Part shown: positions 1-64,000 of the stretch, one piece after another
How positions within the stretch are numbered: the first letter of the stretch is position 1
Layout of the letters: each line of letters opens with the position of its first letter
DNA from: an uncultured Planctomycetota bacterium
GTDB lineage: Bacteria; Planctomycetota; Planctomycetia; Isosphaerales; Isosphaeraceae
Reading direction: 5' to 3'
DNA length: 64,000 nucleotides
Assembly (NCBI GenBank): GCA_963823665.1
Contig: CAWGMQ010000003.1
Location: 384,001-448,000, forward strand
Notes under the pieces: model-generated
The model's input: the letters and a program-made list of their open reading frames with translations, nothing else
Database searches by the model: none
What the model was told of the DNA's origin: nothing
Translations under genes and position numbers: made by a program

Positions 1-2473
1 TCCGATACGACACGACGCCGTTCATCCGCGAGTCGATCAACGAGGTGTTCAAGACGCTGCTCGACTCGGTGGTTCTGGTCGCGCTCGTGGTGCTCGTGTT
101 CCTGCAGAACTGGCGGTCGTCGATCATTCCGCTGATCGCGGTGCCGGTCGGCATCGTGGGCACGTTCGCGCGTGATGCTGGTGATGGGTTTTTCGCTGAA
201 CAACCTGACGCTCTTCGGGCTGGTGCTGGCGATCGGCATCGTGGTGGACGACGCGATCGTGGTGGTCGAATCGGTCGAGCACCACATCGAGCACGGCCTC
301 AAACCGCGGGCCGCCACGATCAAGGCGATGAGCGAGGTCTCGGCGCCGGTGATCGCGGTGGGGCTGGTGCTCTCGTCGGTCTTCATTCCCTGCGCGTTCA
401 TCTCGGGGATCACCGGGCAGTTCTTCCGGCAGTTCGCCCTGACGATTGCGTCGTCGACGGTGATCTCGACATTCAACTCGCTGACGCTCTCCCCTGCTCT
501 GGCGGCGATGCTGCTGAAGCCGCGCCGCAAGGGGCACTACGAAGCCCTGCCCTGGCCCGCGTTTCTGATCATCGGGGCGTGGGCCGGTTTCAAGTATCTG
601 GGGCCGCTGACCGCCGCGCATTTGAAGGCGAGCGAGCGCTCGCGCCGGCGGCTCGCCGCTGGCGACCATGGTCGACCTGGCGCGGAGTGTCGGGCTCGCG
701 CCCGAGACGGCCGCGCTCCTGGCCGCCGTGCTCGCGGGAGCCGTGGCCCTGTTATGCGTGGCGAAGCCGGTCAACATGGTCTGCGGAGTGGGGTTTGAGC
801 TTTTCAATCGCGGTTTTCAGGCCACGGCGAGCGGCTACGCGAGGTTTGTCGGAGGGATGCTGCGGGTGTTCGTGCTGGTGCTGTTTCTGTACGGCGGCGT
901 GCTGGGGCTGACGTACTGGGGCTTCCAGAACACACCGCGCGGCTTCATCCCGTCGCAGGACATGGGTTACCTGCTGGTGAACATCCAGCTTCCCGACTCG
1001 GCCTCGCTCGAGCGCACCCAGAACGTGATCGTGAAGATGGAGGAGATCGCCCACAAGATCAAGGGCGTCGACGCGACGGTGGGCATCGCCGGGCAGTCGC
1101 TGCTCATGAACGCCTACGGGTCCAATTTCGGCACGATGTTCATGACGCTGAAGCCATTTGACGAGCGCACGACGCCGGAGACCTATTACGAGGCGATCGC
1201 CAACCAGTTGCGGCGGCAGATTCCGCGCGCGGTGACCGATGCCGAGGTCGCGGTCTTCGGGCCGCCGCCGGTGCGGGGCGTCGGCCGGGCCGGCGGCTTC
1301 ATGATCATGATCGAAGACCGCGGCGACCTGGGTCCGCAGGCGCTCCAGGAATACACCGACGCGATCGTCAGAGCGGCCAACAACCCGCTAAAACGCCCGG
1401 AGCTGAGGGGAAACACGTCGGTCTTCCGGGCCAACGTCCCGCAGATCTTCCTCGACGTCGACCGGACGGCGTGCATGCTCAAGGGGGTGGATCTTCAGGA
1501 TGCGTTCACGACGCTGCAGGTCTATCTCGGCTCGCTGTACGTCAACGATTTCAATCTCTTCGGCCGCACCTGGCAGGTGATCGCGCAGTCCGAGGCCAAG
1601 TACCGCGACCGGAAGGACGACATCAACCGGCTGCGGGTGCGGAACACGAGCGGAACGATGGTGCCCTTGGGCTCGGTGGCCACGGTCACGGAGATCGACG
1701 GGCCGCTGGTGCTGACGCGGTACAACATGTCCCCGGCGGCGTCGATCAACGGCAACGCCGCGCCCGGGATCAGCTCGGGCCGGGCGATCGAGGTGATGGA
1801 GCAGATCGCCAACGAAGAGCTGCCCAAGTCGATGTCATTCGAATGGACCGAGCTGGCCTACCTCGAGCTCGAGGCGGGCAACACGGCGATGCTCGTCTTC
1901 GCGTTCTCGATCGTGATGGTCTTCCTGGTCCTGGCGGCTCAGTTCGAGAGCTGGTCGATGCCGCTGGCGGTGATCCTGTCGGTGCCGCTTTGCGTCTCGA
2001 GCGCGCTGGTGGGCCTTAATTTTGGGAAGATCATCCAGGCGCTGCCCCCGGTGCACAAGCTTCTCTCCGCGATCGACATGGTGCCGGCGGCCATGGAGAT
2101 CAACATCTTCACGCAGATCGGCCTGGTGGTGCTGGTGGGGCTGGCGAGCAAGAACGCGATCTTGATCGTCGAGTTCGCCAAGGTGATCCACCGCTCGGGC
2201 AAGCCGATCCGGGAAGCGACGCTGGAATCATGCCGGCTGCGGCTGCGGCCGATCATCATGACCTCGATGGCGTTCATCCTGGGCGTGCTGCCGCTCTTGA
2301 ACGCCCACGGCGCCGGCGCGGAGATGCGGAAGGCGCTGGGCATGGCGGTTTTCTCGGGCATGCTGGGCGTGACGCTCTTCGGCGTGCTGGTGACGCCGGT
2401 CTTCTTCTACCTGATCGACACGGTGAGCGAGTCGTCGCTGTTCGGCTCGCCGCGGGTGCGGCGGATCGGCTAG
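1..2473 (+). CDS. RND efflux permease (HAE1/AcrB family), 5'-truncated by the window edge, with apparent frameshifts near 170 and 640-670
   Basis: ORFs 45-911, 172-798 and 668-2473 join into AcrB-type motifs: [54 protein letters not shown]. Confidence 0.93.
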
Positions 2474-2617
2474 ATCGTCCTGGGAATCGTGACGCTCTCG
2501 TACCTGTGGCGGCCGTCGCGCTGGCAGTCGCCTGCGCAGTGGCGGCAAGGCTCTCGCCGGGCGGGCACTCGAGACGCGAAGTCTCCCGGTCAACAGAAAG
2601 GGAAGTGAGGACAATCC

Positions 2618-5600
2618 GTGTTTTCGCGTTTCTTCATCGACCGGCCGATCTTCGCCTCGGTGCTCTCGATCATGATCACGCTGGCCGGCGCGATCACGCT
2701 CACCAACCTGCCGGTGGCCCAGTACCCGGAGATCACGCCGCCGACGGTCGAGGTCTCGGCCTACTATCCCGGGGCGAATGCCCAGGTGGTCGCCGATACG
2801 GTCGCCGCGCCGATCGAGCAGCAGGTCAACGGCGTCGAGAACATGATGTACATGTCGTCGCAGTGCACGAACGACGGCACGTACACGCTCACGGTCACGT
2901 TCAAGCCGGGCGTCGACCTGAACATGGCCCAGGTGCTGGTGCAGAACCGCGAGTCGCTGGCCGAGCCGATCCTGCCGGACCTGGTCAAGCGGCGCGGCGT
3001 GTCGGTGAAGAAGAAGTCGCCCAGCATCCTGATGATCATCAACGTCTTCTCGCCGGACAAGAGCCGGGACAACCTGTACCTGAGCAATTACGCGACGATC
3101 CAGCTTCGCGACGTGCTGGGCCGGCTCGACGGCGTGGGCGACATCACCTACATCGGCCAGCGCAACTACAGCATGCGGGTCTGGCTCGACCCTCAGAAGA
3201 TGTCGTTCCGCAACCTGACTTCCTCGGACGTGGTCACGGCGATCACGGAGCAGAACGTGCAGGTCGCCGCCGGCCAGATCGGCCAGCCGCCGGTGAATAC
3301 CGGGCCAGTCGTTTCAGTTCACGATCACGGCGCTCGGGCGGCTGTCGAAGACCGAGGAATTCGAGGACATGATCTTGAAGACCGACGCGCAGGGCGGCGT
3401 CGTTCGCATGCGCGACGTGGCCAAGGTCGAGCTGGGGGCGCAGGGCTACGACCAGGCGTGCACGCTGGACGGGCAGCCGTCGGTGGCGCTCTCGGTCTAT
3501 CAGCGGCCCGGGTCCAACGCGCTGGCAACCGCCGAGCTGGTCAAGGACAAGATGAAGGAGCTGAAGGAGCGGTTCCCCGACGGGCTCGATTACTCGATCG
3601 TCTACGACACGACGCCGTTCATCACGGAGTCGGTGAACGAGGTGTTCAAGACCTTGCGCGACGCCGTGATCCTGGTCGCGTTCGTCGTGCTCTTGTTCCT
3701 GCAGAACTGGCGGTCGGCGCTCATTCCGCTGGTTGCCGTGCCGGTGGCGATCGTGGGCACATTTGCGGTCATGGCCGCGCTCGGGTTCTCGCTCAACAAC
3801 CTGACGCTCTTCGGGCTGGTGCTGGCCATCGGCATCGTGGTGGACGACGCGATCGTGGTGGTCGAGGCGGTCGAGCACCACATCGAGCTCGGGCCTATCG
3901 CCGCGCGACGCGACGATCAAGGCGATGAGCCAGGTCTCGGCGCCGGTGATCGCGGTGGGGCTGGTGCTCACGGCGGTGTTCGTGCCCTGTGCATTCATCA
4001 CGGGCATCACCGGGCCAGTTCTACCGGCAGTTCGCCTTGACGATCGCCACGTCGACGGTGATCTCGGCGTTCAACTCGCTGACCTCTCACCGGCGCTTGC
4101 GGCACTGCTGCTTGCGGCCGCGCGTCAAAGGGGTGTTTCAGGCCCTGCCGTGGCCGGCGTTCGTGGCGGCCGGCGGCTGGGCGGGCTACTCGTTTCTGGG
4201 GCCGCGGCTTCTGGCAGCTTGCGCAAACAGCCGGACTCAAGCTCGAGACGCCGTGGTCTCGACCCAAGACCTGGCCGCGAGCCTGGTCGGGGTGAGCATC
4301 GGGGCGGCGGCCGGCTTCGTGGTCAGCGGGGTGCTCAACCGCGTCTTCGGCTGGACGTTCTACCTGTTCAACAAGGCGTTCGACGCGACCACGGCGCTTT
4401 ACACGAAGATGGTCGCCGGGCTGCTGCGCGTCAGCGTCCTGGTGCTGCTGATCTACGGCGGTCTGCTGGGGCTGACGTACTGGAGCTTCACCCGGACGCC
4501 GACGGGCTTCATCCCCGCGCAGGACAAGGGGTACCTGCTCGTCAACGTGCAGCTTCCCGACTCGTCGTCGCTGGAGCGGACGCAGCAGGTCATGACCAAC
4601 GTCGAGCGGCTCGCCGAGCAAGCTCGAGGGTGTCTCGCACACCATGGCGATCGCCGGCCAGTCGATCCTGATGAACGCCAACGCCCCCAACTTCGGCGCG
4701 ATGTACGTGATGCTCGACGAGTTTCACCATCGTGCCGGGCACGGACTTACCGGGCCCGATAATCGCCGCGGAGCTTCAGCACAAGCTCCAGGAGGAGATC
4801 AGGGACGGGCTGGTCAACGTCTTCGACGCGCCGCCGGTCGACGGGCTGGGAACCGCCGGCGGATTCAAGATCGTCATCCAGGACCGCGGCGACCTGGGGC
4901 CGAACGAAATCGAGGCGGTCGCCAACCGCATCGTCGAGGAATCGCGAACTCCGGCAAACTCGCAAATGCTTCACGGGCTCTTCACGAGCTTTCGGGCCAA
5001 CACGCCGTGGCTCTACCTCGACATCGACCGCGACAAGGCCAAGCTGGCGGGGGTTTCGATCGCCGAGCTGTTCAACACGCTGCAGGTCTACCTGGGGTCG
5101 CTGTACGTCAACGACTTCAACCGGTTCGGGCGCACCTGGCAGGTCAATGTGCAGGGTGAGGCCAACTTCCGCAAGCAGATCAACGACCTGACGGGACTGA
5201 GGGTGCGGAACGAGCGCGGGGGCGATGGTGCCGTTGGGATCGGTCGCCAAGATCCGCGACGTGAGCGGCCCGGTGATGATCATCCGGTACAACCTGTACC
5301 CGTCGGCGACGATCAACCTGAACCCCGCCCCGGGCGTCAGCTCGGGCCAGGCGATCGACGCGATGGAGCAGCTGGTCGAGCCCAAGCTGCCGCAGGCCAT
5401 GCGGTCGGAGTGGACCGAGCTGGCGCTCTTGCAGCAGCAGACCGGCTCGACGGCGATGTACGCGTTCACGCTGGCGGTCGTGCTGGTGTTCCTGGTGCTG
5501 GCGGCGCAGTACGAGAGCTGGTCGCTGCCCCTGGCGGTGATCCTGGTGGTGCCGATGTGCCTGCTTTGCTCGACCGTCGGCGTCAACATCGCCAAGATGG

Positions 5601-6110
5601 ATATCAACATCTTCACTCAGGTCGGGTTCATCGTGCTGGTGGGCCTGGCGTGCAAGAACGCGATCTTGATCGTCGAGTTCGCCAAGGCGCAGCGCGAGAG
5701 CGGCTCAACGCGCCAAGGCGGCGACGCTCGAGGCGTGCGAGCTGCGGCTGCGGCCGATCATGATGACGTCGCTGGCGTTCATCCTGGGCGTGGTTCCGCT
5801 GGTGTTCTCCGAGGGGGCGGGGGCCGAGATGCGGAAGACGCTGGGCACGGCCGTCTTCAGCGGCATGCTGGGCGTGACCCTGTTCGGGATCTTCCTGACC
5901 CCGGTGTTCTACTTCGTGATCCAGTGGGTCAGCGACATCCGGGCTGCGCGGCGAAAAGTTGAAGAAGTCGAGGACGATTCGCCTTCTGAGGAGAATGGCG
6001 ACGGCGAGCACTCGAGCTCCGAGCTGGTGGTGGTAGGCGCGCCGGCCCACGGCCACACGTCGGGCAACGGTGCGGTTCATGGCTCTTCGCACGGCGCGGC
6101 GGTGCACTGA
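2618..6110 (+). CDS. Second RND efflux permease (HAE1/AcrB family) with several apparent frameshifts
   Basis: N-terminus MFSRFFIDRPIFASV...[49 protein letters not shown]. Pieces lie in ORFs starting 2618, 3369, 3925, 3989, 4644, 4732, 5225 and 5760. Confidence 0.93.
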
Positions 6111-6147
6111 GGAACGGGTCGGAAACAACCTGCGCCGATTTACGTCA

Positions 6148-6282
6148 AGCGCGCCGCGGAGCGGCACAACCACCGTGCCGACGCGGAGCGTCGGAACGAG
6201 GGCTTTCGTTCGTGGTCGGGTGGATACCGAAATCGGGAACTTAGTTCCGGGCTGTTCCTGAATCCGGAGCGTGGGGAGCGAG
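6148..6282. repeat. REP-like palindromic repeats (GACGCGGAGCGTC / GGAGCGTGGGGAGCGAG type)
   Basis: Intergenic GCCGCGGAGCGGC, CCGACGCGGAGCGTCGGAACGAG and GGAGCGTGGGGAGCGAG. Confidence 0.55.
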
Positions 6283-6292
6283 CACACAAGAG

Positions 6293-6787
6293 ATGGCACA
6301 GAGCGCCTCCCCTGCCCTGCCGCGGCTGAATGTGATTCTTGTCGAGCCGGAGATTGCGGCCAACACGGGGGCGATCGGCAGAACCTGCGTGGCCGCGGGA
6401 GCGACGCTCTGGCTGGTGCGACCGCTGGGGTTTCACCTGGATGACCGGCATCTGAGAAGGGCGGCGCTTGATTACTGGGAGCATCTGGAGTTGCGCGTGG
6501 TCAATTCGCTGGACGAGGCCACGGACGCACTTGAGGCAGGGCGGTTGTGGTATTTCAGCACCAAGGCGACGCGAGCCTACACCGAGGCAAGATTTGGTGC
6601 CGGTGATGCATTGGTGTTCGGGCCGGAGACTCGAGGGCTTCCCGAACGGCTACTCTGCGACGCGGGCGATCGGGCTTTGAGGATTCCGATTCGGACGGAG
6701 GCGCGGAGTTTGAATCTCGCCAATGCGGTGGCGATCGGGGTGTTTGAGGCGGTGCGGCAGATTGCTCAATTCGGAGGGGGAGCGTGA
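6293..6787 (+). CDS. trmL: tRNA (cytidine/uridine-34 2'-O)-methyltransferase, SpoU/TrmL family
   Basis: VILVEPEIAANTGAIGRTC, RRAALDYW, LVFGPETRGLP and RSLNLANAVAI motifs. Confidence 0.92.
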   Translation: MAQSASPALPRLNVILVEPEIAANTGAIGRTCVAAGATLWLVRPLGFHLDDRHLRRAALDYWEHLELRVVNSLDEATDALEAGRLWYFSTKATRAYTEARFGAGDALVFGPETRGLPERLLCDAGDRALRIPIRTEARSLNLANAVAIGVFEAVRQIAQFGGGA

Positions 6788-6963
6788 GGAAGCGGGACCG
6801 AGGCGTCAACACCTCTGCGCCGGCGCACACATTCAGTGTGTTCGGTGGTGACCGCGCTCTTAGAGTGCGCGGCCAGGAAGCGGTATATTAGCAATTCAGA
6901 CATAAAGATTCGGTTTGACAAACTCGAGTTTTGGCGGGCAGTTCAGACGGTATTGGTTATCCC

Positions 6964-7575
6964 ATGAATAAAAACACGCTGGTCGTCGGCATCCTCCTCT
7001 TCCCCGGTTTCGAGGTGTCGGACGCGTTTGGCCCCGCAGAAGCGTTCGGCCCCGCCCGCTTTCCCGGTCAGAAGTTCGAGGACCCTGGGCCGAGGCCTTT
7101 CAAAGTCATCTACCTCGCCGAGACGCGCGACCCGGTCCCGTCGGGGAACGGTGGAGGCGCCAGAGTATTGCCAGACGCTGTGATGAACACCTCGCCTCGG
7201 CTGGACATCGTCCTGATTCCTGGTGGGCTGGGCATCCGGACACGGTACCAAAACCGGGCCCTAATCGATTGGATCCATGTGGAGAGTTCGCGGGCCCAAC
7301 TGATGACCTCGGTCTGCACCGGAGCGTGTTTGCTGGCTCGGACCGGACTGCTGCAGGGCCTCCGAGCAACAACCAACCACGCAGATTACGAGTGGGTCGT
7401 TCAGCACAGTCCCCAGGGCATCCAGTGGACGAAGGCACTCAGATGGGTGGACGAAGGGCGCTTCATCACCTCCGGCAGGGTCTCAGCGGGGACAGATATG
7501 GCCTGTTACGTGGTTGACCGGCTCTACGGCTCAGAAGTTGTCGAGGAGACAGTGCAAAGTATGGAGTACAACTGA
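6964..7575 (+). CDS. DJ-1/PfpI family protein (isonitrile hydratase-like)
   Basis: GILLFPGFEVSDAFGP, LIPGG, nucleophile motif SVCTG, ATTNH, RWVDEGRFITSG. Confidence 0.88.
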   Translation: MNKNTLVVGILLFPGFEVSDAFGPAEAFGPARFPGQKFEDPGPRPFKVIYLAETRDPVPSGNGGGARVLPDAVMNTSPRLDIVLIPGGLGIRTRYQNRALIDWIHVESSRAQLMTSVCTGACLLARTGLLQGLRATTNHADYEWVVQHSPQGIQWTKALRWVDEGRFITSGRVSAGTDMACYVVDRLYGSEVVEETVQSMEYN

Positions 7576-7684
7576 GAGCGAGACCCTCACAAGCCGTGGG
7601 GATGGCGGGCTCTGTGAAGGCGACAGCGAGCGATTCGGCGCTTTCTGTTGCGCGACGGTTTTGTGATGGCGGCAGCCGGGACCG

Positions 7685-7718
7685 ACCCCCCCTGGCCCCC
7701 CCTTCTTAAGGGGGGGAA
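7685..7718. repeat. REP-like hairpin (CCCCCCTT-CTT-AAGGGGGG)
   Basis: GC stem preceded by a CCCCCCCTGG run, between convergent genes. Confidence 0.55.
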
Positions 7719-7770
7719 GCTTCGCGCAGCATACGCAGAGGGAAATTGCCGCTCCTTATACTGCAAGTTT

Positions 7771-10700
7771 TCAACATCCCGCCCGAACGCCAGCGGCCAT
7801 CCGCGCAATCCGCGCCAGCTCGCGTCTGGGCCCCGGGTCGTTGGGCAGCAGGCGGACCGCTTGCTCACACGCGGCCCTCGCCTCCGTCAGCCGGTTGCCG
7901 TCGGTAAGGGCGTAGCTCAGGTTGAAAAAAGTCGGGCCGTAATTCGGCCGGTACCGTAGCGACTGGCGATACGCCGCCACAGCTTCCTCTCATGCCCAAA
8001 TTGATGCTCGAAAACTGGAATGCGCCGCTAGCCCCGTCGTCGAGCAGAGCCATGTACGCATCGCGGGCCTCGGCTAGCCGGCCCAGCTCTTGCAATGCAC
8101 CGGCCTCGCGGAACCGAAGCTCCACGTCGTGCGGCTGAAACTTCAGGCCCTGCCGGCAGGCCGCGAGGGCTTCCTCACGCCGCCCTTGCTGCATCTCGGC
8201 CAACGCCAACAACGCAAAGGCCTTCTTGACGTGGGAATTACTAGGCGGGGAGACCGCGAGGCTGCGGCGCAAGTAGTCAGCCGCATCCGCGGAGCGGTTC
8301 AGGTGAAGCTGCGTCATCCCCAAGTTGAAGAGCGTGAACGGGTGTTCGGGCCGCTCGGCCAGCTCAAGCAACAGCAGCCGCATATCGCGCTCGAGCTTCC
8401 TCGCCTGCCCGGCGGGGCTTCGATCGGACCCGGAATGAACGACGTGCAGCTTGGTCGCGGCGATGCCGCCGTTCATCCTGTTGATCGCAGTCAGAATCTG
8501 CTCGTGCATCCGCCCGTCAAACCGCAATTCCGGCAGATTGCGAAATAGCTTGACGTGATCAACCGCTTCCAAGCCCATCCCAGCCTGTTCCTCCTCCAGG
8601 GAACCCAGGCAATGCACTTGCATGACATAGGCAACGATGCTCGGATCATTCTGACGCTCGACAAGCTGTCTCAGCCCGTGGCCGCACTCGGCCGGGATCG
8701 TGTCGTCCGAATCCATCCAGAACAGCCAATCACCCGTCGCATGGCGCAGCGACTCGTTGCGGGCAGCGGAGAAATCATCGCACCACGGAAAGTGGTAAAG
8801 CTTGGCGCCGAACGATTCAACAATCCGTGGCGTCTCATCGACCGAGCCGGTATCGACGACGATCATCTCATCAACCCACGGCCGGATGCTCTCGAGGCAG
8901 GGACCAATCGTCCGGGCGTTATCTCGCACGATCATGCAAAGCGAAACCTTTGGCCGCGCCAAATCCAGCCGCAACCGCAGCCCGCCCTCGGGCGCGATGT
9001 CCACTGCGAACGGCCCCGGTCCGACCCGCGGCGAGCGTGTGACCCAGTTCATCGGCGACGGTTGGGCGTGCTCGCCGTTGCGGCCATTGCCGTTGGCCGA
9101 CCACTTAGCAATGAATCGTGCGTGATTCTCGCGCATGAGCGAACCGGCATCGACGCCGCTGCCCAAAAACGTCCGGCTCCCAAAATGGTGCACGAACGCG
9201 TCACCGGCGATCACAGCCTGAAACCCAGCCGCGATCGCCCGCAGGCAGTAATCATCATCCTCGAAGCACCCGAGCCCGAACTGCTCATCGAGCAACCCGA
9301 TCGCGTCGGTCACTTCCCGCTTGATCAACAAGCAGAACCCCACCAGTCGGCTCACGTCGACCGTCACGCCATTCTGACACTTGCCAAAATCCCAAGCAAA
9401 GCCATCCAGCTCGGCGATATTCTCGTACGCCACTTCGACCTGCTGCGGCCCGCTGACGAGATTCGACCGAGGCCCAACCAGCCCGACTCTGGAATCACCA
9501 CCCCGAAGCGCCCTCAGCATGCGCCCCAGCCAGCCCGTCGTCACCACCAAGTCGTTATTCAGAAGCAACACTTGCTTCCCGGCCGCGACGGCCATTCCCT
9601 GATTGGCCGCAGCCGGAAAGCCCCGGTTGCTATCATTCTCGATCAGCCGCACATCGCCCATCGCCCGCAGGTATTCGACGCTCCCATCGGTCGAGCCATT
9701 GTCGACGACGATGATCTCGTATGGCTCATCGGTCAGGAGCCGGATGCTATCCAGGCACTGTCGGGTAAACGTGATCTCGTTGTAAGTGACGATCACGATC
9801 GAGGTCAGCCCATACTCGGGCGCCGGCAACGGCTGCGCACGGATGAGAAACTGATACGTGTAGAATTCGTCGGCATCGCTTTGAGAGAGTCCAGCGATGG
9901 AAAGACTGCCGAGCTGGACCGCCCCATTCGCACCATGCCGCTGCGAGGGATCGTCACCCGGCCCGTTCACTGACCACATGCCGTCGATGGCAAACCCAGC
10001 GCGGTGAAACAGCTTCTCGATTTCGCGGCGAGTGAAGAATCGTAGATGGGTCCGATCGAGCAGCCCGGCTGATTCGTAGGTCCAGTTGCCTTGCAACAGT
10101 GATCGAACGATGCTGTGATGCCGCACGTTTGGAATGCTCGCGACGATACAGCCGTCAGGCGCAAGCCACTCGCGTATCCGTTTCAGCACCCGTGCCGGCT
10201 CGCGCAGGTGTTCGAGGACATCGGCGCAGACGATCGCATCGAACGATCCGGGTGGGATGTCGAGATCGAGCTCCTCGATATCCCCAGCCCACACGTGGTC
10301 AAGCCGCCCGCGCGCGGTAGTGGCGGCCTGGGCATCCAGCTCGATGCCCGAGACAGTTGCCGGCTGCCGCTGCTTGATCGCCTCGCCGAGCCGGCCCGCG
10401 CCGCAGCCAATGTCGAGCACGCGGCGTGCGGTCTGCGGCACGAGTGCGACGACTTCAGGGCGGGGATACCCAAAGTAGAACGGGTCGGGCGAGGCTTTCG
10501 ACTTCTGCGTGTGGGAGACCTCCGGTCCCGCGGACGGCGGGGTCGGGAGACCCGCGCCGAACGGAAGTGCCTCAGAACGGGGGTCAATGGCCTTCGCCGG
10601 CTCTTGGTGGATTCCGCTCCGCTCCACCCAACCTACAGCAACCGAACGCTTCAACAGCGTCTCCTCCGCCCGCCGCAGGATCGTCTCCATCCGATGCGCA

Positions 10701-11494
10701 TACGTGTGCTTCGCAATCGCCTCGGCTCGCCCCGCGGCCGCAATCCGTTCGCGCAACGCCTCCCGTTCAAGATAGAACCCCAGCTTATCAAGCAGGTCAC
10801 CGCCATCGCGGTAGGTCGCAAGATGCGCACCATCGCGGAAAAGCTCGTCCAGCCCGTTGTCGCTCAGGTCATTGGTCATGAGCAGTGAACCGCAGCCGAC
10901 TGCCTCGAAAACGCGCATATTCACGTCATTGCGGATGCTGCGATTAAACGCGATGCGAGCAGCCGAATAAGTGCGAGCCATGTCGTCGAAATAGGCCTGG
11001 CCGGCGAACGTGTTCTTGTAACGGCGCTGGATGAGAGTGAGCAAGTCGGCGCGTGGGCCAGGGAAGATATTCCCGACGAATGCGATGTCGAACTGCTTGG
11101 CCAGATCATCATGCTTGCGATGAACTCCAGGATCACATGCGAGCGGCAGCCACGAAGCCGATCGAACGCCGATACCGCGGAGTAAATCCACGCCGTCGCG
11201 CTGCGCAGCAAACACCAGGTCAAACCGCGGTGCCTTTTCGCGGCAGCGGTCGAAATCGACGTGGGTGTCGACGGCCCAGAATGCACTGGGCCTGCACCCG
11301 GGTGGTAGATGATAGCGCAGGCCGTCGTCGATGTTCAGATAGAGGTCGAATCCCGCGGTGGGTATGCGATCCAGCTCATGAGGTTGGAAGTGTTGAACCT
11401 CGACGTGGCGCTCGAGTGCGCGCTTGCAGTAGACGCCACTGGTTTCTGGTCGCAGGGTGGTGTCGAAAATGATGGCGATGCGTTGGATGTCCAT
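7771..11494 (-). CDS. Multidomain glycosyltransferase: CgeB-like GT, SAM methyltransferase, GT2, second GT2 and TPR; frameshift near 7985
   Basis: NMRVFEAVGCG (CgeB-like); VLDIGCGAG and DVLEHL (MTase); IIVVDNGSTDGS and FEDDDYC (GT2); SLCMIVRD...VDTGSVD...DFSAARN...WMDSDD (GT2); TPR helices continue in ORF 7771-7980. Confidence 0.88.
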
Positions 11495-11710
11495 GATCGT
11501 TAGCACCACGGTTTGGAGGTGTAGGTTGCCAGCAATGAATCGGAGCTATAAACACGGATGGCGACGGATGGCGGCAGGGGAATCAAGCTCGTTCACGGAA
11601 TGTCGCGTCTCGTTCTCGCCGGCGCAAGCAGCGCTGGCCGAATCTCGCTCGCCCTCGCTCGCCCTCGCGAGCCGTGCGGCCGAACCTCGAACATGGGGAA
11701 GAAAACCTTG

Positions 11711-11823
11711 AACAGAAGATCGCAAAGGGCGCGAAGATCGGAGAAAAGCCGAGGGGAGACGAGGGCCGCCAACCGATCGGGCTCGGTATTGTGCACTCTT
11801 CGCGTCCTTGGCGTCCTTCTGTT
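11711..11823. repeat. Inverted pair of 26-bp REP-like repeats
   Basis: AACAGAAGATCGCAAAGGGCGCGAAG (11711-11736) versus the reverse complement of 11798-11823, AACAGAAGGACGCCAAGGACGCGAAG. Confidence 0.65.
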
Positions 11824-12073
11824 AGAAAATGGAATTCGGTTTTCCAGGTTGTCGCCCCGTTGAGCGCGCTCGGTGCGCTCGAAAGACTCATTGAATCACG
11901 AGTCGAACTCTCACCAATTCAGAGCACGTGTGTGTTTTCGCCCTCCGGAATCGCTGTCCATCATATGAGTCGGTCAATTCCAACTCTTCACCGCCCAGTG
12001 CGAGGCTCCCGCCGAGCTGTGCTGGCACTCGACTCACCAAAAATCAGTGCTTCTCAGAATCGCGAAACTCGAT

Positions 12074-13875
12074 TTACCACTGGCGCACACGCTCGGGCAG
12101 CAGCGGCAGCCAGTAGCGCTTGATGACATCGGGCCACGCGAAGTCTTCTTCGAAACGCTTTCGGCCGGCCTGTCCCATGCGGTGGCGGAGGCCGGGATCG
12201 TCAAGCAGGCGGATTAGTTTTTCGGCGAGATCAAACGCATTCCCCGGCTCAAACAGCAACCCAGTGAGCCCGTCGCTCACCGTATAAGGCAACCCGCCGA
12301 TTCGGCTCGCGACCACCGGCTTCCCGGCGGCCATGGCTTCGACTGACGTGATGCTGAGCGCGTCTTGCGCGATTGTCGGCACCAAACAAATATCAGCGGC
12401 TTGGTAGTGGCGTGGTAACTCATCCTGCGAACACCAGCCGACGGACCTTGTGAATTCGTCGATCTGGCCGGGCGGGTCGAAGGTGACGACGAGCTCGAAA
12501 TCGTTGCGTGTTTCGCGCAAGACCCGGCAAGCCTCATGCGCCACATGAAATCCTTTAATGACCTCACCCGCCACGGCGGCCATGAACAACATGGCTGGTC
12601 GGTTCGATTTCACACCCTCTCCGGGCGTCCGAGGCTCCTGCCGAGCAGCGCAAGCGTCGGCCGCCGTTCCCTTCTCCCCACCGCTGACTACTGGCCACTG
12701 GCCACCGACACTCGCCGACTCGAAGCGCGCCGGATCAACCCCCCACGGGACGATGCAAACGCGGCTGGCGAATGGCTCGAGCAGTGCGGCTGTGATCGGA
12801 TTGAGCACAAGCACGGCCTCGGCGTCGTAAAACATCTGGCGCATGAGGGCGTCGTATTCCGACGTGCCGACTCCAGCGAGGGCGCGTTCCACCTGATGCA
12901 AGGCACCCGAGTGCTGCCCCCGTTCGGCGAGGCACTGGTGGCACACCTGCGGCGTCGCGAGCTGATTCCTGGTGCATTGCTCGGCCTTCACGGGCCCGAT
13001 CCCGAGCAGCCGGAGGTTGTTGAGCGGGCAAAGGCATTCCTGTGCCTGCATGAGCAGGATCGTGGGATAACCGCGCAAGGCCTCGGCGAGGTGTGGCTTC
13101 ATGTTCCATGTATCGGAAATCACGACATAGTCCGGGGCGAACGAGTCGACTGCGGCGCGAAGCGCTCGCGGATGGTGGGCACGTTCCACTCGGTTTCGGC
13201 GAATGCAAGTGGCTCGCTGGCGGCAAGGTCGTCCCGGGTGACGCGGCCGATTCCCCACGGCTCGTACTGGGCGTAGAAATGCCGCACGTCGAATCCGTCT
13301 CGGCCGAGGAATTCGACCAGGCCGGCTGTGTGCATATTCCCGCCGCCGGTTGACGGCCAGTTGAATAGCAAGCTAAGGACGGCGACGCGCACGGGGCGCG
13401 GCTCGCGCGCTCCGGGCACGGCCGCGCCATCGTCCGCATTCAGATTTTGATTTTCGGGGTTCGAATTTCCGTGCGCAGGCGACCAGCTCATTTCCGCGCG
13501 AATAAGCCCGAAATTCAGCCGGGCCGGCAAACACGTCTCGTCGGCTTCAACCACCCCGCGCCATTGCTCGCAGGCCTCCTCAAGCTTCCCCTGCATCGCG
13601 TCAAGAACCGCGAGATCATTCTGGACGAGCGCCCGAAGCCGGGGGTTCGTGCCCCTCGCAAAACCGCGCGCCAGCCGCAGATACGCTGCCCGAGCGTCCT
13701 CATACTTCCCCTCGCGCACGAACTCACAAGCCTTCCAATACCGCGCCGGCAGCCCGTCCCGGGCACCCGCCCCGCCGTCCCCGTTTCGAATTTCGATATT
13801 CGAATTTCGAGTTTCCCCCCGCGGCTCCTTCCCCATTTTCCCACCCCGCCCAGAAGTCTTCCCGCGCCTGGCCAT
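12074..13875 (-). CDS. TPR + GT4 (GT-B) glycosyltransferase with a Cys-rich insert; frameshift near 13160
   Basis: N-terminal TPR-like helices; NWPSTGGG; C-terminal EAMAAGKPVVASRIGGL...DGLTGLLFEPG; CLCP...C...CHQC segment. Confidence 0.85.
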
Positions 13876-14032
13876 GGCCGACCTCCGACCAACTCTGGAT
13901 TTTAGATGCTTGCGCTCAAGCCGCCATTCAATCCGACCCGCCCCGTGCCCTCAGCTTCCCTTCAACATCGCTCCAGTCAGTTCCAACTCCGGCCTCGCTC
14001 GATCCGCGCCGACCCGGTCCGTCCCTTCCCAC

Positions 14033-14160
14033 GAATTCATTCGTGAAGATTCGTGCCATTCGTGGTTAAACAGCATTTCATGCATGCACCTTTCCGACCC
14101 CTTCGCATCTTCCTCGGCCCTGTCATCTCATCTGCGCCCCATCTGCGTCAACTGCGGACA
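14033..14160. repeat. Short 9-11-bp periodic repeats (ATTCGTG and CATCTGCG types)
   Basis: ATTCGTGAAG-ATTCGTGCC-ATTCGTGGTT and CATCTGCGCCC-CATCTGCGT-CAACTGCGG; similar arrays at 57700-57725 and 60601-60628. Confidence 0.5.
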
Positions 14161-14225
14161 AATCTTCAGTTCCCCCATCGCTTTATCACCCCCGCCCAAC
14201 CACTGATCCGCCATTTTCCGTTCGC

Positions 14226-14586
14226 TCAGGTCGGCCTCTTCGGTGGATCTGGCCAGTGCGCCAGCGCGTCCTCGAGCGCCCGATCGCCAGCGCCGGGCAA
14301 TGCAGCTTATCCGGCGGCACACCATCCAATGCTTCGATCAGATTTTCAACCGTCAACTCCCGGCAGTGTGCGATCGATCTCCCGCGGATCATTTCCGTCA
14401 GGATTGAACCGCTCGCAATCGTCGGCCCGCAGCCAACTGTGTGGTACTTCGCCAGCGCGATTCGCTCGTCCTCAATCCTCAAATAGAGGATCATGAACGC
14501 ACCTCGGCCTGGCGCGCCAGCATGGCCGGTCAGGTCGGGGTTCTCGATCGCACCGCCGTTCCGCGGCGACATTACGTGCTCGGTCA
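14226..14586 (-). pseudogene. IscU/NifU N-terminal-like scaffold, 5' end clipped by IS66, with a frameshift near its 3' end
   Basis: EHVMSPRNGG, YHTVGCGPTIASGS and GVPPDKLHCPALAI resemble IscU motifs; the IS66 terminal repeat abuts the gene at 14587. Confidence 0.8.
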
Positions 14587-14747
14587 GTAACCGTCCGGTG
14601 GAGTACACGCGGCTAAATGCGCGCGGCCGGCGCGCGACTTGCTTCGCGCGCCTGGGAGCTCGGGGCCGATCACCGAGGGCATCCAGGCCCGCTCGACCGC
14701 CGGCCGCACCAGCACGCGCGCAAGCTCTCTGCTCGTGACCAGCGCGG

Positions 14748-16309
14748 TCACTCCACCGGCTTCGTCTCCGCTGCCACCCGTTCTTTCTTCCACTGATCCG
14801 GCAGCAACTCTCTGATTCGCCGCGCGGGGTGCGTGCTGATCCGCTCCAGCACGTCACGCAGATAGGCAAACGCATCCACCCCCACGTTCTTGCACGTCAT
14901 GCACAAGCTCATCAGCGTCGCCGCCGTCTTGCCGCCGGCGTCACTCCCGGCGAATAACCAATTCTTTCGACCGAGTGCCACCGGCTTCATCCCGCGCTCG
15001 CTGGCGTTATTGTCGATCGACAGCCAACCCGCCTCGGTGAATCTCTCGAGCGCCTGCCAGTGATTCAAGGCATACCCGATCGCTTCGCCGATCGGACTCT
15101 TGGGCAATACGCGACTCTTTTCCTGTAACAACCAAGCGTGGATCTCATTCAAGATCGGCTTCGAACGCTCCTGGCGCAATGCCCCGCGCCGCGTCGTCCT
15201 GATCCTTGGTGTCCTTCTCCACCTTGTACAACTGCTGAATCATGGCCATCGCCACGTGCGCCCTTACCGCGTCGCTCGACTTGGACTCGTGGAACTTCCG
15301 CCGCGCAGTGCGCCCAGCACCCCACTTCGATGATCTTCTTCCCGGCGTAGATCGCGTCGTAGGCCGAATACGCGTCGGCTTGAAGGTAGCCTTCATAACC
15401 ATCGAGCATCCGCTGCGGTCCCTCGCCGCTGCGATCCGGCGTGTAGTCGTACACCACGTGGGGATGATCGCGATCCCCCAGGTAGTCCCAGAGCCGGCCT
15501 GTCCGCGTCTTCCCCAAACTCCGGTCCAGAACGGGTACTGGCGTGTCGTCAGTCTGAATGACCCGCGATTTGAGGATCTCGCAGTGCATCTCCGCGACGA
15601 TCGGTTCCAACAATTCGGCAGAGACCGCCATCCAATCGCACATCGTCTGACGAGACAGCTCCACGCCGTGACGGCGGAAGATTCCTTCCTGCCGATAAAG
15701 CGGCAAATGGTCGGCGTACTTGCTGACGATCACCTGGGCCATGAGCCCTGGGCCAGGCAAACCTTTCTCGATCGGCTCAGGAAGTCGTTCGGCAATGATC
15801 ACGTTGGCCTGGCATGCCTTGCACGCGTACTTGGGCCGCACATGCTCGACCACAATCAAGCTGGCCTGAACAAATTCAAGCTGCTCGCGAACCTCCTCGC
15901 CAATGCCGGTGCGGATGACGCCGCAGTCGGGGCACGGGAGTAGTTCGGGGAGAACGTCGTGGACCTTGCGCCGGCGCTCGAGGCTCCTGGGCAGCGGCTT
16001 ACGACCGTGCCCGTTCTTCTTGGTTGGTTCCGCTTGGCCAACCGACTCGGTTGTCTTCGCGTCGGCAGCCGGTGGGGCCGCAGCGGGGTCGACTCCGGTT
16101 GCTTCCAAGATCTCGCGGGCGAAAAGGAGGAGTTGGTTGGGGTCGAGCTTTTCGGTCCTGGGGCCGTAGATCCGCCGCAGGAGCTTTTCGAGCTGATGCT
16201 GGAGGTGCTCGTTCAGGACGGTCTGCTGGCGCAGCGTCTCCAAGAGCTCGCGGATGAGCTGATGGGCGGTTTCCAGATCGGTGGGGAGTGAATCGGCCGC
16301 CGTCGTCAT
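14748..16309 (-). CDS. tnpC: IS66 TnpC DDE transposase (apparent frameshifts near 15180-15300)
   Basis: CPDCG/CKAC zinc motif, KYADHLPLYRQ, IQTDDTPV, LQADAY, GCWAH, IDNNASER...LGRKNWLFAGS. Confidence 0.93.
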
Positions 16310-16359
16310 ACCGTTATTACGGTCGACCGCCGTCAATGTGACGAGAGATTCTCAGAAGA

Positions 16360-16740
16360 TTATACGAGTGCATCTGCCTGCGAGATGGGGATGGGCGCCG
16401 GCAAAGTGTAGCGTCGCTGGCGGCCCGCGGTGCGTAAATCGATGCCGGCGAGGATGGCAGCCATCTCGGCCGGCGAGACTTCGATGCGGTTCGCCGTGGG
16501 TTGAGGGAAGCGGAAGACGCCTCGCTCGAGCCGCTTGTACCAGAGCGCGTAGCCATCGCGGTCCCAGTAGAGGATCTTGAGGCGATCGCCCCGCCGATTG
16601 CGAAAGACGAAGAGATGGCCGCAGAGGGGATCCAAGCCGATGGTCGAAGAGGTGAGGGCAGCGAGGCCGTCGAATCCCTTCCGGAGATCCGCTGGCCCAA
16701 CGGCCAAGAAAATGCGGACTGTGGGTGGGAAGTTGATCAC
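16360..16740 (-). CDS. tnpB: IS66 accessory protein TnpB
   Basis: DLRKGFDGL, LFVFRNRRGDRLKILYWDRDGYALWYKRLERG. Confidence 0.95.
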   Translation of the reverse strand: MINFPPTVRIFLAVGPADLRKGFDGLAALTSSTIGLDPLCGHLFVFRNRRGDRLKILYWDRDGYALWYKRLERGVFRFPQPTANRIEVSPAEMAAILAGIDLRTAGRQRRYTLPAPIPISQADALV

Positions 16741-17133
16741 GGCCGATCTTCCAGGACGTCGAGGAGTTGATGAAGGGTCGCCGGATCAAAGCCGGGTGGA
16801 ATGCGGACGAAGTGTCGTTCACTCACGACGAGCTCGAGCGAGGCGGGTGGATGGGAGACGTGGGGGTCGGCCGTAGAAACCCTCGATTGGGGACGGACAA
16901 GCACAGGAAGGAAGGCGGGGAGCGCGGGAGCTCGCCGGGGCAGAGACCGGCGCCGGGCGACGGCTTTCCGAGGGGCCGGCGGTAGGAAATCCGCCACGGA
17001 GACCGTATAGCCAACTGCGGAAGGAGCTGACGGAGATATGACGGCGGCGACAAAACTCAGTTTGGGTCAAACCAGAGCGGTGGAAGTCAGCCAGTATGGC
17101 TGACCAATCGCATTTGGGAATAGCGCGGGACAT
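16737..17133 (-). CDS. tnpA: IS66 TnpA (HTH) with one frameshift
   Basis: W...FHRSGLTQTEFCRRRHISVSSFRSW at the N-terminus; VRIPPGFDPATLHQLLDVL at the C-terminus in another frame. Confidence 0.85.
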
Positions 17134-17217
17134 GCGTGGACTCCGGTGCGTGAGGGCACCGGCTTATCCTGACACCAACCCCCGCCCGGATAAAGATGCA
17201 CTTCACCGGACGGTTAC

Positions 17218-17893
17218 CGCCTTGCGATCCGCAAGGCCCAGTGCTTCCCGAGCCGCCGGGGCCGGTTATGGGGCTCGGCCCGGGGCCTGGTCCGCCCGGG
17301 CCCGTTATCGGGCCGAGGGGGCCATCCTGAGGCGAAATAACGATGCCGCCCAAGCCGCCACCCGCGCCCCCGCTGCCCTTGAGCGTCCAGCGCGGCCCGG
17401 TACCGCCGCCGCCACCGCCGCCCAACCCGCCACCGCCTCCGATGCCACCGCCACCGCAGCCGCAACCCACGCCACCGCCTTGCGACAGCGGCCCAGGAAT
17501 CGGCGCTGGTCCAATCGGACCGTTCAGCGGCGTCAACGTGAGCGACCCGCCGGGCCCAGCCGAAAACGAGCCGCCCCCACCCGGCCCTCCGCCCTTCAAT
17601 ACCGGGCCCGGGCTCGGTGTGAGGCCCGTGCGCCCGCCACCACCACCCATCGTGCCCCCGCCGCCTGTCGTCCCTCCACCAGGCGTCGTGCCGCCCGTCC
17701 CCGTCGTACCGCCCCCTCCGGTCGCCCCGCCGCCGGCGGTGCAACCCGAGCCCTGGTTAGACCCGCACGACGAATTCAGCGAACACTGCCCTTGCAATGT
17801 CAGCGGCGAACTGCCGTTGCCGCCAGCCTCGCCGGTATTGCCCAGCGCGGGCGGTGTCGGCTTGGTGTTATCGGGCGTGAATACGTTGGCCAT
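17218..17893 (-). pseudogene. Gly/Pro/Thr/Cys-rich low-complexity protein, 3'-truncated by IS66
   Basis: Strong RBS (GAGGAGG) upstream of the ATG at 17893; GGTT and GPI-type repeats, CGCGGG; the frame runs into the IS66 end at 17217. Confidence 0.65.
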
Positions 17894-17915
17894 GGTTCAA
17901 CCTCCTCGCTCTCCA

Positions 17916-18526
17916 TCAGATGACCGCTGTTTTACATTTGTCGGCGCTTCGTCGCAAAAAAAAATCGTCCTGCGTGATTTCCCGGAAGAGCTCCTCCGCC
18001 GTTTCGATCCCGACAAGCCAGCTCAATTCCGCCTTGAAGGCGTTCGGCGTGAGCGAGCGGGGCAGGCCTGCATCGGCGGTAACGTGCCCCAGCGCCCGGT
18101 GGTCCCGCCAATGCCCGTTTCGCATTCCCGCCTGTCGGTAAACGTGGTTTGCCCGTTCTGGCGGCGATTGATTCGGAACCGGACAGGCTCGAAGCCGTCA
18201 CGGTGAATCTCCACAAATCGCGACGAGGTGCCAATGAAGTCCTTGAGCGCAGCCAGCTCTTCAGCCGATTTGCCCTCGATCTTCGCGCGATCTCGGCGCT
18301 TGGCCTGCTGGTCCTCGTCCAACGGCACGTAACGCTTCTGCGCTGTGATGCAGGCATGCCAGCGCGGTTGTGTATTTACGCACGGCGTCGAAACCTTCGG
18401 TCGCGACGACGGCGACCCTTCAGGTGCCCGAGACCCGTGCCGACCGCATGGCGGCACTCCTTGGGCCGCGCGGAGAAGGGCGCTGGCGTCGGTCGAAGAT
18501 TTCGAGTTTTTTCGGGCGGTTGCCAT
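17916..18526 (-). CDS. Hypothetical protein (~200 aa, frameshifted)
   Basis: GAGGA RBS before MATARKNSK; protein-like segments RYVPLDEDQQAKRRDRAKIEG...FVEIHRDGFEPVRF and ...ELSWLVGIETAEELFREIT in different frames; ends just before the Gly-rich gene. Confidence 0.45.
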
Positions 18527-18836
18527 CGAAGCCCGTCCTCGTGCGCACGTTATATACACGCAAATTTTGGGCATGGAATCTCGGTGCCCCGCAAGTGCGT
18601 TCGTTTTACAGCCTACCGAAATGAAACAGCGAAACGCGCTCGCCCAAGCTGCTGCGCTAGCAACCCGGCGATCAACGCATTTCGCTCAAAACGCCACGAC
18701 CGGAACCAGAAAAGGCCCCCGCGGCAAACCCCGGCTTCCATGCGAAGCCAGCCGCATTCCCGGCGCGAGTCCTCGCGCCTCGGAACAAAGACTCAACACT
18801 TCCGAAGCCTTTTTTGTTCGGTCACTTTCAAGGCAA

Positions 18837-19226
18837 ATGAACCCGGCTGCCACTACGCCCGCCGATGCCCGCGCAGCTTTCTTGCGGCGATTCGGAAGCT
18901 TAACTGTGGGCAAACTTTCGGTTGATAAGGGTGTGTGGACCTTTCGGTATTCGCCTGCGTTTCGCGCTAGAAATGACATGAGGCCGCTGCCGATGTTCCC
19001 GGACGTAAATGGAGTGTATAGATCGGACGAACTATGGTCATTTTTCCGGATGCGAGTCCCGAGCTTGAAGCAACCCGCGGTTCGTGCCATTGTAGATAAA
19101 GAGGGGATTGACTCGAACGACCAGATTACGTTGCTGAAGCGGTTTGGTCGGCGAACCATAAGCAATCCGTTCGAGCTCGTAGAGGACGAGGCGCCGTCAG
19201 GCATGACTCCGGCTTTGTCGCGATGA
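18837..19226 (+). CDS. Standalone HipA N-terminal (Couple_hipA-like) domain protein
   Basis: VGKLSVDKGVWTFRYS...LPMFPD....YRSDELWSFFRMRVP...LLKRFG pattern. Confidence 0.7.
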   Translation: MNPAATTPADARAAFLRRFGSLTVGKLSVDKGVWTFRYSPAFRARNDMRPLPMFPDVNGVYRSDELWSFFRMRVPSLKQPAVRAIVDKEGIDSNDQITLLKRFGRRTISNPFELVEDEAPSGMTPALSR

Positions 19227-19480
19227 CCTCCGCCTTAAATCGCGTCGCTCGAGTTTATCGGTGTGCCCGGGCCGCGATCGGACGCGACCGCGGAGACGAC
19301 CAAGACTCGAACGGGCTCAAGCACTCCTGCCCGAGTGGCTGAATCAGACATCATGAACGTCATTGGTTCTCCGCCGAACGTGTGGGCCGCGAATGCGTGG
19401 ATGCGGGACCCTGACCGAAAGGGTGGATGTCTGGATTCCCATGGCTCGATTCACGATTCATGCGTCTCTCGGAGGCCACC

Positions 19481-21298
19481 ATGTCAACGCTTGTGCTGAT
19501 TGCTCTTGCGCTCCGAGGTTTAGGCGACGCTCAGACCCAAGATGGCGGTGGAGAACCTCCTCAGGCAGCGAGGAGGGTGATTGACGGGCGCGTGACGGAC
19601 GCGCACGGTCGGCCCGTGCACGAAGGCAAGGTATTGTTCGCGCACCAGAATCCGCCGCTGGCGTTTCAGGAACTTTGGGCGGCAACCATTGACAGCCAGG
19701 GATATTACCACGTCGAGCTAGCAACATATCCGGTCGGCGCCACGACTATCCCGCCCACCGGCAGGCTTCGTTATCTCGCCCTTGTTCCCGGCTTCCGCGG
19801 CGAGACCGGGAGGGTTGACACCGAATCCGGCCCGGCGAAGGTCGACATTCGGCTTGTGCCTGAGGAATGGAGGTCGACGGAGATTGTGCTGCAGAATACT
19901 GCTGTCGACCCCGTGGCCGGCGCACGAGTGTCACTCATGCTCGGGGGGCGCGCGACGTGGTCGCGACAGATAACCGATCCGCAAGGTCGGTGCGTGGTCA
20001 AATCCGCACCCGGGATAACTTGGATTTGTAGGGTCGAGCACCCCGATTATATGACCACCGAATTTGGCTCTCGCGGTGCGACGGAGGACCCGCCAATGCT
20101 CAGGGTTCCGCTTTTTGCCAGCATCGAGGGCCGTGTAGTAGACCCCTCCGGCAATCCTTGGGCCGGGATTCAGATCGGCAGGCTGTTATCAGACAGGGTC
20201 ATCGTGACTAAAACGAGCGAGCCCCTCATGGTCCTTCCGTTCCGGGGTGCAAAAGACTTCCAGGTCACGGATTCACAAGGTCGCTTCAAGCTGTCCCCGC
20301 TCACTCCCTTGAATAGCCGCGATCTCGGGGGCAACTCACGAGACATCAAGACCCAGCCTCTGACCGTCTGTTTCGCTGACCCGACCATGCACCATGTTTT
20401 CTTTACGCGACTTGACGTGCAGGGCGCCCGCCACGCGCACGAAATCGTTCTGCGCCCAGCATGTGCCGTGCGCATTCCGATCGAGCACACTGCCACCGTC
20501 CCCAACGGGAAGTTTCTAAGCCAGTGGGACCTTTACGATGTTTCCAACGCGCGGTCGTCTGAGCGCGGGATGCTCGCGATGACGCGGCGAGCGAAACAGG
20601 AATCCCAGGGCCAGGGGTCGGATGCAGCCGAGTGGATCGAGGGATACCTACCCGCGGGTAAGTACCGTATTGACGTAAACTCCGTCAACCTCGCCGCGCG
20701 AGAGTGGGTTGAGGCGGCGAGCATCGGGGTCGTTGTCCCACCGGGCGAAGGGCCTCTCTCGCTGCCGCCGGTCCGTATGTCCTTGCCACCACTGCGCGGC
20801 CTTACGGGAAAGCCGGCGCCCGAGGTCGATGCGAAGGATGCACGAACAGGAGCGGTTGTGAAGCTGTTCGACTACCGCGGCAAGGTGGTTGTCCTCGATT
20901 TCTGGGGTCACTGGTGTGGGCCGTGCCTGGGGGCGATGCCGCACTTAATCGACGCATATGAGCGATTCAAAGGCAAGCCCGTCGTGATCATAGCGCTCCA
21001 TGACCAGTCGATTCAGTCGGTTGACGAACTCAACAGCCGCCTGAGCGGCGTGAAGCGCCAACTTTGGAAGAACCGAGATCTTCCTTTCGCGGTGGCCTTC
21101 GACCGGCCGGACCCAGCGGTCGGTGCCGATGAAGCGGGCATTGCAAGAGGCGCGACGATCGCCCGCTACAAGATCCGCGCGTTTCCCACAACCCTGGTTA
21201 TTGACCCGGACGGGAAAGTCGTCGGGCCGGTGGACGCCCGCGACGATGGTCAGCTCACGGCGATGATTGAGAAGGCACTCAAAGCTTCCGCGAGGTGA
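19481..21298 (+). CDS. Exported TlpA/ResA-like thiol-disulfide oxidoreductase with N-terminal carboxypeptidase-regulatory-like beta domains
   Basis: GGAGG RBS; hydrophobic N-terminus; IDGRVTD/IEGRVVD and TDPQGR/TDSQGR repeats; GKVVVLDFWGHWCGPC...FPTTLVIDPDGKV. Confidence 0.85.
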   Translation: MSTLVLIALALRGLGDAQTQDGGGEPPQAARRVIDGRVTDAHGRPVHEGKVLFAHQNPPLAFQELWAATIDSQGYYHVELATYPVGATTIPPTGRLRYLALVPGFRGETGRVDTESGPAKVDIRLVPEEWRSTEIVLQNTAVDPVAGARVSLMLGGRATWSRQITDPQGRCVVKSAPGITWICRVEHPDYMTTEFGSRGATEDPPMLRVPLFASIEGRVVDPSGNPWAGIQIGRLLSDRVIVTKTSEPLMVLPFRGAKDFQVTDSQGRFKLSPLTPLNSRDLGGNSRDIKTQPLTVCFADPTMHHVFFTRLDVQGARHAHEIVLRPACAVRIPIEHTATVPNGKFLSQWDLYDVSNARSSERGMLAMTRRAKQESQGQGSDAAEWIEGYLPAGKYRIDVNSVNLAAREWVEAASIGVVVPPGEGPLSLPPVRMSLPPLRGLTGKPAPEVDAKDARTGAVVKLFDYRGKVVVLDFWGHWCGPCLGAMPHLIDAYERFKGKPVVIIALHDQSIQSVDELNSRLSGVKRQLWKNRDLPFAVAFDRPDPAVGADEAGIARGATIARYKIRAFPTTLVIDPDGKVVGPVDARDDGQLTAMIEKALKASAR

Positions 21299-21922
21299 CA
21301 AGAGCGGCAGATTCGTATGCACGGAATCGGGGCCGAGCTACTCATTTCGAATCGCGTCGGAGAGCTTCGCTCCTGCCGGCGACGGCTTTGGACTACTTGC
21401 CTCTGGCCAGCGAAGCAGCGGCGCGGGCTCTGTACGATGAAGCCGATTGCCGAGCGAGTCGAATACATGTTGCAGGATCCCACAGTTCAGTTCTCGTATC
21501 ACAATCAGGTTAGGTCGAAATCGAGCCAGCCAGCTACGATGTAGCATGGCATGCAAGAGGTCGGTGGCCCCTTCGCGGCGCGTAAGGCGATAAAGGGCTG
21601 GGAGGAACCCCGCTCGTCCGGTGTGCTCGGTTCAAGCGACACTAAAGCTGACCGTGCCAGGAAGCTGGAGTGGGCGATCTCCCCCGCGCTCGAGCCCCCC
21701 GCTGCCGCCTGTGGCGACGACTTCCCGTGCTCAGGCTTCAACTTCGGCAGGGAACGGGCGAGGACACGGGTCGCGTTGATATCAAGGTCATCGTACCGCA
21801 CACGGTTGTGCGCGTGCGATTGTCTCGGCGAGTCGGGCTGACGACCGAGGTTGGTGGCCTTGCATTCCGGATGAACCACGGTCTGCGGGTTGGTGGGTGA
21901 GCGGGCACCGCGAGGTTGAGAT

Positions 21923-21947
21923 GCACTTTCGCGGAGCGAAAGGCAAC
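21923..21947. repeat. REP-like palindrome CTTTCGCGGAGCGAAAG
   Basis: Hairpin; near-identical copy inside a gene at 27081-27105. Confidence 0.65.
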
Positions 21948-22430
21948 CTTGTGAGATGCGCTCACGAGCGAGCCCGTGGGTTCGCCGGCGGAGGCTTTTG
22001 AGATGCTCGGGGCGACTTCAGCGCGTTCGGGGGCACTGTTTTTTCGCGCTGTGAGGTGCGACCTGCGTAATCCGACCTCCGTCGATCGAAAATGCCGAGA
22101 TTTTCGGAAACTGGCGCAAAAAAGCGGGCCCGTTTGTAGATCATTCAGGAAAGGGAGCATTTGAAACCCAAGGCGTTGCCGTTGGCGTCGACTGTTGTGG
22201 CTTGGCAGGGCGTGGATTGGCATGGGGGGCATCAACGAAGTCAATAACAACGGCGCGCTGGAACGTGAGAATGGCGAGGAGATGACAAGATGACAGCATC
22301 AGGAATTGACGGGGTCAAAACGTATGGTGGAGCGGATCGTTCCGGAGACGCCGTTGCGGGCCGGTCGTCGGTCGCTCGGAACAACGGAGAAAGCACAACG
22401 GCCGACGGCGATGTGTTGCCGCTCGACGCC

Positions 22431-22771
22431 GGCAATTTACACCAGTGTACGGATGCTGGAAGACCTCCAGATATTGCCACTTATTGCCATTTTTCGAGGG
22501 ACTCGACGATTGCTTCCGGCCGAAGCGGTTGCTCTCCAAGTCCAATGGGCATCATCGAATAGGAACAGATCGAGGTTTTTTTCGATGATGGCAAGAGCTC
22601 ATGGCAATGGTCCCTGAAAATTGCCAACGTCACTCGAGGAGGTTGTTCACTATGTTTTTGGACCCTTTTTCCAAGCGAATTCGAGCGGAGATCGGCGCTG
22701 CCTTGGGGGCGCGGACTTCCCTGCGCGCGACCCCATCCACCGCCGGCTGCCCAAGGGAGGGAGGAATGCCC
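22431..22771 (+). repeat. Long non-coding repeat 'A', copy 1
   Basis: Colinear with 24566-25111 (+) and 60065-60425 (-); shared blocks TATTGCCACTTATTGCCATTTTTCGA and TGTTCACTATGTTTTTG. Confidence 0.85.
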
Positions 22772-23169
22772 GTTCGCGAAGCGAAGGGCGATGTTCTCGG
22801 CCGGCGGCTCAAGCACAGATTTGATTGGATGGACTCACGCGTCGCGGCGCGGACGTGCCGGTTGACGCCCGCCGGCCGCTTCGGTGAATGTCGCCAACGA
22901 GACCAGAGGCTCGCGGACTGAACGGACAGTTTGGATGGGGGAATCGCGTCGGGTGTTTTTTCCCCGTTTTTTGGCCGCGGCGCGCGCAAACGTGGAGTTT
23001 CGATCGAGCTGATCGTTGCATCCGTTGCGACGTGAAAAAAATCTCAGGATTTCTGGTCGACGAAATCGCCAAATCCGGGAAACCCGTCGCATAATCTATA
23101 TAGGTCGATCTCGATCGCCGACATTGGAGTCGGCGCGAGGGACCACCCATGTCTCTGGAACCGGAACGG

Positions 23170-23400
23170 AAAACCAGGGCGGTGCCTCGGGAACCCAGGG
23201 CGAGTGCCCTCGGGCTTTGTTGTTTTGGCCTTTCAGGCCGGATGGTGGGCTGTGCGGGATGAAATGGCCTCGAATTTTGAGCTGTGCCGAGCGTGGGACG
23301 GGGCTGGACCACGGGGAGTGGGAGTTTACACGCGGTGGTCGGAGGGATCGCCGCGCAGGAGCCGTGGCGTTTGGAGCTTCGCCTCGCGGGATCAGAATCG
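23170..23400 (+). repeat. Long non-coding repeat 'B', partial copy starting with a CCCAGGGC...GCCCT REP-like hairpin
   Basis: Shares TTTGAGCTGTGCCGAGCGTGGGACG with 23700-23724, and TGTTGTTTTGGCCTTTCAG with the minus-strand copy near 60950. Confidence 0.75.
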
Positions 23401-23614
23401 GCGCTGCAGTTCAGGTCCGGCTGCGACAGAAACGCCAATCCCGTGGGTCGCAAAATGTGACGAACGAACCCAAGACAGCTCAGGTGGCTGGAAATGCGTA
23501 ACTTGGAATTGGAGTGAAGGTTGGATCACGAAAACACCCATGAACGGTGACTTGACAACGTGGCTGAAAAGCGCGAACGAACTCAAGCTCGGCCGATTGG
23601 AGGGGCTGCCCGAA

Positions 23615-23932
23615 GGAAACCCAGGGCGAGTGCCCTGGGCTGTGTTGTTTTGGCGGTTCAGGCCGGTTGGCGGACCGTGCAGCATGAACTGCCACCGAGT
23701 TTGAGCTGTGCCGAGCGTGGGACGAGGGTGGCCGGCGGTGAGGATGAGATTTCACCCGGAGGAGCAAGCGATCGTCGAGCGGCGCTGGTGGCGTTATCCT
23801 CTCTGTTTCTCGGGATTTCCGTGCTGGTTCGGGGCGTTTCGGCCTGCCACGTCACGGGGCTATCAACGGCAATACGCGTGAGACTTTTTTGGGGTCAGGA
23901 GTCCCATTTCGTCCCATCTTGTCCCATCCACC
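23615..23932 (+). repeat. Long non-coding repeat 'B', full copy
   Basis: Colinear with the reverse complement of 60691-60996; shared GTGGCGTTATCCTCT; ends in three GTCCCAT decamers. Confidence 0.85.
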
Positions 23933-24515
23933 GATACTGATTGGAAATGCGCTGCAATGGCTCGGGGGTTTGACGCAAAGTGCAGGAGGGCACGATGATC
24001 TTGCGCCGGTAGACTGGGTGGAAGAAGCAGGGGAGGAGTCGGACGTGATGTTCAACGGCGGAGGACGGGCATGATGGCAGAGTCGCACAAAGAACTAAAC
24101 CACAGGGCACTCGGAGGTCACGGAGACAAGGCATGACGTGCAGTCGATCACCTCTGTGCCCGATGCCGACATCACCCGTCTGCGCGCCCCCTCCACCGCC
24201 GCCTGCGGCGGCAAGTCCCCAACAAGGGCGGTAGGAATACACGGCGGCGCGCGCATATAGAATGAATTTTTACGTTAATCGATCTGATCGCTGGAACCCG
24301 GAATCTTTCTGGAAATCTCCCGTTCGACCGTGCCACGAATCCGCAAGGTCGTCACATATTGTACATGAGGGCGTGCGCGGCGCGGCGGCGGAATCTTGCA
24401 GCCGGCGCGAGCCGGCTGAAGGAACCACTCGGGTCATGTTCTGAAGGCACCCCGCAATGTCCGGAGGAATTTCCTTGACGGCGGATCGGGTTCTTAGAGT
24501 CGGAACGCGACATGA

Positions 24516-24551
24516 GATTATGATTAGGATTAGGATTAGGATTAGGAATAA
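24516..24551. repeat. Hexamer tandem repeat (GATTAG)n
   Basis: GATTAT (GATTAG)x4 GAATAA, immediately upstream of A copy 2. Confidence 0.8.
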
Positions 24552-24565
24552 GATCGGGATGCCGC

Positions 24566-25111
24566 GGGTTTACACTAGTGTACGGATGCTGGAAGGCCGT
24601 CGAACCACTGCCACTTTTTGCCATTTTTTCGGCGTGGTTCAAGCGCGGGTAACACTCCTCGACGCCATTCGAGGCGCAACCGGCCCGCCGGTCCCTTCGT
24701 AGGGTGGGTGTAACCCACCATCCCATATCGTATTACGACCGGTGGGTTGCACCCGCCCTACGTACTGCCGCTCATTAACGGTGTTACCTTAGCGTCGCGT
24801 CCGTTGAACCACGCCATTTTTTCGAGGGGTTCGACGATTGCTTCGGGTGGAGTTGTTTTCTGCAAGTTCAATGGGCATCATCGAATCGGAGCAGTGCGAG
24901 GCGTTCTTCGGCGATGGCAAAAGCTCGTGGCATATGCCACCCAAAACTGCCACGGCGAATCGATGGCGCTGTTCACTATGTTTTTGGTCCTTTTTTTTTA
25001 CGGCACTCGAAGGGAGACTCGCGCCGCCTGGAGGGCGCGGTCTTCCCTGGGCGGAGGCCCCCCACCGCCGCCGCCGCCGGCACCTCCCCCGCATCGGCGG
25101 GAGGAATGCCC
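24566..25111 (+). repeat. Long non-coding repeat 'A', copy 2, interrupted by a MITE
   Basis: Removing 24631-24823 restores continuity with copy 1 (TTTACAC-AGTGTACGGATGCTGGAAG...TTGCCATTTTT-CGAGGG..TCGACGATTGCTTC). Confidence 0.85.
24631..24815. mobile_element. 185-bp non-autonomous MITE
   Basis: 12-bp perfect TIR GGCGTGGTTCAA/TTGAACCACGCC; 8-bp direct repeat ATTTTTTC at 24623-24630 and 24816-24823; internal GTAG-type REP inverted pair at 24698-24762. Confidence 0.85.
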
Positions 25112-25510
25112 ATGTCGCCTGCGGCGGCACCTCCCCTGTGCGCCTGGTCCCCCACCGCCGCCGCCGGCCACCTCACGCCTGCCCACCCCCCCACTGCCGC
25201 CGAGGGCGGCACCTCCCCCACGGTGGGGAGGAATGCTTTCAAAGCGTATTGAACTGGCAACTCTTAAGCAAATACTTCACCTGAAAAGAGCAGTTAACCA
25301 GCTATCGCGATTGAATTTGCGATTTTCACACAAAACGAAAAATGTGATCGAGAGATGGGCGAGGGCGAAAACCTGTCGCATTATATAATAGGGGCCCGGT
25401 GCGGGCATGGTGGTCGAGTCACCGTTGGGCTGCGCAGGCACGCGCCTGCACGCCCCCCCACCGCCGCCTGTGGCGGCACCTCCGCCGCGGTGTGGGAGAG
25501 GAATGCCTTT
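25055..25510 (+). repeat. Cluster of REP-like CCCCCACCGCCGCC..GGCGGCACCTCCCC...GGAGGAATGC units
   Basis: Related units at about 25058-25111, 25186-25238 and 25452-25508; also 24187-24240 and 22730-22771. Confidence 0.65.
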
Positions 25511-25995
25511 GGGCGCGGGGCCGGTGAGGCAGCGCGACACTGACCGTAGCCTGGGTAACCATGCTGGTTGGTCCGGGGCTCGACTCTCACTTCCTCTCAT
25601 CTCGTCGCATTCATTACCACGGCGCGAGCCGATTTTTTCCAATCGTCATTCCCGATGAGCGTCATTCGGTCCCTTGACCTCAGGACTCGATCGCGTCGTT
25701 TACCTCTGCGCAACGGGTGCGCCCGGGTGGCTGCGCGCCGGGCTGGGAACCGCGAGCGGGGGATCGAAAGAGCCCTGCGTTTTGCTATCAAAAGTTATCA
25801 TTTTGCTCCATGGTCGTGGAACCTGAAACATGGACGAAAGCGCAAGTCGCTCTTGCACTAGTGCGGAGCGAGCCAACCCAAGCGCAGGCGCAGAGCGCCT
25901 TGGCGTCTGGCTCGCGTCGGTCCGTGATTGAATCGATGGCACACCGCCGACGTGTCATCGCTCGCCCTCGAGATCCGGCAATTTCACAGACTGAC

Positions 25996-27942
25996 TCAAG
26001 CGCTGCTCTGGGCCAGAACAGGCTCTCGCGATCCGGCTGTGTACTTGTGCCGCCGGCGCGATGCTTCGACCTTTCGCGGCGGCCGGGGCGGGCGCCTGGG
26101 CCGCTCGGGCATGCGGCCGATTGAGCGGTTGAATGTGGCGAGCGTCAGGCCCAGGAACAGGAATGCGACTCCGATTGTGAGCAAGAGGACGATCACATGT
26201 CCAACGTAAAATGCATACCGGTTGAGCGCGCCAGCCCATTGCACCGACAGGTACGGCGTGATCTGGGCGGCGAGCGGGCAGATGCTGGCCTCGATCATCG
26301 CGCAGAACTGCATCGCGTCCTGGTCGTCCTGGCGGACGAGCCCGACCCAGGAGAGTATGCTCGGGACGATTCCTTCCTCGAGCAACATGGGCCAGCCAAA
26401 GGCGATGAGCGCGTAGGCGGCCACGCTTGCGGCGATCGCCCGACCCACGCGCGGTATCCACGTGGCGAGGGCGAGGCCGAAGCTCGCCACGGCCGCTCCC
26501 TGGGCGAGGAAGAAGGCCGTGGGCAGGCAGGCGAAGGCAAGTCGATCGATCCATCCCATGGGATCATGCGGTTGCCTGATCCGGGTGAATTCAACAGGGA
26601 TCACGGGATATGTGAATCCCACGATGAGGGCTCCAATGGCCGGGAGCAGGGCCAGAGCCGGCACGACGCGATAGGCTCCCCACCACTTCGCCAGGACGAT
26701 TCGATCGGTGGGAAGAGGAGTTGTCATGAGCACATCGAGGCTGCCACGCGTGCGCTCTTCGGCCAGCGCGGTCGGTGCGTAAATGGTCACGAGCAGCAGA
26801 CCGAATGTGACCTGCACGCCGCTCAGGAGCCCGACGGTGTCTGGGTCGAAGTCGTCGCTGGAGACGGCGAGCAGGACGCTCCAAGCCGTGCCGGCCACGG
26901 CCAGCGCGAGATAGCAGCCCCACATGATTCTGGCCAGCCTGGACGGGCGGCCGCGCCGCCATTCGCGCCAGAGGACCGGGTCGTTGTCGAGCGATGGGGT
27001 TCGGCGCCTGGCCTCGAGCCAGGCGCGAGCGCGGGAAATCAAGCGGAATACGCTGGTCGCGCGTGCTGTTGTCAACAGACGCACTCTCGCGGAGCGAAAG
27101 GCGACTATCGGCCTGGTCGTGCGAGCTGCGGTTCCTTTGGTCGTCTCGGCCCTGAGGCGAAGCACGGAGTACGCGATCAGTGCCGCCGACAAGACGATGG
27201 CTGCGGCGAGCACGAGGGCATAAAACTCGATCCCCAGGCCCCACGACGAGTCGTATGGCGCCCAGGCCAGAACGAAAGGATTGATGTTCATGTACCAGTT
27301 GGGTGGGCCGGGGAGGCCCCCGACATCTTCCAGAAGGGACCAGACGACTGGGCCGAGGATCCAGAGGGCCTCGATCCCGTACACAGCCATCAGGACCTCG
27401 TGCACTTTTGTTGCGCGGACGGAGATCGCCAGCGCGAGCGCGCACACGAGGAATGCGAGCACGAACGTGATCAGCGTGAGTGTGGCGATCGCCTCGATGA
27501 TGATTCCACCCAGGAGCCCGGCAAGTGCCAGCACTGGCACCGTGGCGCCGACCAGGGCAAAGACCGGAAGGAGCCGCGCGGCCAGCTTGCCGAGCACGAT
27601 CTCGGAGTCGGCGAGATCGGTAACCAGCATGTGGGTGAGCGTTCCGCCCGCACGATCGACGCAGATCGCACCGGCAGTCGCCGCCGGCGCGACGAGGAGG
27701 ACCAAGACGAGCTGTACTGTCGCGATGCTGTAGTAGAACGATTCACCGAGCGTTGCCAGCAATCGGATCGAGCCGCTCCCTGCGGGCCCGCCAATCGCAT
27801 TGACCACGCTGTAGAGGACCACTGCAAGTGCGAGCAGAAGCCCGAGCACGAACAGCGAACGCACGGCGTAGAGTTGCCAGCGCCTGGTGGCGGCGACGGA
27901 CTCATGAATGAAAACGGGCCCAGGCCCGAAGTGAAGCGGCAT
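25996..27942 (-). CDS. ABC-2 type transporter permease with an internally duplicated domain
   Basis: Two ABC-2-like halves (PAATAGAICVDRAGGTLTHMLVTDL...IVLGK; PTALAEERTRGSLDVLMTTPL...IVLAK); DPVLWREW linker; many TM segments. Confidence 0.8.
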   Translation of the reverse strand: MPLHFGPGPVFIHESVAATRRWQLYAVRSLFVLGLLLALAVVLYSVVNAIGGPAGSGSIRLLATLGESFYYSIATVQLVLVLLVAPAATAGAICVDRAGGTLTHMLVTDLADSEIVLGKLAARLLPVFALVGATVPVLALAGLLGGIIIEAIATLTLITFVLAFLVCALALAISVRATKVHEVLMAVYGIEALWILGPVVWSLLEDVGGLPGPPNWYMNINPFVLAWAPYDSSWGLGIEFYALVLAAAIVLSAALIAYSVLRLRAETTKGTAARTTRPIVAFRSARVRLLTTARATSVFRLISRARAWLEARRRTPSLDNDPVLWREWRRGRPSRLARIMWGCYLALAVAGTAWSVLLAVSSDDFDPDTVGLLSGVQVTFGLLLVTIYAPTALAEERTRGSLDVLMTTPLPTDRIVLAKWWGAYRVVPALALLPAIGALIVGFTYPVIPVEFTRIRQPHDPMGWIDRLAFACLPTAFFLAQGAAVASFGLALATWIPRVGRAIAASVAAYALIAFGWPMLLEEGIVPSILSWVGLVRQDDQDAMQFCAMIEASICPLAAQITPYLSVQWAGALNRYAFYVGHVIVLLLTIGVAFLFLGLTLATFNRSIGRMPERPRRPPRPPRKVEASRRRHKYTAGSREPVLAQSSA

Positions 27943-28273
27943 CGGCGACCTCCTTGCGGCGATGCGCACCTTCTCGCTCTCCGGTCGAGGAGCGCATAGA
28001 CAATATGATTACGAGACCGACCACCCCTGACAAGCTTGCACGGCTCGACTCGCAATTTTGTTCAACCGCTCAATGAAAGATTCCGGGCTCTGGGGCCGTA
28101 TCTGTAAGAGCTGCGTGGCGAGCGGACTCCGAGAGTCAAGATCGAGATTTGAAACCCCTTTATTGAATGACTACGGTCCATTGCTGCACCCAAGACCGCG
28201 CGTTAGGATCGGACGACTGCCAAATGTGTGACACCAGGGCACTGAGGCAACGACGCACTTCTGGAGGGTATCG

Positions 28274-31200
28274 ATGAGCGATTTACAGCCGAACGGCTCG
28301 CAATCGTCATCGAACATGCCTCTGACGTATGTCGTCGATTTGTGCGAGCGGTTCGAGATCGAATGGCGAGGCGGTGGGACGCCGCGGATCGAGACGTATC
28401 TCGAAGGCATTCCGCCGGGGGAGCGCGAGAGGCTGCTGCGCGAGCTGCTGGCGGTGGAGGTGGAGCTGCGGATTTCTCAGGGCGAGAATCCGACTCCGGA
28501 AAAGCTCCGCGTGCGTTATCCGGACTGGGGCCATGCGATCACGATCGCCCTGGAGCGCGGTCGCCAGGCGGCGGAGGCGGCACGGGAGGGGATGGAGCGA
28601 CCGGCCGGCGTGAGGAACGACGGCAATGCGCTTGGTCCAACGCGGAGACTTTCCTCGAGCGGCATCGATCACGCCGACGTGACGGTTGGCTCGGTATGCT
28701 GGCCCGATGCCGGCTCAAGCGGCGGCGGGATCGGTTCCAGGCCGTCGCGGCTCGGGCGGTACGAGGTGATCAGCGAGCTGGGTCGAGGCGGATTCGGCAC
28801 GGTGTATCTCGGACGCGACGGCGAGCTTTCGCGGCCGGTGGCGATCAAGGTGCCGCGGCGGGGGCTGCTGCGCTCGACGGAGCAAGTCGATTCATTTCTC
28901 GCTGAGGCACGAAACGCAGCAGGCTTGTGCCATCCCGCGATCGTGGCGGTGCACGACGTGGGTCGATTCGATGACTTCGGGGTTTTCGTTGTCTTCGAGT
29001 TTGTCGAGGGGCGTAACCTTGCCGAAATACTGGGCTCGGAGCGGTTGTCACCGAGTCAGATCGCGGGGCTCTTGATTCCGATCGCGGAGGCGGCCCACCA
29101 TGCGCATCGGGCCGGTCTGGTCCATCGCGACCTGAAGCCGTCGAACATCCTGATCGATGCGGCCGGCGGGCCGCACATCACCGACTTCGGGCTGGCGATT
29201 CGCGAGGACTTGCAGGATTTGCGGGTGGGCGAGATTGCGGGGACACCGCATTTCATGGCACCGGAGCAGGTGCGAGGCGAGACGCATCGACTGGACGGCC
29301 GGACCGACGTCTGGGCCATCGGGGTGATGCTCTACCGCGCGCTCCTCGACCGTCAACCGTTCGGGGGCCGGGATTACAACGAGATTTTTGACGAGATTCT
29401 GCATCGCGACCCCAAGCCTCCCCGGCAGATCAACGACCGGATTCCGCGCGAGCTGGAGCGGATCTGTCTCAAGTGTCTTGCCAAGCGAATGGCCGATCGC
29501 CACGAAACGGCCGCTGACCTTGCCGACGATCTCCGCCGCTGGGCGACCGCGGAGGCATCAACCGACGCATTTTCCAAGACGCCGCATGTGACCGACGTGA
29601 CTGCGCGGGGCACTTCGATTTCGCGGGTGGTTCCCAAGGGGCTGCGCACGTTCGAGGTCGAGGATGCCGATTTCTTCCTCAAGCTGGTGCCGGGCCCGCG
29701 CGACTGCGACGGCGTGCCGGAGGTGATTCGCGGCTGGAAGCGGCGGATCGAGGAGCGCGACCTATCCCGCACGTTTTCGGTAGGTCTGCTTTACGGCCCG
29801 TCCGGCAGCGGCAAATCATCGTTGCTCAAGGCGGGGGTGATTCCTCGGCTCTCGCGTCATGTTCGTCCGGTGTATGTCTCGGCATCCGCGAGCGGGACTG
29901 AAATGCGCATCCGGGCCGCTCTGGACGGTGAAGCGGGCATCCTGCCGGCTGGCGGCGAGCTTGATCTGGCCATTGCCGCGCTGCGGGAGCGTGGGGCAAG
30001 GCAGCGTGGCTCGAAGGTGCTTCTGGTGCTGGACCAGTTCGAGCAGTGGCTGCAGAGCCACCCGGACGATCTCGACGGAGAGCTGGTGCGTGCGCTGCGG
30101 CAATGCGATGGACTCTGCTGCCAGGCGATCTTGCTCGTGCGCGACGACTTCTGGATGGCGACGACCCGATTCTTCCAGGCGCTTGATGTGCGGCTGCTGG
30201 AAGGGGTGAACTCGGCGCCGGTGGAGCTGTTCGACCTGCAGCACGCCGGTGTTGTGCTGGGTGAGCTTGGTAAAGCGCTCGGCCGCGTCAAGGAGGGGCC
30301 GATCGTGCCGGGCTCGGAAGAAGCGCGGTTCATCGAGAGGGCGGTGAACGAGCTGGCGGGGCCGGATGGCCGGGTGATCCCGGTGCGTCTGGTGCTGTTT
30401 GCGGAAATGGTGCGGCACCGCGACTGGAAAACGCGGACGCTGCGTGAGCTTGGGGGGATGAAAGGAATCGGCGAGATCTTTCTGGAGGAGAGCTTCTCGG
30501 CGCGGTCGGCCCCGCTGCCTCATCGCGTTCACCAGCGGGCTGCGCAGGCGGTTCTTCAGGCGCTCTTGCCGGATTCTCGATCGGACATCCGCGATCAAAT
30601 CAAGCCGGTGGCGCTGCTGCGCGAGGCGTCGGGGTACGCCAACCGGCCCAGCGATTTCGACGAGCTCATGTACATCCTCGACAACGAGCTGCGGATGGTG
30701 ACGCCCGTTGATCCAATGTCGCAAAGCGGCGAGATCGATGGTGCGCCTGGACGCAGGGGAGGGACTTACTATCAGCTCACGCACGACTACCTGGTGCCGT
30801 CGCTCCGCCAGTGGCTTTCGCGCAAGCAGCGCCAGACAAGGCGCGGCCGGGCGGAGCTGCAGCTTGCCTCGACGACGGCGCTATGGTGTGACCGGCCCGA
30901 CTCGCGCCGGCTGCCGTCGTTCGTGGAGTGGCTCGAGATCCTGGCCTTTACCCGGGCGCGGACCTGGACCACGTTCGAGCGGCGGATGATGAAGCAGGCG
31001 ATGCGGCACTTTGTGGTTCGCGCGGCGGCGGCACTCCTACTGGCGTTCGTGGGTGTTTATGCGATCACGACGATGCTGGCCCGGGAGCGAGCGCATTCTG
31101 CCCTGAAAGCGGCGCTGCTGGCTGGCGAGGCGGACTTGCCGCGATCACTTGCCGACTTGCGTTACCATAGCGACACGCTGCGGCCGAATCTGGAACGACT

Positions 31201-33157
31201 CGAGGCCAGTGGCGGCGCGTCTGTACGGGAACGGCAGATCGCCGCACTTGCGCTCTACCGCGATCGCCCGAGCGCCAATCGCGCTCGATTCCTGTCGGAA
31301 TGTCTTCTGCGGGCGGAACCCGACCTGACGAAAGTGATCGGCGATGCCCTTGCCGAGCACCCGGCGGAAGCCGGCATCGAGAAGCTGCGCGGCGTGGTGC
31401 TCGATGAAGCGTCAGAGCCGGGGGCGCGGCTCCGGAGCGCTTGCGCGCTGGCCAAGCTCGAGAGCGGAGCCGCGGAAGGGCTTTTGCCGAGTGCGGAATC
31501 GCTGGCGGAAGCGCTCATGAACGAGCCGCCCCAGAACCTGGCAAGCTGGATCGCGCTGCTGGGCCCCGTTTCCCCGAGCCTCGAACCCCCGTTGCGGAAG
31601 ATCTGTTGCGACCCGGGCCGCGACGTGCGTGCTCAATCGAGTGCGGCCGAGGTGCTGGCGGTGCAGTTGCACGGCGAGAAAGAGCAGGCGATGCTGGCCC
31701 GTTTGACAGCCGACGCGACGCCCGTCGCGTCGCGAGTGTTGCTTTCAGAGCTGGTGCGGTCTGGACCGTCAGCCCAGTCGATCGACGTGCTGCGAAACGT
31801 GCTGGACGAGCGGCTCGCCGATATTGAGGATGAGGCCGGCAAGGAATCGCTGGCGAGCCGCCAGGCCTCCGCCGGGATCGCGCTGGCCGCACTCGGACGG
31901 CCCGAGCTGCTCGGCGAGTTGCTCCGGCACCGAAGCGACCCGCGATTGCGATCGATGTTGATCGAGCGCCTCTCCGGCGGCGCGCTCGGCGCGAGGGTCC
32001 TGCTGGAACGGCTAGCGCAGCCGGAGATCGACCCGGTCGAGCGCCAAGCAATTCTGCTGGCTTCCGCCGAGATGCACCACGCCGCGCTCGGAGAAGGCAT
32101 CAAGACGGCGGTCGTCGCAAGGTCGCGCGCGCTCTATCGAGAAGACGCCGATCCCGGGGTGCATTCGGCCGCGGAGCTGCTTCTCTTGCGCTGGGGCGGA
32201 CCCGAGATGCTGGCGCAGGTCCAGACAGAGCTGGAAAGCTCGACTTCGGCCAATGCAGGTCTGCGCTGGACGATCGGCCCCAACGAGCACACGTTTGCCA
32301 TTCTCGAGGGACCGCTCGAGTTCCAGATGGGAGCACCAGCGGGCAAGGGCGAATTCTACGGCTCGCCCGTCTTGCACTACCGCAAGATCGATCGATCGAT
32401 TGCGGTTGCGACGAAAGAGGTCTCTCTCAAGCAATTCCAGCGCTTCCGCGCGGAACACCGGAACGAAGCGCGGTATGGCGACGGGCCGGATTGCGCTGCG
32501 ATCAATGTCTCCTGGTTTGCAGCGGCCGAGTACTGCAACTGGCTGAGCAAGGAAGGCAAGATTCCCAAGAGCGAGTGGTGTTATCCGGAGAACGCTGGAC
32601 CGGGGATGGTTCTCTCGGAGGATGCGGTGAAACGCACCGGGTTCCGCATGCCGACCGAAGCCGAGTGGGAGTATTTCTGTCGAGCCGGCACGCAGACCGC
32701 GCGGCCATTTGGTGAGTCAACCGATCTCCTCTCTCGATATGCCTGGACCTGGTTGAATTCCGGCAATCAGATCCATCCGGTGGGTCAGCTCTTGCCCAAC
32801 GAATTCGGCCTCTTCGACGTGCTGGGCAATGCCTGGGAGTGGTGCCAGGACGGGCCGATCGGTCATTATCGCTACCCCGATACGGATTTCCCCTCATACC
32901 CACCCGGGACGAAAGAGGACCCTGCCGGCGACCCCACTTGTACCGAGACCGTTGACTTCATCGACCGCGCGCGCGAGACCTGGCGAATCCTGCGTGGAGG
33001 TGCTTACAGCTACGCTCCCGATCGCGCCCGCTCGGCTTACCGTGACTGGGAGCCCTCCCACGATCTTCGCGAGTACCTTGGACTTCGCGTGGTGAGGACG
33101 CTGCCGCGTCGCACCGAACTTTCCTCACAACGAACGCAATCTCGTTCAGACCCATGA
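28274..33157 (+). CDS. Ser/Thr kinase + P-loop NTPase (STAND-like) + helical repeats + FGE-sulfatase (SUMF1) domain protein
   Basis: LGRGGFGTVY, VAIK, HRDLKPSNIL, DFGL; GPSGSGKSS and LVLDQFEQ; FRMPTEAEWEYFCRAG, PNEFGLFDVLGNAWEW. Confidence 0.92.
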   Translation: MSDLQPNGSQSSSNMPLTYVVDLCERFEIEWRGGGTPRIETYLEGIPPGERERLLRELLAVEVELRISQGENPTPEKLRVRYPDWGHAITIALERGRQAAEAAREGMERPAGVRNDGNALGPTRRLSSSGIDHADVTVGSVCWPDAGSSGGGIGSRPSRLGRYEVISELGRGGFGTVYLGRDGELSRPVAIKVPRRGLLRSTEQVDSFLAEARNAAGLCHPAIVAVHDVGRFDDFGVFVVFEFVEGRNLAEILGSERLSPSQIAGLLIPIAEAAHHAHRAGLVHRDLKPSNILIDAAGGPHITDFGLAIREDLQDLRVGEIAGTPHFMAPEQVRGETHRLDGRTDVWAIGVMLYRALLDRQPFGGRDYNEIFDEILHRDPKPPRQINDRIPRELERICLKCLAKRMADRHETAADLADDLRRWATAEASTDAFSKTPHVTDVTARGTSISRVVPKGLRTFEVEDADFFLKLVPGPRDCDGVPEVIRGWKRRIEERDLSRTFSVGLLYGPSGSGKSSLLKAGVIPRLSRHVRPVYVSASASGTEMRIRAALDGEAGILPAGGELDLAIAALRERGARQRGSKVLLVLDQFEQWLQSHPDDLDGELVRALRQCDGLCCQAILLVRDDFWMATTRFFQALDVRLLEGVNSAPVELFDLQHAGVVLGELGKALGRVKEGPIVPGSEEARFIERAVNELAGPDGRVIPVRLVLFAEMVRHRDWKTRTLRELGGMKGIGEIFLEESFSARSAPLPHRVHQRAAQAVLQALLPDSRSDIRDQIKPVALLREASGYANRPSDFDELMYILDNELRMVTPVDPMSQSGEIDGAPGRRGGTYYQLTHDYLVPSLRQWLSRKQRQTRRGRAELQLASTTALWCDRPDSRRLPSFVEWLEILAFTRARTWTTFERRMMKQAMRHFVVRAAAALLLAFVGVYAITTMLARERAHSALKAALLAGEADLPRSLADLRYHSDTLRPNLERLEASGGASVRERQIAALALYRDRPSANRARFLSECLLRAEPDLTKVIGDALAEHPAEAGIEKLRGVVLDEASEPGARLRSACALAKLESGAAEGLLPSAESLAEALMNEPPQNLASWIALLGPVSPSLEPPLRKICCDPGRDVRAQSSAAEVLAVQLHGEKEQAMLARLTADATPVASRVLLSELVRSGPSAQSIDVLRNVLDERLADIEDEAGKESLASRQASAGIALAALGRPELLGELLRHRSDPRLRSMLIERLSGGALGARVLLERLAQPEIDPVERQAILLASAEMHHAALGEGIKTAVVARSRALYREDADPGVHSAAELLLLRWGGPEMLAQVQTELESSTSANAGLRWTIGPNEHTFAILEGPLEFQMGAPAGKGEFYGSPVLHYRKIDRSIAVATKEVSLKQFQRFRAEHRNEARYGDGPDCAAINVSWFAAAEYCNWLSKEGKIPKSEWCYPENAGPGMVLSEDAVKRTGFRMPTEAEWEYFCRAGTQTARPFGESTDLLSRYAWTWLNSGNQIHPVGQLLPNEFGLFDVLGNAWEWCQDGPIGHYRYPDTDFPSYPPGTKEDPAGDPTCTETVDFIDRARETWRILRGGAYSYAPDRARSAYRDWEPSHDLREYLGLRVVRTLPRRTELSSQRTQSRSDP

Positions 33158-33167
33158 CTGGAGCTCG

Positions 33168-33710
33168 ATGATGGACTTCCACGCAACTCACCAAGATGCC
33201 ATCAAGATCGCCGGCACCGTTGCTTTGCCGTCGCCGTTTCCCGCCTGCGGCTCGCTTTCGATCGTGGTGGCGCCGGAGGATGGGGAATACGAAACCTACA
33301 TCCGGATCGTCCAGCACGTTTCCGGCAGGCGCATCATCACGCGATTCGTCCGGCTCGCGGATGTGCGGGCCATCCGTGCACCCGAGACGGAAGCAGCGCA
33401 TGGCGCTCCGGAAACCTGGCCGCTCGTCGGTCACAAAGAAGTGCTGCGGCGGATCAGCGAGAAGGAAAAGGAGCTTCGCGCCGCCGCGACCAAGTCTGGG
33501 AGCGCAAGCGAATCGGAATGGCTCGCCGCGGCGATTGTCTATGTTCCCGAGGCCGCACCGGTACTGCATCGCAACGATGTGGGGGTGACGGCCGCGGTGA
33601 GCGCCGAGGAGGTGGCGTTCAGTGATCTGCATTCCGAGGCGAGTGGCCATTGCGCCTTGAGGCCGAGCTTCTGTCCGGCCGCGGCGAAGTCGTTTTGCCC
33701 TGGGCATTGA
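33168..33710 (+). CDS. Hypothetical protein
   Basis: ORF fills the gap directly after the kinase; no recognised motif. Confidence 0.4.
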   Translation: MMDFHATHQDAIKIAGTVALPSPFPACGSLSIVVAPEDGEYETYIRIVQHVSGRRIITRFVRLADVRAIRAPETEAAHGAPETWPLVGHKEVLRRISEKEKELRAAATKSGSASESEWLAAAIVYVPEAAPVLHRNDVGVTAAVSAEEVAFSDLHSEASGHCALRPSFCPAAAKSFCPGH

Positions 33711-33809
33711 CGAGGCGGAATTCGGCGAGATGGTCCGCAACGGCGGACCCTACGGGAGGCGATGGCATCGGCTTGGGCCGGGGGCATTGACAGGGGGAAG
33801 CGCGGAACT

Positions 33810-35187
33810 ATGGAAGTCGACCTCGTTTTGCTCAGTCGCGATCTTTCGCCGCCGCGGGAGGATGTCTGGCGGGGCATCCAGATTCAGGATGAGGTCGATG
33901 TGCGGCTCCACCGCCTCGAAGGAACGCCTCGCCCGGAAGACCCGAACCGTTACGAGACGATCGCGCGGGCCCGAAACCGCGCGAAGGCGCTGGGAACTTC
34001 CCCGTGGGTGATGTTTCTCGACGATGACGTCGTTCTGGGCGACGAGTGTCTTGACCGGCTGGTGCGCGGGCTCGCGCAAGAATGGATTTGCCGCCTTGGG
34101 CGCGGACTGCGCCGGCGAGATGGCCCGTGAAACGGAGCACTGGGATTATCCCCGCCATGTTGGCATGGCGGCGACGCTTTTCAGGCGGAAGGCTCTGGAC
34201 CGGCTGACGTTTCGCTGGGAACCCGGAAAGTGTGAGTGCCGTTGCTGCTGTCTCGACCTGCGCCGGGCCGGGCTCGGCATCGGTTACCTCGGCGAGGCGA
34301 AGGCATGGCACCGGCCCATTCGACCCACCGTCGATCGGCGCCCCGAACCGGCGATCGGAACCGCGCGGCGATCGAGGCCAGGCACTCCACTGCACGTCAC
34401 TACCCCGGGGGCTCGGATTCTGACGGCGTTCGACCGGAATCACTTCCTGCGATTTCGCCGCCAGTTCCTGACCACGCTGCGCGCCGCGGGCAATCGCGAG
34501 CCGCTCACGGCGGTCACGTACGGCCTGCAACCGACCGAGCGGAGCATGCTGGAAGCGGCTGGAGTCGAAGTCGTGGCCAGGCACGCAAACGGAGTGTCGT
34601 CGGCGTTGCGCAGGCTGCGGGACTTCCAGGATGTCGTGGAGCGGTGGCCGGTGGAGACTCCGGTCGCCTACTGGGATGCGGGCGACGTCCTTTTTCAAGG
34701 GTCGCTCGCGCCGTTGTGGGAGCTGGTCCGCAGTGATCCGGAGCGTCTGCTCGTGGTGCGAGAGCCGGTCGGCGTCGGCGAGAGCCCGGTGATCGTACCG
34801 TGGACCGATCACATCGAAGACCCGGTCGTTCGCCGGGAGACCCGCGAGCTCCTGTCGGCGATGCCGTTCATCAATGCGGGGTTCGCGGCGGGCACCGCGG
34901 GTGCCCTGATGCGTTACCTGCGCGAAGGGGACCGGTTGTTACAAACGGATCTCAGAGGTGTTCTGCACTGGGGCGACCAGGTTGCGATGGGTCATTATCT
35001 TCATCATTATCCGGATGCATGGCGAGAGATCCCCGACGGCTGGAACTACTGCATCATCTTCCGCAAAGAAGGGACCTACCGGATTGGCACCGGCGGGCGA
35101 GTTGAGAGTCTCGATGGAGCGCCGGTGCACGTGGTGCACGGGAATGGCCGCACGCTCGAGCGATGGGTGATGGCGTTTGCGAGCTGA
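33810..35187 (+). CDS. Two-domain glycosyltransferase-like protein (GT-A folds), frameshift near 34080
   Basis: IARARNRAK...WVMFLDDDVVL; second domain YWDAGDVLFQG, FINAGFAAG, WGDQ, WNY, HVVHGNG. Confidence 0.7.
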
Positions 35188-35292
35188 TGCCAAGACCGGA
35201 GGACTTGATGAAACTAACCGAAAACAGCATAATAAGTTCCCTCTGCGGTCCGGTGGGCCGCATTTTTCTTTTGAGCGGGATTCAAGAACACG

Positions 35293-35955
35293 ATGTCGGA
35301 AGCCATGAAAACACGGGTCGAGCCGCGCGACCCCACGAAGAACAAGGGCACGGGAACCCGTGTTGCGCGGAAGCTGCGCAAGAAGGGTTTGATCCCGGCG
35401 GTCATCTACGGGCACAAGCAGGCGGTCGTGCCGGTGACGCTGACGCGCGATGATGTCTGGCGGATGCTCAAGACTCCCAGCCACCTGGCGGATCTGGACG
35501 TGAACGGAACATCGGAGACGGTCCTGATTCGCGACGTGCAATGGGACCACCTCGGCAAAGAGGTGCTCCACCTCGACTTCGCCCGGGTCAGCGCCGAGGA
35601 AATGATTGACACTGAAGTCACGTTCGAGGTCAAGGGCTTACCGGCGGGTCTGGCTGCGGGAGGGGTTCTCGAACACCTGGTTCACACGTTGCGAATCAAG
35701 TGCCGCGCCGGGGCCATTCCCGAGTCGCTCAAGGCCGATGTGAGCCCGCTTCAGGTTGGCGAGGGCATTCACGTCCGCGATCTGGTGCTGCCGCCGGACG
35801 TCACGGTGGACCACGATCCGGACCTTTTGCTCGCGCACGTCGTCATCCGGGCAGTGGTAGAAGAAGTGAAGCCGGAGACAGCCGAGGCCGAAGCGGCCGC
35901 GGCGCAGCCTGAGGTCATCAAGCCCGAGCGCAAGGAGAAGGAAAAAGAGAGTTGA
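35293..35955 (+). CDS. rplY: 50S ribosomal protein L25 / Ctc
   Basis: ARKLRKKGLIPAVIYGH, IRDVQWD, LHLDF, C-terminal Ctc domain. Confidence 0.95.
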   Translation: MSEAMKTRVEPRDPTKNKGTGTRVARKLRKKGLIPAVIYGHKQAVVPVTLTRDDVWRMLKTPSHLADLDVNGTSETVLIRDVQWDHLGKEVLHLDFARVSAEEMIDTEVTFEVKGLPAGLAAGGVLEHLVHTLRIKCRAGAIPESLKADVSPLQVGEGIHVRDLVLPPDVTVDHDPDLLLAHVVIRAVVEEVKPETAEAEAAAAQPEVIKPERKEKEKES

Positions 35956-36046
35956 AAGGTATTCTCTTCGTGTTTGCCCGGAGAACGGCCTTGCAGAGCT
36001 GCTGCGGGTAACGGCTCCGGATGGTGGCGTGCCGGGAGCTCTCGCC

Positions 36047-36631
36047 TTGCCGTCGGTCAAACTCGTCGTGGGCCTGGGCAATCCGGGCACGAAATACCAG
36101 GGCACGCGGCACAACATCGGCTACGAGCTGGTTGACCGCCTCGCGGAAGGCGGGTCAAGCTCGACGTTTTCTCGAAAGTTCGAGGGCCTATGCACCGAGA
36201 TCGAAATTGACTACCGGCGGGTCATGCTTCTCAAGCCCGAAACGTTCATGAACCTCTCGGGTCGGTCAGTCGGGCAGGCAGTGAGGTTTCTCAAGCTCCC
36301 TTTGACCGATGTGCTCGTGACATGCGACGATCTGAGTTTGCCTTTGGGTAAGCTGAGGCTCAGGCCGGGCGGAACCGACGGCGGACAGAAAGGCTTGCGT
36401 GACATCATCAACCATCTGGGGTCTGACCAGTTTCCCCGGCTCCGGATCGGTATCGGTGATCGAGAGCAGGCCGATGCCGCCGACTTCGTGCTCTCCCGTT
36501 TTCGTAGCACGGAGCGCCCCGTGATCGACGACGCCCTGATTCTGGGATCGCAGGCCGTCGCCGTCTGGGTAACCCAGGGGATTGACGCCGCCATGAATCG
36601 ATTCAATGGTCCGGCATCCGCCAATGCGTAG
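36047..36631 (+). CDS. pth: Peptidyl-tRNA hydrolase (start codon uncertain)
   Basis: KLVVGLGNPG.KY..TRHNIG, KPETFMNLSG, RLRIGIG. Confidence 0.95.
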   Translation: MPSVKLVVGLGNPGTKYQGTRHNIGYELVDRLAEGGSSSTFSRKFEGLCTEIEIDYRRVMLLKPETFMNLSGRSVGQAVRFLKLPLTDVLVTCDDLSLPLGKLRLRPGGTDGGQKGLRDIINHLGSDQFPRLRIGIGDREQADAADFVLSRFRSTERPVIDDALILGSQAVAVWVTQGIDAAMNRFNGPASANA

Positions 36632-36779
36632 CCGACGTGGTGAGCCAGCGGTCTTCCGGGCAAGAGGGTTTGCGAATGATTCTGTTGTCGACGAAGTCAA
36701 ATGTCCTTAAGCTCGTAGGAATCGGCGGGCTGATCCAATACACTTTCCAACCCATTCTTCCTGATGGAGGGTCCTTCTC

Positions 36780-37187
36780 TTGCCGGTGAACACGTATGAA
36801 GGCATGTTTTTACTGGACAGTACGAAAGCCGCGGCGGGCTGGGACGATACGGTCAAGCACGTCCACGACATCTTGACCAAGCACCATTCCGAGATCGTGG
36901 CCAGCAGGCAGTGGGATGAACGACGGCTTGCCTACGCCGTCGAAGGGCACAAAAAGGGCACCTACCTGCTTACATACTTCCGCACTGGCGCCGACCAGCT
37001 CAAGGACATCGTTGCCGACTGCAAGCTCAGCGATGTGATCCTGCGCGAGCTGGTTCTCAAGGTGCCCCTCAAGCTGGCAGACCATCTCGTCAACCACGCC
37101 ATGACCTCGAACCCGAACGTCGAGGCCGAAAACGCGCCGGAAGACGAACTCGACGATCGCCCACGGCGGCGGCGGCGAGACGATTGA
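36780..37187 (+). CDS. rpsF: 30S ribosomal protein S6
   Basis: YEGMFLLD, WDERRLAY.V...KKGTY; follows pth. Confidence 0.9.
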   Translation: MPVNTYEGMFLLDSTKAAAGWDDTVKHVHDILTKHHSEIVASRQWDERRLAYAVEGHKKGTYLLTYFRTGADQLKDIVADCKLSDVILRELVLKVPLKLADHLVNHAMTSNPNVEAENAPEDELDDRPRRRRRDD

Positions 37188-37259
37188 CGGAATGATTGGT
37201 GTCGCGTTTCGCTCGGCGAAGGATGACGGCCGTTCGCTGAGCGCGCGGGGAGTTCGGGC

Positions 37260-38657
37260 TTATACTTTGCCGACCATGTCTTCCGGCCGAACCCAGCGGT
37301 CGAAGTCTTCGGGCTTGACCAGACCAAGCTCGCTCGCGGCGTCGCGAAGAGTTGTCCCTTTCGCGTGGGCATGCTTGGCGATCTTGGCGGCTTTATCATA
37401 GCCGATGTGGGGGTTGAGCGCGGTGACGAGCATCAACGATCGCCGCAAGAGCTCGTCGATCCGGCCTTGATTGGGCTCGATCCCTTCTGCGCAGTGGTCG
37501 TTGAAGCTGGCGCAGGCGTCAGCCAGCAGCCGCACGCTCGAGAGGAAGTTGTGGATGATCAACGGCTTCATCACGTTGAGCTCGAAGTTGCCCAGCGCAC
37601 CACCGATGTTGATGGCCACGTCGTTACCCATCACCTGAGATACTACCATCGTGAGCGCCTCGGATTGAGTCGGGTTGACCTTTCCCGGCATGATCGAGCT
37701 TCCGGGCTCGTTTTCAGGAATCCGAATCTCGCCGAGACCGCTGCGCGGACCCGAGGCCATCCAGCGCACGTCGTTGGCGATTTTCATCAGCGAGGCCGCG
37801 AGCGTTTTCACCGCGCCGTGGGCAAAGAGCAGCGCGTCGTGACCCGAGAGTGCTTCGAACTTGTTGGGGGCTGTGACGAAAGGCTGGCCCGTCAATCGGG
37901 CCAGTTCCGCAGCCACCCGGACGGCATATTCCGGATGCGCATTCAACCCGGTGCCGACGGCCGTACCTCCGAGCGCAAGCTCGGCCAGGTGGGGTATCAC
38001 GCTTTCAACGTGCGCGAGTCCGTTGTCAAGGAGCTGCACCCAGCCCGAGATTTCCTGGCCGAGCGTGAGCGGGGTCGCGTCCATCAGGTGCGTGCGTCCG
38101 ATCTTGACGAGCGAGCGAAACTCCTCGGCCTTTTGCGCGAGCGTGTCGCGCAGCTTCCGGACAGACGGGATCAAGAGCGAACGCAGAGCCAACACCGCGG
38201 CGACGTGCATCGCTGTGGGGAAGACGTCATTGGACGACTGCCCTCGATTCACATGATCATTGGGGTGGACTTTACGGCTCATTCCCCGCTCGCCGCCCAG
38301 GAGCTCGCTGGCTCGATTGGCGATGACTTCGTTCAGATTCATGTTCGTCTGCGTGCCGCTGCCCGTCTGCCAGACAACGAGCGGAAACTCGTCGTCGTGG
38401 CGCCCGGCGATAACCTCGTCGGCTGCGGTGATGATCGCCTTGCCCACGGCGGGGTCTTTGAACTCTTCCAGATCGAGGTTGACCTGAGCCGACGCCCGCT
38501 TGACCAGGGCCAAGGCGTGAATGAGCGGCAGCGGCATCCGATCTGTGCCGATCTTGAAATTCTCGAGCGATCGCTGGGTCTGAGCGCCCCAGAGCCGGTC
38601 AGCCGGAACGTGCACCTCTCCCATCGTGTCGGTTTCGATTCGCGTCTGGGCTGTCAT
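37260..38657 (-). CDS. fumC: Class II fumarate hydratase
   Basis: [29 protein letters not shown], signature [11 protein letters not shown]. Confidence 0.97.
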
Positions 38658-38771
38658 CGTTTCCTTGCCTCGGCTAGTCCAGTGGCAACAGGCAATTCTT
38701 GAGCGAGCGTGATTTCTTGCCCTCCTTCAGGATAGCTCCTTTGGGATGCTCGTGCATCGGCGCACCCGGTC

Positions 38772-40142
38772 TCATTTCCCGATGCAGAACCTGCGGAAAA
38801 TGCGGTCGAGGATGTCGTCGGTGACAACCGCACCGACGATCTGGCCCAGCTCATCCACGGCGATCCGCAAGTCGAAAGCAACCAGCTCATCCCCGGCCCC
38901 TTGGGCGATCAGATTCGCCGCCGCCAGGAGCGCAGCGGAAGCCCGTGCCAGGCTGCCGCGGCATCGAGCGCCTGTGGCGGACAGAGCGCCCTCTGGGGCT
39001 TTGTTGCTCCGAAGTTTCTGGGCAATCGCCGAGCGCAAGGCCGCCAGGCCGACACCAGTCAGGGCGCTCGTGATCACCACGACGTGCTGGCCGGAAGCAT
39101 CAGGCCCTTGCGCGGCAAGGTCAGCCTTCGTCCAGACCAGGATGCGATCGCCTCCGAGCGGAGTTGCCACCTCGGACGACGGGTCGGTCAGCGCGCAGCG
39201 GCACTCGAGCAAGAGGTCGGCGCCCGCCGCCTGGCCGTCGCGCAGATCCTGGGCGCGGATGCTGACCGGATCGACGGGCTTCTCGAACCCCGCGGTATCA
39301 ACCAGCTCGACGGCAAGGCCGTCGCAATCGCAGCGCTCCGCGATGTAGTCGCGGGTGGTGCCGGACTGAGGCGAGACAATCGCGCGATCGCGCCTCAGAA
39401 GAGCGTTGAAGAGCCGGCTCTTGCCGGAGTTAGGAGGCCCGACCAGAACGACACGGGCGCGGTCGACGCGCCGCTCGCGGTCGGAGAGCTGTCGGCCAAT
39501 TCGGCCGAGGTCCTCCGCAAATTCGTGGAGCTCGCCGGCCAGGCTCGCTCGGGAGAGCGGGTCAACATCGGGCTCCTCGGTGAAATCAAGATTGGCCTCG
39601 AGGTGGGCAACCAGATCGAGCAGACGGTCCCGTAAGCGAGTGATCGGGTGCGAGAGACCGCCGGCGAGCTGCTCCAGGGCCGCGTCCAACTGGGCGGGGT
39701 TCTGCGCATCGATGACGCCCAGGACCGCTTCTGCCCGCGTGAGATCAATCCGCCCGGCCAGGAATGCCCTGAGCGTGAACTCGCCTGGCTCGGCAGGCCG
39801 CGCGCCCAGCGTGAAATAATGCGAGAGGAGCAGGCTCACGAGCGGCACGGAGCCGGTCAAGTGGACCTCGGCGACGTCCTGACCGGTGTACGAGCGCGGT
39901 CCAGGCCAGTGCGCCACCATCACCGGCAATAGGGGTCGCAATCCCGTGACTTTCAGGTAGCCGGCGTGGAGCCGCGCAGCTCGGCGCGGCGCGGAGGGCC
40001 CAGTGCTTGCGCTCGTTGAGAATCCGGCGAGCGCGATCGGGAACGCCTTTGGACCCGACAGGCGGACGATGCTGCGCGCGGCGGGGCCGGGCGCGCTGGC
40101 GTGCGCCGCGATGGTATCGCTGGGGTCGAGTGCCGAGGGCAT
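38772..40142 (-). CDS. mnmE: tRNA modification GTPase MnmE/TrmE
   Basis: DTIAA, PRSYTGQD, AEPGEFTLRAFLAGRIDLT.AE, GPPNSGKS, GTTRD, DTAG, C-terminal FCIGK. Confidence 0.95.
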   Translation of the reverse strand: MPSALDPSDTIAAHASAPGPAARSIVRLSGPKAFPIALAGFSTSASTGPSAPRRAARLHAGYLKVTGLRPLLPVMVAHWPGPRSYTGQDVAEVHLTGSVPLVSLLLSHYFTLGARPAEPGEFTLRAFLAGRIDLTRAEAVLGVIDAQNPAQLDAALEQLAGGLSHPITRLRDRLLDLVAHLEANLDFTEEPDVDPLSRASLAGELHEFAEDLGRIGRQLSDRERRVDRARVVLVGPPNSGKSRLFNALLRRDRAIVSPQSGTTRDYIAERCDCDGLAVELVDTAGFEKPVDPVSIRAQDLRDGQAAGADLLLECRCALTDPSSEVATPLGGDRILVWTKADLAAQGPDASGQHVVVITSALTGVGLAALRSAIAQKLRSNKAPEGALSATGARCRGSLARASAALLAAANLIAQGAGDELVAFDLRIAVDELGQIVGAVVTDDILDRIFRRFCIGK

Positions 40143-40201
40143 CGTCGCAGGCGATTGCGCGAGGGTTGGATGCATGGGATGCAACAGCGGCCGGCAGCGA
40201 G

Positions 40202-42528
40202 TTAGCGCCGGCGCGGCTTGGGTCTGGGCCGATCTCGCTCGCGCTCGCGGCCTTGATCCTTTTCGCGGTTCTTTTCGCTCTCGCGACCCTCGACCACGTT
40301 GCGGTAGGTAGGGTCTTTGCGAGCTTCTTCCAGGATGCGCGTCCAGAACTTGGCAATCGGGCCCTGGGGCTTTTCGTTGTCGCCATTACGCTCAGGATCT
40401 TGCTTCGACGTACCTCGCGGCCGCCCGAGGAATCGCCATCCGACGGAGTCGGACCCTTCTGGCTCTGGGCCGCTTTCCCGTCCGCACCCGGAGCGGTGGC
40501 GTGTGTGACCTTGGGAAGCAGCAGCCGCTCGCCGATTGCCCACAGACTGCTTGTAATGAAGTAGATTCCCAGCCCGGACGGAACTTTGTAGAACATGACT
40601 CCCATCACGATCATCATGATCTTCATCGTCTTCTGCTGCATCTCGGCTTCGGGCGTCGTGGCCGGAGGGGCGAACAGCTTGGTCTGGACGAGCATGAGGC
40701 CGATGACGCCGAACGGAAGCAGGTTGAACCACTCGCCAAGGTAGAAGGTGACGAGCGGAATCGTGAACGGTACGTGGAAAAGCATATCCGGCGCGGCCAG
40801 ATCGCGGATCCACAGGAAAGTTGCATGGCGGAGGGGAAAGCTGGTGTTCAGGGCCTGCCAGAGGCCGACGAAGATCGGCAACTGGATAAGGGCCGGCAGA
40901 CAGCCGCTGACGGGATTGACGCCATGCCTTCCGTACAGCGCAAAGGTTTCCTTCGTCAGCTTCTCCTTGTCGTCCTTGTATTTCTCCTGAAGCTCTTTGA
41001 GCAGCGGCTGAAGGGATTGCATCTTCTGGGCCGAGAGGGCTTGTTTGCGGCCAAGCGGAAACATCAGCCCGCGCACGAGCATGGTCAAAAGGATGATCGC
41101 GATGCCGTAGTTCCCCCGGGTCCCGCCGAAAATACGGGCAACACGCTCGGTAAGCTGGTACATGACGCCGAGGGTAGGCGTGATAAGCGTCTGGGCGATG
41201 TAAGGCGCAAATGGGATCCAGGTTTTCCGGTACACGGCGAGTGCTTCTGCGCCGTATGGTCGTAACGCCTTGTCGGTCTTCGGGCCCGTGAACACGTGGT
41301 AGCGGTGCACGACGGGTTCGGCGGGCTTGAGCGTGATCGGGCGTGATGTGATCTCGACGGTGACATCCGACTGGATGACTTTTTCATCCTTGTGCACGAT
41401 GAGGGGCACGGTTCGGCTGTCCCAACGGTCGTCCTGTCCGGTTGGAGGAGGGTCGGGCTCGAGGAGGGTCGCGAAATACTGATTCTCGACGCCGGCGTAG
41501 CGAATGGGCTTCTCTGTATTGTCGATCGAGCCGTCCTTGGCGGAGTTGATGTCGGATGCCGAATGGGTATCCGGCTTGGCCTGGCCCAACTGCCCAACGA
41601 AGACGTCGCGAAACGTGCCGGTGTACCAGAGGCCCTCGATCGGTATGCCGTGCGGACCGAGCAAGTGGTAGACGGTGGTCCGCTCCTTGTCCGGGCTTTC
41701 GAGTCTGATCTCTAGCTCGAAGCCGTCGGTGTCGGGGAAGAGCCGGTAGGTCTTGGTGACCACGACACCGCTCTTGGCGGTGGTGCGAAACACGACCGCT
41801 TCACCGGTCAAGGGCTTATTCGTCTCGCGATCCTGCCCTGTCACGGTGCGAACGACCTTGCCGTTCTCGGGTATCACTTGCCAGAGCGTGCTGTCCAGCA
41901 AATCCACGGATTCGGCCGCGGCGAGTCGTGCTGCGGCTTTCTCGGGGTCGTCCGCATCAGCCGCCGCAGCAACGGCCTTGGCAAAGCTCGCGCCGGACCC
42001 CAGCGTCAGCGCCAGCGACGCGGGTGCGAAACCGTCGCTTCGGCTGATGAACTCGAGGGGGCGTTTTTTAGGCTTGCCGAACTCGAATTCGCCGTTGTAA
42101 AGCGCGGACTCGAACCGAGTCGACCGAAGCGCCTCGCTGCTCGAGCTGAACGCGAATGTGATAACCCCCGGCGCGCGTTCTTTGATCGAACCGAGCACAA
42201 GGTCGGAACGGTCGACCGGCTTGATCTCGGGCTCTTTCGGAGGTTTCGCGGCAGCAGGCTTGGCCTCGGCCCGGACCGGCCCCTTCGGCTTCCCGGCGTC
42301 AAGCCCGGCTTTGGCGGCATCCGCGCCGCCTTGCGCGGCATCCGGACCGCCCTTGGCGATCCTCGCGTCTGCTCCGGCACCCGCCTTGGCTTTGGCGACG
42401 CCTGCGGCGGCCGCCGCCGGCTTCCTGGAGGGCTGGGCCCATCCCATCCAGTAAGATATCTGCGTCGCCACCATCATCCACAGAAAGATGATCGCGAAGA
42501 ACAGAACAAGCTTCTTCTCTTGACTCAT
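40202..42528 (-). CDS. yidC: Membrane protein insertase YidC (apparent frameshifts near 42120-42160 and ~40420)
   Basis: GNYGIAIILLT.LVR.LMFP, MQSLQP...EKYKDD, NPVSGCLPALIQLPIF, FLWIRDLAAPD, PSGLGIYF; upstream of mnmE. Confidence 0.93.
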
Positions 42529-42772
42529 GATGGGGCAAACCCGCTCCCGGAGCGTCGAAGGTGCTCACGAGATGAGGAGGGGCCGGTCATCGTCAAACTA
42601 CCGTGCCGGCGCCATCTCGTTTGCGTCTGGAGGCAGCCCGAGCCGGGGCTTGGAGTCGTGGTGGAATCAACCTCGAGCCCCGTCGAACCGGCCGGGCCGA
42701 TTGCATCACTGTAATATATGCGAGCGGCCGCCGCCTTGCCGGCCGCTCCTCGATCAAGGCACGTCAAGGCGG

Positions 42773-43585
42773 CTACCGTCCTTGCCTGAGCCGATCGCCC
42801 AGGAAGGGCTCGAGCTCGGGAACAGAGTAAATCTTCTGGATCGTTTTCTCAAAATCATAGAGCAGCCGGCGGTAGGTGATTTTCGGTGAACGCGGATTGG
42901 GTGTCGGAGTCCGCTCGCCGTCACCGTTGGCACCCTCGTCGGGCAGGCCGTCCTCGAGGATGACGTAACAAGCCCGATTGTCGCCGTCACGCGGTTGCCC
43001 AACCGAGCCGACGTTGACCATGACCTTGCCTTCGCCCAGAGAGTACTCCAGGTCGATCTCTTCAGGGGCGAAGAACTGAAAGTTCTCGGTGAAGATCCCC
43101 GGAACGTGAGTGTGGCCCTGAAAACAATATCGCCCGACGAGCTGGAACAACCGCTCCATCTTGCGGTGATTGTAAATGTCCTCCGGAAATATGTATTCAC
43201 TCAACGGATTGCGCGGCGAGCCATGAACAAACAGAAACGAACCATAGCGGTGGGAACGCGGAAGCTCGCCGAGAAATTCCCAGCGGCGCTGGTTACCTTC
43301 TCGATCGGACGGCGATTCGAGCTGTTCTCGCGTCCAAAAAATGGCACGCTCGGCGCCGATGTTGAAGCCGTCAGGGTCGAACATCGCCCCCTGGTCATGG
43401 TTGCCAAGCAGCGTCATCTTGCAGGTGTCCATCACCCGATCAATGCATTCGCGAGGATTGGGGCCGTAGCCAATAATGTCTCCGAGGCAGAAAATCTCGG
43501 TGATTCCCTGGGCTTCGATGTCGTCGAGCACCACTTCCAGGGCTTCGAGGTTCCCGTGGATATCACTGATCAAAGCGCGGCGCAC
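42773..43585 (-). CDS. Calcineurin-like metallophosphoesterase
   Basis: [39 protein letters not shown]. Confidence 0.92.
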
Positions 43586-43789
43586 CTAAGGGAAACCTCC
43601 GCCCGAAAATCGTTTAGCATCGCCAAACCGTGCCAGAATGTCAGCGCGAGCCAAACCAGCGCTACTCTTGGAAAGAAGTCCAGTCCAATCTAATATAAAC
43701 TCCCAATAAAGGATAGGGCGAACTAGGCCCAGCGGTCAAGTCCACGACGTCATGGTGTTTCGACAAATACAGCAATCGTGCATGAGAAA

Positions 43790-44477
43790 ATGAACGTCCT
43801 GGTGCTGGACACATCGACCTTCCGGGCCGCGATCGGTCTTCAGGCTTCGGTCTGGAATGGTCTTCGGCACGGCAACCGATGGAATGCAAAAACACGGCCG
43901 CGACCTCATCCCGTCCGTGGCCGAGGTGCTCGCGAGCGGCGGCCTTGGTGCGCGAGAGATCGAGGCAATCGGCGTCGGTTTGGGGCCGGGTTCGTATACC
44001 GGTTTACGGGTCGGGGTGATGGCGGCGAAGACCCTGGCGTACCTCACGGGCGCCCCGCTTATCGGGCTCGACAGTCTCGAAGCGGTCGCGTGGAACGCGC
44101 CCGGCAGCGTGCGCCGCGTTTGCGTTGTAGTCGATGCGCAGCGCGGCGACGTGTATTCGGCCGAATTCGTCCGGAAGGCACCGGACGAGCCGCTCGAGTG
44201 TGTCCGGGCAAGCGAGATCGAGTCGCTCTCGAGTTGGGCGAGCCGACTCGAACCCGGAACGCTCGTGCTCGGGCCCGGGCTCGAATCGAATTCGATTCGA
44301 CTTCAAGTTCCCTCTGACCTGCTGGCGGCTGACCCCGCGATGAATTTCCCGGATGGGATAAAGTTGCTCGAGATTCTGGACCGCGAGTGGCAAGCCGGAC
44401 GCCGCGAGAATGTGTGGCTCGTGGAGCCGCGGTACCTGCGACGGAGCGCTGCCGAGGAAAAGTGGGAGTCGCGATGA
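43790..44477 (+). CDS. tsaB: tRNA t6A biosynthesis protein TsaB (frameshift near 43850)
   Basis: MNVLVLDTS; GLGPGSYTGLRVG; DAQRGDVY; EPRYLR. Confidence 0.92.
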
Positions 44478-45326
44478 CCGCAACCGACCAATCCCGCACG
44501 AAAGCCGCCTACTCACTCCAGTGGAATCGGTACCGGATCATCCGCGACGACGAAGACCGGGCCACGTTCTTCAGTCGCGCGGGGCTTGCACCGGAGGCGC
44601 TCGACGGCAAGCTCATCCTCGACGCCGGTTGCGGAATGGGGCGCTACTCGCGCATTGCCGCGGGCACTCGATGCGAGCATTCGATCGGCATGGATTTGAG
44701 CCGCGCCGTCGAAGCCGCCCGCGACCTGACTGCCGGTCTCGATCGTGTTTCACTGATCCGAGGCGATCTGCTCCGGCTCCCGTTCGCCGACGAGCGCTTT
44801 GACATCATTTATTCGCTCGGGGTTCTTGATCACACGCCGGATCCACGCTCGGCATTTCTCGGGCTCGCACGGCTTCTCAAGCCGGGGGGCCGGATCGCCG
44901 TCTGGGTCTACCCCAGGGAGCGGCCGCTGGTGGAATTCATCATGAACGCTCAGCGAGCGGTCTCGACGCGCCTGCCGCTCCCCCTGCTGGAGCTTCTCTG
45001 CCGCATCATGGCTCCGATCGGTGGGCTCAAGCGCCGGCTTTTCGCCAGCCGGCGCCGGGTCGTCCAGCGACTCGGAGTGGCGTTGCACCTTCTGACGATC
45101 GGCGTCTCGATGCATCCCGATGCCGAGGTGCGCGTGTGCGATACACTCGACTGGTACGCACCGCGCGTATCTTTCGCGCCATACGTTCGACGAGGTTGCC
45201 GGCTGGTTTCACGAGGCGGGTCTTTCGGAGATAGTTGACTTGAGTCGCAGCCAGACCTGCTTTCACGAGGGACAGGGAAACGGCATCAACATCGCGGCGA
45301 TCAGATCAATTACGCGAAAGTCATGA
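44474..45326 (+). CDS. Class I SAM-dependent methyltransferase (frameshift near 45165)
   Basis: ILDAGCGMGR, DLLRLPF...FDIIYSLGVLDHTPDP, LKPGG; start overlaps the tsaB stop. Confidence 0.88.
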
Positions 45327-45547
45327 ACCAAGTCGGTGCCGGGAGCGTAGTCCCCTGTGGACGTCGCCGGTTGTGGCCTCGACATGGCTTGCCGCGCCGG
45401 CGCACAACTCCTTATCATTCGTAATGGGGAATCGGCGACGCCGCGGAAGATGGGTCGACTATACTCCGCGCGTCGGGCCCCCGCCCGAATTGGTCTTCTC
45501 GCTGTCATTCGCGTTTTGGCAAAACGCCGCCATCGGAGGTTCACAAC

Positions 45548-46685
45548 ATGAAGCGGTGGATCGCTCTCATCGTCCTGGTAATCGGGCTGTCAGGAGCGAC
45601 GGCATTGATGACGCAGATCGCGACCAACTCGGACGCGGGCCCGACGCCGCTCGCCGTCAATGCGGCCAAGGGTCCCCAGCCCAAAGTCGAGTTCGCCACG
45701 CCTTTGATTTTCGACTTCGGCACGATGTCCCAGCATCGCCAGAACTCACACGTCTGGGAGCTCAAGAACTCCGGCGAAGCCGACCTCGAGATCTGGTTGG
45801 AAGAATCCACATGCTCCTGTACGATCGCCAAGCTGAAGCTACCCGCTACCACTGAGGGCACCGAGCGCAGGACCAAAGCCGCGAGTGCTCGTGAAGCCGA
45901 ACGAGACAACCCCAATTTCCGTCGACTGGGACACCAAGACATTCTCGAACCCCTACTCGCAAAGCGTGACAATCGGCACGACCGATCCCGCCAAGCCGAC
46001 ATTCACACTCACCGTCAAGGGAGCTGTTTATCCGCCGGTACAGATCTATCCACCTGATTTCATCAACCTTCCCGCCATCCCCAACGAAGAGGTCTACCAC
46101 ACGGCGATCGCGGTTTACTCGATGGACATGGCCAACATGAAGGTGACCAAGGTCAGCACGGGTCGCCCGGACCTTTTCAAACCGACCTTTGTTGCCATGT
46201 CAGAGCCGGAGCGTAAGCAACTGCACGTGCCCGCGGGCGGCTTTCGAGTCGACGTCGAGATCAAGCCAGGTCTGCCGCTGGGTCAGTTTGCCGAGACGCT
46301 GGTCATCGAGACCGACCACCCGTTACTGAAAGAACTTCAGGTCGCGATCCGCGGCTATGCGACGGGGCCCATCAGCATCGTGCCGGCCAAGCTGTCACTC
46401 AGGGCAAACAGTGCAGTTGGCGGGACCACCAGCATGAGCGTGCACGTTCGCGGCGGCGAAGACGTCGTATTCACGGTCATACAGAAGCCCGGTGAGAACG
46501 TCGAAATCTCCATCACTCCATACGGCGAGAAACAAAAAGGCAGACACAGGTTGACGGCGACGGTGCCGCCCGGAACGCCCCCTGGGCGAATGGACAAGGA
46601 CCTCATTCTCCACACCACCCATCCCAGGGCGTCCGAAATCAAGATTCCTGCGGACATTATCGTCACGAATTCAAGCTCGGGCTAA
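45548..46685 (+). CDS. DUF1573-type Ig-like exported protein (frameshift near 45880)
   Basis: Signal-like N-terminus; FDFGTM...LKNSGEADL...TCSCT; later ETDHP and TTHP motifs. Confidence 0.78.
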
Positions 46686-46816
46686 AAACCCGGGCGAGGT
46701 GCCCTATCTGAATCGACCGGCTGAATCGAATTGAAACTCGGCGTCGGAGCAGGGGCTCGATCGACCGCGAAGCCCCGCACGCGATGACGCCACGCCCCAG
46801 CACGCGAGGCCCCGGA

Positions 46817-47326
46817 ATGAGGCGGCGCATCGTCCTGATCGTCTCGCTGATCGCACTGGCGGTTACGGCCGCGGTCGTGAGCAGGAACGTCACTATCGCC
46901 AGATTGCCAGCGAATGCACAAGCCACGAAAAAACGCGATGCACCTCAGCCGAAGCTCGCAATCACTGACCCGCTCGTTTACGACTTTGGCAAATCGCCGC
47001 AACTGCGGGCGGGCGCGCACACATGGGTAGTGAAGAACGCCGGCGACAGCGACTTGGAGATATGGCTCGAGGATTCGACCGCGAGCGCGACTGTCAGTCT
47101 GCCCTTGCCGCCGGGAGAACTAAAGCGCGTCCTGCGAATCAAGCCGGCACAGACGGCCACGATCGAATTCCAGTGGAACACGAAGCGGTTTATCAACCAG
47201 TATTCCCAGGCCTGCACGATCGGAACGAACGACCCGCAACGGCCGATTGTGACGCTGGCGGTGCGGGGCAATGTCGTCGCCGCGAATTCCGACTCGAACA
47301 GAGGGCTGCATCATAGGGACCGATGA
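46817..47326 (+). CDS. DUF1573-type protein, short paralog
   Basis: TM N-terminus; YDFG...HTWVVKNAGDSDLEIWLE nearly matches the preceding gene; GTNDPQRP. Confidence 0.75.
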   Translation: MRRRIVLIVSLIALAVTAAVVSRNVTIARLPANAQATKKRDAPQPKLAITDPLVYDFGKSPQLRAGAHTWVVKNAGDSDLEIWLEDSTASATVSLPLPPGELKRVLRIKPAQTATIEFQWNTKRFINQYSQACTIGTNDPQRPIVTLAVRGNVVAANSDSNRGLHHRDR

Positions 47327-47488
47327 TCCGTGGCGACGGAGATTCACTCTCGGTGTAAAGGGCGTCGTCGACCCGCCGACGAATCGATGACAGGCTGGAT
47401 GTCTGTCGCCGCGAACGGGATTGCTCTTATCGCAGATATCGACGGCGGCTATAACTCTCCGAAACGAATCATGGAGGGGAGGCTCACG

Positions 47489-49114
47489 ATGAGGCGGCTC
47501 GATTTTCGACCTGTAGCAAGCACGGCCTTGGCGGCTGCGGTCCTCGTCTATGTGGGCTGCTCGGGCGATCCAGCGGCCAAAACCACGCCGGCGGCCGGCA
47601 AACCCGCCGGCGCCGGAACGCCTGAGCACACTCCGACAACAGCGAAAACCGATCAAACGACCTCACCAATCGACAAGCTGATGGCGGAGCTGAACAACCC
47701 GGCCGCGGTGCTACTCGTATCGGGCCAGCAGGACGGGTACCTGGAGCCGTGCGGCTGCTCGGCCGAGCAAGTTGGCGGTCTGCTTCGCCGCTTCGAGCTG
47801 GTCGAGCGCCTGCGCAAGCAAAACTGGCCTGTTTCGCTCGTCGATCTGGGCGGCCTGATCAAGGACCCGCACTCCCGCGGCGGCTTCGAACAGAACAAGA
47901 TCAAGTTCGACTATGCTCTCAAGGCGTTCAAGCTGCTCGGCTACGACGCTCTGGCCCTCTCGGCCGACGACCTCAAGGTTGGCGTCGGTGAGGCGCTCGG
48001 GCTCTTCGACAACAATTTGGGCGAAAAGACCAAGATCGTGGTTGCCAACGTGCAGCCGGAACAAATCTACGAGAAACTGTTTCGTCGCAGCATCGTCGTC
48101 ACCGCCGGCCCCGTCAAGCTGGGCATCACCGCCGTCATCGATCCCGAAGCGATTCAAAAGCTCGCGGATTCCGAGAAGGACGTGATGCTCACCGCGATCA
48201 AGCCGCCCGACGAGGTGGTGCCGCGCGAGCTGGCCGACCTCGAATCGAAGAGCGACTACCAGGTCCTTCTGGTCCAGGGGCCACCGGCCATGGCGAAGCG
48301 GTTGGCCGAAGCCAACCCCGGCTTTGACGTCGTCGTCGCGAGATCCGAGTTCATCGATCCCCTGAACCGCGAGCCTGAGCTTGTCGGCGGCGGCAAGACC
48401 ATGCTGATCACGACCGGGAAGAAGGGCAAATATGTGGGTGTCATCAGCATCCATCCCAAGGAGGCCAGCCCGCTGCGGTTTCATCTGGTCACCCTCAACC
48501 GTCGCTTCGAGGGCCCCGCCGCGCCCATGAAGGCGCTCATCGAAAATGAGTATCGCCAGACGCTCAAGTCTCTCGGAGTTGTCGAGAACTACGTCCGGAT
48601 CAACGTCGTCAATGCCGCACCCGGCGCAACCTTCGCCGGCGCCGCAGCCTGCAAGGACTGCCATCCCAATACATTCGACAAGTGGAGCAAGACCAAGCAC
48701 AAGCATGCGTTCGAAGCCCTGTTGAACGACCCCAAGCCCAACAGCGCATTTGACGCCGAATGCATCACCTGCCACACCACCGGCTTCGAATACAACTCCG
48801 GGTGGAAGTCGGAGAAAGCAACGCCCCACTTGGCCGGGAACCAGTGCGAGAATTGCCACGGTCCAGCATCCCGCCACATCGCCGAGCCCGATGACCTCGA
48901 GATGCGCAAACCGCTTCACCTCGACGCCGCACAAGCCGAGAAGAGCCAGCTTTGCTACCGCTGTCATGACGAGGACAACTCGCGCGAGTTCGAGTTCAAG
49001 AAGTTCTACGGCAAGATCGTGCACAAGGCGTTGGACAAATACGATGACCCGAAAGTGCACAAGGGGGTCACTCCCAAGACCGCCAAGCCCGCCACGACGG
49101 GTGCCTTGAAATGA
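47489..49114 (+). CDS. Lipoprotein: UshA/5'-nucleotidase-like N-terminal domain fused to a tetraheme c554-like cytochrome
   Basis: GGAGG RBS; lipobox-like LVYVGC; GYLEPCGC...GGL.RR; four CXXCH motifs (CKDCH, CITCH, CENCH, CYRCH). Confidence 0.85.
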   Translation: MRRLDFRPVASTALAAAVLVYVGCSGDPAAKTTPAAGKPAGAGTPEHTPTTAKTDQTTSPIDKLMAELNNPAAVLLVSGQQDGYLEPCGCSAEQVGGLLRRFELVERLRKQNWPVSLVDLGGLIKDPHSRGGFEQNKIKFDYALKAFKLLGYDALALSADDLKVGVGEALGLFDNNLGEKTKIVVANVQPEQIYEKLFRRSIVVTAGPVKLGITAVIDPEAIQKLADSEKDVMLTAIKPPDEVVPRELADLESKSDYQVLLVQGPPAMAKRLAEANPGFDVVVARSEFIDPLNREPELVGGGKTMLITTGKKGKYVGVISIHPKEASPLRFHLVTLNRRFEGPAAPMKALIENEYRQTLKSLGVVENYVRINVVNAAPGATFAGAAACKDCHPNTFDKWSKTKHKHAFEALLNDPKPNSAFDAECITCHTTGFEYNSGWKSEKATPHLAGNQCENCHGPASRHIAEPDDLEMRKPLHLDAAQAEKSQLCYRCHDEDNSREFEFKKFYGKIVHKALDKYDDPKVHKGVTPKTAKPATTGALK

Positions 49115-49386
49115 GAGGAAGTCTCGCAGGGCCTTGCATTTCCGCTCAAAGTCGGCTAAGTTCCCGACAATCTTCTATTGAGGGGTTGTTGGGCGCGGGT
49201 CTCCGGGCACCCGAAGGGTCGCCACCCTCCTCACCGACCGCAGGTCTCCAGGCGGTAGACCCGCCAATCGAAGATTGTCGCAGCACTCGATCTGTTCGCT
49301 GCTCGATCACGATTGACCGCGCAGATGGGTCGCGCACTCCGCAGGCAGTGCCAGGCGCTCTCAAGGAGAGGAAAGGAATTCCGCAG

Positions 49387-49767
49387 ATGAGCGATTCGAT
49401 GCTTGAAACAGCAACAAAACAAGCGGCTTCCGTCTCTTCAAATCCGAAGCGATTGCGCCTCAAGTCACGTTACAGAGAAGACCATCAGAACCCCGTCAAT
49501 CATTTCCTGCACGTCGGAGTGGGCTGGCCGATGGTGGCCCTCGCCGTGATCTTGCTGCCGTTCCGGCCGCTCTGGTCGCTGGGCCTGTTCGTTTCGGGTT
49601 ATGCCATCATGTTCTTCGGACACTTTGTGTTTGAGCGGAACATCCCGACGATCTTCAAAGAGCCGACCACGCCGTTTGTGATGGCCTTTACCGTGATGCG
49701 GCAGATGCTGCAGGCGGCGCGAATTCTGCCGGCCGGCGGACAAAGGACGCGCGGCCGCGACGCATGA
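49387..49767 (+). CDS. DUF962/Mpo1-like membrane protein
   Basis: YREDHQNPVNHFLHVGVG...FFGHFVFERNIP. Confidence 0.8.
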   Translation: MSDSMLETATKQAASVSSNPKRLRLKSRYREDHQNPVNHFLHVGVGWPMVALAVILLPFRPLWSLGLFVSGYAIMFFGHFVFERNIPTIFKEPTTPFVMAFTVMRQMLQAARILPAGGQRTRGRDA

Positions 49768-49888
49768 GTCTCGAGCAGCAGCCTCACTACATGTACTCCG
49801 CGAAGATATAATATCAAACGCAACCGCGCGGCATTCGGGGTACTTCGCCTGGATCATGTGAGTCCGCAGGCGGCAGTGGTCAGGATGA

Positions 49889-50788
49889 GTGGCCATAGTC
49901 ATCAATCGACTCATGTTCGGAAAGAAGCCCGCCCCATTATGGGATGAGCTGGATCCGGCGCCGGTGCGAACACCAGGACGACTGCGCCACTTGAAGCTCA
50001 GCCCGGTCGAGGCCGTTGTCATCTTGCTCACGTTGGCGGTTTTGACTGGGTTGCTTCTCCCCGTTCTTATCGGCCCAGATCGTGATTACTCCCACAGGTT
50101 TCCGCCGGCTAACGCGAGCGCCTCGAATGGCTTCGGTGCGATTGCAGGTGAATACACGCAAGGAGACGGGCTCGGCCTGAGCTGGGCCCTGAGCATTCTT
50201 CCGGATGGGCGATACTCATTCCGCTGGTCTGGCTGTGCAGGCGTGTATAACCGCGAATCCGGCTTTTCGAAACGCGTTGGCGAATACCTGCTGCTGTCGT
50301 CGGTCGCGCCGATCGAACCGCAGATCCCCCGTCTCTTTCTTCCGGTCAAATGGGGCCGCCGCACGTACTTGATTCCTCCCGAGGAGCTAGAGCAGTTCAG
50401 TGACGCGATCATCAAGGGCGACGAGCCGCGAAATGAAGGCGCCCGCGGCCACTTCTATGTCGTCGGCCTGGCCGAACCGGTCGGCGGCGTGCCGGAATTA
50501 CCTGAGCCATGGGCCACATTCCTGCGAAAGAACGCAGTGATCGGCACGGTCGTCGAGGTGAGGGAGCGCGGTCGAGTCAAGGTCGACGTCGGATCGGCGG
50601 ACGGCGTGAGCGCCGAGTCCATCATAACCATTCAGGGACGGGAGCACCTTTTGACCCGGCATCTGAGGATCGTCGCTGTCAACGAGCGAACATCTTTAGC
50701 GGAGGATGTGTACCCAGACGAGCGTGAGAAACCCCTCGCGGTGGGAGACAACATCGTCGTGGCGAAGGAGACGCTCGACTGTCAATGA
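49889..50788 (+). CDS. Hypothetical membrane-anchored protein, paralog of 58646-59614
   Basis: Shared PAxxWDELDPAP, LSILPDGRYS, RESG..KRVGEYL.LS, RTYLIPPE, GVPELP. Confidence 0.75.
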   Translation: MAIVINRLMFGKKPAPLWDELDPAPVRTPGRLRHLKLSPVEAVVILLTLAVLTGLLLPVLIGPDRDYSHRFPPANASASNGFGAIAGEYTQGDGLGLSWALSILPDGRYSFRWSGCAGVYNRESGFSKRVGEYLLLSSVAPIEPQIPRLFLPVKWGRRTYLIPPEELEQFSDAIIKGDEPRNEGARGHFYVVGLAEPVGGVPELPEPWATFLRKNAVIGTVVEVRERGRVKVDVGSADGVSAESIITIQGREHLLTRHLRIVAVNERTSLAEDVYPDEREKPLAVGDNIVVAKETLDCQ

Positions 50789-50846
50789 TGCTGTCGCTCT
50801 TCGGATTAGAGCGTAGGCAATCACGATCGCGTCGCAGGAGGCCGGG

Positions 50847-53042
50847 ATGATGGCAACTTGGAAGCCGCCGTTGAACGTGATCTTGACAATCGGCGTGCTC
50901 GCGACGGGCGTCCACGTTCGATCTGAAGCACTCCAGGCAACGCAGGATCGAGGGGCGGACGCCGGGAAACTCCCGGTCACGGCACCGCTGGCCACACCAA
51001 GCCCACTCGATTTCCCCGACGATCCGCTGCCGAAATACGCTCGGGCGCGACTCGGGACCAATCGGTTTCACAGTCGCGATAACCTGGACGTCGCGTCTTA
51101 CACACCCGATGGAAAGTTCGCATTCACACTCGGAAACGGAAGAATCCGTGTCTGGGACTCGGCGACCGGACGTATCGTTCGAGCTATCGGCGATTCGGAA
51201 AGCGACTTCCGCGCGATGGCGATTTCGCCTGCCGGCAACACGCTCGCAACAACGGCAGGATTCCCCAGCCGCCTTCGGCTGTGGGACCTGCCTTCGGGAC
51301 GCGAGCAGCGACGATGGCACGTGGCCAAAGCCGAGACTTATTACGGACAACTGTGCTTTTCGCCCGATGGCAAGACGCTCGTCGTGGGCGTCTCAACGAA
51401 CGATCAAACCGCGGGGGCACGAAACCAGTTTGTCGATCTGCTCGACCTCGCCGCGAAGACCGAACGCCGTCGCCGGATTGTCGGTGACTGGTTTGGGCTG
51501 CGGGATCTCAAGTTCTCGCCCGATGGCAAGATGCTCGCTGCAGCGAGCATCCAGTGGATCGATGTCAAAGGCCGGACAACTCGGACGATGGAAGGATCGA
51601 CCCATATCTGGAACGTCGCCACCGGTGAGGAACGCCTTCGGTCCAAGGTTGATGGGTATAGCGTTCACTCGGTCGCCTTTTCGTCAGACTCAAACACGCT
51701 CGCGACCGCGATCGAGGATGGCTCCGTCCGTCGCTATGACGTGGGCTCGGGAAAGGAAGTCATGCCGCGCCTGAGCGAGCGGTTTCCGATGCCCCGGCCC
51801 GGCGAACCTGAGGCCCTCCGAGCGTGGTCACGCGGGATGCATTCCGTGGCGTTTTCTCCCGACGGAACGATCCTTGCCGCTGGAGCCGCCGGAACCGACG
51901 AAGACGGCGATCCGTCCCTTGCACGCATTTACTTGTGGGACGCCGTTCGCAGCCGAAAGCTTGCTGAGATTCCGGTGCATTACCAGGTCGTCTCGTCCCT
52001 CTCGTTCTCGCCCGACGGCAAAACGCTGGCCTCGGCCGGTCACGAGGAGGCCGTGCTCTTCTGGAACGTCGCCACTGGCCGTGAGGCGTTTCCGCAGGGC
52101 GGACATTGCTCGCAGATCACCGCGATTGCAATTTCGCGCGCAGACGGAACGGTCTTCACAAGCGGCCTCGACGCCACAATCCGGCAATGGGACCCGAGTT
52201 CGGGCCGCGAGCTCGCGGTCATTGCCAGCTTGGCGAATACGAGCGCTCAATCTCTAGCTGTTGCCCCAGACGGCAAATCGGTCGTGTTCGGCGGCATGCA
52301 CGGGAGGCGCGCCCTGTGGAGCATTCCGCGGGCGCGAGAGATTGATCGCTTTCCTCATGCCAATCCGGAAGCTTCCGTCCACCACGTTGGCTTTTCCCCC
52401 GACGGTAGCCTGGTGGCGTCAGACCTGCATCTCTGGGACGTCGCCACGGGCCGAATACGCGTGCAATTCCCGTATGACAAAAGCGCGGACGGCGGCTCTG
52501 CTTGCTTCTTCCCCCTCTTTTTTTCTCATGACGGCAAGGAGGTGATCGCGACGGAGAACCGCGGCGTGCGGATCCTGGACGTCGCATCCGGCAAGGAACG
52601 GCGATGGGCCGTACGGGCAAGTCTAGAATCAGATCGACTGGCACTGAGCGTCGACGGCCGATTCCTGGCGGCAGGCGGAGCGGGACCCCGCGTCGGATGG
52701 GGAATTAACCCCCGAATCCGCGTTTGGGAGCTCGCGTCGGGTCGGGAGGTCGCACGCTTACGTGGCCATGAAGAGAAGATCAACGGTCTGTCCTTCTCAC
52801 CGGACGGCCGCCTTCTGGCTTCATGCAGCGGGGACTATCGATCGGACAAGGATATGACCGTTCGCGTCTGGGACCTCGCCACAGGCCAAGAGCGGCGACG
52901 ATTCGACGGCCACCGCGGCCCGGTCAGATCCGTCGCGTTCACGCCCGATGGCCGATGGGTCGTTTCCGGCAGCGAGGATTGCACGGGATTAGTCTGGGAC
53001 GTTTCGGACTTGGGAGTAAGTCCAAAGCCGGATCCGGGCTGA
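50847..53042 (+). CDS. WD40-repeat beta-propeller protein
   Basis: DPLPKYARARLGT leader; repeated (F)SPDG..LA...WD units; GH...VAFTPDG...LVWDV end. Confidence 0.9.
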   Translation: MMATWKPPLNVILTIGVLATGVHVRSEALQATQDRGADAGKLPVTAPLATPSPLDFPDDPLPKYARARLGTNRFHSRDNLDVASYTPDGKFAFTLGNGRIRVWDSATGRIVRAIGDSESDFRAMAISPAGNTLATTAGFPSRLRLWDLPSGREQRRWHVAKAETYYGQLCFSPDGKTLVVGVSTNDQTAGARNQFVDLLDLAAKTERRRRIVGDWFGLRDLKFSPDGKMLAAASIQWIDVKGRTTRTMEGSTHIWNVATGEERLRSKVDGYSVHSVAFSSDSNTLATAIEDGSVRRYDVGSGKEVMPRLSERFPMPRPGEPEALRAWSRGMHSVAFSPDGTILAAGAAGTDEDGDPSLARIYLWDAVRSRKLAEIPVHYQVVSSLSFSPDGKTLASAGHEEAVLFWNVATGREAFPQGGHCSQITAIAISRADGTVFTSGLDATIRQWDPSSGRELAVIASLANTSAQSLAVAPDGKSVVFGGMHGRRALWSIPRAREIDRFPHANPEASVHHVGFSPDGSLVASDLHLWDVATGRIRVQFPYDKSADGGSACFFPLFFSHDGKEVIATENRGVRILDVASGKERRWAVRASLESDRLALSVDGRFLAAGGAGPRVGWGINPRIRVWELASGREVARLRGHEEKINGLSFSPDGRLLASCSGDYRSDKDMTVRVWDLATGQERRRFDGHRGPVRSVAFTPDGRWVVSGSEDCTGLVWDVSDLGVSPKPDPG

Positions 53043-53218
53043 TCCACGCTTCCAGCGGCTTTTTCCCAGAAACAAACCGAGCTTCACCCTGCCTTAAGGT
53101 AGCACCTCTACAATCCGTGTGAAACCGTTCAGAAGAACCCCACGGCAGATCAAAGAACCAACCGCGTAGAAGGCACAGCGTTTCGATCTTGCCGGGCGGT
53201 TTTACAGGAGACACACGA

Positions 53219-53968
53219 ATGAGCATCCTCGGAACGACAAAAGGGATCGTCCTCGCGACGGCGGCGTTGTTAGCCCCGGCGCTCGCCCTGGCCCAACCGC
53301 CGGGGCCGCCGGACGACGGCCCGCCACCTCCACGCGAGCGCCGCGGCGCACCGGCAGCGGGCCCCGCCAACGACCAGCCGCGCCGCCCCGGGCCGCCGAT
53401 CATGGCCGCCCTTGACACCAATCGCGACGGCGAGCTCTCCCCGGAAGAAATCCGCAACGCCGTCGCCGCGTTCAAGAAGCTCGACCGCAACCACGATGGA
53501 ACACTCGATCGCTCCGAGCTCGAACCCCGCGGCGGTGAACTGGGTGGACCAGACGGACCTCCCGGCGGACAGCCTCGTGCCGGTCGGTTCGGCGGTCCGC
53601 CGCCCGGTGGAGAAGACAGACCGCCGGGTGGTCCCGATGGCCCGCCGCCGGGTGGACCACCCCGAGAAGCCGGCCCCGGCCGGCCCGCGATCGGCCGCGT
53701 TCTGCCGCCGTTTGTCCGCGAGGAGCTGTCGCTCTCCGACCGCCAGCAAAAGCAAATCGCCGACCTCGAGAGCAGCACGAAGTCGAAGCTGGAGTCGATC
53801 CTCACACCCCGTCAGCTCAAGCAACTGCGCGAACACCTGGCAAGTGGACCGGGCGGACCTGGCAGACCCGGCTTCGGCGGTCCCGGCGGTCGTAATCGCG
53901 GAGGGCCTCCCGGCGACGGCGCGCCCGGCGACGACAACGAGCCTCCCGTGAGGCCCCGCCGGCCGTGA
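53219..53968 (+). CDS. Secreted Gly/Pro-rich EF-hand protein
   Basis: Signal peptide ...ALALA-Q; EF loops DTNRDGELSPEE and DRNHDGTLDRSE; helical LSLSDRQQKQI...ILTPRQ segment. Confidence 0.82.
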   Translation: MSILGTTKGIVLATAALLAPALALAQPPGPPDDGPPPPRERRGAPAAGPANDQPRRPGPPIMAALDTNRDGELSPEEIRNAVAAFKKLDRNHDGTLDRSELEPRGGELGGPDGPPGGQPRAGRFGGPPPGGEDRPPGGPDGPPPGGPPREAGPGRPAIGRVLPPFVREELSLSDRQQKQIADLESSTKSKLESILTPRQLKQLREHLASGPGGPGRPGFGGPGGRNRGGPPGDGAPGDDNEPPVRPRRP

Positions 53969-54163
53969 TCGACAGCTTGCAATGAACACGCTCGTGAGAC
54001 CGTGGTTCGGACGGGGAACCTCCAACCCCCGCATGTGAAGGCGACCGCCGCGGAGGTTCGGGCTCACGCCCGAGGCTCGACGACGTGCGCCCCGTCCGAA
54101 CCACGTACTCACCGCGTTGCCACATTCCGCGATCCCCGCCAAATTCCTGGAGCCCCGGCCGCC

Positions 54164-55396
54164 ATGTCTTCTCGACGAGTGAATCGGCAATGTCCCTTAA
54201 TCATCGTCGTCTTGATCGCCAGCGCATGGACCGGCCTGGTCCGCGCTGACGAACCACCCAGACAAGAAACCCCAGCCAAACCACCGCCATCTGCCGTGCT
54301 CGAATCCTCCGCCGGCCTGAAACCGATCGGCGGCCGCTGGTTCATTCGCGAGGGCAACCCGCCAACCTATATCTTCAAAGACGCCGGCACCTATGTCGAC
54401 CTCTTCAGCTACCACCTCGCCGATTCGAACAAGGACGGCATCCCCAACCTGGCGATCCGCCACAACGACAAGTCTCTCTTGATCGATAGCCAGGGCTACC
54501 CGAACCATCCCACAGCGATCTTCCCCAATACCGGCAATCCGAACCGGATTCGCGTCCAGGATTTTCACTTCCGGCTGCCAATCGAGCCAAAGCTCGCATC
54601 CAGCATCACACGTGTGCCGATGGGGCCAATAGGAATGGCGCTCAACGGCGTGGTCTTCTTCAACCCATTTGAGGCGGGCGGGATGAACGCCATCGAGGGC
54701 TATTCCGAGGTGTGGCTCGATTCTTGCTGCGGCCACCCGCAGCAGCACGGCGTCTATCACTATCACAAGTACCCGAGCTGCGTGAAATCGCCGTTCACCG
54801 ACGACGGCCGGCGCCACTCCCCTGTGCTAGGCTTCGCGTTTGACGGCTTCCCGGTGCACGGCCCCTTCGAAGAGTCCGGCGTGATGGCCAGAGACCTGAA
54901 AGGCGAGCGCGCGCTCGACGTCTGCAACGGCCACACCGACCCGGCCCGCGGCTATCACTACCATGTCACTCCGTCTCGCTTCCCCTATATCATCGGGGGA
55001 TATGCCGGCGTTCCCGATCCGGCCAATAACCCCATGCTCCGTCGCGGCAGCGTCGGGCCAATCGCCGACAACGCCGACCGCTCGGCGACGAAGGAGTTTG
55101 GCATTCGCTCGGTCACACCCGGCAACGCGGCACGCGGCAAGACCCACACGCTCCGGTTCGATCTCGACGCGGCGACCCGCAGCGGCTCGCCGCCGGGAAT
55201 TCCGAGCTGGGTGCAGGTCGGCCCGTTTGAGGCCTCGAAGATCGAGCGTCGGGGTGATACGGTGATGGCGGAGATCACCATCCCTGCCGACTCACCAGCG
55301 GGCGTCTTGCTCGACGCCCATATCGAGTTCGGAAAACCCGGCTCGGGCCTGGTGCGGGTGCTCAAGAAAAACGACGCTCTGCGAGTCGTACCATGA
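54164..55396 (+). CDS. YHYH family protein
   Basis: GPIGMALNGV, GHPQQHGVYHYH, GFAFDGFPVHGP, LDVCNGH...YHYH. Confidence 0.88.
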   Translation: MSSRRVNRQCPLIIVVLIASAWTGLVRADEPPRQETPAKPPPSAVLESSAGLKPIGGRWFIREGNPPTYIFKDAGTYVDLFSYHLADSNKDGIPNLAIRHNDKSLLIDSQGYPNHPTAIFPNTGNPNRIRVQDFHFRLPIEPKLASSITRVPMGPIGMALNGVVFFNPFEAGGMNAIEGYSEVWLDSCCGHPQQHGVYHYHKYPSCVKSPFTDDGRRHSPVLGFAFDGFPVHGPFEESGVMARDLKGERALDVCNGHTDPARGYHYHVTPSRFPYIIGGYAGVPDPANNPMLRRGSVGPIADNADRSATKEFGIRSVTPGNAARGKTHTLRFDLDAATRSGSPPGIPSWVQVGPFEASKIERRGDTVMAEITIPADSPAGVLLDAHIEFGKPGSGLVRVLKKNDALRVVP

Positions 55397-55420
55397 GCAA
55401 ATGAATAAGGGTCCTCGACC

Positions 55421-56092
55421 GTGCGCGTCCTCGTGATCGAAGACGAACCCGATTTGCTCCAGGCGCTGGTGCAGGCGCTTCGCGAAGAGGGCTACGCCGC
55501 CGATCAAGCCGCCGACGGCCGCGAAGGGCTGTTCAAAGCTGAGGGATGCGAATACGAGGCGATTGTGCTCGACCTGTTGCTCCCCGGCCTGGACGGCCTC
55601 GAAGTTCTACGAAGGCTGCGGAAGAGTCGAAGAACCCCAGTGCTCATCCTCACCGCCCGCGACGGTGTCAGCGATCGCGTGCGCGGGCTCGACACTGGCG
55701 CAGATGACTATATCGTCAAACCTTTTGCTCTCTCCGAGCTGCTCGCTCGCCTCCGCGCGCTGATTCGCCGCAGCGCAGGCATGGCCGACCCCGTGATCCG
55801 GATCGGCGACGTCGCGATCGACACCGCCCGGCGCCTGGTCGCACGCGACGGCGTCGACGTGCCGCTCACCGCCCGCGAGTACGCCCTGGTCGAGCTGTTG
55901 GCCCTCCATCGCGGCAAGCTGATCACGCGCACGGTGATCTACGAGCAGCTCTTCGGCGACGATGACGATACGCTTTCCAACGTGGTTGAGGTGCACGTTT
56001 CGCACATCCGTAAGAAGCTCGGCAAAGACTTCATCCAGACCCGGCGCGGCCAGGGTTACCAGATCGATTCGAGCGGAGGCGACGATGTTTAA
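55421..56092 (+). CDS. OmpR-family response regulator
   Basis: RVLVIEDE, VLDLLLPG, LTARD, GADDYIVKPF, winged-helix end TRRGQGY. Confidence 0.95.
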   Translation: MRVLVIEDEPDLLQALVQALREEGYAADQAADGREGLFKAEGCEYEAIVLDLLLPGLDGLEVLRRLRKSRRTPVLILTARDGVSDRVRGLDTGADDYIVKPFALSELLARLRALIRRSAGMADPVIRIGDVAIDTARRLVARDGVDVPLTAREYALVELLALHRGKLITRTVIYEQLFGDDDDTLSNVVEVHVSHIRKKLGKDFIQTRRGQGYQIDSSGGDDV

Positions 56093-57612
56093 GTCGCTTC
56101 GTTACCGGCTCCAGGCCTGGCACACCCTGATCCTGCTGCTCGTGGTGATTGGATTCGGCGGAACGCTCTACGTCGAGGCCTCCCGGCGGCGGTTCGACGA
56201 GATCGACGGCGAGCTTCTGGCCGCCGCGCGCGTCCTCGAAGGCGTCCTTCGAACCCAGGCGCCTGCCCCGCGGACGCGGCCGCCAGAAGGGCCGGGATTC
56301 AGGGGCGGTCCACCGCCGGACCGCCCGCCGCGCCCGCGCGAAGGCCCCGGCCCTCCCGGAATGCGCCTCATGCCTCCGCACCCGCCGCGGTTCCAGCCCA
56401 GCGCACTGAGCTTGCCGCATTCATTAATGGATCGATACTCGCAGCCCGGAGACGAGCCCTATTTCGTCGTGCGTGACGCCGGCGAGAATGTGCTACTCGC
56501 AGAGCCGCCCGAATACGCCACACAGGTACCGCCAGATCCATCCGTCGGTCGCTGGTACGAGTCGCACTCGCGCAACCGCGGCGCGCTCCGCGAGGTCACC
56601 CTGCTCGGTCCGGCGCGATCGACCATCCTCGTCGGACGACCAATCCACCACGAGATGGCCGGCCTGAGGCGCATGGCGTGGCAGCTCGGCTTGACCGGGC
56701 TGGGCGTGTTTCTGGCCGGCTGCGCCGGAGGCTGGTGGCTGTCGTCGCGCGCCGTGCGCCCGATCGTTGCGATGAGCGAAACGGTCTCCGGAATCAATGC
56801 CAGCAGCCTGTCACAACGGCTCGATCTCGAAGGCGTCGATACCGAGCTCGGCAGTCTGGGCACACTCATCAACACCATGCTCGAACGCCTCGAGAGGCTC
56901 GTTTGAGCAGCAGGTGCGGTTCACGGCGGATGCATCCCACGAGCTGCGAACGCCGTTGACCGTGATCCTCACGCAGGTGGAGCTAGCCCTTTCTCGGCCG
57001 CGCGAGGCCACGGCATATCGCGAATCGCTCCAAGCGTGCGGTCGCGCAGCGACGCGCATGAAGTCGCTCGTTGACGACCTTCTGACATTGGCCCGCGCTG
57101 ATTCCGGTAAGCTCGAGCTGCGCGCCGAGCCGATCGACCTCGCCCGGATCGCGGAGGGAAGCGTCGCGCTCTTGCAACCCCTGGCGCTCGAGCGCGGAGT
57201 TCGGATTCTCCGTGAGATCAACCCCGCGCCGCTCAACGGAGACCCCGAACGGCTCGGTCAAGTGATCACAAACCTTGTAAGCAACGCGATTCAGTACACT
57301 CAACCCGGCGGCAAGGTGGTCATCTCCACCCGCTGCGACGGTAGCTCCGCGCTCCTCATCGTCGAAGACACCGGTGTGGGAATCCCCGAAATCGACCTCC
57401 CGCTCGTGTTCGATCGGTTCCACCGCGTCGACAGCGCGCGGTCGCGCGGATCAGGCGGCAGCGGATTGGGATTAGCGATCTGCCAGGGCATCGTCAAAGC
57501 GCACGGCGGTGAAATCGCCGTGGCGAGCACTCTCGATCACGGTTCACGATTCACGGTGACGATTCCGATGCAGAATCGAAATCGCGACGCTGGCTCGCCG
57601 ATTTCGGGATAA
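56085..57612 (+). CDS. Sensor histidine kinase (HAMP-HisKA-HATPase), frameshift near 56900
   Basis: Two TM helices; FTADASHELRTPL; NLVSNAIQY; DTGVGI; GGSGLGLAI. Confidence 0.92.
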
Positions 57613-58010
57613 ACGCCGGCGCCGTACCAATGCGCTTCAATCAGCTACAGCCTGCCGCCGGGCGGGCCGGCATTGAGCACGAAGATAAGAGATGCTGACC
57701 TGCGTCATTTGCGTCATCTGCGTCAGCCCCTTACGCAGCCTGAAGTTACGAACGAGATTGAGATCGCCGTTCACGCAGCGCCTGCGTAATCCGCCCGCTT
57801 CGCCCAATTCGAGTGCGGTAATAACCCGAGTAATCGGAGCATTCAGTGCGTTCAAGGGCTACCGATGGTAAGCGCGCCGAGTCTCGAATGACCGTCTCCG
57901 AGCTCGCGCGATACGGGTGGCGAGCGCATACACGAAAACGACTGTGATTCCGCAGGCGGCTTTTTGTTATCGTGGTATTGTGCGAGATCTGTTTCCGAAG
58001 AGGTAACTCG

Positions 58011-58643
58011 ATGGCCACGGTAACTGCACCTACCGCTCTCCGGATCGGCCCCGCCGACAAGGGTCGCCGCATGACCCTCGAACAATTCATCGAAGCCGAT
58101 TGGGAAGAAGGCTGGCTCTACGAACTGGCAAGGGGAGTTGTCGACGTGGTTGAGGTCTCTCGTCCGTGGCACGGGCGTATCGTCGATCGCGTTGCTGAAA
58201 TGTTCATTCTGTATCGACGCCAACGCCCCGGCGTCATCCAGTATCGAGCCGGCGGCGGAGAATGCCGGCTCCGACTTCCCGGCATCGTTTCCGACCGACA
58301 CCCGGATCAGGCGATTTATCTCGACCCTGAGCCAAGCGGACCGAACGTGTGGACGCGCTGGGTTCCGCACATCGTGGTCGAAATCGTGAGCCCCGGCGGT
58401 GAAGAGCGTGACTTCGTCGAAAAACGCGAAGAGTACCTGCGAATCGGAGTGCGCGAGTACTGGATCCTTGATGCAGTAGGACGACGGATGCACTCGCTGG
58501 TCCGTGCCGGCGACGTCTGGGAAGAATCAATCGTGACGGAAGGTGGCGTTTACCAGACAAACCTGCTCCCAGGGCTCGAAGTTCGGCCGGGAGAGTTGTT
58601 GGGAAATGATGCGATCGGCACTGCGGCCGAGTCTGAGCAATAA
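58011..58643 (+). CDS. Uma2/DUF820 family putative endonuclease
   Basis: MTLEQF, YELARG, PD, VVEIVSPG, KREEYLRIGVREYWILD. Confidence 0.9.
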   Translation: MATVTAPTALRIGPADKGRRMTLEQFIEADWEEGWLYELARGVVDVVEVSRPWHGRIVDRVAEMFILYRRQRPGVIQYRAGGGECRLRLPGIVSDRHPDQAIYLDPEPSGPNVWTRWVPHIVVEIVSPGGEERDFVEKREEYLRIGVREYWILDAVGRRMHSLVRAGDVWEESIVTEGGVYQTNLLPGLEVRPGELLGNDAIGTAAESEQ

Positions 58644-58645
58644 CT

Positions 58646-59614
58646 TTGGGGGGGCACGGCGGCGTGAAGTTCAGCCGAGCCATAATTGAGAAGGCCCCTC
58701 CCGCGATCTGGGATGAACTCGATCCCGCCCCCGCACCAAAGCCCCAGTGTCGCCCTTCGCTCCGCGACGGGATCCTTCTTCAAGACCGCACCCGCGGGAA
58801 GCCCGGCCAGCGCCGAGGACTGACCACAAAGCTCTGCGAGCTGTTCGTGACTCTGGCGATGGTCGCGGTGCTCGCCGCCTTGCTCGTCCCCGCCGCGGAT
58901 TATGATTATTCTTACCACTACTCCCCGCCGCCGCCGAACGCAGGTGTTGAATTTGCCCCCGTCGCCGGCGAATACCGCCTCGGGGCGCATCGCGGACGTG
59001 GCTGGTGCCTGAGCATCCTGCCGGACGGGCGATACTCCCTCCTTATTTCAAGCTGCTCCGGTGTCGGCTATCGGGAATCAGGATCGGTCAAACGCGTCGG
59101 CGAATACCTCGTGCTTTCCGCGGCGGCGGCAATGGAGGAATCGCGGATGGCCCGTGTCTTCCGGCCCGTGAACTGGGATTGCCGCACTTATCTGATACCG
59201 CCAGAGAAGTTCCCGCAATTCATCGAAGCGATCGTCAAAGCCGACGATCCGCGCATCGGGCCAGGAAAGTTCTACGTCAAAAACCTCGACCAGCCGGTCA
59301 CCGGAGTTCCCGAATTACCGCCAGAATGGGCGGCAACCCTGCGGAATCGTTTGATGCTCGGCACGGTCGTCGAGATGTTGGCGGGAGGTCGCGCCAGGAT
59401 TGATCGCGGATCCGCAGAGGGCATCATCGCCGGAAGCGAGCTGACCGTTCAGGGACTGGATCGCTTCAGCATTAGTCGGAAGGTGAAGGTCGTCGCCGTC
59501 GAACAGCGATCGTGCACGGTGCAGCACTTCTACCACAAAGAGTTTCAAGTGCCGCTTGAACTGGGGTGCAAGGTCGTCGCGCCGCGGGACGCTCGACACG
59601 CTCTAGAACGGTGA
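58646..59614 (+). CDS. Hypothetical membrane-anchored protein, paralog of 49889-50788 (start uncertain)
   Basis: PPAIWDELDPAP, LSILPDGRYS, RTYLIPPE, RARIDRGSAEGI. Confidence 0.75.
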   Translation: MGGHGGVKFSRAIIEKAPPAIWDELDPAPAPKPQCRPSLRDGILLQDRTRGKPGQRRGLTTKLCELFVTLAMVAVLAALLVPAADYDYSYHYSPPPPNAGVEFAPVAGEYRLGAHRGRGWCLSILPDGRYSLLISSCSGVGYRESGSVKRVGEYLVLSAAAAMEESRMARVFRPVNWDCRTYLIPPEKFPQFIEAIVKADDPRIGPGKFYVKNLDQPVTGVPELPPEWAATLRNRLMLGTVVEMLAGGRARIDRGSAEGIIAGSELTVQGLDRFSISRKVKVVAVEQRSCTVQHFYHKEFQVPLELGCKVVAPRDARHALER

Positions 59615-60064
59615 TGCGACCCTGTCCAAATTGCAAGGTGGGTGCGACCACCACGTTCACACGGCCTGCCGTGGCTTGGATCAACCCCACGAACCGAACG
59701 CCACGACTCGCATAGATATGAAAAACGTCACTGCCTTCCAGACCAGACATCCTCTCGCGAGCGCAACCCCGGACCAGCGAATTCCCGCGCCGCGGCACAC
59801 TTGCGCTCACTTTCGTGTCTCAATCGTGGGAACAGCTCCCGCGGACCCCCCAAAACGTCGTCATCGTCGTCATCTCCTTTCCACATCAGGAGTTACGAAT
59901 GACGACGTTTTCGAAGCCGAAAAATCCTAGAAGCAACTCTTGAGCCCATCGGCACTTACGAATGACGACGTTTTTCGCGCCCCCCGCGTACCCCTCGTCC
60001 CGATGCTCTGCGTCGAAACATCCCCCCCCGCTCCGCAGCCCGCTCGGCGATGACGCCCCGTGTC

Positions 60065-60425
60065 GCATTCGCCACCCCTCCTCCGCCCTTGTGGAGGCCG
60101 GGCCGCCGCAGAGTGCGGAGGGGGGCTTGCGCCGAGGGAAGACCTGCGCGCCCAGCCGGCGCGAATCCCCCTCGAGTGCCGTGAAAAAAACCGGTCAAAA
60201 ACATAGTGAACAGCACCGGCGATTTGCGATGGCAATTTTTGGTGGCACGTGCCAAACGCTCTTGCGACCGCCGAAAAATGCCTCGCCGTGCGCCTATTCG
60301 ATTACATTCATTGAATTTACAGAACAGCCAATCCGCGCCAGGAGATCGCCGCAGCCTTCGAAAAATGGCAATAAGTGGCAATACTGGGACGGCTATAAAG
60401 CATTCGTACACTACTGTAAATTGCC
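60065..60425 (-). repeat. Long non-coding repeat 'A', copy 3 (inverted)
   Basis: Reverse complement contains TATTGCCACTTATTGCCATTTTTCGA (60358-60383) and TGTTCACTATGTTTTTG (60196-60212). Confidence 0.85.
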
Positions 60426-60690
60426 CGCCCTCGGCCGCGCCCGTTGACCATCGTCGCTCGCCTGAGGAAATCCCGCTCAACACAAGTGGAATCATGCTCG
60501 GCTCTCGCAAGGATTCGATGGTGAGACGAAATGAGACGAATTTGCCCAAAAGCGGTCGCCCGATCGGTCATCTCGGTCGAATCCCGGATTCTCTTCACTC
60601 ATTCGTCAGATTCGTAAGATTCGTGGTTAGACGTCCCGACGCCAGATTACATGACAGGCAAGCCACTCTTCGCACGCTCCAAAGAAGTAG

Positions 60691-60996
60691 GAGTGAATGG
60701 AATTAAATGGAACTGGATGGAACTCCCGACCCCAAAACAGTCCCATTTTGCTCGCTGTCTTGAACCCCGTCCGATGGCTGGCCGAAACACCCTGAAGCAG
60801 CGCGGAAATCTCGAGAGCCAAAGAGGATAACGCCACGAGTCCCGCTCCATGATCCCTCGGCCCACCGGGTCAAGACTCGCCCTGCCCGTGGTCCAGACCC
60901 GTCCCAGCCCAACTCGAGAGATTTCACGCCGCACGATCCCCCTTCCGGGCTGAAAGGCCAAAACAACATAGCCCAATGGCAACGCCTTGGGTTTCC
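60691..60996 (-). repeat. Long non-coding repeat 'B', inverted copy
   Basis: Colinear with 23615-23932; AGAGGATAACGCCAC at 60822-60836; three TGGAA decamers at 60695-60723. Confidence 0.85.
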
Positions 60997-61062
60997 GATG
61001 CAACGCCCTGGGTGTCCGAGGCAACGCCCTGGGCGTCCGAGGCAACGCCCTGGGTGTCCGAG
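60979..61062. repeat. Four tandem 21-bp units GCAACGCCCTGGGTGTCCGAG
   Basis: Direct tandem repeat of one arm of the B-cap hairpin. Confidence 0.9.
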
Positions 61063-61389
61063 CCGCCAATCGCGCCAACATCGCGCGCTCGCCGACCCTC
61101 CTCTCATTTAATAATATGAGTCCGGTTTCGGCTTTCGGCAACAAAAGCCTCCAAAAAAAGTGCAATCGCGCAATCGAGACGGCTGCAACGTCACGACATC
61201 CGGCTTTGCGCGATTTCTTTGTTAATTGTGAACACGCGGTCGAATCAAAACGTGTTCCGACTCCGTGAACCCACCGGCGTCAATCATCCGTCGCACTCGT
61301 CATAAGACCCGGCCAGTCACCATGGTGCCGACAACTCGATCCACGCCACGGCAATCCAACGGAAGCCGCCGGGGGCGAGCCCATCCAAT

Positions 61390-62617
61390 TCACGAAATCC
61401 TGACCGACAGGCGAGCGCCGTCGCGGCACAATGAGCGGAAGAAACCCTCGTACCGCTCCGCCAGTTTGCTCCCATCCCAGCGCTTCGCCTCAACGAGCGC
61501 CCGCCTCCGGTGCTCCGCCTCGAATTCCGCGTCATCCCACAACCGCTCGATCACAGCCACCCAGGGCGCCACTTCGTGTGCGGTCGGCACAACGTTGCTG
61601 GCCGGCGTGCACCGATCAGGGATCGCAAAGACGAACCCGGCATCACCCAGAGTCTCAGGCAGTGCTCCGCGATCGCTGGCCAGGACGGGAATGCCATTCG
61701 CCATCGCCTCGATCGGCACGCGGCCGAGCGACTCCCGCCAGAGGGATGGCATCAGCACCACCCTGCTCACCCGATAGAAATCCCGCGGATCGGGCGTATT
61801 CGCCATCCGGTGCAGGTTTGTCAGCCCCGAAAGATCAACCGGCAACCCCGCCAATCCGTCAGCGGTACCGCGGCCTTCAACAACAAGCAGCGGAATATCC
61901 GGCCGCCGCCGCCCCAGCTCCAGAGCAATCCGCGCAAAGACCGCCGCACCTTTCTCAGGCTGAGGGTTGATGAACGTCACATACTGCGGCTCGGGATTCT
62001 CGGCAATAACTCGGTCGAGCCGGATCGGGTCGGGAATGACAACCCCGTCGATACCGACCCGGCGCGAGTAAAGCCGGCGTGAATACTCGGAGGGAAAGAT
62101 GATGCCATCGACATCCTCGAATCCACGCCGATCGTTATACCCGAAGTTATGCAGATGGAAGACAACCGCGGTGCCCCTGGCCCTGGCCTTGAGCATGAGC
62201 GAACGGCTGACCGGATGCCCGCCATAGGTCAGCAGTATCTCAGGCCGGAATCGATCGAGCACCGTAGTAGCCAGGTCGATGTACATGGCACCCTCGCGCG
62301 GGTTGGGTGCCTTATCGGCGCGGCTAAACGATGTGGGCAAGATTGTGACGCGCACGCCGTCGACGTCCAGATCGAAGACCTCAGCCTCGCCCCCAAGGCT
62401 GAGCGCCGCACCCGACCGCGCAGCCGGCCTCTCAATCGAAGCGAGAACATTTTCGATGCGGGTTCTCGTTCTGGTAGTCAAGCACACCGCAAGTAAGTGC
62501 CCGCCAGTCCCACCCGCGCCCGGCGAGCAATTCGAGTAGCTCGCGGGTGGCGAGCGCCGCACCGCTCGATGGGTCCACGTAGCTGTGAATGGACGCAAAC
62601 AAAAGCCGATGAGACAT
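61390..62617 (-). CDS. GT4 glycosyltransferase (frameshift near 62460)
   Basis: MSHRLLFASIHSYVDPSSGAALAT; FINPQPEKG; LMPSLWRESLGRVPIEAMANGIPVLASDRGALPE. Confidence 0.88.
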
Positions 62618-62634
62618 ATTTGGGCAACTCCCAA

Positions 62635-62848
62635 GCCGCGCAAGCGGCAACATCATATAGCCCGGCGGCGTAAGCCCCGGGGTTCGCCGAATCGGCACGT
62701 ACCAGCACGCCTGCCCCGAAGGGGCGACATCACGTAGCCCGGCGGCGTAAGCCCCGGGCTCGCCGTATCGGTACGTCAACCCCGAAGGGGCGACATCATA
62801 TAGCCCGGCGGCGTAAGCCCCGGGATCGAGCCCGCGTAAGCCCCGGGG
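62635..62848. repeat. Tandem REP array: three ~46-bp units plus a partial one
   Basis: GCCCCGAAGGGGCGACATCAYRTAGCCCGGCGGCGTAAGCCCCGGG units separated by related linkers. Confidence 0.85.
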
Positions 62849-62927
62849 TCTGTAGGCGTCGGCTCCCTCCACCGACGGTCCGCGCGACCAACATCACATC
62901 CGCCCGCACGCCCCGCAATGGCCGACC

Positions 62928-64000
62928 TTACGATCCAACATCGCCCAGCCGCGCAATCGCCTCCCGATCCCCCGGGCACTCCTCCAGCACCGCCCGCCAC
63001 TGCCGCCGCGCCTCCTCAATATCGCCCCGTTCGTGAGCCAGCGCCGCAAGATTCCGCCGCGTGAGGTGCCCATAAATCCCGTGATCCAAGCTGGCAAACT
63101 TCCTCGGCCCCGAGAGCGTCAAGATCCTCCGCCAGCACCGCTCAGCCTCACCAGAATCACCGCTGCTCCGATGCACGACCGCCTTACGGAACCACAGCTC
63201 AGCATCCTCGGAATCGAGCGAAAGCCCCTCCGCACAGCTCGCCAGTGCCGCCGGATAATCGCGCATCATCTGGAAAGCCCGCGCAATGAGCGCATACAGC
63301 TTACGGACAATCGAATCAGTCGGTGCTGACCCCGCCAGGCTTCGCTTGAAATACCCGAGCGCCTCATTCCACTCGGCCCGTTCAATCGCGATCGACCCCA
63401 GATTGAACAACGTAAACGCATCATCCGGCCGTTCCGCCAGCTCCTCGCGCAAAATGCGGCAATCCCGCTCGAGCTTCCTGAATCGAAGCGCCCGGTCAGA
63501 ATACCCCGTATGCCGCACCGTGATATCCTTCCACACCACTGGTACCCCGGCGCGTTTCAACGCCGGCAGAATCTGCTCATGAACGCGATACGTCCACCGC
63601 ACGCCTTCGATCAGCGGAAACAGCCGGATGTGATCAACAACCGTGTCTCCCCCCGAACCATCAGGCCCCGGGTCACACGCACACCGGACGACAAAGGCGG
63701 GAGCAAAAGGGGACTGGCTCCGGCCAAGGACGCCGGTGCCTGTCCCCTTTTGCGGGCTTCCCAAACACGAATGGTCCCCCCGCAAGCCCCCAATCAACTC
63801 CTCCAACTTCGCCCGCTCCGGCGGCTCAATCAAATCATCCGCATCAAGCCAAAACGCATAATCACCTGTGGCTCGAGCCAGCGCCGCATTCCGAGCCGCC
63901 CCAAAATCATCAACCCACACAAAATCAAACACCCGCGCCCCAAACGACCGCGCAATCTCGACAGTTCGATCGCAGCTCCCCGTATCCAGCACAACAATCT
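62928..64000 (-). CDS. GT2 + TPR glycosyltransferase, 5' part outside the window
   Basis: VLDTGSCDRT, WVDDFGAARN, FWLDADD, YRVHEQI, HTGY, TPR helices. Confidence 0.9.
   Translation of the reverse strand, partial: IVVLDTGSCDRTVEIARSFGARVFDFVWVDDFGAARNAALARATGDYAFWLDADDLIEPPERAKLEELIGGLRGDHSCLGSPQKGTGTGVLGRSQSPFAPAFVVRCACDPGPDGSGGDTVVDHIRLFPLIEGVRWTYRVHEQILPALKRAGVPVVWKDITVRHTGYSDRALRFRKLERDCRILREELAERPDDAFTLFNLGSIAIERAEWNEALGYFKRSLAGSAPTDSIVRKLYALIARAFQMMRDYPAALASCAEGLSLDSEDAELWFRKAVVHRSSGDSGEAERCWRRILTLSGPRKFASLDHGIYGHLTRRNLAALAHERGDIEEARRQWRAVLEECPGDREAIARLGDVGS

Follow-up and report, generated by a model that had tools for sequence, protein, structure and literature searches.

Three diverged copies of a dispersed sequence, here called element A, lie in a 64,000-nt stretch of the chromosome of an uncultured Isosphaeraceae bacterium (Planctomycetota; hereafter, the window), and they raise the question of what would keep short blocks of sequence nearly invariant within rapidly changing spacers. 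A sequence-only reading of this locus had described a unit of approximately 340 bp, had suggested selection on protein-binding sites or RNA structure, and had considered a non-coding RNA, a regulatory cassette or a non-autonomous element. Based on comparative sequence analysis, we consider it probable that element A is a non-coding DNA platform of fixed length that is bound by a small-terminase-like protein in the manner of a cos or pac site, and that solo copies are non-autonomous and recognized in trans. Element A is likely, in other words, a protein-docking site that has spread over the chromosome without its gene.

Results

Structure and neighborhood of element A in the window

The three copies are 71-77% identical (BLASTN, E 1e-33 to 1e-47), and their reported colinearity stands except that copy 2 is split by an insertion. 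The core of copy 1 (22438..22652, +; nhmmer with a 144-copy profile, E 1e-49) is solo, with no small-terminase-like (terS) gene behind it, as is copy 3 (60204..60418, -; profile match, E 6e-45), while copy 2 (24571..24978, +) matches at 24571-24637 and 24813-24977. The intervening 183-bp MITE-like sequence (24632..24814), which is unrelated to element A, sits in the left array of copy 2; its ends are inverted, it is flanked by a target duplication of 9-10 bp, and it contains a GTAG-type REP pair.

The left end of copy 1 (22438..22456, +), a TACA-N4-TGTAC palindrome with a conserved GC, holds one half-site of the recA-promoter palindrome of the Isosphaeraceae family; the near-palindromic starts described for the three copies were seen at 22438, 24571 and 60407. 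A dif-like interpretation of this end, by comparison with the dif consensus, was dropped because the variable bases sit in the arm and not in the spacer. No dif prediction is reported for Planctomycetes in PMC3025954. The left heptamer array (22474..22490, +) comprises L1 (TTGCCAC) and L2 (TTGCCAT) at a 10-bp period, both predicted to be TerS-like helix-turn-helix (HTH) sites, and the 26-bp block noted earlier, a 10-bp-phased doublet, is present at 22472 (+) and 60358 (-). A weakly conserved central motif (approximately 22535..22572, +), which is only loosely similar to an IHF/HU-type bend site and does not match the consensus exactly, is followed by the right heptamer pair (22601..22627, +), with R1 inverted (22601-22607) and R2 direct (22621-22627). 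The right end, TGTTCACTA (22644..22652, +), repeats the left end imperfectly and in inverted orientation, and TGTTCACTATGTTTTTG is common to all three copies, as had been claimed (22644, 24970 and, on the minus strand, 60196).

The limits of pairwise alignments cluster at either end of the core, and 136/144 cores are 213-218 bp long (median identity 0.58-0.76), which replaces the length of approximately 340 bp. The GC-rich hairpin and GAATGC that had been taken as the end of the element (approximately 22700..22771, +) lie outside the core and represent a separate REP-like repeat, which is absent behind many copies and stands free at 24189, 25187 and 25454; GAATGC by itself is found at 49 positions in the 64-kb window. 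A companion repeat, B (23615..23931, +; further copies at 23167-23371 and 60996-60693, -), ends in an inverted heptamer and a phased triplet and weakly resembles the terS leader (E 6e-4, in the 60796-60697 copy only). Approximately 750 bp behind copy 2, we found the 5' module remnant of the other terS-like cassette class, with leader, heptamer array and first codons (25731..25871, +; nhmmer, E 4e-19).

Distribution

Far from being limited to three copies, element A has at least 77 matches in the source genome (profile or motif searches, 150 candidates scored each time) and at least 108 in a sister genome, and it also occurs in three more Isosphaeraceae genomes. Its presence is patchy, as it was strong in 5 of the 121 family genomes searched; a strict-pattern search found it in 0/400 genomes of the phylum outside the family, and the viral contigs searched yielded 0 matches. 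Weak R2 matches at L333 and L334 lie within ORFs and look like chance. Four soil DNA runs yielded short pieces only.

Conservation and co-change of sites

Element A is laid out as terminal palindromic half-sites, two to three heptamers at a 10-bp period, the central motif, and two further heptamers, one inverted and one direct. Conservation along the element has a period of 10.5 bp (power 1.99, as compared to 0.40 for period 3). The lack of a kept reading frame was borne out, with any one frame open in at most 46/144 copies, and six-frame translation, frame-openness and period-3 tests were all negative for the degraded gene named as a possible refutation. L2 and inverted R1 match at three variable bases in 113 of the 116 called copies (28/144 were uncalled, among them many copies in genome G091 with a degenerate or flipped R1), as compared to a mean of 68 and a maximum of 79 under shuffling, and the two sites changed together in 4/4 independent pairs on supported branches. 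Among gene-less copies, 51 disjoint nearest pairs differ at 2.4% of motif columns and 18.6% of spacer columns, a contrast in which motif conservation is inflated by the gathering of copies through motif or profile searches. The conserved blocks in diverged spacers were thereby confirmed, and co-change and site-versus-spacer conservation support the suggested selection on protein-binding sites. The solo copies in the source genome fall mainly into a TGCCA class (40/64) and a CGCCA class (22/64), which are the classes found before the two A-linked terS genes of this genome. As the assembly carries frameshifts in ordinary genes (AcrB pieces), 1-bp length differences were dropped as evidence.

Association with small-terminase-like genes

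The sole recurring main neighbor of element A is a terS-like HTH gene, located downstream on the same strand of 10/165 copies and never on the opposite strand (0), with no terS match for the remaining 155/165; a terS leader follows 10/142 copies and 0/142 controls. Seen from the gene, element A is upstream of 15/105 terS loci and mostly ends 135-160 bp before the start. A position just upstream of terS holds for a minority of copies, and for none of the three in the window. The proposal of a non-autonomous element or regulatory cassette was near the mark, with the terminase link, the principal finding here, not visible from the window.

The terS-like protein matches the small terminase family PHROG 2538 (E 1e-9 to 2e-4) and has a predicted N-terminal three-helix unit, and some of the genes are followed by one encoding TerL (PF03237, E 6e-26; 33-50% identity to phage TerL). 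The characteristics of TerS, i.e., an N-terminal HTH, a helical oligomerization part and a gene directly before terL, were found, with a moderate sequence match: the protein is below every Pfam cut-off, is unmatched in annotated phages and in IMG/VR, and its best PDB and BFVD hits are all weaker than E 0.001. Both full TerL genes of the source genome come after terS genes without element A, and in such terS genes a similar 10-bp array often abuts the start codon. No sign was found that element A belongs to a phage or satellite genome with head genes or an integrase: no portal, capsid or integrase is encoded by the ORFs scanned up to 4.5 kb from six A-linked terS loci, and the viral contigs gave the negative result above. 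In G000 and G001, a terS-terL pair lacking element A has a portal gene at a distance of 6-9 kb, with no capsid recognized there. A 580-aa ORF behind terS in L413 encodes a peptidase M3. The conserved terS leader of six loci matched no Rfam family at E 0.5, and a "C4-like" reading of it is unsupported. A second recurring neighbor (L006, L058, L104, L230, L066 and L054), 50% identical among loci, carries a Walker A motif, matched no family and may be primase/helicase-like.

Across 35 gene-site pairs, Arg at predicted recognition-helix position 3 is paired with G at heptamer base 3 (22/22, as against 2/13 for other residues), and non-A terS genes alone agree (13/13 versus 1/8, p 7e-5), with strict arrays callable in 22/90 of these genes. 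Of the 222 protein features compared, this link ranks first, at 0.67 bit, ahead of 0.24 for the next. Three site callers were applied to the terS arrays and all are reported here; with a loose caller, p was 0.17 for non-A genes and the helix residue did not rank first. The tree shows 7 and 8 changes, with 2 independent pairs on supported branches and 7 on all branches; because there are only 2 such supported pairs, the sign test is not significant. The rule was first noticed on visual inspection of a subset of these data, and 10/12 loci fetched later agree by hand count.

Discussion

Alternative explanations for element A

Element A could be the mere operator or promoter of a terS-like cassette that inserted often and lost its genes, such that solo copies are inert relics or protein titrators. 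Truncated leaders and broken terS genes behind L111, L198, L190, L187, L227 and L174, as well as the terS 5' remnant within the window, are consistent with this explanation, as is the repression by SPP1 TerS of its own promoter (PMC4737164). We nevertheless consider it unlikely, since conservation of the sites exceeds that of the spacers 4- to 8-fold even in close gene-less pairs, entire clades of 23-31 copies have no or almost no genes, and copies at loci shared by two species are closer to paralogues in their own genome than to each other. It appears considerably less probable that element A is a regulatory cassette of the host, to which a host factor such as LexA, an OmpR-type regulator or a nucleoid protein binds, and that terS is one of the genes downstream of it by chance. 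While the downstream gene is co-oriented in 67/93 cases, this bias is gone when divergent intergenic regions are left out (22 vs 13, p 0.18); side and orientation are the same in G000 and G001 at approximately 10/11 of their common loci (assessed by hand), but neighbors are functionally unrelated (59 scanned) and lie at distances of 231-3074 bp. The ends of element A are half-sites of the recA-promoter palindrome, yet identity as a LexA (SOS) operator was rejected, as a full 4-bp-spaced palindrome is absent and the median best score is 5.3 bits, against approximately 20 at recA. One host factor would also leave several site classes matched within copies unexplained, and the presence of element A in the family is patchy. 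MraZ binds (AAAGTGKN3)n repeats at 10 bp (PMC5282649); despite this similar motif, MraZ was rejected, as PF02381 was found in 0/5 genomes and neither mraZ nor the repeats precede rsmH.

Judging from its size, the phased arrays at either side and the imperfect terminal inverted repeat of 8-10 bp, element A might instead be a MITE or an att-like module with arm sites around a core for a tyrosine or serine recombinase; neighboring copies are co-stranded in 14/14 multi-hit loci, and in one case two copies form a 553-bp direct repeat around a toxin-antitoxin-like gene pair. This origin, too, is rather improbable, even slightly more so than a host cassette. Neither element A nor the doublet occurs within 1.5 kb of 20 tyrosine-recombinase matches, the doublet was found outside element A once in 70 matches, and the predicted empty site had no exact match, with 1-mismatch matches showing no junction except for one element end; an att site was rejected for want of a cognate integrase beside the arm sites and of a shared-core empty site. 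As for a MITE or IS, target duplications are missing, flanks neither match nor covary, and no transposase or integrase recurs beside copies; the terminal inverted repeat is present, if imperfect, but its left member is half of a conserved palindrome. Least credible is a structured non-coding RNA with covariation due to base pairing. R1 could pair with R2 and with the left sites, to which it is complementary, and the terminal helix and R1:R2 hairpin have a mean pair probability of approximately 0.3, but covariation is strongest between identical direct repeats, with the top covarying columns being mostly identical-base pairs, while other helices show no covariation or compensatory changes (RNAalifold covariation term, -0.1). 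Mean folding z-scores near -1 (-1.1/-0.8), R1/R2 orientation flips among subfamilies and the 10.5-bp periodicity also argue against RNA, and the Rfam covariance models proposed as a check matched nothing on element A.

Proposed mechanism and implications

In the terminase-platform explanation favored here, an oligomer of the HTH protein would occupy the left array and the right pair, bending or wrapping the approximately 120 bp between them, as lambda TerS does at cosB. In a parent cassette, docking might both repress terS and position TerL, and the terminal half-sites could connect element A to another protein that acts as a dimer, LexA being one possibility. Least certain are the steps by which solo copies would spread, i.e., terminase cutting at or near the platform that starts recombination or packaging, and overwriting of copies by paralogues. 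It is conceivable, although we regard it as doubtful, that element A is the cis component of an undescribed class of elements driven by terminase. A family of TerS-like proteins with a helix-to-base code would then read approximately 100 matched 215-bp platforms scattered over the chromosome, at which TerL would cut either to package host DNA into borrowed capsids or to copy the platform, and large-genome planctomycetes would thereby have a programmable, SOS-linked means of gene transfer.

An abundant unexplained repeat of very large planctomycete genomes would gain a concrete identity, and the natural series of protein-site pairs provides a direct test bed for a small-terminase recognition code. 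If solo copies are indeed packaging or cutting sites, terminase modules could exist as repeat families on the chromosome and drive the transfer of host genes by a route other than prophages, satellites and gene transfer agents.

Comparison with known systems

Neisseria NIME and BIME/REP form mosaic intergenic islands of several repeat modules that are homogenized within a genome, and consist of palindromic hairpins or target repeats tied to transposases; element A, by contrast, is not built on hairpins, and the gene to which it is linked is terminase-like. Like a cos or pac site, element A has several repeated, putative TerS sites with constrained spacing, with the assignment to TerS made by correlation. 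As described in PMC4669245 and PMC9026076, cosB of lambda-like phages likewise occupies 120-200 bp immediately before terS; it holds several strictly spaced TerS sites, of which one is inverted, with a bend site in between, and its specificity depends on recognition-helix residues that read single bases of the sites. However, cos is single per phage genome and has cosN/cosQ and head genes behind it. Element A differs in that its heptamers follow a 10-bp period, it is present in at least 77 and at least 108 copies per chromosome, mostly without terS, a nick site was not recognized and the TerL is not lambda-like. SPP1/SF6 pac (PMC4737164) shares direct repeats over the small-terminase promoter and start and TerS binding that doubles as autorepression; SF6 TerS is described there as reading shape with little sequence specificity, whereas the sequence of element A appears to track a helix residue, and, unlike element A, pac is not known to form a chromosomal repeat family. 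The PICI cos-rpp module (PMC9026076) is similar in that the satellite has a TerS-like HTH protein of its own and a separate site for it, but PICIs are integrase-bearing islands with a single cos and no repeated R sites. Finally, pseudo-pac sites (PMC10996546) are also host sites that initiate packaging; these are short chance matches, whereas element A copies are 215-bp homologous modules.

Delimitation and internal organization of element A

Comparison of the three copies of the dispersed repeat A in the window (22438-22652 and 24571-24978 on the forward strand; 60204-60418 on the reverse strand) confirmed that they are homologous to one another, as the sequence-only reading had proposed, and every motif it had named was found in its place. 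Its ~340-bp unit, however, was too long; of 144 cores, bounded by TACA-N4-TGTAC and TGT(T/A)CACT, 136 are 213-218 bp long, and the GC-rich hairpin tail regarded as the element's end is a separate repeat of its own. Copy 2 is interrupted by a 183-bp MITE-like insertion (24632-24814). This MITE-like element (150-185 bp; ends GGTTCAA...TTGAACC; target duplication of 9-10 bp) was also found at L025, L314, L174/L193, L039, and L095, and has hit the left array of A at four loci, in both orientations.

Each copy carries on its left two or three heptamers with a 10-bp period and on its right an inverted site (R1) and a second site (R2); heptamer classes include TTGCCAY, GCGCCAC, CTGCCAC, GTGCCAC, GTACCAC, GTCCCAC, GTCTCAC, and TTCCCAC. 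The pairs of columns with the highest mutual information join corresponding positions in these sites. At three variable bases, left site 2 and R1 match in 113 of the 116 copies that could be called (28 of 144 could not), as compared to 68 in shuffles (maximum 79). In a tree built without the site columns, the CG site class appears more than once, on separate branches, and all four supported independent pairs are concordant for left site 2 and R1, a number too small for significance. Length variants cluster at +/-10 bp, and one copy, at L128, lacks the interior between L1, in the left array, and R2. Among gene-less copies, motif columns differ by 2.4% and spacers by 18.6% in 51 disjoint nearest pairs (2.5% and 10.3% in the 16 closest pairs), a gap that is inflated by finding copies through their motifs.

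A is neither coding nor a structured RNA. That no reading frame is kept was borne out (any one frame is open in at most 46 of 144 copies), and conservation has a periodicity of 10.5 bp rather than 3 bp. The suggestion of a structured non-coding RNA was not supported: an Rfam search gave no match, the covariation term was -0.1, and folding of 40 copies yielded mean z values of -1.1 and -0.8. Elsewhere in the window, two Acido-Lenti-1 RNA motifs score at the gathering level (62712-62758 and 62778-62824, reverse strand), and tandem duplicated AcrB-type genes (6-5935) lie in frameshifted pieces, which are likely assembly errors.

With regard to the ends of A, recA promoters of the family share a palindrome, TA(G/C)TGT(T/A)C-N4-GTACA (24 of 27 sites above 10 bits), which is likely the SOS box. 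The ends of A correspond to one left and one right half-site of this palindrome; the full box never occurs there, and action of LexA at these ends is hence only a guess. The candidate box, TA(G/C)TGT(T/A)C-N4-GTACA(C/T)A, is present upstream of recA and of a PA0069-family radical SAM gene (L304), and in degenerate form upstream of lexA; sites are in L241-L299, L133, and, for the window's own genome, L300-L307. A further dispersed repeat has a complete SOS-type box (L300:1726 and 3087, L301:1881, L302:1887); in three cases it precedes Ser/Thr kinase genes or pieces of such genes.

Distribution and evolution in place

A profile search, with 150 candidates scored per genome, found 77 matches in the window's own genome (G000) and 108 in the sister genome (G001); among 121 family genomes, three relatives (G091, G053, G517) have at least 18 copies each, G049 has six distant matches, and seven have a single weak match each. 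A strict pattern matched 64 stretches in four GTDB-collection records, all Planctomycetota or Isosphaeraceae-group metagenome assemblies, as well as 7 metagenome contigs, none of 400 other genomes of the phylum, and no viral contigs. In distant relatives the arrays and centre are retained and the terminal palindromes missing. Copies are intergenic and surrounded by a patchwork of other repeats; 250-350 bp upstream there is often a promoter-like module. Promoter-like repeat modules with a CATATT/CATAAT-type motif at the end often precede A or terS leaders; in the window they are at 22090-22160, 23030-23105, 24240-24375, 25330-25395, and 61170-61100.

Comparison of 37 G001 loci with 70 G000 loci identified 12 with a common flanking gene, of which, on hand checking, one had the gene on the wrong side and one was shared via a recurring ATPase gene alone; about 10 retain the side and orientation of A. 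Copies at these shared loci are 43-76% identical to each other and 73-85% identical to paralogues in their own genome, which points to old positions, or hot spots, with sequences exchanged or replaced. In all 14 multi-hit loci, neighbouring copies lie on one strand; two of these loci represent a single duplication. At L179:2748-5467, a 553-bp direct repeat (97% identical) that includes A flanks a third copy and a gene pair, without NCBIfam match, which we take to be PIN-like and toxin-antitoxin-like.

A linked small-terminase-like gene

Neighbours of A are unrelated to one another except for two recurring families. One is an unassigned Walker-A ATPase gene downstream of A (L006, L104, L230, L058, L054, and L066, in three genomes). 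The other encodes an HTH protein of 120-135 aa that matches the PHROG 2538 small terminase and is followed by a large terminase gene at L090 and L411; this profile match and gene order support a TerS identity with moderate confidence; fold searches gave weak matches and no phage homologue was found. Of 165 copies of A, 10 are followed by the gene in the same orientation (one match being weak), and none by the gene in the opposite orientation; A is upstream of 15 of 105 terS loci examined. Several members of this gene family occur in each of 38 of the 121 family genomes, 9 of them in G000, and the A-linked genes group together in the protein tree (5 changes vs 14 shuffled). At many terS loci without A, a phased heptamer array abuts the start codon; a remnant of this second type is at 25731-25871 in the window. 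Near the 144 copies of A, co-oriented terS-leader matches number 14 downstream and 9 upstream, with 0 in opposite orientation.

Most non-A terS genes (L379-L394, L405, L406, L416) have in front of them a leader of ~55 nt, GCCGGCCAGCC...GCTGAGAACCGCGAG, that is strongly conserved and has no Rfam match at E 0.5. One genome (G008, 60% complete) holds 28 terS-like genes without A; they form an expansion of their own and have a distinct type of array. Head genes are mostly absent around terS-terL pairs; in one region of G000 and G001, a portal and a peptidase lie 6-9 kb away and no capsid was recognised. This cluster (L483/L484, at C2:82-92 kb of G000, and L486 in G001) is syntenic for portal, papain-like peptidase, UvrB/C-motif protein, and terS-terL, and its portal is 68-69% identical to that of viral contig L365.

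Residue-base correlation

Where the predicted second helix of the TerS-like protein has Arg at motif position 3, heptamer base 3 tends to be G. With a strict array caller (false-chain rate 55/2000), this held in 13/13 vs 1/8 non-A genes and, including 14 A-linked genes, in 22/22 vs 2/13, with helix position 3 ranking first among 222 features; independent pairs on supported branches number only 2. An earlier caller, which made register errors, gave p 0.002 over 27 loci, and the p values from a loose caller, whose false-chain rate was 48%, were 0.008 overall, 0.005 among A-linked genes, and 0.17 among non-A genes. The rule was first spotted by eye, and callable loci fetched later agree in 10 of 12 cases. 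Weaker hints link Gln at position 6 to C at base 2 (3/3 vs 4/51) and a hydrophobic position 7 to CAA (3/6 vs 3/48).

Site classes of solo copies, which have A and no terS, mirror those of the A-linked terS genes of the same genome; together with their matched sites, this suggests recognition in trans.

Proposed mechanism and comparison with known systems

By analogy, an HTH oligomer would most likely dock on both arrays of A and bend the spacer between them. Searches of the open-access literature turned up no account of the A repeat or of dispersed orphan-terS cassettes. In phage SPP1, TerS represses its own promoter (PMC4737164), and at lambda cosB single bases are read by TerS helix residues (PMC4669245, PMC9026076); these are the models for the docking of a TerS-like oligomer on the A arrays proposed here. 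A would work like a cos or pac region but, lying outside phages and satellites, does not qualify as one.
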